Below, in pieces: positions 1-64,000 of a DNA stretch of 64,000 bases. The DNA is from Orbicella franksi (lineage: Eukaryota). The stretch is taken from the NCBI GenBank assembly GCA_964199315.1, contig OZ116698.1:18476001-18540000 (forward strand), in the 5' to 3' direction. Every line of letters begins with the position of its first letter. Position 1 is the first letter of the stretch. Under the pieces are notes generated by a model. That model was given only the letters and a program-made list of their open reading frames with translations. It made no database searches and was not told the origin of the DNA. The position numbers were made by a program, and so were the translations under genes.

Positions 1-7
1 GACCTAA

Positions 8-76
8 ACTGTTCACAGCCTCGCGCGCGCTCAACGACCGAATAAAAGTACGAGAAAATAGAGGACTGTGAACAGT
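8..76. repeat. Small inverted-repeat (hairpin) element
   Basis: ACTGTTCACAG (8-18) and its exact reverse complement CTGTGAACAGT (66-76). Confidence 0.5.
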
Positions 77-925
77 CTGCCGCACCCGAAAAATCCTACG
101 AAAGCGAATTTTACTGTTTAAAGAAACAAGATGGATAAGTTCTCCCACGCACCCGACCCACTCAACAAGGTCTGTAATTAGTCAATGATATGTTTGGTAG
201 GTGAAGTTTTTTTAAAAAAGTACATAATCGGCAATGAATGGAATGCTTAACCTTACAAATATAAATTTATCAAAATAAAAGTTAATTACAATAACAGGTG
301 CATTTAGAATCAAAAGTACCACTACACTTCCAAATTGATTAGCTTCTCAAAACCACTGGCTCCTGTCCCACCTCCAAAAAAAACAAAACAAAAGATTCTG
401 TCACTTGTGACAAGAAGTCTGTGACTCCAGGGAGTGACAGTCAGTCTTCTGGCAATACTTGCTTGGTTATCTCGCACCCTATTGCTTAAAAAATGGAGAC
501 CCAGATACAAACTCAGTGACCTTTGGTTTATTTGTGCTTTTCACTTCTTTCAATATTCGATAAGTGGTTATCCCAAACTCAACCTTGAGAATCTTTCCGA
601 AATCTTTTGATTTGTGCCTCGTGTCCCGATCTCCTCCTCCCCCCGCCCCCACCAATCCGGAATTTTTTCAAGTCGACCATTTCAATTTGAATGCCTTGAT
701 AGATATCGCTCGTCTCATTCCGTGGTCATTACACAGTAGATAATGTGTAAGGGTCAGTTAGTCTTTCGAAAAGCCTTTGCGGCTTTAGATACTGGTGGTC
801 CCGTCACGAAGGACGACCTTGTGCTCTCTTCCTCGCGCTCTTCGCGCTCTTGTTTCTAACGTCGTAGACATGTTTCCCGCTCCAAGCTCAGGTTTTGCAG
901 CTCGACTTGTAAGCAAGTTTAAGGG

Positions 926-1185
926 CCACGGGCCCCTTTCACGAAAGTCCCGGCAGAGGTTAGCGGTCCCGAAAAGCTGTTTTTGTGTTCTCCGTGTTTG
1001 CGTTCAAGATCTATTGTAGATATATTTATAGTTTTGAAATTCAAACGTTAAAAAATATTAGTAAAACGAAATAGAATGGACTGGTTTTTGAGCTAGACCC
1101 CGAGCTACTATTCCTTAGATTTAGACCTTAATATATGGCTTCGGGTCCGTAAAGTTTCGGGGACGTTCGAGAAAGGGGCCCCAGG
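926..1185. mobile_element. MITE-like element with ~26-bp imperfect TIRs
   Basis: Left CCACGGGCCCCTTTCACGAAAGTCCC; right GGGACGTTCGAGAAAGGGGCCCCAGG (reverse complement CCTGGGGCCCCTTTCTCGAACGTCCC); AT-rich non-coding interior. Confidence 0.7.
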
Positions 1186-3442
1186 TCATTTTGCAGGCTT
1201 TATCCGTGCAGTACGAATTACGAATACAATAAGTGAAGCAGTTTCCCCGATAAAATGGCGGATTACAGAACGCGCGCAGATGACTGAATCAAACAACACG
1301 GACTAGTACGCTACCAAAGTGCTAATCACAGTTTTGTTGAAGTTGAATTTAATATTTGCAGAATGGTTATCCCAGTGCAAACAGTTAGGCTTGAGAACTT
1401 AAATCCAGGAGATTTCACGTCTCTCTACACAAACAGACGCATACACACATTGGTTTCTAGTCAATAATTTAATGTTTTTTTTCCGGGATTTTACGTCACT
1501 AGTACATATTCTTATCGCTTATCATTTTTTGTCACTTTATTTTAGAAAAATAAAAAGATCGGTATCTATTAGTTATAGACAGCCCCACAGAAATTGCGGT
1601 AACACTATTGTGCGGAGAAAGCGGAAATCACATTTGACCACAAGGTTTGCTACCAAAGGAAGCCGAAGGAGGCGGATATTACATATCTGCGAGATATTAC
1701 TGAGATTTGTAAAGTGGGATTTAAGTTTAATGGCGATAAAAGGGGTAAACTGTAATGCCACTTATATTGTTTTCGTAGTATTACTGTAAACATTTGAATC
1801 TTCCTTTATTAACAGCTAATGGGTTAAACGCCATTAACATGTCCGCATTGTGGTTAATAATTAGTTTTCGAGGTTTCGCGCTAATGTTTTGTACCCGCGG
1901 TTTTGTACTAGTTTCAGATCGTTAGGTGACAGTTATTTTTCTACCAGAAAAACCTTAACAACTTGCTAACAGGGAATGACAACAAATCTTCGTTTAGCTT
2001 TCAGATGTTTGGTCCTAATACAGAAAGTACTTAATAGCAGGAGTTATCTGATTTTCGTAAAGTGGTTGATTTGGTTCAATCAAGATTTCCTGAGTTTGGC
2101 CATTACGAAAGTCCTTAATTACGACCAGAAATGTAAAGGTGGTCAAGGATTTTATTGCGATAATAATGCGCTATCGGATAAGAAATTATACTGGAAACGT
2201 ATTTTTTATTTTCAGTTTATTCCTACTGTGATCGGAAGCTCTATACACGAAAAGATGTTCTTACCGAGATGAAATTTTCTATCATTTCCTTTGGAAGGGA
2301 GTTTTAATCAACAATGAAAAGCCTATCTTCGAAATTTTCTTACTTGTTATGAATTTTATTCGAATCTTGTTTAAACAGGGTGTTCTAAACAATCGCTGGT
2401 AACCAAATATAATAAAATTTTCTGAAAGAAATGGGTTATTTTGTTGACACTGTTCCCTAAATCACACGGAAATTGAGCTACGTTTGTATTGCTCTTCGAG
2501 CAAGTGAAAAGGCCGATTTCCTACACACGTCAGATTTTGAGAAAGGAATTCCTAGCGACATTTACACAGATTAAACAAGAAATTTTTTTTGTTTAAACTC
2601 AATAAGCCTACGTGGTCGTATTAGAAGTCGTCCTCGCCAAATGCACACTGTATAAAAAATAAAAAATAATAATAAATTGAAAATGTTTTGCGGTCAGCTA
2701 TGTTAGCTCCGATTCATCAACCACGCAGTTTCGTTTTGTTTCGTTTTATTTAAGAGAAATGGAAAACAAAACCTGGTCTGAACAAAACAAAGTCCTGTTA
2801 TTGAAATAGAGGGTATTTATAGATCAAATTTAACTTGATTAACTTGGTTACATGGTCCATATCGTATTCAAATTCGTATTGATGTGGTAACAGTTTGTGG
2901 GCGGAAAGAAAGGAGCGTAATTGACAAAATGCAAAATATGGACTAGACAGGCGGCTTTGCCCCCGGGATAAATTACCAACATGTATGTTGATCTCCTTCT
3001 TTGGCCGTTTCTTTGTAGTTTTAACACTATCCTATTACAAATCACACAGTTAATATTTCCTTTCTCAGTTTCTATCGTAGTATCAACGGGTGTTTGATGA
3101 AAAAGGTTTGTCGCGTATTCGATTTTACCCCGTGCTAAGTGTGTAAACTTTCGTAATTTTCATTTGTCATAGATCCCTATAGCAAAGCGCACGAAAAAGG
3201 GAAAGAAATAAAGTTCAAGTAAAAACAACTTGGCTCGAGTACAACTACACTTAATAAACTGTGATTAACGGCAAAGTTACAGACTGAAACTGGGATTCGG
3301 TTCGGGTAAGGTTCTGATGGAAAAAGGATTTTTTTCTCAACGGAAATGTCCTTAGCAAAACAACACTGTTTCAGAAAAAAATCCATGTATTTTGTTTTGG
3401 GAGAATCGATGCATTAAAATCCTTGTTTCGAATTTTCTTTTG

Positions 3443-4588
3443 CTAGAGCAACTTCATACGGTTTACAGATACTCTAAAAGTTTGTGGCGATGGCGTACGT
3501 TGTAGTGATGTTTCAACAGTTATTGCTGTTCCATTCCTGTCTGACGCGAGTCTTGGATCGTCTTGGCTTCGAGTGAACGTGATGCGGAGATCTTTATTTC
3601 CCTGTCGAGTTGATTTTTTGTGGCCATACCACTGCGCCTTGCAAAATCCACGAGTCGTGATCCACCGGCGCAAAGCATGCCTGAAATCACGTTTGCAGAA
3701 CGCGCAGAACGCTGGATTAGACATTGGTGGAATAAAACGCAAGAAAGGGAACAGACACAATTCCCAAGAACGAATTGGAATAATTTTCACACTGATGTGA
3801 TCTTCAAGCATCATAAGATAGGAAGGCAACCAACAACCAGCGAACACCACCAGCATGGAAATGACAATCACTGTTCCTCGCAAGTCGCGCGCAATCGAAT
3901 TAACAGGTCCGTCGCCCAAGTTGGCACGACGCGCTCGCGACGCGAAAACAAGGCGGAGAGACATAATGAGAATGCGGCTGTAACTACACAGCATGCAAAG
4001 CAGAGGGAATGCGAAGAACGCTACCACTAAAAATACTATGTACACTTCGTCTTGGCGTTTTGTCTCTCCTAAGTCTTCATTAAGGTCGTACCAAGCCATC
4101 TGCACCACTGACACAATGGGGGAGATAAACCACACGGCAGTAAGTGTGCACCCGACTCGCGTTCTCGTTACGATTGTGTGGTAGTGCATGGGATGAGTTA
4201 TCATAGCATAGCGATCACATGCGACTAGGACGAAATGGAGCATTGTTGAAACGGCTGTAAAACGAATAAAAAGGGCGGACGAGATACACGTGATTAACGA
4301 CATCGACCTGGCAATGGCACAAGCAAAAAGCAGCGGAATACCCACAAACCCTGACAATAAGTCTGACACGGCCAGTGAAACAAGGAGAATGTTGCTCAGT
4401 GTGCGTAACGTCTCTTTCCAGCACATTAAAGCTATCACGACACTGTTAGAGGCGATGATCAGCGCGCAAAATACCATCAATGGGCCGTGTACAATCCAGG
4501 AAAAACGGCCGTCGCACATGGACCTTTGAACGAGTTGTGTGGTATTGTGACTTGAAACGTTCTCGTTGAAAACCGACGTGACATTCAT
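3443..4588 (-). CDS. Intronless class A (rhodopsin-like) GPCR, 381 aa, orphan
   Basis: Seven hydrophobic segments; TM1 SN, TM2 LAVSD, TM3 DRY, TM4 W, TM6 CWLP, TM7 SNP. Confidence 0.93.
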   Translation of the reverse strand: MNVTSVFNENVSSHNTTQLVQRSMCDGRFSWIVHGPLMVFCALIIASNSVVIALMCWKETLRTLSNILLVSLAVSDLLSGFVGIPLLFACAIARSMSLITCISSALFIRFTAVSTMLHFVLVACDRYAMITHPMHYHTIVTRTRVGCTLTAVWFISPIVSVVQMAWYDLNEDLGETKRQDEVYIVFLVVAFFAFPLLCMLCSYSRILIMSLRLVFASRARRANLGDGPVNSIARDLRGTVIVISMLVVFAGCWLPSYLMMLEDHISVKIIPIRSWELCLFPFLRFIPPMSNPAFCAFCKRDFRHALRRWITTRGFCKAQWYGHKKSTRQGNKDLRITFTRSQDDPRLASDRNGTAITVETSLQRTPSPQTFRVSVNRMKLL

Positions 4589-6983
4589 GTTTCCTCCGCT
4601 CGGTAGAGCCGTCTTAAGTTGCGCTGTTATGGGCGCGATCGGTGTGTATATACATAAATCTTATCTGCCACCATAGTTTAAATAGACAGGATGTATAAAT
4701 ATTCAAATGTACAGAGGGCATTACCATGGATATTAGGTTGCGATGGAGCAGTAAATTGGTATTCTGAGTGTTCCTTTGCTAATTGAGAGAGTGGCATGGT
4801 GTTTGGTGTCACTTACCATGTTGCGCGTCTGTAATGTTGCCTTGCCTGAGGTATTGTTACTATTTTTTTTCATCTATTACCCATAGCAAACCGGTGCCAT
4901 AGAAGCGACATTTAATGACACAGTGATTCGTTTAATAGTATTAAGACCTCAATGCTGACACGTAATAACTCCAATGGTGGCTATTGTTATAGTAAACGCG
5001 GCAATCAAGAGAGCAATTAGCGCAAAAGTTCCTGATCAGGAGGTGTCTGTTGTCATAGAAATAAACTGAGTAAAACAGATGGTAGAAGGGTAATATGCCA
5101 ACCTGTGAAGAATGAAGATATAATCTTGAATTGAATTTTGCCACTTAATAGTGCGCAAAGCTCTAATTTTTAGCCAGTTCAGTTTCATCATAATAGGCGA
5201 GCAAATCGGAAACAAACATCAATATCGTCCTTTTATTTTCATAGTATTAATATTGTAGCAGGAAGTGAACGTCCATTGGTTTCATCAATGCTTGCTATGC
5301 GGGGGAATAAGAGGTTTCTATTTATTATCAAAATGCAAAGACCTTTTGACGTGTTTTGAGCTGCGGGGCATGTCGTACGTGGTTTGTGTGAGGTAACTGG
5401 CAGGTGTTCTTGTCATGCCCACTTTTCCTTTGGTTTGACAAAACCCACGATAGAGTATTCAATTTCGAAAGCTTAGACTACGGAATATGACGAAGATTCG
5501 CTCTTAGGAAGTCAATAGGCGTGAATGAAGAGATCCTTTCCTAAAGTACGTCCAGTCACAAATTCGAGTTTGACACTTGGGAAACATTAGAATGAACCAT
5601 AAACGGTCAACATCGCATTGAGATTTTTTTCACCTTCGTTCGTTTTGGGAGATTTGATCGTTTTGAATTAAATTTAAGGTCCGCAAACATCCATTCTAGA
5701 CCTTGATAAACTACTATAAAATGCACAAAAGCAATGAAAAATAGAAGAAAACGGAAAAGCGAAAAAAAAAATTAAATTCAAAAACAAATCCAAAAATATA
5801 TCAGAAGTTTATTTAGGTGAAGTCAGTGGCGGGTTACAACACTTAATTCTTCTGACGCAAGTTGAGAACTTGATCAGATCCTTCACATTCATGATGTTTT
5901 TTTAGAATGCTAAAAGATGAATTGAAAATAAAACCTATTGTATCTATTATTTGAAAGAACCGTGGTACAAACCATAATAAGGAAAATCATGAAATAAAAC
6001 AAAGGTCCTCGTAGCGTATAGGAAGTTAGTTACAATTTAGCTGACATATTTGCGTGTGAAACGAGTGTTGTTTTAAAAACGTCTTATCACAAGAACCTCG
6101 ACGAAAGCGGAACGCTACTTTAACCAGCTTTCTCTTGCAAGAATTCTTCTGACGAAAATTGCGCGATTCCATAGTATCAAATGTCTATAAAAATCGACGC
6201 CGGATCTTTGATTGAAGTCCATAGTTTTCACGTAATTCTTTATCGTTTATAATCTCTTCGCGGGGAAAAAAGGAAAGGAAAAAGGAGATCAGGGTGTCTT
6301 CCTAAGGTTTTCAAACAGCAGTAAACAGAACTAGGGATTTTATCTCAGCGTCATTTAGATACTAAAGGACATTTGTATTGACTAAAAAAAGACTTTAAAA
6401 AGCTCACCTTGACATCTATTCCTAACTCGTTAATGGTCCCAGTAATGCGCAGTAAAGTATCCACTGAAAGCTGATAGTGCACATAATATCTACACTATCA
6501 GCTTTCAGTAGACATCATATTATAATACCCGCTCAATTCTCTGTCAGATATCAATATCAAACAGCTGCATTTCAGCTGCCTCCTCCACAGGCTCTTTTTA
6601 TTTTTATCTTAGCGCAAAGGGCGATTGGGAGACTTGGAGTGAGCAAGAAAACGCGAGCGGAAGCTGGGAGCGAGTGAGGAACGCGATCGCGGGAAGCGAT
6701 GGGAAAAAGTTTTTTCGCTGTCAAAAAAAAAACATAAACACCGGATCAATGTGGCGCTAACATGTACACGGGTATTTGTACGCAAGCGTTATCTATAGCG
6801 AACAGCGCTTAGCCCGTTAAATCTGTGAGCCCCGCTTACATTGCACATTTTCTAGCGCAGGATTTCAGTCATGTCCTACACGTATTTCTTGTCGGTGTTT
6901 TGTAGTTCACGCCCTAAAGTAGAAGCGTACTTTGAGCTTCAAAGGTTTAGTATAAAATAAGTTCCATCTTTGTATCTTGTACT

Positions 6984-7028
6984 TTAATGCTGACGAAGTC
7001 TCAGCAGCAGACGAAACCGGTCGATTAA
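6984..7028 (+). ncRNA. Minimal type I hammerhead ribozyme motif (Penelope-like element relic)
   Basis: UUAAUG-CUGACGA-A-GUCU[CAGCAGC]AGAC-GAAA-CCG-GUC^-GAUUAA. Core intact with one extra nucleotide after A9; stem II 4 bp; palindromic stem III ACCGGU; stem I 5 bp with a G.G mismatch next to the core. Confidence 0.65.
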
Positions 7029-7338
7029 TAAACTCAGTTGTACAAGATTATTAGTTGTTGCTGCGTGCTGCCTACAAGTACTTTTACTTTGAAATTAACA
7101 ATTCCGGCAACACGCCTGATGCTCCAGATATAATTATGCCCGCATAATCTGTCAGACCCAAAAGCTTACAACTAGTTTTTACAATGATTTAAAATAATGT
7201 TTTGAAGGAAAACTTTCGTTTTTTTTTTTTTGCTGCCTTCAATTTCAGAGGAATAATCACGATATAATAGCTGATCGTGGCTAAGTTTTAATCAGAAGGG
7301 AAGCGAAATACGGAGGATTTAAGTTAAAGTTAGCTCAG

Positions 7339-10300
7339 TTAATCCTGTTTCCCGAGACAGTGCGACATGATGTGCTTTCTGGCCTTTGATCGTGTGAAAC
7401 AGTAGTCATCGCTATTCAGAAGAAGCATGCAGTGCCTACGCAACAGGGGCTCAATGACAAGGCCTACCAGCGAGGCAGTGAATGTGCCCCCTCCCATGGC
7501 CACCACGATGTACCCCATGGCAAACTCCTTGTAACGGTCCTCGAATCTGTCCCTGAAAAAGGCCAATGCGTTGACGAAGAAAACGCCAATCGTTACTCCA
7601 CCGGTGAACGACAGCAGCAACACGATCCACACACTCGGTAAAAATCGGTACCAGGCCGCTAGGACGAAGAACAGAAGATGCATGACTTCTATTGTGGAGA
7701 GAACCCAAAGATACGGGAATTTAGCTTTTTCTGCCCATTCTGGTTTGATATAGGATAATGCCACATGATATGACCTTCCCACCACCTCACCCCCCAGGAA
7801 AACGAAGATGTAGTACTGATAGTGGTCACGTGGTCTGAAAGGCGCATTGGGAAATGCGAGTGTTGTGATAACTGATTGGATGATCATATATTCTGAGAAC
7901 CATGCGATATAAATCGGTATCAGACCAGGCAGCATCTGACGAATGACCATGAACTTTTCCCGGCAAGAAAGGGCACCATCACCTTTGCTGTTTTCCTCGG
8001 TTGATTCTTGAGTTTCTACGCGATCTGTTGAGAAATATATTCAACAAATACAAGTCAAGAAGACGGTCAGTAGCGCAACAGTATTGAAATAAAATAATAA
8101 TAATAGTATTGAAAACAAACTCGTTCCCAGGCTCTATCTCCTCTGCCTAGCTAGGGAACGATGAAAAAGGACAGTTGAAGGTTGCTCATGTTTTCCAATT
8201 GTATAATGACATACGCTATTTTAAACAGAGTTCGTGTCAAAGCTTTTGCTGGTGATTATATCTTATTTTCTCTTAACCTTATAACAAATCATGGGATAAA
8301 AGTCATGAGATTTAAGGTTCTCATCATGTCAGGAAAGACTGATTTAAAACAAAATTTTCTACGACATAGTTAAATAAAAAAAATCATTTTTGGTCAAAGC
8401 AACACACTAAATAGCCCGTTGGCTTTCAATTTAATCATGACCCTTAATTTTTACCTGTGGTGTCCAGCGCACTGTACTCTACTCCGGCATGCTCATCCCT
8501 TGGAGGACTGGCCTCCAAATGCTTCTTGTCCATGGCGTAGTAGCAAACAAAAATCAGGAGTAACATGGCCGCCATGATTAAAATGGTGGCATTTGGTGAA
8601 ACACAGGCCCATGTTGTCATGGCTACAAAACAAGAATAATAAAAACTTCAATTAGCGTCTTTTCAAATCGGTATAGAACTTGAATATTGCCGAACATCGA
8701 ATATATAATGGGAGTGAAAATAAAAATATCGAGCCTGATGCAGATACAGAGACCGATAGATAAGCTAAGGATGTTCCGTTTAAGGCAATCAAGGTCTTGG
8801 TAAGTGTTACCAGGCCCTTATGCGATGATCGCTCAGGCCCCGTCCGCACTACGCCGGTGAAATTTGAAAGCTTTCTACAATAACCGGTGATTTTTGGATT
8901 TGTGTTTGAGGAAACCTCGGTCAGGGAAATCACATGATGATCGTGACGTCATCGTTTTCAAAAAACTCCGTTTTCAAAATGTTTTCCGTCCACGCTAAAA
9001 CGCAAGACCGGCGTTTTCAAATTCCTCCGGTTTAAAGAGCGTTTTCGTGACGACGGATTAGTGTGGACGGTAGGCCTTACCGTAGAAATAAGGCTGCGTT
9101 TTCAAATTCCTCCGGCGTAGTGTGGACGCTGCCTTTTAGTTTGTATTCTGCTGGAAACCGACGTCGAATCTGATTGGTTGATTCATCAGACTTGAAATCA
9201 CTCACTATTCAATGATAGGTCACGTACGATGATGCACGCTTTACCCTTGAAAGAAAAGTTATTTTTTAGGGCTACCAAATGCTTAAATTTTCTATTTCTG
9301 ACAGCTATTCTTTACAGTGTCTACTACGCTAGCAATTACGCTGCTTTCGTTCTCTATGAGCTCGAGCGTCGGTCTCATAAAAATACTTGACCTCGTAGAT
9401 ATTTGCTAAATAATCTCACCCCTGTTTACATTATTATCATAATTCGTGTGTTATTCCAATATTTTATTTTTGTTTCTCGTCACAATTTGATCTCCTAGTC
9501 ACACAACTACAAAAAGACACGAGTAGCAAAATATCGAAATGGACTGCCGGAAACCAAACCGCAGAGGAAGTCAATTGTTTTCTGCTTTTAACTACTTTTC
9601 TTATATTATTAATTGCGCCGATCGTCATGCATTTTAATTTTATTTATGAGAATGTGATTTGCAGTAAGAGCTACATATTCTCATCACTCATGTACTTGAC
9701 ATGGAATAATATTATACGGAGAATTTGGCTGTTGATCAGTCTTGGAATACAGGCAACAGCTGCTCGGTTTGACTGTGCTATTCTTCAGTTCCCGGAAGTG
9801 TGAAATAAAATATTAATCAAGAGAAATGTGAATTTTAAATTGATAGTAAATATATTCTCTGTGGTATGGCGTTAAAAGGAATAACAAATTTCACTGAGTA
9901 TTTTACCACACAGACTGTAACATTACAACTGAATAACAAATAAACACAAAGTTACCTGTGTAATATAAGGGTGCTATCACAAACCCCGCCCCAGTGCCTG
10001 CTGAATAAGCGCTTACTGTGACCTCGTGATAAAACGAGGTGAGAGCGAGAAAAGTCACTTCACCGACGCCGTAACCAAACGAAGCTATCCCGACGCCAAT
10101 TAATTTCCAATGAACTTGTTTAGAAAACGAGAGCATGAGAAAACCGCCGATTCCACATAGGAAAACTGTCATGATGCGGGCAAAATACGGAATCTTTTGC
10201 ATGAAGTAAGGCGCGATTAACGTGACAAGAAAATACGGCCCGATGTCCGCGACGAGAACCATAGAAGTTTGAATAAATGTTCCTGCTAGTATATCTTGAG

Positions 10301-10451
10301 CACCAGCGATGACTAAGGAATATGTCGCGTAAATCAAACTTCCAAAGATAAAAAACGCTGTGACTGTGCGCAGCCGCTCACGTTCCTCTTGGTTCGGTTT
10401 GAAGCCACCATTGTTGATTGGCGTCAATGCAGTCCTGTTATCTGTGGCCAT
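7339..10451 (-). CDS. CLN3-like: CLN3/battenin-like MFS transporter, copy 1 (3 exons, 449 aa)
   Basis: Exons 10451-9956, 8622-8455, 8024-7339; GT-AG introns, both phase 1; 1350 nt open to stop. Battenin motifs AGAQDIL, GEVTFL, SAGTG, SEY, FLPS, EFAM. Confidence 0.9.
8835..9134. mobile_element. Non-autonomous PIF/Harbinger-like MITE (family A) in CLN3-1 intron 1
   Basis: TIR AGGCCCCGTCCGCACTACGCCGG...CCGGCGTAGTGTGGACGCTGCCT. The same family recurs at 24750, 29803 and 33997. Superfamily inferred from the TIR type. Confidence 0.75.
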
Positions 10452-12750
10452 TTCAATATTTGGTCAGTTCATACTCGAGTAACGGTGAACGCGCGTTTGT
10501 AACCCGAACAATTCTTTGCTAAGAGCACGAAGTACAAGTCCGTTTGCTTCAAAATTTCACATTCTGCGATCTCGTTTTTGGTAGAACAACTTCTCTCAGG
10601 GTTTTCTTTCAGTAGAGACGACAGCTGGCTTTCACATGCTGGTTTTCAAAAAGCCATAAAGAAGGAAACTCAAACAAGGAGAGCTAGACTGATCTATTCT
10701 GCTGGCTGATATCTTCTTAATTTGTCCTGGTAGGTTTTGTTAGAATGAAGGTTTAAGTCATCGAAGGTAAAGTTCGAACGAGAAAAAAGTATTTTTGGTA
10801 CAAACTGGAAGAGGCGCGCGAACGAATTATTGATGAAGTTTTAATTGCTTTCGAATCAGCACATTTGCATTTCACTATTTGGTAAACCAATCAAACTTCG
10901 TGTTGTGATTATTAAGAAAAGTTATTTCTCCTAGTCGAGAAAGCTCACACTTGAAAGGGGTAAACATGCAATGCGAAAAGTTGTTCCTAAGTGATACGAA
11001 TGGCTAAGAATAACATTGTTGTGCTCCTCATCGGCTTTAAGAACAAGATCTTTTTGGCCAAGTTTGAATTCGAAGGCAATTTTTGACAGAGAGGCAAATA
11101 AAGTAATCACTTTGAAATCGCGATACTGACAGACTGAATCACGATTATTACAGTTTGTTGTAAACCACCCCCGGAAGATTCGGAGGTTTATAAGAGTTGA
11201 AGATTACACGTTAACTCAAACTACCGAGAAAAAAAAAATAAGAAAAACGTAATCACTTTAATTAGGACAACTGAAGCCATACTGGTTGACATACAATTCT
11301 CTTCCCCAGTCCTCCACCAACAATATATGTTTGTTCTTGGTTTGCATTTCAGCCAAAAAACGCAAAAAATAATTTTAAGACTTGTCATATTTTATGAATT
11401 AAGTTTGGAGAGCGGTCAAAAGTCTTGTTATTATTGATATGAATTCAACACAAATCGAAATTCAAATTTCACGAAATAGAAAATGCTTGAGAGGTTAGCC
11501 TCTTCAAAAATTAAAATTTGGTTGTGCGAAGATTCTATTAGCTATTCTTATATGATCAGGGATTTCTTCGGTGTTTAGACTGAGTTTTCGTAATCTTACA
11601 TTTCGTGATCTCGTAAATTTAGTAACTGAATATCCACTAACCACAATAGTTCTCTCTCGAACGATCTCAACGGAAATGTTCTGGAGAAAATAAGTTCATT
11701 TCATAGCCCAAACAGTTGTTTAAAACAACTGATGTCCCATTTGAACAAGATGCTCCACTTGCGTATCACTTGATTGAAAGATATGTAATCTTTTTTATTC
11801 TTTTTAGCTTCTCTAGTCCAGCCAGCAACTGTTATTATATCTACATTATTTTTCTAAACGGTCATATGCAAACTTTAGACCTAAGGAAATGCCTAGTGGC
11901 ATAACTAGTTTGTTACACGGGAAGTAATGTATGTAACGTGGCGATGTAATGTAAAGTGTTTTAAGTGATTCACCATAACGAGCCAGACGTTCTTAGCAAC
12001 CAAAAAACAGACCTGGGATCCCGTGGAGATGTAGAACTTTTAGTCCTACATGTCCACGGGATATCCAGTGGCTTACAACATTCCAGTGTAATCATATCCC
12101 TGTCGGTGATCGTTTATGTTCCACAAAACGCGTCAAGTTTTGCACGAATGTGTCATAATCCTAAAGTGTGAAATTATATTTACTGTAAGACAATTCCATC
12201 GTGTCAGAAAGATACAAAACATTTTAATACTCGGCGATTCGGGAAATCGCGCGACTGACGTGAAGCATTTGGATTAAAAGAAAAAATAGCGTTGAAACAA
12301 TGTGTTTTCTAGGTTGGGACGCAAACGCCAATTTAAAACTTAGACTTTTTGATACATTTCTTACTCTTGTAAAGCTACGGAGCACGTATAGATGAAACGT
12401 TTTCGCTAATCTCAGTTATCACTGTTATTCAGTAAGCGAAGTGACTATGCCCAGCAGCCCAGAAATGCCCGAGAGTCAGAAATGTTCTCAGATTTTCCGC
12501 GGAAAGCCTAATTGAAACCTGTTTAGGGTATTCTCTGTATACATGTTTGTTGCTTAGCGATTCCAAAAATAATCTGAATTTTCTAGTATTCGAATTCGAA
12601 GATCATGTGCACCGACACTTTGAAAATCAGTTAATGTTGTGGGCAGTCAGGAAATTATCTCAAAAATTATGTCAAAGCTCTCAAGAGCGATAGAAATCTC
12701 GAGTGCATGATGTAATTCTTTACAAGAAATGCCGAGCGATTCTGGAAACA

Positions 12751-14088
12751 GCACGACGAAAAAATCACTATCACGATTTTGTTACATATCCCGAAGCACT
12801 CAGCAACTGTATTGCATGGACTTCAGCCTGGATGAACCAGAAAAGGATAAGTAACATGTTCCTATAATGTCACGCACGACGGTAAAATCACTATGACGAT
12901 TTGGTTACATATTCCGAAGCGCTCAGCAACTGTATTGCGTGGACTTCAGCCTGAATGAACCAGAAAGGATATGTAACATGTTCCTATAATGTCACGCACG
13001 ACGGAAAAAATAACTATGACGATTTTGTTACATATCCCGAAGCACTCAGCAACGGTATTGCATGGACTTCAGCCTGGATGAACCAGAAAGGATATGTAAC
13101 ATGTTCCTATAATGTCACGCACAACGGAAAAATAACTGTGGCGATTTTGTTACATATCCCGAAGTACTCAGCAACTGTATTGCATGGACTTCAGCCTGGG
13201 TGAACCAGAAAGGATATGTAACATGTTCCTCTAATGCCACGCACGACGGAAAAATAACTATGGCGATTTTGTTACATATCCCGAAGCGCTCAGCAACTGT
13301 ATTGCATGGACTTCAGCCTGGATGAACCAGAAAGGATATGTAACATGTTCCTATAATGTCACGCACGACGGAAAAAATAACTATAACGATTTTTTTACAT
13401 ATCCTGAAGTACTCAGCAACGGTATTGCATGGACTTCAGCCTGGATGAACCAGAAACGATATGTAACATGTTCCTATAATGTCACGCACAACGGGAAAAT
13501 AACTATGGCGATTTTGTTACATATCCCGAAGCACCCAGCAACTGTATTACATGGACTTCAGCCTGGATGAACCAGAAAGGATATGTAACATGTTCCTATA
13601 ATGTCATGCACGACGGAAAAATCACTATGACGATTTTGTTACATATCCCGAAGTACTCAGCAACGGTATTGCATGGACTTCAGCCTGGGTGAACCAGAAA
13701 CGGGTGTGTAACATTTTCCTATAATGTCACGCACGACGGAAAAAATAACTATAACGATTTTTTTACATATCCTGAAGTACTCAGCAACGGTATTGCATGG
13801 ACTTCAGCCTGGATGAACCAGAAAGGATATGTAACATGTTCCTAGGATGTCACGCACAACGGGAAAATAACTATGGCGATTTTGTTACATATCCCGAAGC
13901 ACCCAGCAACTGTATTACATGGACTTCAGCCTGGATGAACCAGAAAGGATATGTAACATGTTCCTATAATGTCATGCACGACGGAAAAATCTATGACGAT
14001 ATATTTTGTTACATATCCCGAAGCGCTCAGCAACTGTATTGCATGGACTTCAGCCTGGGTGAACCAGAAAAGGATATGTAACATGTTC
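12751..14088. repeat. Tandem array of 11 units of 122/123 bp with trimeric (~367 bp) higher-order structure
   Basis: GAACCAGAA recurs near 12834, 12957, 13080, 13202, 13324, 13447, 13569, 13691, 13815, 13937 and 14061. Degenerate unit remnants continue to ~14330. Confidence 0.97.
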
Positions 14089-15435
14089 GTGTGATATGAA
14101 CGAGCGAGGGAAAAATGACGATTTTGTTGTTGTTTTTGTTTCCTATAGTGTCACGCATTACTGAAAAATATGTGGTTTTTGTAAAATATCCTGTAGCACT
14201 CGGTAACGTAGAAATACTGCGAAGACGTTTGCGTGGGAAAACCAGAGCGGATTTATATGTGGCTACATGGTGATTTTACTATATATCTGGATTCGTCTTT
14301 CAGAAAACTGGTGTACCATGGACTTCAGTCCAGGGTCTAACCCACGGATGAAAATAGTCATTTAACATTTTAGTAGCTATCTAGTCCCCACACAATCTAA
14401 AAGCATGACAATGGGTGTAAGTTATGATATAAATAAAATATTAATCGGAAGACTTAACTTGGTGCATTTGACTTGTTGAGTTTTGAAGCTGTTGTCTTGA
14501 TTCGATGCTCTGGGAGGTTGGTCACGGGCAGCGCAAGCTGAAAACACTTTCTGGTTCTCTCCGTCGTTCTTGGGTGAATGAATTCATGTATAAATCAATC
14601 GTGCCTGGCGGTTTCGTTTGGTTTTCAACAGCTGTTTTATGGTTTAAGCGAAAACCAATCCAAATGTATAGTCAGGGCAGCTCCTTTGTTTCTCTTCCCG
14701 TGAAAAGAAAACCCACGCGCCTTCTTTAACTCCTCAAGGCAAATTCGATTGGAAACTGGCTCAATTTCGCACAAATGCGTCAGAGAGACACCATATCTTC
14801 TAACTCAGAGGCACATCTCGTTTTGTATCCGTTTTCAACGACCGATGACGGGTTCATTCGAAGTCGAAGTCTTTTTTTTCATATCTGACCGCGCAATATT
14901 CCCGCGTTATGAAAATTTACTATAAAATATCAATTATGTGGCCAGATCATATCTGAAAATAACCAGGTTGCTTTTGTACACAATTACTCTCACTGAAAGC
15001 AATTATCGCTAACCACAATAGAACCGCAAAAGTCTTGCGATGACAGCAACCTAACAGATAAATGACATCACCCCATAGCAACCGGACCTGGCGAATTTTT
15101 CAGCTTCCGGTTAGCTCTGGCTCGTGGCGAACTTAAATTGTGGTCATGTAAATGTTGTATGTGTTTAATAAAATGCATTCATGTTGAAAACGAGATGCTC
15201 CACGCTCAAGAGACATTGTCCACCAGAGACACTTATCACTACTACATCTATGGAAGACGTCGCTAATAAAGAAAAGCCGAACTGAATCTAAAAGACAGTT
15301 TTTGTTTTTTTTTCCGCATAAGCGAAGGTGTAGACGTCCGTTGCAGCCTCTAGTCGTTGCCGACATGAAACACTCTCCGCTGACTATTCAATGTGACACT
15401 CGTTGGTAGTGCACTGGGTCTTGATTGACTCATTT

Positions 15436-16389
15436 TCATGGATTGAGTGTGCCAAAGTTTGTAGTTGGCAGTTTCCATCCCTGATCTTTATTCCGTCGAT
15501 TTAATCCCAGTACAATTTTTACGGAGTGTTTCAGTTCGTTGATACGAAAAGTTGTCAAGAAAGGATTCACAGTTGAATTTACAAACAAGAACACTATGGA
15601 CGATTCTTTGAACGCGAAAAACCATCTTCGTTCGTCACAGTCATTGCATTTCTCATAAAGAAGAGTTATAACAAAATACGGGAGAAGAGAAACTGTTAGT
15701 AGAAGTAAAATGAGGAAAGAAGTTGCGGCGATCTTTCTCTCTATTTGTGCATTTTTCATTCGTTGAATATCGCGTAGCGTTGAGTTCCTGGCCGATATCG
15801 TTTGTTTTTGCAATACAACTCGCCCTCTTTTTCTCAAAAAGAAAAATATCGCTAAGTAGGCTACATTAGTTGTCGTAAGAGGAAAGGTGGTATGCAAATG
15901 AACATCTATTATACGGTAAACATCCATTGCAACTCCAGCAAACTGAAGTGAGGCAAAAATCGAGGAGCAGACACAAATGACTGCGTTGAATAGCACGACA
16001 TTTCTTGGGCTGATTTTGCGGCGATAGAAATGAGGCCAGACAATTGCAATGAGTCTGTCAACTGACATGGCAGTCGCCAAGAGAATGGAACTGTTAATTC
16101 CAAAGTATCCCAGTATTTTAACGACGTCTCCTTCTTGTGGAATTTGACCGTCTCCTGACGTACATAGAAGTCGCATCACTGCTTCTCCAGAGCATACCAC
16201 GGTACCAATGTACAGATCGACTGCAGTTATAAACATCAGGAACATCGAGAAAGATTTTCGGAAACAGCGCAAAGGATTTCTGTACAACACCACCATGATA
16301 AAGCCATTGGAAACTGAGATAAAAAGTAAAAGAAAAGCAAAGGCTATACCACTTCCTAGACACAATGATTTTTCGAAATCATGATTCAT
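15436..16389 (-). CDS. Intronless class A GPCR, 317 aa, orphan
   Basis: TM1 SN, TM2 AVD, TM3 SVDRL, TM6 LLPY, TM7 VNPF; seven hydrophobic segments. Confidence 0.9.
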   Translation of the reverse strand: MNHDFEKSLCLGSGIAFAFLLLFISVSNGFIMVVLYRNPLRCFRKSFSMFLMFITAVDLYIGTVVCSGEAVMRLLCTSGDGQIPQEGDVVKILGYFGINSSILLATAMSVDRLIAIVWPHFYRRKISPRNVVLFNAVICVCSSIFASLQFAGVAMDVYRIIDVHLHTTFPLTTTNVAYLAIFFFLRKRGRVVLQKQTISARNSTLRDIQRMKNAQIERKIAATSFLILLLLTVSLLPYFVITLLYEKCNDCDERRWFFAFKESSIVFLFVNSTVNPFLTTFRINELKHSVKIVLGLNRRNKDQGWKLPTTNFGTLNP

Positions 16390-17369
16390 GGTTAAAATTT
16401 TCTAGTGTTTCCATAAATTGCACAAGTGTTCTTTGCTTTTTTTTCTGCTCCTGTCGACTATAGACAAACAGGAACTGTATGCTAGAGTTACCTTCAGCAG
16501 TGCGCTGATATATTACGATCGTCATCGAACACCTGCCCAAAACAAGAATTCTTACATAAGTAGAAATTTAATATACTTTTTTTTAATATAGAAAATCGAA
16601 AAACATAGAAAAGAGTATCGCACCTATAGGCTCAGATAAATGAAAATCCAATAGCTCTGTAATTTATGATTTTGTGATAATTGGAACTTTGCAAAAAATT
16701 GGTTACAAAGTAGAAGAAGAACTTTTTATTACTACGATTTTCAGTGCAAAAAAACAGCAAACCGCGGTTTTGTTGCTTGAAACATTTTAATTTTCATTGT
16801 CTTGGTGTAGTTTTTGGTCAACAAGAGTTATCGTTATCATCTTGGCTAAAAATAAAACTAATTAACTTTGGAAATAAGTTTCTAGTGTTTTAGTAAATGG
16901 ACTGAGAAGTAAATGGAAATGGATATTTCATGTTGTTCCTAGACAGCTGTCATTATCTTGATTGAAAATAAAGCCGGCCTGCTTAGGAAATGACATGAAT
17001 TTCGTCGTGTTTAATTTAATGTTGTGAGAAGCGAGAGAGGTAGACTACTCTTTCTTTTGAGAAGTCATTAGAAATTTAAATTTCATACTGTTACAGGACA
17101 TCTGTCGGTAAAGGCAATAACAATAGGGACTACAGCTGTTCTGTTTACAAAATTTATTTGACTATTAAAATTTAATTTACAAACACTAAAAGCAAACCCA
17201 AAAATATATGTAACAACCTTGAACTCAGTATTTAGCTCGATCCGGTTTTGGGATCACATGGCAGGGCCCTCCAGTGTTCGGCAAGGCAGGAAGTTTCTGA
17301 CTTAAACAAGAGGAGGTTGTTAGTGTCGAGTAGAATGGTAAAACATTTAAAAATTTTTGTTGGAGTTAG

Positions 17370-17668
17370 AGGTATGGTGAAGTCTCATTATACGAGCCAA
17401 GTGGCCCATTAGGCCGGAGCTTATCCCGGTTTCTGTAGCACGAAGCGACTAGGAGTTTCTACTCCTTCATGAATGGGATGCTAGTCCATCGCAAGTTTGC
17501 TCCCAGCATTAAATTCGCCGGTACCCGTTTATACACCTGGGTGGAGAGCGGCACTGTGAGAGTAAAGTGTCTTGCTCAAGACCACAACACAATGTCCCCG
17601 GCCAGGGCTCGAACCCGGACCGCTCAATCCGGAGGCGAGCACATTAAACGCGAGGCCACCGCGCCTCC
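17370..17668 (-). mobile_element. tRNA-derived SINE, full length
   Basis: Minus strand begins GGCGCGGTGGCCTCGCG (A-box-like) with B-box GGTTCGAGCC, then a CORE-like segment (CTTGAGCAAGACACTT...GTATAAACGGGTAC). Near-identical copies at 27256 and 57234. Confidence 0.85.
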
Positions 17669-17995
17669 ACGCTGGAGTTAAAACTGATTTGTTTTGTGCG
17701 ATGTCATCGGTCGATAAAACTGGTCCCAGTTACCGAGATTCATCTAACGTTTAGACTGAAATCAAACAAAAACCAGTTATGGCAAGACAATCGTGATTTT
17801 ATCCGAGAGGTATCGGGTACCAAGCCACATATTAATTTTGGCATATTAAAATTAGTTCATAAAATCAACCAATCAGCATAAGCGTAGCACCAGTATTAGC
17901 GGAAGCTATGGCGTCACGTGCAAACCACTTGGCCTTGCATATTAATGATATCATTACTAGTTGCTGCGACTGACGTGGCTGACATCATTCAGGTT

Positions 17996-18033
17996 CACCC
18001 TGGTTCACTAGAATCCTCTAGTGAACCAGGGTG
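17996..18033. repeat. Perfect 17-bp-arm palindrome
   Basis: CACCCTGGTTCACTAGA-ATCC-TCTAGTGAACCAGGGTG. Confidence 0.9.
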
Positions 18034-18529
18034 CCGCATGAGTGATTGCCACTTTTCGTGACTTGCAAGGCTTGATCATTTTCTTTCAGTGTTTCCACAT
18101 CTCTCAACCAGTCAGTTACTAGCTTATCCATAACGTGAAAGAGCAGGCAATCACAAAGTAACGTTCACGGCAAGAATAAATAACATGTAATGCGTTTATG
18201 CAGAGAATTCCCAAAAGAATGGAAAAGGTCATGGTTTCGTTTGAGCTGTCAATTCATTGAACCACCCCCGCCGCGGGCCTTAGGATGTATAAGTATTGTT
18301 ATTCAAGTAAAGGAGCCATTTATGTAAAGGGTCCATAAGTAACTCGACGAACCCAGTCGGCTGGAAAGACTTATTCTAGGCAGAGAGGTTGCCGGTGAAG
18401 CATTCTTCTTCTTGTGCCTTTGCTTATGTAGCCAGTGAAAACGAATAATTAAGTTCTGTTATCTCATTGTGTGTTTGGAGTTGTCACTGAAGCGACCCGT
18501 TTCTTTCGTGATAAGACAAACGCCGTGAG

Positions 18530-18908
18530 ATGGCCTTAACACAGGAGTATTGGAGCATAGCGACGATGACGGGCTGAAACGAACTCATCAGGAGCGAGAA
18601 CGTCTGGGTGCAGTGACAGCGTTTTTGCTCTTTGGAATTTTAACGTACGCAGCATATTGCTTGGTCATCGCCGGTGCTCAAGATGTTATAGCCTAGACGT
18701 TTATTTAAACTTTTTTGGTCCTCATCGCGAACATTGGTCCGTAATTTTGTTGTTACGTTTATGGCACCAAATAGTGTCCCCAATTAGTTTTTTTTAAGCT
18801 TAATACTATTGACACTTTAATAAAGTCTACTCCTACTCCTTTGGAGTAGGTGTTGCTGAAATGACATTTTTGGCCCTCACTTCGTTTTATCAGGAGGTGG
18901 TATCGACA
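18530..18908 (+). pseudogene. CLN3-like pseudogene (exon 1 remnant)
   Basis: Translates as HQERERLGAVTAFLLFGILTYAAYCLVIAGAQDVIA*TFI*TFLVLIANIGP*, frameshift FVVTFMAP, an internal deletion, then YSFGVGVAEMTFLALTSFYQEVVST. No ORF is called here in the ORF track. Confidence 0.88.
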
Positions 18909-18945
18909 GATGAAGAAATTATATTCAATCAAGATTAGGGGAGGG

Positions 18946-19331
18946 AGGGAGGCGCGGCGGCCTCACGGTTAGTGCGCTCGTCTCCGGATCGAGTGGTCCA
19001 GCTTCGAGCCCTGGCCGGGCTCATTGTGTTGTGTCCTTGGGCAAGACACTTAACCGTCACGGTGCCTCTCTACCCAAGCGTATAAATGGGTACCGGCGAA
19101 CTTAATACAGGGGGGTAACCCTACAAAAGTCCATTTTTCCGCTACCTACCGTGAAAAGGTTTGAATTTGTATAGTTTCTACAAAATTTCGCAATTTTCCC
19201 TTGGCCTTACGTAAAGTCTTCATACGAACGAAGTGGCCCATCAGGTAGGAGCTTATCCCTGTTTCTGTAGCATGAAGCAACTAGGGAGTATTTCTATTAC
19301 CCCGTGTATGGAATGCTAGTCCATCGCAAGG
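18946..19331. mobile_element. tRNA-SINE split by a micro-inversion (5' half on +, 3' half on -)
   Basis: 18946-19122 is the SINE head through GGGGTAACCCT on +; 19212-19331 is the continuing part (GCGATGGACTAG...tail) on -. Confidence 0.75.
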
Positions 19332-19626
19332 ACTCCTGAAATGGTCGTTTCTTAGCATGATTACGTAATCTGCATACCAACGAATCTACATACTGACACA
19401 CAACTATCTTACACGAACAGCGTAAAAATTCTATATATTTGCACAGACATCAACAATGACAATAACTGAACAGCTATTAGAAATTTATTTCGCTTACCGT
19501 TTGATTTTTTTCCCCTTTCTTAGATCGGCCGGTTTTGGTCACTCACCTATTAGGCTGAAGTATCGCCCACGTTGTGGACCAAAACTCAGCTCAATGTTGG
19601 GAGTTAATTGAATGATCTGCAATTAA

Positions 19627-19901
19627 GGCTGTGTTCACACTTGGTGCCGGAACACTAGTGCCTGGCACTTGCGCAAAATAACGGTGCGTTCAGACACTGG
19701 GTACTCACAAGTACCCAAGTACCATTTAAGTGCCCGAGTACAAGGTTGAGACCTTGTACCCAAGCTCTGGCACTGTGCCCGAATTCTGGTGTGAGTAATG
19801 ATTAAAGATTAAAGATTAAAGAAAAAAGGTTTGTTCACATTAGTGCACAGCAAGAATGGGTTCTCTGGCACCGTGCTCGGCCATCAAGTGTGAACGTAGC
19901 C
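19627..19901. mobile_element. PIF/Harbinger-type MITE with TAA target-site duplication
   Basis: TIRs GGCTGTGTTCACACTTG / CAAGTGTGAACGTAGCC (15/17 match); TAA at 19624-19626 and 19902-19904. Confidence 0.85.
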
Positions 19902-20687
19902 TAAGACACACTCTGACACATATGCTGCCGGAGCTTCTCCCGGTTTAAACGTTTCTGTAGAAGTGAACCTAGAGGAGTAGTGAGTAGTGCTGCTCCCTCC
20001 ATAACTACTGGTCGGTTCTCATTGAAACTCATGGCTGAGTGAGTGTTACTGTGGGCAGTGACCCGCCTGGGTAGTGTTCGAACCCGCGAGTCACTAGATC
20101 TAGAGTCATTTTGTGACTGGCTTACCCAAGTAAATCTGTAACAGGAAGATAGCGGAAAAAACAACAATAAAACCGGTCTCTATTACAATAGTGGTAAAGA
20201 TCTAAGCACTCTTCATTATTCCTGCCAATACCGGTATAAAGGATCCATTTACGTGGCTTTGAACATTTATTTAAGTACTGAGTGAAGTTTGCTTCTTCCT
20301 TAGAAAAATGTGTAATTTCCTCTGTCTTTAACCAAGACATGCTCTTTACTCTGAATAATTCGATGCGCTTCCGATTAAGGGAGAACTAGCCTGCGTGATA
20401 AGCAGTGGACACCGCCGGGAGATAGACTACTTAATTAAAAGAGCGACACGTCCCACAGCATCGCAAGTCGTGGAAAACATAATGCTCAGTGATTTGGAAA
20501 GTTTGAATAGAACTTATGCAAATTTGTTGGTTCATGACAGTGAATTGATTGAAAAATTTGATTGCTTCACTAGTCAGATGGAACGATTCAATTATGGCAA
20601 AGAGAGCTGTGAACTCTGTACGCTTACTTTTCTAGGACGTTAGCAGTTACAAAAGCGCCACGACTGTGTCGCGTAATTAATTGGAAC

Positions 20688-23600
20688 ATGTCGGAATCCA
20701 GCAGAAGCCAAACAGCAGCTCTGTCAGTAGCTAACGACTGTGATGGGATTAAACTCAACAACGGACAGGAACGCGAGCGACTGCGCACAATCACAGCGTT
20801 TTTCATTTTTGGAACTTTGATTTACGCAACATATTCCTTAGTCATCGTTGGTGCTCAAGATATTCTAGCGGGAACGTCAATTCCAACTTCTATATCTCTC
20901 ATCGCATTGGTTACACCGGGTTTTCTTGTTACTTTAATCGCGCCTTATTTCATGCATAACATTCCGTATACTGCTCGCATAATAACGTTTTGTTGTACGG
21001 GAATCGGTGGTTTTCTCATGCTAGTGTTTGCCAAGCAAGTTCATTGGAAATTAATCGGAGTTGGGATTGTGTCGTTTGGAAGCAATTTTAGTGAAATCAC
21101 TATTTTGGCTCTCTCGTCATTTTATCACGAAGCAACGTCGACAGCCTTTTCTGCCGGAACGGGGGTAGGATATTTGATAGCTCCCTTATATTATACAGGT
21201 GAGTGTTTGTACTTAGCTGTTATTAACCGAGCAGGAGGTCTGTATGGGAGAATCTTGACCGAGGTGGTGAGTACAGACCGAACGCAGTAAGGTCTGTACA
21301 CACTTCCGAAGTCAAGATTCTCCCATACATACCGACTAAGCTGGCTTAATAAGACGTTTATAGCAGCATGATAGCGTCATTTGACTACAACTACCAGAAT
21401 TCTTTTCGTTTTTTCTTTATTCTATAAATTTTGAATTTCCAATGGGGTTTAAATGACAATTGCCCTAATTAACATAAGAAACAGAGAAAGTGAAGGACTC
21501 TGTTAATTGTAGTCAAATGACGCCATCATGCAAATCGCCTATTATATGGCAAACACAAAAAATCTAATTCGTTTTATGTAACTGTGGCTCACACTAGCTA
21601 ACTGATTTTGCTTGCGAACGGCGATGAGCTGAACTAAAATCTGCCAAAGTTTGCTCCTTCCTTACTTTTTTTTTTTCTCGTCAGGCTTTTCGGCACTTCC
21701 ACTAATATTTTTAGAAGAAAATTGTCAATATTCTTGTATTTTAAATTGCAACTTTTTCACCACAAAACGTTACTGGTCTAGATGCTGGTCTAGATGGGAA
21801 AATCTAATATCGATTTCAGCCAATCAAATTCGTGAATTTGGTAGTTCCCAGTCCTTGTAAGACAGAGCCATATAATAAGTTGAAACAAGCGCCAGTAATT
21901 CTTCCCATTTTTGTCATTGGAACATAATATAATCAGGATTTAAGAAGAATTTTTAGAAGGGGCTACGATTTCTCCAATTCATCACTTTTTACCAGAATGC
22001 GTTGCATTAATTAACCAGAGTGCACTGCGCCACATTTTCACACATCGCAGTGGACGCGTCCTTTACGCAGTCTGTCAACATTCTAGAGACATTCAATGCG
22101 TACCAGTATAGAATTTATAAGTTAGATTTCTGCTCCCACAATTTCCACACCTTTCGATTTTCGGGATCTGGTAAAGGGGAGGTCGATGTGTATCGTTTCA
22201 TGTCCAGTTCAGATCACTATGAGCTTTTTTGTCGCGATCCCTTGTCGCACCTCGCCATCGATGCGTCATCATGCATGAAGTTAATGCATACAAGGACAGA
22301 TTTGAAGTTACACACTACTTTAAGAAATAAAGGTTAATGTAAGTCTTGGAACGTGCAGGTAGATGAATCACTGCGTAAAATATGTCACTATCAACAAAAT
22401 GCGCCGCAGCATTACTATCTTTTGGATACCCTAGTCATACGGCTTGATTGCCCGCTGTTGAATGTGTCATTACTCCAGCAGTCCCACGATTTGCCCCAAG
22501 CAAAATCTGCGTCACTTGATTGGCTATTTCTAGGTCCTTCTGGGATTTCGGAATAAAAATAGTTTGGGACTGATTTACCTGGGTAATAAAAGCTTTATTA
22601 TTCATGTCTCGTAGCCATGACAACTTGGGCCTGTGTTTCACCAAGTGTAACAATTTTAATCATGGCGACCATGTTGCTTCTGGGCTTTGTCTGCTACTAC
22701 GTCATGGACAAGAAGCATTTAGAGTCTCCCAGTCCTCCAACGGATGAACATGCCGGAGTAGAGTACAGTGTTCTTAATACTCAAGGTAATATATTGTACA
22801 CGTAAATAGATCTGCACGTCTACCGGGTCTTGCAAAAGCTGGTTTTCAGTCAAGCATGAGCCAAGAAGAGACGTCTGTTACTTGGCGACCGCAAGCACAG
22901 GCTAGATTTCCCGAGTAGAAAATATTTGCAAAGCAAGGCTTAAAACTTAAATCCTTATGGTCCTTATGAACTAGACCGTACAGTCTGTTCCTAGATCCTT
23001 TTTTCCGAAAAATAAAGCTACAGGAAGTTATGAGGATAAGTATTATGATGACATTATTAGTGCGCTATCGTGATTCCACTCGGCTTAACCCATGAGGTTT
23101 CCGGCTGTCCTTAATAGTTGGTCACACAAGAACTAAAACTGAACAAACTCAAGTCAGACTTTGCACTTCAAAAAGTTACCGGCGTGGGAAGCCTCCCACC
23201 ATTTGGCATTCAACAATAGTATGTCCTAACTAGGAACATACACAAAAATGCCTTAGATTAGGACGGTGAGATATGACAAACTCGACTCAAGCCTGTCAGG
23301 AGAGGGGGGGAGGGGTGGGGGTGGTTCATCGCTGCGGGAAGAAGAAGAGCGAGTAAGTAGTCAAAGCTATCGTAAACCAAAAAGACTGAATGAAATTTGG
23401 GGAAAAGTAAGTTATCTTCCATAAGGAGTCCAGCCTAAGGAGGCTAGTTGACAAGTTAGAGTACCAAATATTGCAAAGTTCTGAAGATCGTTTTTTATGC
23501 AGAGTCCCAAGCAGGATTAAGAGAATTTTTGAGGGAATTTGAAAGGTAAAATTCCCTATTGACTGGCATAACAAAAAACTTGTTTTACTTTAACAGATGA

Positions 23601-24306
23601 TGGATGTCAGAACTCCAAAAGAGACGACAACAACAGCGTGGAATCAACAGAGGAGAACAGCAATGATGTTGGCTCTCTCTCTTGTCAAAAGATATTTATG
23701 ATCATTCGTCAGATGCTGCCTGGTCTGATATCGATTTATACTGCATTTTTCTCAGAATATATGATCATTCAATCCGTCGTTACAACACTAGCTTTTCCCC
23801 ACGCTCCCTTCAAACCACGTGACCACTATCAGTATTACATCTTTGTTCTCATGGGGGGTGAGGTGGTGGGAAGGTCATATCTTGTGGCATTGTCCTATGT
23901 CAAACCAGAATGGGCAGAAGAAGCTAAATTCCCGTATCTTTGGGTTCCCTCGACAATAGAAGCCACGCTTCTTCTGTTCTTCGTCCTGGCGGCCTGGTAC
24001 CGATTTTTACCGAGTGTGTGGATCGTTTTGCTGCTGGTATTTGCCAGTGGTGCAGTGGTTGGTGTTACCTATGTTAATGCAGTAACGTACTTTAGGGATA
24101 GCTTCAAGGACCGTGATAAGGAGTTCGCCATGGGGTTCTTCCTTGTGGCCATAACTGGGGGCGTTTTTGCTTCTGCTTTGTTAGGCCTTTACGTTGAGCC
24201 TACCTTACGCGAGCACTGCACAATGTTTACAAATAACAGCGACTTTTGCTTTACAAGATCAAAGTCCTTAGATCGTTTTACTTCAACATGTACTAAAATA
24301 ACCTGA
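20688..24306 (+). CDS. CLN3-like: CLN3/battenin-like, copy 2 (3 exons, 463 aa)
   Basis: Exons 20688-21198, 22615-22785, 23597-24306; GT-AG, phase 1/1; 1392 nt open to stop. Confidence 0.9.
21220..21878. mobile_element. Stack of three adjacent MITE/foldback elements in CLN3-2 intron 1
   Basis: (i) 21220-21352 foldback TTATTAACCGAGC...GCTGGCTTAATAA; (ii) ~21365-21543 with inverted CATGATAGCGTCATTTGACTACAA / TTGTAGTCAAATGACGCCATCATG; (iii) 21540-21878 TATTATATGGC...GCCATATAATA. Absent from the paralogous intron of copy 3. Confidence 0.8.
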
Positions 24307-24446
24307 TTAACTGATTAAAAAGCCGTTCTCACGTACATACAATTGTTTGTCATTTGCTATTATTTTTCTACTGAACTAGACTCGTCAGGACTGAGTATCA
24401 CCTCAGCTCGAGACAAGTAGAAATCATTGTGGTCTTGTGTTATCCC

Positions 24447-24530
24447 TCCCGGGTGAGGTTGGTCCTTCAAAGGAACTTGTTTGGTTGCGATCGATTTTGA
24501 CAAACTAAGCGGAAATCATCTTTAGAATGA
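24447..24530 (-). mobile_element. Degenerate Penelope-like terminal fragment with dead hammerhead
   Basis: Reverse complement aligns with the element at 37742-37860, but the core reads CUAAAGA...GUCAAAA. A truncated paralogue lies at ~29537-29590. Confidence 0.55.
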
Positions 24531-24749
24531 AAATCTTTTTCTCCGCGTTGTGACAATTATCATAATCTGCGTTACTTAATGATTGAGTCAATAAATTAAT
24601 CATATTCACTCATTTATGAACTCTCACTAACAGGCCATTTTCCGAGTTCTGTTTCAAAACGAGTCATGACTCACTCGATCATTTTGAGACAGAGGCAAAA
24701 GACGATTTGGAAAGTACTTATTGCACGGCTGGCGCTACTTGGAAATTTT

Positions 24750-25026
24750 GGCCACGTCCACACCACGCCGGAGGAATTAAAAAACTCAACAATCACTGGC
24801 CATTTTGGATTTGTGTTTGAGGAAACCTCGATCAAGGGAACATCATGATTATCGTGACGTCATTGTTTTCCAAAAGCTCCGCTTTCAAAATGTTTTCTGT
24901 CCACGCGAAAGCGAAAAGCCCGCGTTTCAAGTTTCCCCTCTCCGTTTTGAAAGAGCTCCGTTTTTGTGACGGATTAGCATGGATGGTAGACCTTACCGTA
25001 GAAATAAAGTTGCGTTTTCAAATTTC
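24750..25026. mobile_element. Family A MITE, right end deleted
   Basis: GGCCACGTCCACACCACGCCGGAGGAATT start; body matches 8835-9134; ends at GTTTTCAAATTTC. Confidence 0.75.
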
Positions 25027-25960
25027 ATCAGCAAAATGCATTGCGCGTGGCGCGATCCTTTTATTCTGGTTTTCATGTCACACGAAATTACCGAAGTTGA
25101 GGACACGGGGATGATGCCAGCAAGGCCTTCGAGGTTTCCTCTTTGTTGGAAACCTTACGGATGAAATGAACTGATTTATCCCGGATAAACGTTTCTGTAG
25201 AAGTGAATCTAGAGGAGTAGTGAGTAGTGCTGCTTCCTCCTCCCCCTCCCCACCTCTGGATGAGATGCTGTGTGTAGCTCAGCATTTTTCGTGTTTCCAT
25301 AACAGCTGGTCGGTGCTCATTGAAACTCGTGGGTGAACAGTGGCACTGTGGGTAAAAGGTGTCTTCCCATACCACACGAGGTAATGACCCGACTGGCTGA
25401 CTCCGCGGGTCACTAGATCTAGAGTCATTTGGTGACCGGTTTGGGCTAGCAGAAGAAACAACAATAAAACCAAAGTCTTCAGTACAATCTAAGCAATCTT
25501 CATTATTTCTGCCAACACAGGTATAAAGCATCTATTTACGCAGCTTTGGACATTTACTTAAGTATTGAGTGAAGTTTGCTTCTTCCTTAGAAAAATGTGT
25601 AATTTTCTCTCTCTTTAACCAAGACATGCTCTTTATTCTGAATAATTCAATGCGCTTTCGATTAAGGGAGAACTAGCCTGCGTGATAAGCAGTGGAAACC
25701 GCCGGGATACAGACCATTTAATTAAAAGGGAGACACGTCCCACTGCATCGCAAGTCAGGGAAAACATAATAGTCAGTGATTATACAAATGTGTTGGTTCA
25801 TGTGCAGTGATTGAAGAATTTGAATACTTCACTAGTCAGATGGAACGATTCAATTATGGCAAAGACTGGCGTCCTTCAGAGCTGTGTACTCTGTACGCTT
25901 ACTTCTCTAGGACGTTGGCAGTTACAAAAGCGCCACTACTTTTTCGCGTAAAATTGGAAC

Positions 25961-28900
25961 ATGTCGGAATCCAGCAGAAGCCAAACAGCAGCTCTGTCAG
26001 TAGCTAACGACTGTGATGGGATTAAACTCAACAACGGACAGGAACGCGAGCGACTGCGCACAATCACAGCGTTTTTCATTTTTGGAACTTTGATTTACGC
26101 AACATATTCCTTGGTCATTGCTGGTGCTCAAGATATTCTAGCGGGAACGTCAATTCCAACTTCTATATCTCTCATCGCATTGATTGCACCGGGTTTTCTT
26201 GTTACTTTAATCGCGCCTTATTTCATGCATAACATTCCGTATATTGCTCGCATAATGACGTTTTGTTGTACGGGAATCGGTGGTTTTCTCATGCTAGTGT
26301 TTGCCAAGCAAGTTCATTGGAAATTAATCGGAGTTGGGATTGTGTCGTTTGGAAGCAATTTTTGTGAAATCACTGTTTTGGCTCTCTCGTCGTTTTATCA
26401 CGAAGCAGCGTCGACAGCTTTTTGTGCCGGAACGGGTGCAGGATTTGTGATAGCTCCCCTATATTACACAGGTGAGTGTTTATACGTTGAAATAAGCGCC
26501 AGTATTTCATTCAATTTTTTATTATTATAGGACTGGTTAGCGTGCTGTTGAATGAGTCATCACTCCAGCAGTCCCACGATTTGCCCCCAACAAAATCTGC
26601 GTCACGTGATTAGCTATTTCTACGCCCTTCTAGGATTTCCGAAACCACGAGTCATCTAAAAATAGTTTGAAACTGATTTATCTTAGTTTGGGAAAAATGC
26701 CTGTATGGGGGATTAGCTCTCCTAATATTTATCCTGTCTTGTTGAAGCGTAAAAATTTGAACAACACCTATACTTTTTCTATTGCTGAGTGGCCGAATTG
26801 ATAGAGCTTTAAGGTTTACGGCAGTTGAGCCGAAGCCAATTCATCGCTTATGTATTAAGTACTTTTTAAAAAAGTGGTAAAGTAAAACAATTATTACAAA
26901 AATTACCTTCGGAGAACGTTTTCTACTTCTTGGAGACTTTTTATCTGAAAAAGCAACATTGTTTAAGCTTTATTATTCTTGTCTTGTAGCCATGACAACG
27001 TGGGCCTGTGTTTCACCAAATGCCACAATTTTAATCATGGCGGCCATGTTGTTTCTGGGCTTTGTTTGCTACTATGTCATGGACAAGAAGCATTTAGAGT
27101 CCCCCAGTCCACCAACGGAGGAACATGCCGTAGTAGAGTACACTGTCCTTAATACTCAAGGTAAAATATTTTCGGCTGAAATAAATATCCACACCAGCCG
27201 GGTCTTGCAAAAACTGGTTTTCCTCCAGCATGAAATATACGGGGATAGGCACTGAAGGTAAAGTCTCCATAAGTGGCTCATCAGGCCGGAGCTTATCCCA
27301 GTTTCTGTAGCATGAAGCGACAAGGAGTATTTCTACTCCCCCCTGGATGGGATGCTAGTCCATCGCAGGGTTACCCCAGGATTACGATCGCCGATACGCA
27401 TTTATACACCTGGGTGGAGAGAGGCACTGTGAGAGTAGTGTCTTGTCCAAGAACACAACACTATTTCGCGGCCAGGGCTCGAACCCGGACTGCTCGATAC
27501 TGCTCGGAGACGAGCGCACTAACCATGAAGCCACCGCGCCTCCACGAAGAGACACTTTTAAGCTCCGGCGAGATTTTCCGAGTATAAAAACGCTCCAAAG
27601 CATGACTTAAAACTGGTAGACCGTATGAACTGGACCATATGCTCCCTTTCCGAAACATTTAGGCCACAATTATGAGGATAACTATTATGATAATATTATT
27701 GGTGCGCCATCGTGATTGCACTTCGGTTAACCCAGTTTCTCTCTTTAACGTTCGGTCACTCGGAAACTGGAACTTTTGCAAATTTAAGTCTAAATTTGCA
27801 CTTCAAAAAGTTAGCGGGGTGGAAAACCTACCATTCTTTGTTATTCAACAACAGAGTATCCTAACTAGGAACACACACAAAAAATGCCTTAGATTAGGTA
27901 AGATATGGCAAACTCGACTCAAGCCTGTCAGGAGAGGGGGTGGGAAACTCCTTGAATTGCTGGCTCATCGCTGCGGGGAGAAGAGTGAGTAAACTAGTTG
28001 AAGCAATCGTGAACCAAAAAGACTGAATTAATTATTATGAAAAGTAGGTAGCCTTCCATAAGGAGTCCAGGCTACAGAGGCAAGTTAAAGTACCAAATAA
28101 TGCAGTTCCAAGCAAGACTAAGAGAATTTTAGAGCGATTGGCTTAGTCAAATTTCCATTTGACTAGCATAACAACAACAACAAGCTTTCATTCCCTTGGT
28201 TTAACACAAATATTTTTACAAAATTGTATATCACTAGAGTTAGGGTCCTGGCTACCTGAAATAACTAAAGAGTTAAAAAGGGCAGGCAGCCAGGTCTACA
28301 GATGTATTAATACACATACACAGAACACATAGTGAGCAATAAATAAGTGCTATACTAGAACATTTGGTAATGCTATAGAATAGGGGGAATGTAGAGCAAA
28401 TAAAAGCTAATAGAAAGAAATAGACCAGAACAGCCTTACAGATCCATAATGCAAGTGTTCCTAGTATTTTTCGAAATATTGATCTTTTATCATTTTCTTG
28501 AACATAGATAAGGATAATAAGTTTACATCATAATTCTAAATTGAGGGGCCTTGAAACCGAATGTTAAACTTACCATAGTTTTTGCATAAGGAAGATGGTA
28601 AGACTATTTAGCTGCAAGTCTAGTATTGAAATTATGGACATTGCTTACTCTTGTCAAAACTAACAACTTGTCATGCTTTAACAGATGATGGATGTCAGAA
28701 CTCCAAAAGAGACGACGACAATAGCGTAGAATCAGCAGAGGAGAACAGCAATGATGGTGGCCCTTTCTCTTTTCCAAAAGTATTTATGGTCATTCGTCAG
28801 ATGCTGCCTGGTCTGATGTCGATTTTTATCGCATGGTTCTCAGAATATATGATCATTCAATCTGTCGTTACAACCCTAGCTTTTCCCCACGCTCCCTTCA

Positions 28901-29397
28901 AACCACGTGACCACTATCAGTATTACATCTTTGTTTTCATGGGGGGAGCGGTGGTTGGAAGGTCATATCTTGTGGCGTTGTCCTATGTCAAACCAGAATG
29001 GGCAGAAAAAGTTAAATTCCCGTATCTTTGGGTTCTTTCGATGATAGAAGCCATGCTTCTTTTGCTCCTCGTCCTGGCGACCTGGTACCGATTTTTACCG
29101 AGTGTGTGCATCGTTTTGCTGCTGGTATTTGCCAGCGCTGCAGTGGTTGGTGTTACCTATGTTAATGCAATAACGTACTTTAGGGATAGCTTCAAGGACC
29201 GTGATAAGGAGTTCGCCATGGGATTCTTTCCTGTGGCCGTAACTGGGGGCATTTTTGCTTCTGCTTTGTTAGGCCTTTACGTTGAGCCTATCTTACGCGA
29301 GCATTGCACAATGTTTACAAATAACAGCGACTTTTGCTTTACAAGGTCAAAGTCCCTTAATCGTTTTACTTCAACATGTATTATAAAACCTGATTAA
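25961..29397 (+). CDS. CLN3-like: CLN3/battenin-like, copy 3 (3 exons, 464 aa)
   Basis: Exons 25961-26471, 26990-27160, 28685-29397; GT-AG, phase 1/1; 1395 nt open to stop; very similar to copy 2. Confidence 0.9.
27256..27545 (-). mobile_element. tRNA-derived SINE in CLN3-3 intron 2
   Basis: Same family as 17370-17668; absent from the equivalent intron of copy 2. Confidence 0.85.
28170..28660 (-). mobile_element. 5'-truncated CR1/L2-like LINE fragment
   Basis: Minus strand encodes RVSNVHNFNTRLAAK*SYHLPYAKT / GKFNIRFQGP, resembling the ORF2 C-terminus. Ends in a (GTT)n tail; TAACAAC on both sides is a possible TSD; absent from copy 2. Confidence 0.7.
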
Positions 29398-29802
29398 ATG
29401 ATTAAAAATCCGTTGATATGTACTACATACAATTATTGCTGTTATTGCTGTTATTTTTCTACTGAACTAGACTCGTCAGGACTGAGTATCACCAGAACTC
29501 CAGTCAAATCAAAACTATTTTCGTCTCGTGTTATCTCTCCCGGGTGAGGCAGGTCTTAAAAAGAAACGTTTTTGGTTACGGTCGGTTTGATCTTTTTCGT
29601 TATAATAATTATCATAATTTTCGTTACTCAGCGAATTGAGTCAATAAGTTTATCATTCACTCATTTATGAACTCTCACTAACAGGCCATTTTCCAAGTTC
29701 TGTTTCAAGACGAGTCATGACTCACTCGATCATTTTGAGACAGAGGCTTCTTGGAAACTGTTTATTGCACGGCTGGCGCTACTTGGAACTCGAAATTTAT
29801 GT

Positions 29803-30153
29803 TCCACCCACCACACCACGCCGGAGGAATTTAAAAACTCAACAATCACTGGCCATTTTGGATTTGTGTTTGAGGAAACCTCGATCAGGGGAACATTATG
29901 ATCATCGTGACGTCATCGTTTTCTAAAAGCTCCGCTTTCAAAATGTTTTCCGTCCACACGAAAACGAAAAACCGGCGTTTTCAAATTTCTCCATACCGTT
30001 TTCGAAAAGCTCTGTTTTTGTGACGGATTAGTGTAGACGGTAGACCTAACTGTAGAAATAAAGTTGCAATACTAGACTTGCAGCTTTATAGTCTTACCAT
30101 CTTCCTTATGCAAGAACTATTGTAATTTCTCCGGCGTAGTGTGGACGCTTCCT
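29803..30153. mobile_element. Family A MITE interrupted by a 59-bp insertion
   Basis: Body matches family A; right TIR CCGGCGTAGTGTGGACGCTTCCT; foreign sequence at 30067-30125. Confidence 0.75.
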
Positions 30154-31255
30154 TAGTTTGAGGCGAGCGGCTTTGCCGCTCGATCATCGCGCTCGCTATT
30201 TTCGCGTTCATCCTACACTGATCTTATGGGTTTTAGAGCAAAAGAGAGTCTAGCTGTTCGCAATCTAGCTAAATGCGAACTTCACTTTCACTCCCACGCG
30301 TGGTTAGTTTACCAGGTTAGAGCAATTTTAAAGCAAAAAGATGCCTTACTTGTCGGCAGCTTTTACCTTCACTTCTAAATACATGTGTACAACCGCCACC
30401 CCACCAGCCACCCCACCGCAACTGTTTGCACCTACAGGATTATACCAGTACCATCTCCCCTCGGGAGAATTTTTCTTCCATTCAGTCTCTCTGATCGTTT
30501 AAATTTCGCGCTCGTATGGTAATCGGAAATTTCAAAAACTCCCGCGGGCATTTAAAGCTTATACCGCCATTGTTTCAAAATGGCCATATAAGACCAATTT
30601 TAGGTCTTGTAGCAATGCCTATTGTTATCAATGTTGAGCCGGTTTTCTTGATACGTTCCACTTAAAGAGCCCATTTCCACGCTTGATGCATTGCGCGTCA
30701 CTATCTCTTTATTGTGGTTTTCGTGTCACACGAAATTTACTGAAGTCGAGGCATAGGGAAGTTGCGGTTCCCACTCTGTTGAAGACCTTAACGGATAAAA
30801 TGAACTGATTTGAAAGCTGGACAAGACTGAACTATTCACGCGCTACATGCCATGGAATTCGATTCCGATTAATGACGTAACAGGCGTGGTTGGAAAACAG
30901 TTCTTCGTCAAATAAAGAGCCAACAGGCTGTAAAATCCAAATTTATGTTCTTGACAGATGTGGATTGAACAGTTTGCAACTGCATACTGTCTTGGGATAC
31001 ATCATAGAATTATCACAGATTAAACAGAACTGAGAAACCTCTCGTACATCAAAGCCAAGGTTAGTTAAGGTTTAATGATTTTTTTCATCAGCCTAGCATT
31101 TCATTCTCGAATACACCTCGAATACACCAAAAACAAAACAGTTCTTAAACTAAGAATAAACGTCAGCCACTAAAGTAATGTTAAACATTGAACTGATTAT
31201 TGTGATTGTTTTTCCCACTAGATAAAAGGTATCGGCTGTTTGGACAATCGTGTGA

Positions 31256-31496
31256 GGGCTGGGTTGTTCAAAGCCCAAATAAGCTAACCTAGGAATCAGT
31301 GGGAATTTTGATTTCAGTTTTGCATTTTTCCGTTGAGGTTTTTTGTTTATATTGTTTGTCCTTCAGTTTTTGAACATGAATAATCTCGAACTACACAACT
31401 TAAACAGTGAAAAACATTTTTATACCAGAGAAATTAATACCTCAGGTAACTTTTAATCATTGGTTAGCGTTTACCGGCTTTCGAACAACCCGGCCC
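31256..31496. mobile_element. MITE-like element
   Basis: TIRs GGGCTGGGTTGTTCAAAGC / GCTTTCGAACAACCCGGCCC. Confidence 0.7.
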
Positions 31497-32717
31497 AGCT
31501 GATATCTAAGCCACTCAAAGCTGGCCCACAAGTCTCGCCAGCTTTGAATTCATCTTCATAGCTTTATTTTAGTTAATTTTTTTAAAAAAAAACTTCATTT
31601 CTATCTTCAGGTAAATCAAAAAGTTTGACTTTAAGCCATCAATGAAAATTACGCTTTAATAAGAAAATTGAACCTTCAGTAAATGTTAATCCTGGATTAA
31701 AAATATTGTGACTGTGAACCTGCGCCTGTCGCAGGTACGTACGAGCACTGATGTCTGCCATCTCACTGCAACTCAGAATTTCTCCACATTAACGAGTAAA
31801 ACTTCCAGAGGTGACTGTTTTTCTCGTGCAATTTGGCTGCTGGGTATTTTAAAAATTCAGTCATTCAAATTGCAGGTATAAGTATGTTTGAAGTCAACAA
31901 TCCAATGCGAAAGTTTTTTTTGAAGCTAAGCAAATCAAATGTTTGTTTGGAGAGATTTGAGGTCGATGTTTTTTTACAGTCCCTAGCGGGAGCTATTTGA
32001 AAAATCCCTACAAAAATCGGCAGTAAAATCATACTCTCAGATGACTTTTTGCAGGTTGAACAAACTATATGAGCCGGTGAGAATCAACGTGCAAGAACTC
32101 ACGCTGACTCTGGAAACAGCTAAGCAGGTGGTTTTAGTTTCTGTGAAGAATTAACAGGTGTTCGCCGATTGACTAAAAAATGATCAGACTTCTAAACCAA
32201 ATGTAATTCCTCTCCATTTCCTTAAATAGTTGGGAGGTTTTTCGAACTAAAATAGACTTATACTATTCAAAAACATAAACGAAAACTGACATTATCGTCG
32301 GGCGCGTTTTCTTTTTTCATTTCAGTGATTTGACCACCTTGATGGAAGTAAGATGTTATAAAGAAACAGTGGTTAGTTGTAATCGAAATGCGTGGTTTCT
32401 TTGAATATGAATCCGGCATTTTTCACTATGGGCAAATACCAAATGTAAATAAACCCAAATTGTTTTTGGTCTCTGTTGGCTAACCTAATTTGCATATGTG
32501 CGTTTTAACAGGAGTCAGATGTTTAATCTTGGTACAGTCAAGTCAAGCCGCCAAGCTACAGAAACGGCGTTGTTGCCGGTGAGATTTGTTTACAAGAAAG
32601 CGCCTCTTTAAACGATGCACTGGCCTAAACCTTAGAGATTTATTTTAGTGCCGGATAAAATCATTTCTTTGTTCCACGAAAGACGTCGGCGGAGTCAACC
32701 ACAAGCAATAGCAAGGG

Positions 32718-35247
32718 ATGGCAGACGAAACAACAGAACGTGAAACGACAGAGATGGAGTTATTCCCCGCTAAAGAGGAAAATCACCAAGCGAAAGAAAA
32801 ACCAGTAACAATCCTTGCTTTCTACATTTTCGGCTTCTTGATTTATGCGATTTACTCACTGATAATATCGGGTGCTCAAGACATTCTTGCAGGAACATTT
32901 GTTCCCACATCAGCCGTGCTGGTTGCCAACGTCGGACCATATTTTGTCATCACTGTGGTGGCTCCGTATTTCATCCAAAAAATCGCGTATTTCCCCCGTG
33001 TGATGGCCATATTTTTTCTTGAGGCTACAGGACTTATCATGGTGGCCACAGCCAAGCGAGTTGGAGTGAGATTGTTGGGGGTTTCATTATCTTCGTTTGG
33101 ATTTGGTTTAGGGGAGTTATCTTTCATAGCCATGACGTCTTTCTACCATGATACGGCAGTTAGCGCCTTCTCAGCCGGTACAGGGACTGGTATTTCACTA
33201 GCGCCCCTATATTACACAGGTATCTTGTTTATAAGACTAACTATTCTTACCATTATTTACTTTATGTGCATCATAGTTTTTACTAACTTCTAATGTGACT
33301 CAATTGAACTGTGGCCGATGCAAATATTGTATTTTATTGTTCCAGTGTATTGCCAGCCCGAAATTCGGTTAACTTATTATCCGTTCGGGCAGTCACAGGG
33401 TTTTTGAATGAGTTTAAAAAATGATTTATAAGTTAAGAAAATTAAAACTTTGAGTTGCGGACTCAAAATGCACTGTCACAAGTCAAAAAGTTGCAGGAGT
33501 AATATACGTGAGTTGAAAATAATAATACAGTGTTGTCGATCTATTATACACGGCATCTTACTGATAAAGGTGTTTCCAGCCTTTCAGTTCTGTGTATATT
33601 GTATTGCTAATCAATGGAAGATATCTAATAATTATAACAAGAAGCAATTGCCTAACGTTTATTTTTTTTGTGTTTGAAATGATCCCGAAAACAGTTTGCA
33701 GAAATCAGCTAAAATCAATTTTAAATTCCCTAAAATTCATGCAGGTGAAAAAGTTAATAGAATCATGAATTATAATGTTGGTCACGATCGCTTGTCATTC
33801 AATTTGGTTTAATTTCAAACAAGGCTTTGTCAGTAATATTTCGCACGAATTTCTCCAATACACCACCAGCCTTCTGATTGGTTAACTCGGAGGTGATAAG
33901 CAAAGTACTATTCACCTCCACTTCACTGAATAATTGCTAATTTACGCCAAGGAACTAAAACATGCCACAGATGTTCTTATTCAAACTTTGTTGATTAACG
34001 CCCCTTCCGAACTATGCCGGAGGAATTTGAAAACGGAGCTTTCACACTGAAAACGCATGAAATGTTTTCCGTCCACACTAGGCCGGAGGAATTTGAAACG
34101 CAACAATAACTGGTCGTTTTGGATTCGTGTTTGAGGAAAACTCGGTCGAAATCACATGATTATCGCGATGCCATCGTTTCGAAAAGCTCCGTTTTCAAAA
34201 TGTTTTCCGTCCACACCCCAACGAACAGCCTGCGTTTCCAAATTCTTCCGGTTTGAAGAGCATTTTTGAAAAGCTCCGTTTTCGTGACGGATTAGTGTGG
34301 ACGGTAGGCCTAACCGTAGAAATAAAGCTGCGTTTTCAAATTTCTCCTGCGTAGTGCGGACGCTGCCTCTATAACTCAGTGGTGCATTTTTATTTTTATT
34401 CTATGAAGGACTGAGCACGATTTCTCTCTATTCCACAGCCATGACAACATGGGCTTGTGTGTCTCCCCCCTTGACCATTTCTATCATGGCTGTCAGTTTG
34501 GTGTTGCTGTTGATATTCTACGGTCTGATGGAGCGAAAGCACTCTCAGTCTTGGCAGTCTACAGCAAACGGAATCACTCACAAGGACATTCAATATTCAC
34601 CTATCGAGGAACAGGAAACAGACATCGGTGATGAGCATTTAACTTGGAAGGAAAAATGTTCAGCGATCAAAAGTGTGCTACCGATCATTGCTTCCATAAT
34701 CAGTGCATGGATTGCAGAATATCTGATCATCCAATCCGTCATCACCACGATAGCGTTCCCGAGCGCTCCGTTTCCACCTCGCGACCACTATCAGTATTAT
34801 ATCTTCGTTTTCCTGTTCGGGGAACTGTTCGGTAGATCGTATTTGATCGTTTTATCGTATCTCATGCCGAATGTAGCTCGAAAGCTAACCATACGCAGAA
34901 TATGGTTTCTTGCTGTAGCAGAGATAGGAATTTTACTTTTCTTCTTGCTGGCGGCTTGGTACCGCTTTTTAAGTGACGTTTCTATAGTTTTGGTTCTTGC
35001 CTTCATCGGTGGTCTGGTAATTGGCGTTATGTACGTAAATATGTTAGCGATTTATTCCGAAATCGAGGAGCCGAAATCCAGAGAGTTTGTTCTGGGGTAC
35101 GCCTCTGCTGCGACTGGCGCTGGGGCGATTACCGCTGGCTTGTTAGGATTGCTGATCGAGCCGTGGTTGCGTCGTCACTGTTTAAGTGTGGCAGCAAATA
35201 GCAGCTTTTGTTTCACTCGTTTGCAGGGAGGTGGAGTTTGTAAATAG
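32718..35247 (+). CDS. CLN3-like: CLN3/battenin-like, copy 4 (2 exons, 436 aa)
   Basis: Exons 32718-33219 and 34439-35247; phase-1 GT-AG intron at the same YYT^ site as in the other copies; 1311 nt. Confidence 0.9.
33997..34368. mobile_element. Family A MITE (longest copy) in CLN3-4 intron
   Basis: Internally repeated GCCGGAGGAATTTGAAA; right TIR GCGTAGTGCGGACGCTGCCT; ends 70 bp before the splice acceptor. Confidence 0.75.
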
Positions 35248-35497
35248 ACAAAGCAAACAACGACAGCAAGAGAATTTTTTCAAGCATTAATTTTGACTGG
35301 GTTCACTTAGGATAGTACTGATTCAAACCAGAATGGATTCGAACGAAATAGATTTGTAATTGTTTCCCAACAGGGAACACAAAAATAACTTAACATAGCT
35401 ATCCGCTTTGCTTAAATTTAAATTTGCAATTGCTGTTGTATGGTCTGTTTGATTCAATGCTGTTATATGGTCTGTTTGCTCCAATCAATACAAGTGT

Positions 35498-35545
35498 AAA
35501 ACAAACAAACAAACAAACAAACAAAACAACTAACAAACAAACAAA
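35498..35545. repeat. (CAAA)n microsatellite
   Basis: Direct reading of the sequence. Confidence 0.9.
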
Positions 35546-35759
35546 TAGGGCAAAATTCACCGATCGTTTTCAACAGTTACAGGTTGGTGCTACATATAAA
35601 CAACCCGCAGGTGCAGGTAGTTTCACTCTAGGTTTAGGAATTGTCTCATGAAGACAACTGCGTCTCTAAAATTATAATTAACTCAAATACCGATTGAAGC
35701 GCAGAGAAGCGTTTTTAAAAAAGAACTGTCTATGTTGCGGAATGCATTTTACCGTACCA

Positions 35760-35982
35760 AATAAGGTGTGGTAGTTCTTGGAACAAGGAAGCTGTCTGTT
35801 ATGATAATGTAGGCAGAGTTCATATGGCGTTTAGTCTTCTCACTGGGGCAAAAGGGACTGTATCTAATGACGAGATGGTACAGTCCATTAGGGGTAGAGT
35901 TTATAAGAAGTAAATGTTGGCCTCCTGAAGGACCTGTAGCCGAAATGTTATTGCTCCACTGCGGAAAATTGTTCGAGAACAT
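35760..35982 (-). mobile_element. Possible degenerate LINE ORF2 C-terminal relic
   Basis: One minus frame reads WTVPSRH*IQSLLPQ*ED*TPYELCLHYHNRQLP, loosely resembling non-LTR RT C-termini. Confidence 0.3.
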
Positions 35983-36994
35983 ACTGACATTTGTCTGTAA
36001 AAAGAACTGAACATGATAATAATAATTATGCAGTCAATACAAATGTTGATATGCTTGAATCACCGCAGTTTGTAAATTAAATTAAACAGAGGCTATTGTT
36101 TTCGAGTATCATATTACCCTGATTTGCTTGCTGGTAGAGTCAGCTTTCTTTCGACCCATGCCTCCTGAGAGTAAGCACCGAGCACAAGAAAGTCCTTGAA
36201 GTACACCAGTTTAGTTCGTTTATTTTCCTCTAAGATGAACACCTCTTCAAGGCAAAGCTGGTTCCTGGCATGTTCACTACAGCGGGGAACTGGTAGGAGA
36301 GCTCAATTCAGTTCTTTTGCAATTTTTAGTCTTTTCTATAACAGAGCCAAATCACAGCGAAACTTTGTGCTTTGTCGATAGTTTAGGTAGGTCTTGTCCA
36401 AAATTGTCCGAAATTCGTCACGGTCGAAGCAAATTTACTTTAATCCCCCATAATTCATGTCGGCCATTGCAGTTTAGTCCGTTCAGCTGGTGGACTTTTG
36501 CCACCTGTTTAAACTGTCATTAGTTTGTTTTTCCTTGATCAAAACGTCAGCGATTATTAGAGAACCTTGGAGAGCTCAAGTATTTTAACATCTGGAGATT
36601 TACCACCATTTCCAAGTCCAAACCAGAAGGAAGACTCTCTTCACGGTTGGCGGGTTACTGAGTCGCAAAGAAACGGGATTATCTTGAATTACCAGCTAAA
36701 AATCTTACATTCAAGTTTGATCAAGATCCAACCCTTGTTTCTTGTTTCTTTGTGGCCACCAGGTTGTATAACGTAAGCCAACGGAATGTGTCCTTGGACA
36801 ATCAAAATTTTATTGACGAGTTGTGTACCATGACGTGAGAGTCAAACGTCTCTTGGCTTTGATCGCTCTCATCGTGAAAATCACGCTCCCACAAGTTTAA
36901 TATTATATGGAAGCTTCCGATTTATCAGTTAAAGGGAAGGAAAGCAAACCAAGAGGAACCTAATTGCTAGTGGTCGACTTTGAAGAAGCTCAAA

Positions 36995-39434
36995 ATGGAG
37001 AACACTGCTGAGAAAGGCGAAGAAAACCCGGAGGAAAACCCTACGAAAGACAAGGAAAACGAGGAAAACAACGGAAGCAAAGAAATAAAAGCTGCAAAGA
37101 CAAAGAAAGAGCCGTTACGGAATCTTTTTGCTTTCTACGCTTTCGGGGCGCTCATCTACACAGTGTATTCTGTCATCATTTCAGGCGCGCAGGACATTTT
37201 GGCGGGTACTTTTATTCCGACGGCGGCCGTGTTAGTAACAAATGTTGGTCCGTATTTTCTTGTGACGATGATCGCACCCTATTTCATTCACAAAGTACCT
37301 TATGTTGTTCGAATAGTGGCGATTTACGCTTTTTTTACAGCTGGTCTGTTTATAATTGTCTACGCTAAAGAGGTTTATCTCAAGTTAGTTGGAATCTGTA
37401 CAACGTCCCTGGGGGCCGGCATTGGGGAAGTGTCGTTTTTTACCTTGACTGCATATTACGAGAAAGTTACGGTAGCCGCGTATTCGGCGGGAACTGGTTC
37501 AGGATTTATCTTAGGACCTCTTTATTATACAGGTATGTTTAAAGCTCTTTTGTGCTTATTTGTAACGCACTACCGGGGTAAATTATTATTTTTCGAGCAG
37601 ATGCTCGAAGAAATTGTGTCGATCTTATCTCACGCAATGTTAGACTTTGTTTCATTTACGTCGGAAACTGAATATAGCAAACGCACGCTTAGAAAAAGTG
37701 GATTTACTGACCCAAACTAATTGTACATCAAAAATCGTGGCTAACTTTGTTCACTTGACTCTGAAGATGACTTCAGCTCAGGTTGTCGAAACGTCAGTCA
37801 CCAACAACGGTTCTTTTCAGAACTACCATCACCCGGACGATCACACTATACGAACTAACTTTGTTTTGTGATTGAAGGAAAATTGGCATATGTCTGAAAA
37901 CTTCAATCCTCATTCTTGAGTTGTTTCCCGCCCTGGCACCTGGAAAGCAAAACAAAACATTCCAGCAAGCAGGGCAAATAATAACCTCCCACGAAAAATC
38001 TCCAATCCATTCAATAGTAGTTTACCTCTTATCCTTTCATCATTAGGTTTAAGAATAAGCTCTGTCATTTCAAAGACTTCGATACTTCCACTTAATTAAG
38101 GTATTACAGGATCTCTCTGTTCGGTTATTAGTTTTCTCTCTTATCATACTGAGACGTCTTTTTTATTTCTAAAATACCTGTGACAGATTACGAGAATGCT
38201 GTGCCATTTTGGCCCGTGTTTGGGTTGGTTTAGTTTCTTCCCAATAGAGTACACTCAAAGAGACAGTTAATGATTTTTTTCAAAAAATAATTAAAGCAGT
38301 AACTGTGCTTGATTGCCAGCAGCTCAAGTTTCGGCCTCTGTTTTCATTCGGAGGGGGAAATACAAATAGCAACGTCTCGCCTCCGAGCCTGTAGTTTACG
38401 TGGTCAAAGTCAAAGTTGTAAGCAACATGGCGTTGTCATTGGGCCGGGTACCATGCTGATGTGACTGTTGTCGGAGTGCAATGATCGTGCGAGCTCGCGT
38501 CAGGTTTTGATTGGGTAATAAAGATCGAAAACGTGCCGAGTGCTTAAACGAATATTTTCTCAAAGCAGGACTTGTTTTCGGGACTGTTTTAGAAGAAACT
38601 CTCAAGAATAAGATATCGTCTTTGCCTTAAAATCTTCGTTCGTTATTTTTCGCAGGTCTAACAACATGGAGTTGTGTCTCGCCAAACAACGCTATGCTAA
38701 TAATGGCGGGGTCGCCTCTTCTTTATCTGCTATGTTATGCTATCATGGAGAAAAAACACTCTAAAGCTGTAAAACTAGATTCTACGTCGGAAGATAGCAA
38801 TGGAACGGAACCACACACAGTCACGTGGAAAGAGAAACTTTCTGCAGCTGGACATATTCTCCCATTGGTTATAGCTCTGTTTGTTGCCTACGTCAGCGAA
38901 TACGTCATCATACAGTCTGTCATCACTACAATGGCATTTCCAAACGCTCCATTCCCACCAAGAGTTCATTACAGATACTATATTTTTATATTTTTGAGCG
39001 GTGAATTTATTGCCAGGTCGTATCTAGCTGTCATTGCGTCGCTAAAGCCCAGTCTCGTTAACGTATTTGCAATCAGACGGATATGGATTCTGTCGTTGAT
39101 ACTGATGGGTCAGTTAGTCTTTTTCACGCTGGCTGCGTGGTATCGATTCTTACATGACGTCTGGATCGTTTTTATTTTAATCTTTGGCGCTGGCCTAGGA
39201 GCGGGCGCGGCTTTCACAAATGCTTTTGTGGTGGTTTCAGAGACTGATGCTAAGTTCAAAGAATTTTCCATGGGATTCGCTACCATCGGGATGGGTGCGG
39301 GGACATTTTGTGCCGGGGTAGTGGGACTCCTCATGGAGCCTGTGATCCGTGATCATTGTTTAGCTGTATCAGATGTTGGCGATTATTGTTTTACGAGACC
39401 TTTTGGTGGATGGAATCAAACTATAGGCTGCTGA
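36995..39434 (+). CDS. CLN3-like: CLN3/battenin-like, copy 5 (2 exons, 438 aa)
   Basis: ATG at 36995; exons 36995-37532 and 38656-39434; phase-1 GT-AG intron at YYT^G; 1317 nt. Confidence 0.9.
37756..37800 (+). ncRNA. Minimal type I hammerhead ribozyme within a Penelope-like terminal fragment (~37742-37860)
   Basis: UGACU-CUGAAGA-U-GAC[UUCAGCUCAGGUU]GUC-GAAA-C-GUC^-AGUCA. Stem I is a perfect 5 bp, stem II 3 bp, core intact; predicted cleavage after C37795. Confidence 0.8.
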
Positions 39435-39529
39435 CACAAGAAAATTAGTTAAATTAAGTATTAGCTAGTGTAGATGATTCAAACAGTACTATCTTGTGCC
39501 GAAATGTATCCGTTGAGGAGCAGCAGAAA

Positions 39530-40319
39530 TAGCAGGTAAGCAACGTAACGCTTTCGAGTGCTATGCCATGGGAAATCCAACGAGTCACTTGTATTTTCTT
39601 GGTATACACACAAGCCTTTAGGCGAGTGTATACTAAGTAAACACAAGTGGCAAGTGTATGGGATATTGTCCCGGGGGGGGGGTACTCCCCTATATGGGCT
39701 ATATAGGTAGGTGCGGCCCCAGAGGGTATGGTTTTTCAGCCGTTTTGGTCATAAATAGGGTATCGATTTTAGCTGATTTTGGCCATTTTAATCATAAATA
39801 GAGTATGGTTTTTGCACTCTAGCCTTAATATGGGTGTGTTTTTAAGAAAAAGCCACTTTTTCGTCATTATCGAAAAATCAACAAAAGCTCTTCACAAATT
39901 ATGCTTTCAGTAATTTAGCCTTGGTCTGAACTAGGGAACTAATTATAATGCAGGTCTGAAACAGGTTTTGATTTAGGGGTTAGGTCATAAATAGGGTATC
40001 GAATATTTGGTCAGGTCATAAATAGGGTAGGGAATATCGCAGTTTTTGGTCATAAATAGGGTAATGGTTTTGGGAAGTGGGCCGCACACCTCCACCCAAT
40101 TTTTCTGGGAGTACCCCTCCCGGGGATATTGTATGGTATGCTACTAGACAGTGTTGCATAACCATTTTACACCATGCCATAGAAAATACAGTGGCCATGC
40201 AACACAATCAATACCACATACCTGTGGGATACGATGGGAAGGTTGGGTGTAAAACCGTCGAATATACAACGGCTTTCCTGTGTTCTGATTGGCTGTATTT
40301 TCTATGGCATGGTATAAAT
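39530..40319. mobile_element. Older non-autonomous element hosting a nested insertion
   Basis: Sequence is continuous across the 8-bp TSD of the nested element; inverted TTTACACCATGCCATAGAAAATACAG / CTGTATTTTCTATGGCATGGTATAAA at 40165-40319. The left boundary is approximate. Confidence 0.5.
39670..40124. mobile_element. MITE with CCCGGG termini and 8-bp TSD
   Basis: TIR CCCGGGGGGGGGGTACTCCC / GGGAGTACCCCTCCCGGG; GATATTGT at 39662-39669 and 40125-40132; internal repeats of GGTCATAAATAG(G/A)GT. Confidence 0.88.
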
Positions 40320-43171
40320 GAAGAGAGCAAACGGAGAGGAAGCTTAGTTTACGAGCATTAGTGTCAGAATTACCTTTTTTCTCAAACATAATCCAAATTT
40401 TTAGCTTATATTCCTCATTTCTGTTTCATACATAGCGCTATTAAGCTACCCCCACTCATCCTCTTGATTTCTCCCCCAGCTCCTTTATTCCCTGTTCGTT
40501 TTTCAACCTTCGTCCTAGTTTATTTAGAATTCGTTTTTTTCACTGCAACATCGAAGCTAACGAAGCTCTAATATTTCTCTATCGAACGCGTCCTTTTCGG
40601 CCAGAATTATGCTTAGACTTTAAACTCCTTTCGTTTTAATTTTATTTGATGGGACTTGGAACCGTAGTCCTGTTGGTGTTTAAATCCAAAATAGCAGATT
40701 TTATAGCCGCCAAATCGGATTTGAATGAAAAGAGGAACTTGGGAATGTTAAAATAATTTTAAGCAGTAAGAAGAATTTTAACCTGACTATACACCCAAGG
40801 GGACATTAATTTCACAATTTGTCAAATATAAGTGACAGGAATTTTTGACTATCGTTTAGGGCAGTTTTTACTAGTTTATATACCCTTAATTAGCTTCTGT
40901 TTCCCGGCGGCCGAGTTATTGTATGTGTTAGGTTTTTGCCTCTTACACTCAATTCAGTTTTGTCTTTCTGTATCTCATCAGTGTTGCAGTAACGTTTGTC
41001 GCTGTACCTCATTGTCACTTATTTCATTGTTTGTCATATTGTCTTACCATTAGTCCGTTGTTTAGTTGTGATAACTTGTTCAATAAAATTATCTGTTGAG
41101 CCGGCGGGTTTAAACTGACTATTTATTTGACTCCGTAGTACTGAAATAAATCATTCATGTTTATACAAGTGAACTGCGGTTGAGGGAATTTTTAAATTAA
41201 GGTTGCCATAAAACAGTTAAGTCCATTGTCAGCTTTTAAAAAAACCCTGAAAAATGAACTTAATTGTTTTATGACAACCTGGGTAATTGCAAATCAAAAA
41301 CTTGAAAAAAGAAATCGGGCTGCACAAGGATTTGAAATGGTGAGGTAAACGTTCTTCAACTTAAGGCTGGTTCTCTGTATTCGATCGGTGAAAAGTTGTT
41401 TCCAAATGGTCGTTGCGATTACTGACTACGAGTTGATCAATCATTAGAGGGGTCTACGAGGGAATACGGGCTTTCCTTGCTACGGGATCTGCTGACATTG
41501 TCACATAAACTGCAAATATCAGTCATATATCTTTCAGTTTGAAAACTTGACATCAACAGCAGTTATGCACGAGGAAACATCCATGCTCACATCAGCTGAC
41601 ATAAGCTAACCAGGTTGGAAAAAATTGCTTCCGAAAGAAAATGGTCTTTTTTTTGTGATTGACCAAGCTTGGAAGCTCAAGATGGCTGGACATTGACCGA
41701 ACTTGATTCTTTTGGGTCTCTACGAAACTTGACTGCGTCTCGGTCCGTCACACGCAGACAGTGCTTGGCCAAATATCCAGCTATATTAGCATCACACTTC
41801 AGTGGTAACCCCCTCTCCCTGATTTATTAGGGTAGGAGCAAACTGATGAGCAAATGAAGACAACGCAAATCTTTGGCGTGCGCAGTAGCAGTAGACACAC
41901 TCTTTAGGCATGCCCTTTACAGCTTACGCAAAATATTGACTCTGATGTCTGCCAATCCAGACTTGCATATTTAACAGCACAGCATCCTTCAATAATATGA
42001 TATAGGATCTTGTACTAAGCATAGAGATTACTTTCATTGAACTTTATTTACCTGTGGTTCCACTTGACTGATGTTGTATTCTCAGTTTCATCCGTAGAAC
42101 ACCTGAGTATCTCAGAGATTCTTACTGTACTTAATTAAAAAGTATTACAGTTATTTACATATCGCTCACTTAACGACGGCTACTGTGAAAAGGCACTTAA
42201 ATCCGCTTTATTTCTTATGTTTGCCAGAAAGCAACGCACCAATAGAAATGTAAGCAACTAATTAAGTTCTTAACTTGAGCGAAAAGCTATTGAATGAACT
42301 ATTAGCATATCAAAGAAGTTGACGATAGTTTGTGAAGAGCATGGTTAATTATAAAGAACGAACGGGCTCGTGCTATTTCATTTCAAGTGGCCGCGAATCT
42401 ACAATTTATCTTTCGTGAGAGGACTCTACTGATGCCAAGTACAGCAATTTAAGTTTGTTACCAAAGAAAATACCTTTTTTATTGTTGTGACAATACACAA
42501 GGCGCATTCAGAGTGAATTTAAAGAAGTTGGTTTGGTTTTTTATTCCGTACACTGTTGTCAGGTAAGTTGTTATGCAAACTTCAGAGTACAGTCTTTTCA
42601 TACAAATGTTTGTTTTATTTTCAAGACTTTGCCGAAACAAAACATTTTTTGTAAAAGAAAAGTCCAGTGCAATGATTATAGGCTAAGGTTAGAATTAGTA
42701 AAAGATGACCGTGACTGTAAGCAGTATGATGTTGAGATGTGGTGTAAACAAAGGCTTGTAAAGTGAAGTTTAGAAAGTTACAAACTTACAGTGTTTTGGG
42801 TGGCCAATTTCTTGCGAATTAAGGGGAATGCGCATAGATCTCTGTAACGAACAGACTGATGAAGGTACTTTCTTGGTCATGTCAGTAATTAACTAAGTTT
42901 GTTTGCCAGACAAATATGTCTCGATAACGAAATGACAATTCTCTTTGTGCCTGGCTGGTGCTAGCGATGAGATCAGTGTTCGGACTTGTATTACGAGAAA
43001 ATATTGCAATAACAAACAAATTAAGGGAAGCCTTACGATATCAAGGAAAGAGATGATGGTAAAAGTACCAAGGAATATGTTTCACTGATCTACCATGCTG
43101 GTGCCACCGACTCATAAACTATATTCTAATCTGCTAAGGACAATGTGAAGGGGAGAAAAGTGTGAATTAAT

Positions 43172-43728
43172 AATGGTAATAGGACTGAATGGAGTCCAAT
43201 TCGGTCTGTAAGCATGCGAGTGATTAAGAAAATCGCCGGACATCCGCGAAGCGGGAGTCCGATTTGTTAATCACAAGTATGATTACAGACTGAATTAGAC
43301 GAAACGATGTCCTGTTACCAAATAATCATAACAATTGCAATTTCCCACAAAAGTAAAAGTTTCATTTGAAGAAGAGCTTTTAATAGTCATTTTTAAATAT
43401 CATAATTGAAAATATGGAGAATAGCTTGCTAAATGGCTGTTAAGTTTCTTTCACAACAGTCACCAGAGATTAAACCTCCACAATTTTACAAAGCAAGTCT
43501 CTTGAATTGGTTACTAAAGTGATTGTAATCAATATTGTGATTGGTGGATTAAGTGGAAAGGACTTTTCATTTTAAGAAAATGATTGGCTCCGATTACAGG
43601 TGTTCGATTACAGCCAACTGTCCAATTACACTGTCCGATTACAGCGTAAACTTTGCAGATTAATTAGAGCAAAATACTGTAATCTATCCACCAGTCATAT
43701 CTGAGGAAACTGTAATTGTTATGATTAA
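43172..43728. mobile_element. Interspersed non-autonomous element with internal foldback
   Basis: GTCCAATTCGGTCTGTAAGCATGCGAGTGATTAAGAAAATC is an imperfect inverse of GATTTGTTAATCACAAGTATGATTACAGACTGAATTAGAC; short CCGATTACA repeats near the right end. Confidence 0.55.
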
Positions 43729-43881
43729 AAGATGTAATAATTCACCAACTCATAATATACAGAAGGAACGACTGATCAGAGGGAAAATGAAGATCTGTAC
43801 CATGGTAGTAAAATGAAAGACGGTGTTAAGAGAGAGTGTGATCTCTGTACCCCTAAACAGTGGGTTATTGATGCTCCTGTA

Positions 43882-44100
43882 AGGGACACGGTGGAGCACG
43901 TTAGCGCATTGGAGTCCGGCCGAAGCACTCCGAGTTCGAACCCTTACCTGCGTCACTGTACGCGTTGTGTTATAGGAAAAGACATTTAGCCGGGGTACCA
44001 CTGTGATCTCTCATGGAAATCTGATGGGGGCTACCCTGCGATGGACTATAGCATCCCTTCTAGATCTAGCAGGAGCCTGTCTCTTCTTGCTATCGAAATC
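43882..44100 (+). mobile_element. Diverged tRNA-SINE
   Basis: Head with B-box GAGTTCGAACC and 3' GGGGCTACCCTGCGATGGACTA matching the SINE family. Confidence 0.65.
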
Positions 44101-44226
44101 TGCATGGATATGCCCCAACACTGTCAGCCAGTAGCCCAAGTATTACTTAGCTTTCACTACTCAGTGTACTTAAAACGTTTATACAGAAACAAAAAATCTC
44201 GTTACGTTCCAATTTCAGGATCTAAA

Positions 44227-46501
44227 ATGGCGGAGGAAGATCAAACAAGCCATTTTGACGATCCGGAAGAAGAACCTATTAAAGTGTTAGTGACGTTTAA
44301 ACCACAAGAACAAGAAACGGACGAGAACCACAACAATTTTGATCAACCTTGCAATGCTGCCGAACCTTCCTTAGAGGAGCCACTAAAGAATGGTGACGAC
44401 ACATGTAATGACTCCGAGACTGAGGAGCCTAGCCTACCTGTCAATCCACCTGTCACTCCCATCCCTTCGTTTCTTGAGGCCGACAAAGCGAACAGCAGAG
44501 GCCATGACATAGAAAAACAGGAAGTACTTGAGGTAAACAGGTGTCAGTGGGAAATATCTTTGGATAAATCTTAGCTTGAAACTTTTTTATAGTCCACGTG
44601 TGGCCTGGTTAATTTATATTACCTGCTTTAGATGCTAAAATAATTCGCGACAAAGGATATGTAAAAATGTCTTCCAATGAACACAAAACAATGAAATTTT
44701 GTACAAAAAATAATATCACAGAGATTTAAACAGGCCTTCAAATTTAAAGGACAAATGGCTTTATGGTCATTTACAGTCCAAAATCGGAAACAAGAAAAAC
44801 GTGCCCTATTTAGTTTGTGCTATATTGCATACGTAGGGCGGGGTCCCTCTGATGTCGGTTTTCTTGTAACCATCAAAACCCAAAAGCGATTTCGTTGCAA
44901 CAGCGATGAGAAGTCATTCACTACTGCTGTGGGCTATTGTGTGTTTTGAATTTCATAGCCCATAGTATTAAGTTCAGAACACTATCAATTAAAATGGTTA
45001 ACATGGCGAGCCCTATACAGCGAGTTAAAACTGATGCCGTCTTCTCTTTTATTTTTAGGGGTGGACAGGCTACAGTAAAAACATCTACATCCAGCCAATC
45101 ATAGTTAACCATGCAACTTGCGAAGAGTGTCATTGTCAAACCAATAACAAAGCAAAGCGAAGACTCACGAGTGAAGATTTGAGAAAGCAGATGCGCCTTC
45201 GAGAAGCCAACAACTGGATCACGAAACACAACGAGCGAATACGCAGCACGGGAACGTTACGAACTAAAGCTCAATATCGGCAAGTAAAACAGATATCACA
45301 GCAAGAGGGAAAAGAAATCCCAAAACTGACAAAAGAAAAAGACACCGCAAAATTAAAACAGAGAAAATCTAAAACCAAACTTCATAAAGGATTTGTTTGC
45401 AGGACATGGGCTACAAATTACTTGTCGAAGGACGATCAAAAGAACGAAGACGACGAATTCATCCCATTCTTTGTACGAAAATATGTAGATAAATCAAAAT
45501 CCAACACTCCCGATACAGAGAAAAAGACTAGTAGTCCTACTGAAGAAGAAAACAGAAACAATTCAGCAACTACTTCGACTCAGATAGAGTCTGAAGATGC
45601 ATTATCACAGAATATTGCAGAAGAATTAAAAACTAAAGAATTCAAATTACAAGAACAACCTTACTTTAATGCGCTCGACAATCGGGAGAAAGCAAGGCGT
45701 ATTAAAACCAGCTCAGGCCAACTCCAGAACTCATCAAGAGATTCTTATGAATTTATCTACTCCTGTGGACAAGCAATAACTCATAATAAAGAAATGGTCA
45801 ATTCTAGTAAGTCTGGAACTAAGCATCTTCGTAATGAAAGATCGCGGAATTCTAAGGTGAGGTTTTCGGTGGCGCTACCTATCAAGCAGTTTCCTCCTAT
45901 AAATCCACTCCAGGAGATGAAGAAACCAAACTTTCCAGCCAGAAGAAAGCGGGAAGTTTTACCAACTCGCAGGCCACATACGGTGGATACCGCGCTTCTG
46001 TCAAAAGGAACCATCTTGGTGAACGGTCATCATAACTTGCCAAATTTCCGAATCGTAAGCCAACCAGCTTTAAACAGACAATACTGTGGTCAAAGAGTAA
46101 CTGCATCATCGCTTGAAAACCTCAGCAAGGAAGGGCAGATATTTTCTCGGGTTAAATCTGAACAAAACCGTGGTAATGGGAGTAAGAGATTTGAAGAAGA
46201 ACATAATAGTGGAGGAAAGTGTTGTCGACATCATTCTTTGAGTGACCCCAGAGCAAACGCCAAATCTTCGTTAAAGGACCTTGGTGAAAATGAACACAGT
46301 TTATATCAGGAGAGCGTGGAGTGCTTCACAGCTAACTGGCGTCGCGTGAGAACACCACCACACTCGTTAAACAGCGAAGATAACGATTCCAACACTGATT
46401 CAAACGACACTGGTTTGGGCAGTGAAATTGAATATTCCTTTGATGGTTTGGCGAAGCTAGATGTTTACCTCCAGCCCAGGCGTACAAGTCTCCATGATTG
46501 A
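44227..46501 (+). CDS. Uncharacterised hydrophilic, low-complexity protein (~582 aa, at least 2 exons)
   Basis: AAAATGGCG start at 44227; exon 1 to 44532 (GAG^GTAAAC); acceptor TTTTTAG^ at 45058 is in phase 0 with the long ORF to 46501. No recognisable domain. Confidence 0.7.
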
Positions 46502-47213
46502 TAACAAGCATTACCATGGCACAGTATAGTAGGTGTTAAGAGAAAGCAAACTTTATTTTACCACCATCTAGGATTTGACTGAACGCCGTAAACACCTGGA
46601 AACGACACTGGGAGCAAAAAAGTCAACACTAAACCAAGAGAAACTGGGGACGAGAAAAGGAAATCGCGCACAGTAGAGTTAGCTTTTGATTTCTTCATCA
46701 CTGCTTTTTTTTGTGTTTTTGAAATGTTTCCTTTTGAAATTGTTCTCACTGACAATTTTTGTTATGCGAGGAGAACTTAAGCCTGGCTAACCTGATAATC
46801 TCGGCATCTAGAAACAGCCCCTCAACCTAAATATACACATTATTCAAAGTTCTGTCTGTTGTGTATTCGGACAAGAGAACCGGAGTAATACTATAGATTA
46901 CGCAGTGAATCGGGGCAAGTGTTCTGCACAACTGCTTTACTAGAACTGAACAAAACTAATCTATGTACAACGATATAATAGTATAATCACGTGACTGCGG
47001 TTTAGGGTGAGCTAACCAATGATTACTGGATTACAGATTATCGAACAACTAAGGTATTCATATTAAAAATAAGAAAAAACACTACGCTGACAATCAATCA
47101 TACTTGTTAACATGTAATAGGTAATAAGAAACTATTTACTGAAATGTTAGTTGATTAATGTTTATCAAATCTCATTGTGTATACTCTTTGAGAGAAAAAA
47201 AAAAGGTTGATTG

Positions 47214-49616
47214 TCACGCTCGCAGAAATTCCAACTCGAAGTAGACAGATCCGTGATCAAACATGAAATCCCCAGGGAAGTCGATTCTCTTGGCGTTGCT
47301 GAGCTCACAGAGACGAGAAGATGTGTGGAAATTGAATGAGTAGCATGATTTATGCCTGATGCACAGAAGTGCACATTTAAAATCGTCTGTTGTAGTGCGT
47401 GACATTACGGTGTGCTGCACAAGTGAGTGTTGTGTGACCACAGGAAAGATGATTGCGTTTGACGGTCTGGCAACTTAAAAATAAATAAAGAAGATAACAA
47501 AACAAACTGTTAAAATGATTCTCGTTTCAATTCGCTTTGCCTTACTCAACATTCAGGTTGATCAGATATGGGACGCCAAGTATATAAATTGTTTCAGCCG
47601 CTTCTAAAGTTCTGATATTACGATATCGTTGTTAAAAAAAAAAAAAAAATAAAATGTGAACCAAGTCAAAGGGTAGTATATTGAGATTCTCTCTAACTTC
47701 AGTAAGCTGGATTCTCCTTTATAACAAACTGCTCGATTGATCCGAATTCTGCACAAATAAAAATGAATTTCTTTTTAGTAACATAGTTCCATAAACAAGT
47801 TGGACAACCTGTCACCTTCAAACTGCTATCTAGTCTATCTAGTCTACTCTCGTACCAAGATCTAGCAAGATGGCGCCCTATAAGGAGAGGCGATCCGGGT
47901 GCAACTTAACTTTCCATACAATATATACGCCTACTGTTTTGAACTTCATAGCCGATTAACCAATTTTCAAGCCTAGGAGGACGTAAAGAGGTCGATAGCT
48001 AGAGATGGTACCTAGCGAGGTTTTTACTGGTATGATAACTCATCACAACTTGTTGAGTACCTGAACAAAGAGCCAGTGCGATTTTTAAAGCGTTATCTGT
48101 CGGTGACATTTCCCTGAATGACGCGAAACGAAACACATGACTCTCGTCGGAGGCCAAAGCTTTGAGTTCAGCCGCGTCAACCTTGGAACCAATTCCCAAT
48201 GCAAAGATGACTACCCCATCATCCTTCAGCTGTTTCGACTGTTGTTCATAACCTGCGCAAACAATTTAAAGGATTAGAGACAAGATGGCAAATACGCCCG
48301 ATTTTATTTTGTTAAAGATACTGTTTAACGTACTGATCAGCTGTCTAATCTATTGGACATAAACATTTTCTCACCCTGATTGCTTTTTCCATCAGTAATC
48401 GCTAACAAGACATCGGGCATATTCTTTCTCCTTTCACCTTGTTTAGAAAATAACACTTCTCGAGTCTCTTTGAGTCCCAGGTCCATCCGCGTAGACCCAC
48501 CGTCATAATCCATTTTCCTCACGATCGACTTAATTATTTCGACGTTTTGCCGAGACGTGAATGAAATCTCTGTTCTTGCGCTAGAACTGAAACTAACCAC
48601 ACCAACGTTTGTGTCTGAAAAGAACACAAAGAAGTGGCCGTAATAACGAGGTGACCGTAAGGGGGTGGGGTTCCACTGTGTATTAAGGGTAAAATTGAAC
48701 CGCAACATACAAACACAAGAAAAACCTAATGGAGTCATCTCGTGAGGACAAGTTTTGTAGGGATACTATGTCTCCTCGTATGAACAGTACATGATTTTAT
48801 CTCTGCTGCATATGTCATAATGTCAACAACATGATTCCTCGTGAATACCTCACAGTTTAGGGACGTTGAAAGCAAACTGATTTAAATGGATAGAATTGCA
48901 ATCATCTTAGTTCTTCTTTAATTACCTGTGGGCGAAATGTGAAAACAATCAATAACTTCGTTGATAAATGTTTTCATATCTTGGTAGCTGACATTACCAA
49001 TACTGCCTGATGAGTCTAACAAGAAAGCAATATCCAGTGCAAAGGGACAAACTGAAACAAAACACATAAGAATGAAATTTTATTCTGAGTTGTGGAAATT
49101 AATTATACTACTATAAAACAAAATGTTTGATCTATTAACATAGAGGCAATTGATATTGTAAATTGTTTTATTTATTTTTTGTATGTTAAACTTTTGATAT
49201 TGACGCTGAAGGCCCTTCATCTGCTTAAACAGTGTTTTCTTGGCGACCTTTATGATGGGCAATAAGCTTCAGCATTTTCGAATTGTCAATTTCAGAAATG
49301 CTTTCCAAATTTCATCTGAAACTTAGGAGAAATTCATTGATGTGAAAAGTGATCTAAAGATTTAAAAACTTTTTTAAAACTGGCTCATTGGATAACGCAA
49401 TTTAAGCGTTTTTATCGCCTTAGCCATCACGGTATATGAGCCATTATACCATGCCCTACAAATATGGATCAATATGATAAGCGTGCGCGTAATTGTTTTG
49501 CGCGTTTTTATTTTCATTTATTTTGGGGGCGTTTTCAATGAAAGAATTATTCCACTCACGCTTGTTGGATATGAGACTGATGATTATAGCCAACGAGGCG
49601 CGTAGGTATCTGTCAT

Positions 49617-49647
<31 letters not shown>

Positions 49648-50667
49648 TTTAAAAGCTGATCAGCATAGTGACTGAGCGATCAAAAGGCCGTATGAGTTGA
49701 AAAAAAAAGTGTTCATTAAAATTGTTGATTCTTACCTGCAGCAGATGTGTTCATAAACGTTACTTGAAGCTAGTAAAGAGAAAAGAGAAAAAAAGTGGCA
49801 AAAATAAATAAATAATAAAAAAAAATGACTGGTGTAATTGTTGTTTCTGGCTTCAGTTGCCTTAAAGACTTGTCCCTGGTAGTCATTACGCTCTAATCTG
49901 CGATCAGACGTTCTTTTTTCGGCGAGACATGTGCCACAGACATGGGTCTCAATCCGCAGAGCGAAATTAATAATAACGGAAATGAAAGTTCCTCATGAAA
50001 ACAGTGATAAATCCGAAAACTGGGCAATAGAACCAACCTAAGATTAAAAAAAAAAATAGTTGTTGATGGTCTCTTCAAACCGCTGAGTTTATGAATGGTA
50101 AATGCGGATGACTTTGATGTTTTTTTAGAGAGAGAAAAATACCCAACGAAAGAGGCTGTCGAGTTTATAAGAAAACCTAACTGGACCTGACTGGAGATGC
50201 GCGCGGGAGTTGAGTAAATGTAAATCAAAATCTAAAAATCAGCAAAGCTGATCGAACAACATGCTTAGCTTTTTGTGTGTTTTTCAAAGCTCCATTGGAG
50301 TGAACAGTTTGCACTCTAAAGAGTAATCGAATTGGTTCTACTGCTGTGTAGTTTTGGGACCGCTCAAAAACCAAATAGTCGTCTTAAAGGTTGTCTGATC
50401 ACTGAAAGTAGCAAATTACTTTTTTCAGCAACAACTTTTTTTCACTATCTGTAACAAAAGATGCAATGATAAGTTATATTATCTTCTGATGAGATCTCCA
50501 AATTTCACTCGCTCGAAACTGCTAAAGAATTTTTCTAGAAAATATAAACGAACGTCTCTGAAATATCATCTAAGTTGTTTGATTAAGGATCGAAGTGGCT
50601 TAGTTTTCTTACCACTGACCTGCAAAAGGAAGAGTGCTTTTTTCAAAGTCGCTTTAAATATGTCCAT
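47214..50667 (-). CDS. Secreted von Willebrand factor A + PAN/apple domain protein (6 exons, 299 aa)
   Basis: Exons 50667-50620, 49769-49736, 49051-48926, 48614-48375, 48252-48061, 47473-47214; phases consistent; 900 nt. Signal-peptide-like N-terminus, MIDAS DSSGS...GST...ITDG, PAN CALLC...CYSFNF...CELS. An in-frame upstream ATG exists at 50709. Confidence 0.85.
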
Positions 50668-50993
50668 TTTGCATCCTGTTTTGGTGCAAGGCCTTCGATA
50701 TTGTTGCATTGTTATTTGAACTGCTCGATGGACGCGAAGCAAAATCGAATAAACACATTAGTGCGTTTCCTTTGTATTGATACGCTGCAGTGTAATTCAG
50801 CTGCTTAAACCCAAGAAAAATCATAAAAGCAATTTGAAAAGGTGCGATTTCGAAGTGATTTGTATGTCAAACCCTGATTGGAGGGGTGTCAATTTCACAT
50901 AGACAGTTCATTTACCTCTTTATGACGTATCAAACCCATTCCTTCACACGACATTACTTGTAATCGAGGCTGTTATGTAATGTAATATTCAAG
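50668..50993. promoter_or_regulatory. Putative bidirectional promoter (vWA-PAN gene / NDUFS7)
   Basis: 326 bp between divergent ATGs; inverted CCAAT (CTGATTGG 50874-50881), TGACGT 50923-50928, GTTATGTAAT 50972-50981, YY1-type CAAGATGGCGG over the NDUFS7 start. Confidence 0.55.
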
Positions 50994-53900
50994 ATGGCGG
51001 TCGCGCTGTGGAGAGGTAAGTGGGGTTGCGTTCGTTGGTTTTTGGGTTTTAAAATGTGCTCCAATTTCCCACGATACAAAATTTAATATTTGGTTGCTAA
51101 TGTAATAATTTTTGTATTAATACTGAACTCTGATTCTGCTACTGGTGATTTAGTCGATGTTTTGTCTGGTCTATGTGATCTGCTCTTTATCAGTAAGATT
51201 TTGTGTTACGTATGTTCATACATGCTCGTTTAGTTAAGTTACTGACCACTTATTTAGGTATATTTTCCTCTCTTTTTGCTTATGTTATGTTTTTAACCAC
51301 AGCTCGAATACCTTAAAGCCAAATATTACGCGATATTTCAGCTTTCTGGTGCCTTCTTGGCATGGGAAGAGAGTCAAAACACTGCTAAAATATCAAACTA
51401 ATTTTTGATGCATATATAACAAACCCATGTCAGTGAGGCACAGGGAAGTAGATATTATTGAAAACCTCGTAAATGGCCAGTGTTTTGAATCGCAATTTGT
51501 CATGTGTAACTTTTAATCTGCTTAAAACTGGTCAAAAACCATTACTTTTTAAAATTAATTTGTCCTTGACTGTGGAAGGTGGCTGATTAAGTGGTAGAGC
51601 CATTAGAGCAGAGTTTACATCTGGTTTCTCAATGATTTTAAAGAGAAGGGAATTTTTGTTGTGCAGGGTAGATGTTTGTAAACCATATCTCTAAAGTTTT
51701 TATTGGTTTTGAAGGCTGTAGTGTAGCTGTTAGAGCCTGAATACAGTGTATGTTTTCTTCGTTTGGAGAAATTAATCCCTGGGCTTATGTTTGCTATCAA
51801 AATGGGGTATAATTACGTAGCTTTAAAGAGTACTGTTTCAATCCCATACACCATTCATTGTTATTTTAGCAAAAGATGTCCTCGAGGCAATTCTTTTACC
51901 TGTACATGTATCTGAATCCCTGCTTCTCTATCATGCCAGGTCGCGGTGGCTTGCCAGCTTTAAGCCAGGGATTCTTGAACAGTGTAATGCTATGGAGGGC
52001 AGGCCCACAAGGGTAAGTGTGGTATTGAAAGGTTATAGTTTAGAGGTCACATTTTTCCAAAGTTGAAATACATTTCTTACATGCAGATGCTCACAACCGA
52101 AGTGGCATGGTTTTGGCTTTCAGTGGCAGAATAAGTATATTTTAAAACATCCCAAATTCTTTACGTTATCTTTTGTATGACTTGTTACCTCATCCCTGAA
52201 GTTTAAGTTGCTGGACCTTCCATGTTGTAACACAGTGTTTCATCACAGAATCAGAAATGTTTGGTTTTGCTTGTTCTCTGCATTGTGCAGGTCCAGAAAA
52301 TATCCCTACTCCCCCACAGAAGGGATTGGAATTTCCCTGGGGGGTGGGGGATTCTGTAAGACCAAAAATTTAAAGAAATGTGTGAAGCTTTATTGGAATT
52401 TCCAGAGGGGTGGGGGGTCTTAGAAAAAATCCCTTCCATGAGGGAGGCATGGATATTTTCTGGAACTACACATTGGCAAATAATCCATGCTCCTATTTGC
52501 TGGTAATTTTTTAATTTATGTGAAATACAAAAATTCTATAAATTAGTTATTTTTTTCCATTGTGTATCCCCCTGTTGTCATTTGTACTGGAATAAAAATC
52601 AGTCAAACTTTCTTCTTTGTTTTTACTGAATCGAGCTCAGTCATTCTCCATACACAGTAGAATACTTTTCTGTATTTCCACACTGACATGTACTGTACCT
52701 TTCTTAGCTTTACACGGATGTTGCGGCATGATGTCCTAGAGCTCTCTCTCTCTCTCTTTGCGACAGCTACATGTAGTCCTCTTCAGCTTAAACTTGAAAT
52801 CCCTCCGATGATCAGATTTTTATCATCTTTCTACAGACTAGTGGTTGTGAATAAAAAGCAGAGTATAACAACTGGTTTTTCTGCAAAGCCAAAAGGAAAG
52901 TTGGACAATGCTGCAGGTACATGTAGAGTTTTTGTTATTAATTTGGTATTGTATTAAATGCACTTCAATGCTATTTAACAAAGTTAACAACAAGGAGCTC
53001 AAGTCTTACCTTTGTGGTCAGCATTGTCTTGCTATGCACATGTGGCAGGATTCCTTGTGTTCTTGGACCAAAGGGCATTGTAGCAGTTTGCATGTAGTCA
53101 GCGTTTTCTTGAGCATTATCATTTCTTGGGTGTGGAGGCTCCTCTCAGAAGCTGTTCCACCCACCTACCACTCTGTTTCCCTCCCTTTTTTTCCCCACTG
53201 TTTTATCAGTGTGTTTGGTGCCTGTTTTTCCCCTTCCATGTGGGGGCCCATTGCTGGGTTGTTAGTATTTCAGTGATCCATCTAGAAAAAGGTACATGTA
53301 TCAGTGAGTGCAGGGACTCACACAACCAAAAACATGTGAGTCCCACACACAGGAGTGTTAGTCCCACACTCATCATTATATAAGTTGCACCTATGAATAA
53401 CACAATCAATTAAATGAGCTTTGTATTTTGTTAGTTACTTTTTTTACCTTGGAGGGCCATCTTGTGTCCGAGGAGACCAGCATGCCAATTTAGAGTGGTG
53501 TTTGAAAGCTTCGTTACTCATTCCATCCAATTTCCTAGCCTCCAAGCAGACTTTACAATACATATAATTTCCATTTTTCTCGTAGACCAGCCACAAATAT
53601 GTTTTGAGCCACGGCTCGAAAAATCTTTGTTCCTTAGATTTCGCAGATTTTGCTTGTGCTGATTCTTCATTGTCTTCATTCGCTTTTGCATCATCCTCCT
53701 CTACTGCAGTTGCTGCTTCTTGCTCTTGATGTTTACTCACTTCAGGCCGTTTTGCAAATGAGAGCTGTGTTTGCCCCTCCAGGGGCTTAAGTTTTTTCTT
53801 CGGTCCCATATAACTGGAATAACAATGTCTGTCTTACGAAAGCAAGCAGGAAGAGACAGAAAGCACGTGTATGGAATCGAAAACCATACACTTCTGTAAA

Positions 53901-56900
53901 ATACCGCTGATCAGTAAAATTGAGCCTGCAATGACCAGAACATAATGGCGTTCGCTTTATGATCACGCATTGCTTACTTTGATACGTATTTTGAGATTTT
54001 TCATAAATAGAGAAGAAAAGTCATCAAGTCATGACCATAATAGAGAGAGGGTAATTTTTTTGCCTCTAATGGGATGCATCTGGGACGAAATTTGTGCATC
54101 TTTTAGGAAAATTAGGAGTCTGAGACGCGGGACGCGCAGGTAGATGGATCACTGTATTTGCCAGACATGGGAGTGGTCACTATCTAGGAGCTGGCTTTCA
54201 GTAGTGGAAACTCCTGGATGTCTCTGGCACTCAACCTTCATTTTGCAAGGCAGTTTTTTAATGATTGCATTTTTCATTCACAGCACTACAGTGTATGTCT
54301 GAAATATTTCAGAAATGACTTTCTATCAGTAATAATACTGTCCATGTGGCAAATAGGGTTTTCATTGTTAAATCTTGTAATAAAAGTGACAAAATTAGTA
54401 GTGAAAGATCTTTAAATCATGGAATTACATGTAGCCATGCAAATGCTGGCGCAGGCTTAAGAGCGAGGACAAATGTTTTTTGCTCTATTAGCTTTCGTAA
54501 TCCAAATCCATGTCTTCTGAGATCTGAGTTAAATCCAGTCTCGGATGCAATAATCAGTACGACAGGTATGAAATTACATATAACCTGTATATTTTACATG
54601 TGAAATATTGTTATGTACATGTAGTGTGACTCTACTAGTATAATTATACATGTTTTTGGTTGTGTTCTGCAGAATATGTTATTGCCAGAGTTGATGACGT
54701 AGTGAACTGGGCTCGCAGGGTAAGCTGTCAAAATCAACAGCACAAATTAGTAGATATATATGTAGTTTGCTAGTACTTACTAATTTTTTTTTCAAAGGAA
54801 CATGTTTTTCGGATGAGAATTATGGTAATTTCGAGACCCCCTTTTAGGCATGTTCATACCATATTTTCTTGATAAGCTACTGTTGACATTGTCATTGAAA
54901 TTTGGCCTTGTGGACTTGGCTTTTGTTTCACTTCAGTTGAGTCAAGGCAGATATTTATTTGAAAGGGTTTTCATTCAATATTTTTGGTGCAGCTCTATGT
55001 AAATGTATCTAGTCATTACACTAACAAATACATTGTGAAGGTCATGAATAAGACAGTATTTAAAAGTTACTTTCTGTTTTTTTTGAAGGGCTCTTTGTGG
55101 CCGATGACATTTGGTCTTGCCTGTTGTGCAGTTGAAATGATGCACTTTGCTGCACCAAGGTACAGCCTAAATAACTTCAACTTTTATATGATAAGTGCTA
55201 TTGGAACTCATCAACAAACTGCTAAAGGAAAGATGAACAGCCAGCACAGAAACTAAATATTTGTATGTTCACAAACCTGTACTGGAGAAGTCAGGAAAAT
55301 AAATGCTGGGTTTGACAAATATTGATAATCATGTTGAATCAATTATTCCTATCCAGTCAAAGATTAGCAACCTCCACCCTGAGAATACTTAGAAAGTTGT
55401 CATGTCATCATGATACAATCCATTTCTGTATAGCTTAAAGATGAAAAACTGCATGTTAAATCCATTCTTGGACCCTAGAATGTACCATCATCTGATTCTT
55501 GTTCCTCCAACCTTAGTGCTGTTTGTGCTAGTGTTAGAGCCCTGACCGAGGCCCTTGTGTTCTAGTTTTGGTAAAGATTTTTACTCTTAGTTCACAAACC
55601 ATAAGTTGAAAAGTACAATAACCAAGTTTTTGCATATATATGTGCAACTTTTTTCTTTCTCTTTTTTCATAGATATGACATGGACAGGTTTGGTGTTGTG
55701 TTTAGAGCAAGCCCTGTAAGTACATTGTATTTGACATGTACACATAAGAATACATAAGTTATCATATGTTGTGTGCATCCTGTTCATAATATCTATAAAT
55801 GCTAGTACAAAATGTTTGGGCATCATCTTGTCACCATTATCAAAATTATGCAGATTTTTAAGTAGCCCAGTTTGGATATATATTAGTTTAGGTGTGAAAG
55901 AGTCCTAAATAATATTCATGTATGTATATCCAATCCATGTGACTTAAAATCTGCATTTGACAATGGCGACAAGATAACACCGAAACATCATGTACTAGCG
56001 TTCATGTTTCTTTGAAAGTGGTTCTCTATATCGTATTTAATCAAAACAGCCATAAACAATATTTTATGGTTGTACTGTACCAGGCATCCACATTCACATG
56101 TAATTTTTACAATAATTATTACTGTAAAAATTCAGTCTCTTTGTGGATGCTTAGTACTTATACATATTTATTTCAAACTTTTGCTTTGTTTAGCGCCAAG
56201 CTGATGTGATGATTGTGGCTGGAACTCTGACTAACAAAATGGCCCCAGCTTTGAGAAAGGTAAGGGAGCAGTGTGGTAACTCATTGTATCAATGGAAGGT
56301 GATATGCTTACAATGTAAAAGCAGTTAATTAAATTTGATTTTGCATAACAATGCTTCCTCTCTTGTACAAGTGCTGTCAAGGGTTTGCCCTCTTGTGAGT
56401 GTCATTTTAATTCCCCTGGACTGAAGAAAAAGTACAGGTCTCCACTTTAGCCATTGTAACCCTTAAACTTCCCTGTACTAACTGATAAAGAAAAGCTGCA
56501 AAGGCAACTTTGCAAAGGACTTTTTATCAACAGTCCTGTGACATTAATCAGTTTCTGGCTAGATAATAAAAAATATCTTAATGCATTCCAAAATTCTCAG
56601 TTTGCTGATATCCACAAGACCCTTGTTGATTTGAGAGACAGGTAGTGTGTTGGACTCTGGATTAAAAACTTCAAGGGCTAGCTGAGGAAGGTCTTGGACA
56701 AGACACTCTCTCAGTGCTTGTATCCGAACTTAACATAAAACCAGTTTCCCATCCAGGGCTAATGACAGTACTTTTAGCTCATGGTACAGAAAGCATGATA
56801 AGCTTCAGCAGTGTGTGCTGGTTTCTCCAAAGTGTGATTTTAATGTCCTTTTGCAAGAATCTCAGTGAGCAGCATTTAACCCAAATTTTGTACATTTAGG

Positions 56901-58042
56901 TATATGACCAGATGCCTGAACCACGCTGGGTTATCTCCATGGGAAGGTATATAGTCTTCATGTACATTTTGTGTTTTACTGGATAAAGTTTTCCAACTAC
57001 ATGTATGCTAAACCTCTGCAGCTGTATGATCTCTGTGTTTCCACCTGTTTTTACAGTAGCTGTCATTTACTTTGATTTGTTTCATCGTACAGTGTACATA
57101 CTGTATGCGGTGACTTAAACTGGCTGAAAATTGTAAATGTAAAATGTAAACAAGTAATCGTTGATTTACATGTAAATTTTCCAGGAAGAATAACCTTTCA
57201 AAAACAGGTCCCTGAAAGTTTCCATACTATCATAGGTAAAGTCTGTATGCGAGCCTTATCCCGGTTTCTGTAGCATGAAGCGACTAGGAGTATTTCTACT
57301 CCCCCCTGGATGGGATGTTAGTCCATCGCAGGGTTACCCCCAGCGTTAAGTTCGCCGGTACCCATTTATACACCTGGGTGGAGAGAGGCACTGTGAGAGT
57401 AAAGTGTCTTGCCCAAGAACACAACACAATGTCCCCGGCCAGGGCTCGAACCCGGACCGCTCGATCCGGAGACGAGCGCACTAACCATGAGGCCACCGCA
57501 TGGCAATATAAAATTGTATCAGTATGCAGCATATTGCCCAGTTCATTTTGAGACACCGTGAGTTTCCTTGATAGCAGAATGCATAAAAAATAGGGGCAAA
57601 TTGTCGTGTCCCCATCTTCAATACGTTTTTTTGTGGACCAATTGAAAAATTTCAATGAGACAGGCCAACCGTCAACTTTCTCTAAGAGTGGGCCGTGTGG
57701 CTCAAGCTGTCCAATTCAGAGAGGCTTCCCCCTTAAATATTTAGTAACTATATAGAGAAACAACTGTCCACTTTTCAATGGTGTCTGCTTAAGAGAGTTG
57801 ATTGTACGTATATTTATTACTGACATATTTCATACTCCTATTTTGGTCTCGACAGTTGCGCTAATGGCGGAGGCTATTATCACTACTCCTACGCAGTAGT
57901 CCGCGGCTGTGACAGGATTGTTCCAGTAGATATCTATGTCCCAGGCTGCCCTCCTACAGCCGAGGCACTGCTGTATGGAGTCCTGCAGCTGCAGAAGAAG
58001 ATTCGCCGTAGTAAGCCCATCAGGATGTGGTACCGAAAGTGA
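50994..58042 (+). CDS. NDUFS7: NADH:ubiquinone oxidoreductase core subunit S7 (PSST), 9 exons, 211 aa
   Basis: Exons 50994-51015, 51940-52012, 52837-52916, 54673-54719, 55089-55159, 55673-55715, 56194-56259, 56900-56946, 57856-58042 (636 nt). Motifs [38 protein letters not shown]. The first three exons (transit peptide) are less certain. Confidence 0.95.
52282..52474. mobile_element. MITE-like element in NDUFS7 intron 2
   Basis: TIRs ATTGTGCAGGTCCAGAAAATATCC / GGATATTTTCTGGAACTACACATT. Confidence 0.8.
53271..54154 (-). mobile_element. Internally deleted hAT-like DNA transposon with 5-bp TSD
   Basis: Perfect 14-bp TIRs CAGTGATCCATCTA / TAGATGGATCACTG; TATTT at 53266-53270 and 54155-54159; carries a TTF-type zinc-finger ORF. 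Confidence 0.8.
53444..53809 (-). pseudogene. Truncated transposase N-terminus (TTF-type zinc finger), 121 aa
   Basis: [27 protein letters not shown] matches the RxFxxxWxxxxxWLxY...CxxC pattern of hAT/ZNF862-type proteins; no catalytic domain in the element. Confidence 0.7.
57234..57499 (-). mobile_element. tRNA-derived SINE in NDUFS7 intron 8
   Basis: Same family as 17370 and 27256, with a short deletion near the tail. Confidence 0.88.
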
Positions 58043-59179
58043 GGTGTGTAGAAGTGTTTACAGTGTTAGCAGTACAATCGCTGGCTTGTACAGCTGTGCT
58101 AGTGAGCAACCCTGGAGGGAAAGACGATGGGGGAAGGCGAGATTCCCACATAATAGTGTTTACATATACATGTACGACAGAAACAGGTTGTCGGTAAGAA
58201 GTGGTTCTTCTTAGGGGGTGAAAATGAACTAATGCGGTGTCCATAAAGACGCTATTTTGGTGCCTTGCGGGGCGCTTTCAAAATTTTCAAAGATCACCCT
58301 TGTCAATTTTATGTCCTGGTTCTCCCTCCCGTTATTATTCAAATCGTCTTAGTCTGTTTTATATTAATCCCAATACGTCAACAAGAAACCAGTAATTCAG
58401 AGAGAAACACGGATGGTTGTGAGAATGGAGGATTACGCTGAAATAAACATAAAATAAAATTAGACTTAATTTTTCGAAAAGCGCCATAATTTTCATTTAT
58501 TTTTATTTTTTTGTTATTACAGGCGACGTTTTGGAATCAAATTGATCCTGTACTACGCGACTGTCAGTTTTTCAAATATTTTTTTTTTATTGTAAATACA
58601 AGCACTTGTGGTCAGTTACTAACAAAGCGTATCAAAGACCTTGCTGATTTTGTAAAGTATTGTAGTCATTCCCTCCTGTAATTTCCATGTTAAGGATGTT
58701 GTGTTGAAAAAAAAAATCGCTTCCTGATAATGTCGGGCGTATTGTAATGGGAAAAAAACTTGCAACTCGTGAATGACCAGTTATAGTTGCGCGAGCTAAG
58801 TGTCTCAATCTGTGGAAAAAGAAGTGTTACAATAAATAATGAACTGCATCATGAGTGTTCCAGAAGAAACGAAACGACAGTAATTTCGCTTTTCAAACAG
58901 GCCTTTGCCTTAAAACGGTTAATCTCTCATGCTAAATTTGATGCTTTCACAGCGTAAGATAAGAAAGCAACAGTGTTGCTCTTGACAGTTGGGCTCTTGT
59001 GTCAAGATCGCACGAATCCCGACTTTGTTGCGTATCCGGGTCGCATATTTTCGACTGTTTCAGTTCCAACCGCACTGTTAACATTGTGCTAAACGATGGA
59101 TGCATTTTCCATAAGAGTTTTATGGGAATGTACTGAGAGTTTAATATCAGTGTTGGATTCCATATGAAATGGAAAGACT

Positions 59180-60229
59180 TTACAGGGGAGAAGTAGAAAG
59201 CCTCGGTTTTGGAGCGCGCAAGTTTCTTTTCTCTATTTCTGCAATCTCGAAGACGATAGTGCAGTTTGAAGGTTTCTTGAGTGAGTAAACAACTCGTTGT
59301 GTGGTGTCTCTATCCAGTGTCACGTGACACCTGCATCCGGGCATCATAATCCTCAGCGCGTGGCGAAAGCTGGGAAGGCGCCAAGCGTATAGGAATGGGT
59401 TGATGGCAGAATTGCAAGTCACCGCTAAAAACGTCGAGTCCCGCAACCAATGGATAGTATCACAAGAGCACTTGGTGCATAAATTCATTGTATAAATTAA
59501 GAGGCATGGTGTCACGTAGCAAATTGCAAACAGAATCAGAATCGAAGTAAACGTTCGGGTCAGTTTTTCTTCGTACAGCGTCACTTGTCGGTTGGTAATA
59601 AACAGCCCCTGTAAGCTGTCCTGGCGAATGTTTTTCCTGCGTTGAATCGTCTTGATAATCTTGAAATAAGCGTAAATCACAGTACACAATGTAATTAAGA
59701 TCACGACATTGGCGAACACCAACGAAAAAACACGATAGCCCATCACAAAGTACGGCGTTATAAACCCGGGCGACAAAATCCATATCATACCCGACGCCAG
59801 AAATACTCTAGAGTTTGTCACACTCTGCCTGTACTTGAAGGGTTTAGAAATGGCATAGAATCGCTCTAGGGTTAATGCCAAAATGCTTAACACGGAAACC
59901 GTGCATGTGAGAAAGTATAGCACTTGTAAAAGCCTGACTAAACTTGGCGAAGAAACAGACCTCGCTTCCATGAGGTGATACACCACTGAAATCGGCTCCG
60001 TGGCTGCTCCGACGAGAAGATCTGTCAGAGCGAGGTTCAGTATGAAGTAGGTGAAAGGCGTGCGGAGGTTTTTTAATCTGGGCGGGCTTCTTAGAATGAC
60101 CAGACACACCAAGATGTTACAAGGAACAGTCACAAGCGCTACAACACCGGACACTGCGGCGGTGAAGAGAGACAGAGTTGTGGACGCTGGCACCGCCGCG
60201 CAATCATCTTTACTTTCCATCTCAAACAT
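59180..60229 (-). CDS. Intronless class A GPCR, 349 aa, orphan
   Basis: TM1 PCN, TM2 LALTD, TM3 LERF, TM6 CYVTP, TM7 NPFLY; helix 8 FRHAL. Confidence 0.93.
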   Translation of the reverse strand: MFEMESKDDCAAVPASTTLSLFTAAVSGVVALVTVPCNILVCLVILRSPPRLKNLRTPFTYFILNLALTDLLVGAATEPISVVYHLMEARSVSSPSLVRLLQVLYFLTCTVSVLSILALTLERFYAISKPFKYRQSVTNSRVFLASGMIWILSPGFITPYFVMGYRVFSLVFANVVILITLCTVIYAYFKIIKTIQRRKNIRQDSLQGLFITNRQVTLYEEKLTRTFTSILILFAICYVTPCLLIYTMNLCTKCSCDTIHWLRDSTFLAVTCNSAINPFLYAWRLPSFRHALRIMMPGCRCHVTLDRDTTQRVVYSLKKPSNCTIVFEIAEIEKRNLRAPKPRLSTSPL

Positions 60230-63200
60230 GTCGTCGCAACTTTTATCATCGACTATTGTAGCGATTAAACGTTATGCTAGTCGCGAGAGGTCTCTGAAGA
60301 CTGCGTCAAATGTGTTGTTGCCTTTGTATTCGGAGGGCTGTGCGTTTAGTGAGTGAATATAACAAACTGTTCTCCTGACATCCAGCTTCCGTTATAAGCG
60401 AGTTTTCGCAAGTGACTCAGATTTTGGTCGTGATAAGCCTTTCTTCAAAGCAGGTTTTACTCCGGATACAATCTTCAAGGCTTAAAACATGTTCCATGTA
60501 ATCCCCCCTGGGGCATTTCCAATTTTTCATGTTAAACGTTTCAAACAAATCGTCTGAACAGCACGTACTCTAAAAGCCGATTTCGTGACCATCACTACAT
60601 GAAAGTATAATCATTACTGACCGTTTTAACACATACGTTCTCTCAAAAAGTAATGAAGAATTCCTTTTTTTGTGCGGTGTCAAAAAACTGTCATTTAAAA
60701 GCTTTTACTAGTAACTTTACCGACAGACTATCGTTTGGTGAATCTGTAAACAGATCGTATCAACTTTGTCATTTTCATAGGCTAGGTCTCCTCGTGTTCA
60801 AAAACGTGTTCAAGATCAGTTCGGCTGAATAGTAGCGCTTATTTTATTATATGAATATGGATCAGTGTAGCGCTTGATAGTGCTTTTAAGACAGTTTGGC
60901 GCTAAATCGCTGTGTACGTGGGCCATAATTCCTTTTTTCGGTTCAATTAAAAATTTCCTTGAATCAATTAAGGTTGGAATGGCTGCAGTTTCCTCTCGTG
61001 TAAGGACCATAACTTTGTATCCGTGGGTATTTTGAGAGTTTACTCTTCAGACTTAATTTGTTAGTTGTTGTAAAATTGAAAATGGCCTACCAACCAATTT
61101 TAATTGGCATTAAGTCCATGTGACAGCAAACATCGTATACAAGACATCCGTTAAAAGTTAAAACACATTTTAGAATGAAATATTATACTTCATCATCTAG
61201 GCATTCCAATGTTTTTAAAAAGCCACAAATATTTAAATTACTAAAACTCCTTTTTCAAGCTTCTGGGTAAGCTTGAGGGAATTTAAACCAATTGTTAGGG
61301 AAAATATTATGTCAATCATTGCGTACCACAAGTCATTTTCTTTTTCAACCAAAGGAGCCGAATGTAATCATATGAAAACTTTGGTTCGTCTTCTTTGATT
61401 ATGAAGATAAAAGCGCACTGCTATCAAATAAACGGCTGAATGCAGCTGTGCTCTGTTTGCTTTTTCAACAAGGTTTTTCTTGTCATTCGCCCCCAAAAAT
61501 ATCTCGTTAACGAATTAATTAATACGTTTTTTTTTTAAAAAGGATGCTAAAAACTCCTCCCTCCCCACGGTATAAAGCCTCACCCAAGAACAAAAATAAA
61601 ATAGCGCCACTTTTTTTAATTTGTGAGGCCAGAAGCGTGCGGTTTGGGAGTCACGTGAAGCTATTTGTTTTTCTTTTTTTCAGTTGTGGTTTGAAATATT
61701 TTTCCGGTAGAAAATGTACGTCGTCTTTCGATAGAGCAAATAAACGAAAATGATTCTTGGTAGATGTCTTTCAGCTAAAGGATATTGCAGGGAAAGGAGT
61801 CAATAGAAAATAATTAGCCAAAATTGCGCCCCAGAAAGAGAAAGCTACTTACTCTGCACCTAAAATACACCTTCCGCTAGCAAGCTCTCCTTAAAGATAA
61901 GCCCCCCATTCTTTTCAGCAAACACACGCTAATAGTTTTTTTCCCTTTTTCCGTAATTTTGTGGGTAAATACGTTTGCTTCTTGAAGTTGGTCGCACGGT
62001 AACTGTAGTGAGGTATCGGTTCGTAGTTTATGTCGTACCCAGACCCTCTGACCCTTCAGGAGCTAAACTTGAGAAATCCACAGAGAGTTTTACGAAAAAG
62101 TGGAAAAGCCAACAAACAATTCAAAAACATCGAATTTGACAAGGCGGCCAAACATCAGACAGACAGCGCTAACTCGTGATTATTGAAAGAAAACAATGAA
62201 TAACAACTTTTCTTTTGTGTGGCAGCTGTCGCAGTCCAGTTGGACGGGAAGAACGAGAGTCTGGAAACGATAGGAAGTATTTGTACATGCGCGCAAATGA
62301 TCTTTCTAGGGCCCGCGTTACCCTTATCCAGCGAGCTTCTCCTTTCGTGCTCAGAGCCCTTCGTTTCGTTTAGTCTCGTAACCCTGACAACCCTGGGTAC
62401 CGAATGACACGTTACCAGGAATATGTACAAAAGCGGTCACAAAAACGGTGGAGTGAGAAGAGTTTATTCTGGAACAGTCTTTTGCATCCCCGCGTAACGA
62501 CCATTGTTTATCATATACCCATCTTTACTTGTTGTAAGGATATCAGAAGTCCTGTAAATCAACGGACTGACAATGAAACAAAGCAAGATTTTCGCGATAA
62601 CACGAGATGACTCTAATACTTCAGCTATATGCGCTATCCCTTCTTCTATCCTGATTTTATTCATTTCTTCGTTAGATCGGCAGTCTATCGAGCGATATCT
62701 CTCGCGCTGGCGGAATCGAAACGCCCTTAGCGCCATTAACCTTTTTAAAATGTGTGTACAGATTTTCAGGAAAAGTGTCGTGTTACAAATCACACATTTG
62801 AAAGTGCAAGTCTCTTTCTCTTGGTTGTGTGAACCTCGACGAAAATCAATAGACGTTTTTCAGGACTACGCTCGCCTTTCACTTCTCGGTTCCTTAATAG
62901 CTTGGTTTCCTTTTTTTCTGAGTTCTCATTGTCTCAACGATTAATTTTATCACCTCATAAAATGCAATTGTTCAACAATTTAAGTACCGTTTTGAATGAA
63001 CCTTTTATGAGTAAATGACTAATTTATTTTTTCAATAGTACCGTCGGAGTATTGTCTCGTGTATCCCTCCCAAAAGAAATGAACTGCTAAATTTTTAACT
63101 TGTTTGAAGGACGGCAAGAAACGTAATGCAAGTTGAGAGTTGTTTGATGGTAATTTTGTAAATAATTACAGACGCGTAGACACTACTAGTCAAAATATCT

Positions 63201-64000
63201 GTTGTGTCATAATTGACGTGTGCGTCCAACTGTTAATCCTAGGGTGATCGAAGTCAAATTTCTTCTGACAGTATCATGCACTCAAGAAGATAAATACTGA
63301 CACTTGTAACTGACGTTAATAAGAGTAAATGTTTGTACTTGGACCTGAAAAGTTAAAAATTGAAGATAATATAATCGAAGTGGTAGATTTGGAAGTTTTA
63401 TTCTCACGAAACTTGATTTTCGCTCACACAAATTGAAATTTTACACTTCCTGTTGCAAGTTTAGAGAATTCAGTTTACTAATTAATTAAGCATTAAGAAG
63501 ACGTGATAGAAATGAAATGCAAATTCGGTCGCAAAGACTCTTTAATTTGTTTATGCTTGGAGTGAATAGTATTTGTGTTAAGTTTAATTATTGTCAATAG
63601 TGATCTACATTCGTTGGCAAACAAACTTCGTGTGTTAAGCGGTCCAATCTCCAAAAAGAATTAGCGTCTACAGTAATGTCAGTGTTGAAAACTGTAGGAA
63701 GAGTTTTATGTTCGAGTTGTCAAGCCTCTAAGTTCGATAGACATGTTTCAAATCCATCTTAACGTCGTCCATCGCGCAGCGACCGTGGTGCTGGAAGTGA
63801 TGTTGTATACTCAGGTATGTCTTTACTGTTTGTCTCGCACAGTCGGTGACTCTTCTGTCAATTGTTCTCTATCCATTTTCGGCGGAACCAAGTGACAGCC
63901 GGAAATACGTCTGCTTTCGCAGGCTAGGAAGTCTAAATCCTATTTTCAAAACACTGTTACTGTAGCACTGTACTTAACATATCCACTAAGGCAGTACTTC

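Follow-up and report, generated by a model that had tools for sequence, protein, structure and literature searches.

The DNA analyzed here, a 64,000-nucleotide stretch of the Orbicella franksi genome (contig OZ116698.1; hereafter "the window"), very probably (we would put it at roughly 80 %) carries, in its coral form, a long-established hexacorallian array of tandem genes for divergent CLN3/battenin transporters with an MFS-like fold. Five intact CLN3/battenin genes lie side by side between positions 7339 and 39434, each interrupted by only one or two introns, all of them bounded by GT-AG, and the five spliced reading frames are free of stops. The evidence comes from the gene structures, from family and fold membership, from orthology and synteny, from the relative timing of the duplications, and from the intron pattern. 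A sequence-only reading of the same DNA had proposed five battenin-like genes of 436-464 amino acids with 1-2 introns each, and had described them as a divergent, intron-poor cluster, all of which the spliced gene models and the comparisons below bear out. The literature searched contained no description of a cnidarian CLN3 expansion, but public databases already list the genes under the names "Battenin" or "BTN1-like".

The CLN3 genes of the window

The cluster and its neighbors comprise the following features:

3443..4588, minus strand: intronless rhodopsin-type GPCR gene flanking A (Pfam 7tm_1, E 2.2e-27); synteny marker
7339..10451, minus strand: CLN3 paralogue A (A-type), exons 10451..9956, 8622..8455, and 8024..7339; 449 aa
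15436..16389, minus strand: intronless rhodopsin-type GPCR gene between A and the pseudogene (Pfam 7tm_1, E 4.5e-21); synteny marker
18538..18908, plus strand: CLN3 pseudogene fragment, exon-1 remnant of A/B/C type, found by tblastn
20688..24306, plus strand: CLN3 paralogue B (B/C-type), exons 20688..21198, 22615..22785, and 23597..24306; 463 aa
25961..29397, plus strand: CLN3 paralogue C, exons 25961..26471, 26990..27160, and 28685..29397; 464 aa
32718..35247, plus strand: CLN3 paralogue D (D-type), exons 32718..33219 and 34439..35247; 436 aa
36995..39434, plus strand: CLN3 paralogue E (E-type), exons 36995..37532 and 38656..39434; 438 aa
44041..46501, plus strand: conserved gene of unassigned function downstream of E; synteny anchor

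Four of the gene models agree end to end and without gaps with database proteins, namely A with P0062 (99.1 %), B with P0086 (98.9 %), D with P0001 (99.5 %), and E with P0078 (100 %). The source contigs of these proteins measure 1.7-3.9 kb, too short for the genomic genes, and thus represent cDNA. Open reading frame pieces across positions 7339-39434 match the Pfam CLN3 profile (PF02487) with E-values of 1e-22 to 1e-33, and a dedicated check against this profile returned full-length matches of 205-231 bits that cover profile positions 2-392 of 395 (D 205.1, B 215.5, E 226.6, and A 231.4 bits, scored on proxy proteins at a cut-off of 31); exons of C reached 95 and 87 bits. When the AF2 model of D (pLDDT 88.4, pTM 0.86) was compared with AFDB Swiss-Prot, ranks 1-20 were all BTN1/battenin proteins (TM 0.67-0.76, E 1e-16 to 1e-10), followed by ENT transporters and then by other MFS transporters such as MCT7. 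Among solved structures, its matches were MFS and ENT transporters, and a sequence search of the PDB gave no CLN3 structure. Judged by sequence and by modeled fold, the genes are members of the CLN3/battenin family.

The single pseudogene counted by the sequence-only reading is real as well. It is a decayed exon-1 stump that aligns to residues 5-74 and 124-144 of A and is broken by three in-frame stops as well as by a deletion or frameshift inside it, and a search for remnants of exons 2 and 3 found none. Gene C is a young tandem copy of B (88.6 % amino acid identity, dS 0.113, dN/dS 0.50), the duplicated unit being represented by about 20200-25013 and 25487-30067, and this duplication and the pseudogene are the only recent events in the cluster. 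No end-to-end transcript-derived match to C was found (the best reaches 89 %), nor were spliced reads; low-depth metatranscriptome contigs extend into its introns, and its exons drew zero reads in one polyA run that had no positive control. The gene also carries E316A at a glutamate conserved throughout the clade. It may be drifting towards loss, and, with C lacking a spliced transcript, the functional genes may number four instead of five.

Age and build-up of the array

The sea anemone Nematostella has three adjacent CLN3 genes (locus L001) of A, D, and E type, which match best to coral A, at 63 % in exon 1, to D, at 68-75 %, and to E, at 66-68 %, respectively. In trees supported by SH-aLRT and FastTree values, and including two Nematostella and three Desmophyllum sequences stitched from tblastn HSPs, each of the three branches as sister to the coral clade of its own type (SH-aLRT 99-100, FastTree 0.976-1.0). 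In the tree with SH-aLRT values, gene A groups with the first gene of the Nematostella cluster and B with Desmophyllum P0079 and Stylophora P0097. Gene D is orthologous to Nematostella P0024 and to the Desmophyllum D-type gene, and E to the third gene of the Nematostella cluster and to Desmophyllum P0100, with a two-exon structure common to all three. Like the coral array, the Nematostella "protein BTN1-like" cluster (P0024 and its two neighbors on chromosome OW051989.1) keeps A, D, and E adjacent and shares a phase-1 intron, but it holds three genes against five and a pseudogene, in differing orientations, and its A-type gene has three introns and its D-type gene four, as compared to one or two in the coral. 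On the other flank it adjoins NBAS, where the coral window has GPCR genes.

The flank downstream of E can be followed through the gene at 44041..46501, which has no Pfam match and is 67 % identical to the Desmophyllum gene adjoining the E-type CLN3 and 27 % identical (E 2e-24) to a 591-aa gene in the same position in Nematostella. In Desmophyllum pertusum, E, D, and three A/B/C-type genes lie within about 30 kb on one scaffold (MU825881.1; P0079, P0100), with 87 % identity for the D-type and 88-89 % for the E-type gene, the same exon structure as in the coral (including three exons in the A/B/C-type genes), and the conserved gene and a VWA gene downstream of E. There, the A/B/C-type genes and the D and E genes are on opposite strands, and Desmophyllum has a recent duplicate pair of its own (ABC1/ABC2). 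Oculina, in turn, shares the order GPCR, A-type CLN3, GPCR. Its A-type protein, P0068, is 91.6 % identical to A, and its two flanking GPCRs match those at 15436..16389 (75 %) and 3443..4588 (66 %).

The Nematostella trio with its shared flank, the Desmophyllum cluster, and the Oculina arrangement all speak against the lineage-specific radiation that had been proposed. Rather, a three-gene A/D/E array was already present in the ancestor that stony corals share with sea anemones. Within stony corals, a duplication in place split the A-type lineage into A and B/C, and in this lineage B duplicated again very recently to give C, with one further copy decaying to the exon-1 stump. Since intron positions and phases are the same from copy to copy, the duplications within the cluster were DNA-level tandem events. 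The suggestion of a retro-derived origin thus fails for the duplications inside the cluster, whereas for the gene that founded the anthozoan family as a whole it stays plausible.

Introns, origin of the family, and symbiosis

The chiton CLN3 gene has 15 exons, and its intron positions and phases equal all eight human exon boundaries derivable from the c. numbering in PMC6900386, so that 8 of the 14 chiton positions were checked in this way and the canonical intron set is that of one protostome plus human. The 12 anthozoan genes that could be mapped exactly, which span all major anthozoan subclades, use none of these 14 introns, and all 12 have in common a phase-1 intron at human/vole residue 200/201. 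In the Nematostella cluster, HSP boundaries put an intron of the A-type and of the E-type gene at this site too, and all Nematostella CLN3 proteins recovered fall into the intron-poor clade. The shared non-canonical intron and the missing canonical ones suggest that the founder was most likely a processed (retro-)copy, or one otherwise purged of introns, which would have gained a new intron before the radiation. We infer such a retro-origin for an anthozoan family old enough that insertion traces, such as a poly(A) tract or target-site duplications, would have eroded.

Another conceivable route to the intron-poor state is gradual, independent intron loss combined with intron sliding, which we regard as possible but rather doubtful. 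The varying intron number within the family (four and three in the Nematostella D- and A-type genes, one or two in the coral) implies that loss is ongoing, and one intron of the Nematostella D-type gene (human residue 274, phase 0) is only five residues away from a canonical intron, likewise of phase 0, at residue 279. However, gradual loss sits poorly with the fact that not one of the 14 canonical positions survives in the 12 genes while every one of them has the same non-canonical intron, and Nematostella genes reportedly keep most human intron positions in general. Intron gain in the bilaterian stem may offer yet another route to the 14-intron pattern. Going beyond the processed-copy founder, one may tentatively picture that in anthozoans, or at least in hexacorals, a retrogene-derived lineage replaced the intron-rich CLN3 and radiated to ten or more paralogues with altered helix residues and a new cysteine-rich tail, a wider scenario that we hold with considerable reserve.

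In the trees, the 40 anthozoan sequences all fall into a single clade, whose stem measures about 1.1 substitutions per site and which is placed outside bilaterians plus a choanoflagellate and weakly beside Amoebozoa (SH-aLRT 82). Together with the lack of any intron position in common with canonical CLN3, this long-stemmed placement would suit a family that is no derivative of metazoan CLN3 but goes back to an older paralogue among eukaryotes, or to gene transfer, and happens to match the CLN3 profile. We nevertheless consider such an origin improbable: a tree constrained to unite anthozoan and bilaterian sequences in one clade is worse by 26 lnL units but not rejected (p-AU 0.074), so long a stem is prone to long-branch artifacts, the best 150 representatives include no member of the anthozoan-type clade from outside Anthozoa, and the core CLN3 residues are kept.

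The symbiosome derives from a phagosome, and the sequence-only reading had linked the cluster to it for the case of a symbiotic coral host. Although CLN3 is endolysosomal in other organisms (PMC6900386), the B/C duplication is recent (dS 0.11), and the split of A from B/C is specific to stony corals, it is very unlikely that a symbiotic coral underwent a recent, lineage-specific CLN3 radiation whose products were recruited to its symbiosome or digestive vacuoles, given that the A/D/E trio and its flanking gene occur in non-symbiotic Nematostella (three clustered copies, at least ten divergent CLN3 loci genome-wide), that azooxanthellate Desmophyllum has at least five clustered copies plus one elsewhere, and that a literature search found no paper linking CLN3 or battenin to coral symbiosis. 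With as many copies or more in these two species, copy number does not track symbiosis, and the comparison of symbiotic with non-symbiotic anthozoans revealed neither restriction to nor enrichment in symbiotic cnidarians. Being old (dating to the coral/anemone ancestor) and present without algal symbionts, the cluster is not coral- or symbiosis-specific, and its distribution largely refutes a recent symbiosis-tied radiation. For coral biology, the result is hence mainly negative, as a cluster that non-symbiotic relatives also possess is no evidence for a symbiosis-specific adaptation.

Residues, termini, and comparison with known CLN3 proteins

Set against the human CLN3 residues with disease missense mutations (list and numbering of PMC6900386), all five coral genes keep L101, G187, G189, E295, and R334, and most of the five keep or conservatively replace L170, G165, and R405. 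Not kept are G192, V330, Q352, D416, S131, C134, and A158, with hydrophobic residues at the G192 and D416 positions. Relative to human CLN3, the anthozoan clade is furthermore marked by the specific replacements N49Y, S186A, A191G, N299I, Q323I, V330E, S333G, and S336Y, several of which (all but S186A and A191G) hit conserved polar residues in membrane helices; the clade-specific glutamate lies a single helical turn away from R334, which is invariant, and the helix of R334 is followed by a loop insert of about 10 residues in the coral proteins. In place of the CQLS CaaX box of human CLN3 (PMC6900386), the coral proteins are extended at the C-terminus by a segment in which cysteines are conserved (HC...[YF]CFTR...C), and their ends (...GVCK, ...TIGC, ...CLGKQD, ...CTKIT, and ...CIIKPD) include no CaaX box. 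The sorting motifs EEE(X)8LI and M(X)9G of human CLN3 were not found in the coral proteins either; in the cytosolic loop, an acidic cluster precedes L-S or L-T instead of LI. The CaaX box and both sorting motifs belong to vertebrate CLN3 and are not what defines the family.

Only for the CLN3 proteins of mammals, zebrafish, and yeast are an endolysosomal location and a requirement for the egress of glycerophosphodiesters from lysosomes known (PMC11749349, PMC10776888), and the literature searched contained no data on the location or function of cnidarian CLN3. By homology, we infer that the coral proteins are endolysosomal solute exporters. In substrate, coupling, or compartment, they are probably different from canonical CLN3 as well as from each other. 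The mechanism and substrate range of CLN3 are still under study, and nearly all work concerns single-copy canonical genes; a family that keeps the CLN3 core with systematically altered helix residues could help to pinpoint the positions that set substrate or coupling. If the replacement of intron-rich CLN3 is true, the anthozoan genes would represent a series of CLN3 variants made by nature, diversified in substrate or compartment, in which the A/D/E cluster would be the conserved core, maintained for several hundred million years. As an evolutionary case, they would combine an apparent processed-copy founder, the gain of one intron, a radiation, and a tandem trio kept from anemones to stony corals.

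Compared to human CLN3 and yeast Btn1, the coral genes are multi-copy and clustered, and their identity to canonical CLN3 amounts to only 24-30 %, with canonical proteins themselves scoring about 466 bits against the Pfam profile. The statement of the sequence-only reading that CLN3 is normally a single-copy gene proved too strong, since the sea star Patiria miniata, like the coral, has more than one copy (two battenin genes). Caenorhabditis elegans likewise possesses cln-3.1, cln-3.2, and cln-3.3. In contrast to the coral array, with its conserved ancient cluster, the nematode and sea star genes are small expansions of canonical type that form no such cluster and, as far as known, have no replaced intron set.

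Gene models and family membership

Open reading frames of 180-270 aa that match Pfam CLN3 (PF02487; E 1e-22 to 1e-33) are spread over 7.3-39.4 kb of the window and alternate between the N-terminal and the C-terminal half of the protein. All CLN3-like pieces of the window were placed by tblastn with two assembled proteins as queries, and splicing at canonical GT-AG sites yielded five coding sequences without stops, to which a degraded sixth copy is added:

7339..10451, minus strand: gene A, 449 aa, 3 exons
20688..24306, plus strand: gene B, 463 aa, 3 exons
25961..29397, plus strand: gene C, 464 aa, 3 exons
32718..35247, plus strand: gene D, 436 aa, 2 exons
36995..39434, plus strand: gene E, 438 aa, 2 exons
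18538-18908, plus strand: CLN3 pseudogene (sixth copy), what is left of exon 1, interrupted by three in-frame stops and by an internal deletion or frameshift

Downstream exons of the pseudogene were not found. Gapless end-to-end matches to database proteins exist for A (P0062, 99.1%), B (P0086, 98.9%), D (P0001, 99.5%), and E (P0078, 100%), and these proteins derive from cDNA, since their contigs measure 1.7-3.9 kb, not enough to hold genomic genes of 2.4-3.6 kb with introns; this confirms the models of A, B, D, and E independently. The sequence-only reading had proposed five intact battenin-like genes of 436-464 aa with one or two introns each, accompanied by one pseudogene, and the spliced models of two to three exons together with the exon-1 remnant agree with it in each of these points. 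No match at gathering thresholds was obtained in an Rfam scan of the whole window; at E<=1, the intron of gene E, the stretch 37756-37849 included, matched no hammerhead model and gave only a sub-threshold match resembling the Histone3 stem-loop at 37804-37849 (24.6 bits vs a threshold of 34).

On Pfam CLN3 (cut-off 31), the full-length proteins reach 205-231 bits and cover nearly the whole profile; a mammalian battenin reaches 466 bits. An AlphaFold2 model of D, built from a 60-sequence alignment, has a mean pLDDT of 88.4, a pTM of 0.86, and ~12 long helices, and its best 20 matches in AFDB Swiss-Prot are all BTN1/battenin proteins of fungi, mammals, and Dictyostelium (TM 0.67-0.76), followed by equilibrative nucleoside transporters (ENTs) and then by other MFS transporters. 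Comparison with solved structures brought up MFS and ENT transporters, and a PDB sequence search did not find a solved CLN3 relative. The profile scores and the nearest predicted folds bear out the CLN3/battenin-like identity that had been assigned, and, judged by both, the window proteins are genuine but divergent members of the CLN3 family, being 24-30% identical to canonical CLN3.

Age and distribution of the cluster

Named homologues occur in many stony corals and sea anemones. In Nematostella, three CLN3 genes lie adjacent around P0024, with A, D, and E as their respective best window matches in tblastn; in the azooxanthellate deep-water coral Desmophyllum pertusum an E-type gene, a D-type gene, and three A/B/C-type genes (subclades being named after the window genes) are found within ~30 kb of one scaffold. 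Oculina possesses an A-type gene that is 91.6% identical to A and lies between two GPCR genes, with a B/C-type gene adjoining. The following neighbours were located in the window:

3443-4588, minus strand: intronless rhodopsin-type GPCR ORF (Pfam 7tm_1), 66% identical to an Oculina GPCR flanking the A-type CLN3
15436-16389, minus strand: intronless rhodopsin-type GPCR ORF (Pfam 7tm_1), 75% identical to an Oculina GPCR flanking the A-type CLN3
59180-60229, minus strand: intronless rhodopsin-type GPCR ORF (Pfam 7tm_1)
44041-46501, plus strand: conserved gene without a Pfam domain, downstream of E, a synteny anchor
48337-48738, minus strand: VWA-domain exon; a VWA/PAN-domain gene holds the same relative position in Desmophyllum

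All three GPCR ORFs lie among or close to the CLN3 genes, and those at 3443-4588 and 15436-16389 are syntenic with the Oculina GPCRs on either side of A-type CLN3. The anchor gene is 67% identical to the neighbour of the Desmophyllum E-type CLN3 and 27% identical (E 2e-24) to that of the Nematostella E-type gene, and has hence been kept beside E-type CLN3 in all three animals.

In trees of 103 and 60 sequences (IQ-TREE PMSF quick mode, SH-aLRT support), the Desmophyllum and Nematostella E-types join gene E (SH-aLRT 100), P0024 and the D-types of corals join gene D (99), and a further clade (99) unites A, B, and C with the Nematostella A-type and every coral A/B/C-type. FastTree support for these clades is 0.976-1.0; the split of A from B/C falls inside the stony corals. 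Counting the cluster and further CLN3 genes on other chromosomes, Nematostella has at least 10 divergent loci encoding at least 12 proteins, including near-identical RefSeq pairs.

The array had been read as a lineage-specific radiation with a candidate role in the symbiosome. The first part is not supported, given the A-, D-, and E-type orthologues and the flanking gene of Nematostella and the Desmophyllum cluster, nor is the second, given the copy number, as at least five clustered copies are present in an azooxanthellate coral and at least 10 loci in Nematostella. The radiation is thus not confined to this coral and does not go along with algal hosting, and the ecological interpretation is not supported. 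Nematostella CLN3 genes have been labelled 'Battenin' in UniProt since the first genome release; a full-text literature search on CLN3/battenin/BTN1 in corals, cnidarians, Nematostella, Aiptasia, and the symbiosome did not find a paper describing the expansion.

Introns, duplication, and mode of origin

All five window genes have in common a phase-1 intron within the motif ...LYYT|(A/G)..., and a further phase-1 intron is common to A, B, and C; since introns are shared, the copies within the array were made by DNA duplication and not by retroposition. The canonical CLN3 of a chiton comprises 15 exons, with introns (mammalian numbering, phase in brackets) after residues 124(2), 153(1), 177(2), 225(2), 263(1), 279(0), 302(0), 320(2), 352(0), and 399(0) and another four closer to the N-terminus. 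Eight of these positions equal human exon boundaries derived from variant nomenclature (c.375-, c.461-, c.533+, c.677+, c.837+, c.906+, c.963-, and c.1198-; PMC6900386), which places the canonical intron set before the protostome/deuterostome split.

Twelve anthozoan genes were mapped exactly, namely window A-E, Nematostella P0024, P0126, P0168, P0132, and P0299 (which cover the deepest anthozoan subclades), the Desmophyllum B/C-type P0079, and the Oculina A-type P0068. All 12 carry a phase-1 intron at mammalian residue 200/201, a non-canonical site that HSP boundaries also indicate for the Nematostella A- and E-type genes. The other introns of these genes follow residues 234(0), 254(1), 274(0), 333(2), and 385(1), none of them canonical, so that 0 of the 14 canonical introns is retained. 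Nematostella genes are reportedly wont to keep most human intron positions. Taken together, this usual retention, the complete absence of canonical introns, and the single universal novel one point to a founder of the anthozoan family that would have become intronless in a single step and acquired one intron ahead of the radiation. With the canonical set defined by chiton and human, such an intronless founder is the best explanation, though not a proven one, and a processed copy would fit it. The suggestion that the genes are retro-derived consequently does not hold for the copies inside the array and is compatible, as an unproven reading, with the origin of the family; among the new elements of the analysis, we consider the intron evidence that favours such a processed-copy founder the most interesting.

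Genes B and C are a recent tandem copy (unit ~4.6-4.8 kb, dS 0.113, dN/dS 0.50), and Desmophyllum has a separate recent duplicate pair of its own. At sites at least 95% conserved in the clade, A departs once, D and E never, B four times, and C six times; in gene C the clade-specific glutamate is altered (E316A). A matching cDNA-derived protein was not found for C (best 89%, to the transcript of B), two metatranscriptomes contained no spliced joints and only low-depth contigs continuing into its introns, and no reads on its exons were seen in a polyA library, a count that comes without a control on the other paralogues. Gene C is intact, its function doubtful. It does not evolve clearly faster than B, lineage-specific changes numbering 17 (B) vs 19 (C). 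One repeat lies within the gene:

27270-27540, intron 2 of gene C: SINE-like dispersed repeat, with related copies at 57255-57499, 17399-17671, and 18948-19331

Its word depth reaches ~1.8e5 in metatranscriptome contigs, and it is all that the polyA RNA-seq run covers within the region. Differing SINE-like insertions probably account for the difference in intron length between B and C.

Comparison with canonical CLN3

The 40 anthozoan sequences group together without exception (SH-aLRT 100), on a long stem of ~1.1 substitutions per site and apart from a clade of vole, chiton, sea star, and choanoflagellate. Constraining anthozoan and bilaterian sequences together is 26 lnL units worse and not rejected (p-AU 0.074), and the simplest reading of the trees would be descent from metazoan CLN3 followed by acceleration. 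Searches with P0168 and P0234 and of the atlas found no canonical-type CLN3 from any named cnidarian: the word-based search with P0168, a Nematostella 'battenin', returned itself and one fragment only, and the atlas only broad CLN3, ENT, and MFS clusters. P0234 (Logan contig, 430 aa) is an orphan canonical-type CLN3 equally close (~50% identity) to battenins of fish, oyster, and nemertean, for which a search dominated by fish battenins found no close named relative; a cnidarian source would make it the missing canonical gene. The premise that CLN3 is normally single copy was too strong, as the sea star Patiria miniata has two canonical-type battenin genes (P0195 and P0201) on different scaffolds, so that within Bilateria, too, single-copy status is not strict.

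Human L101, G187, G189, E295, and R334, all five of them disease-causing missense sites, are among the residues that canonical and anthozoan sequences both conserve. At positions at least 85% conserved in canonical proteins, the cluster clade consistently has N49Y, L56I, S186A, A191G, N299I, Q323I, V330E, S333G, and S336Y, all nine within helices predicted by AlphaFold2 and the new glutamate (V330E) four residues ahead of an invariant arginine; the positions of D416 and G192 are hydrophobic in these sequences. Mammalian CLN3 is required for the egress of glycerophosphodiesters from lysosomes (PMC11749349, PMC10776888), and by homology the anthozoan proteins may be endomembrane, probably endolysosomal, solute exporters with shifted substrate or coupling.

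The finding is real, and the most fitting label for it is a divergent branch of a known family that is clustered and was expanded long ago. This branch has neither the LI sorting signal nor the CaaX box of human CLN3 (PMC6900386), and, unlike canonical CLN3, it carries an insertion of ~10 residues after the helix with the invariant arginine and conserved cysteines in its C-terminal tail, HC...[YF]CFTR...C.
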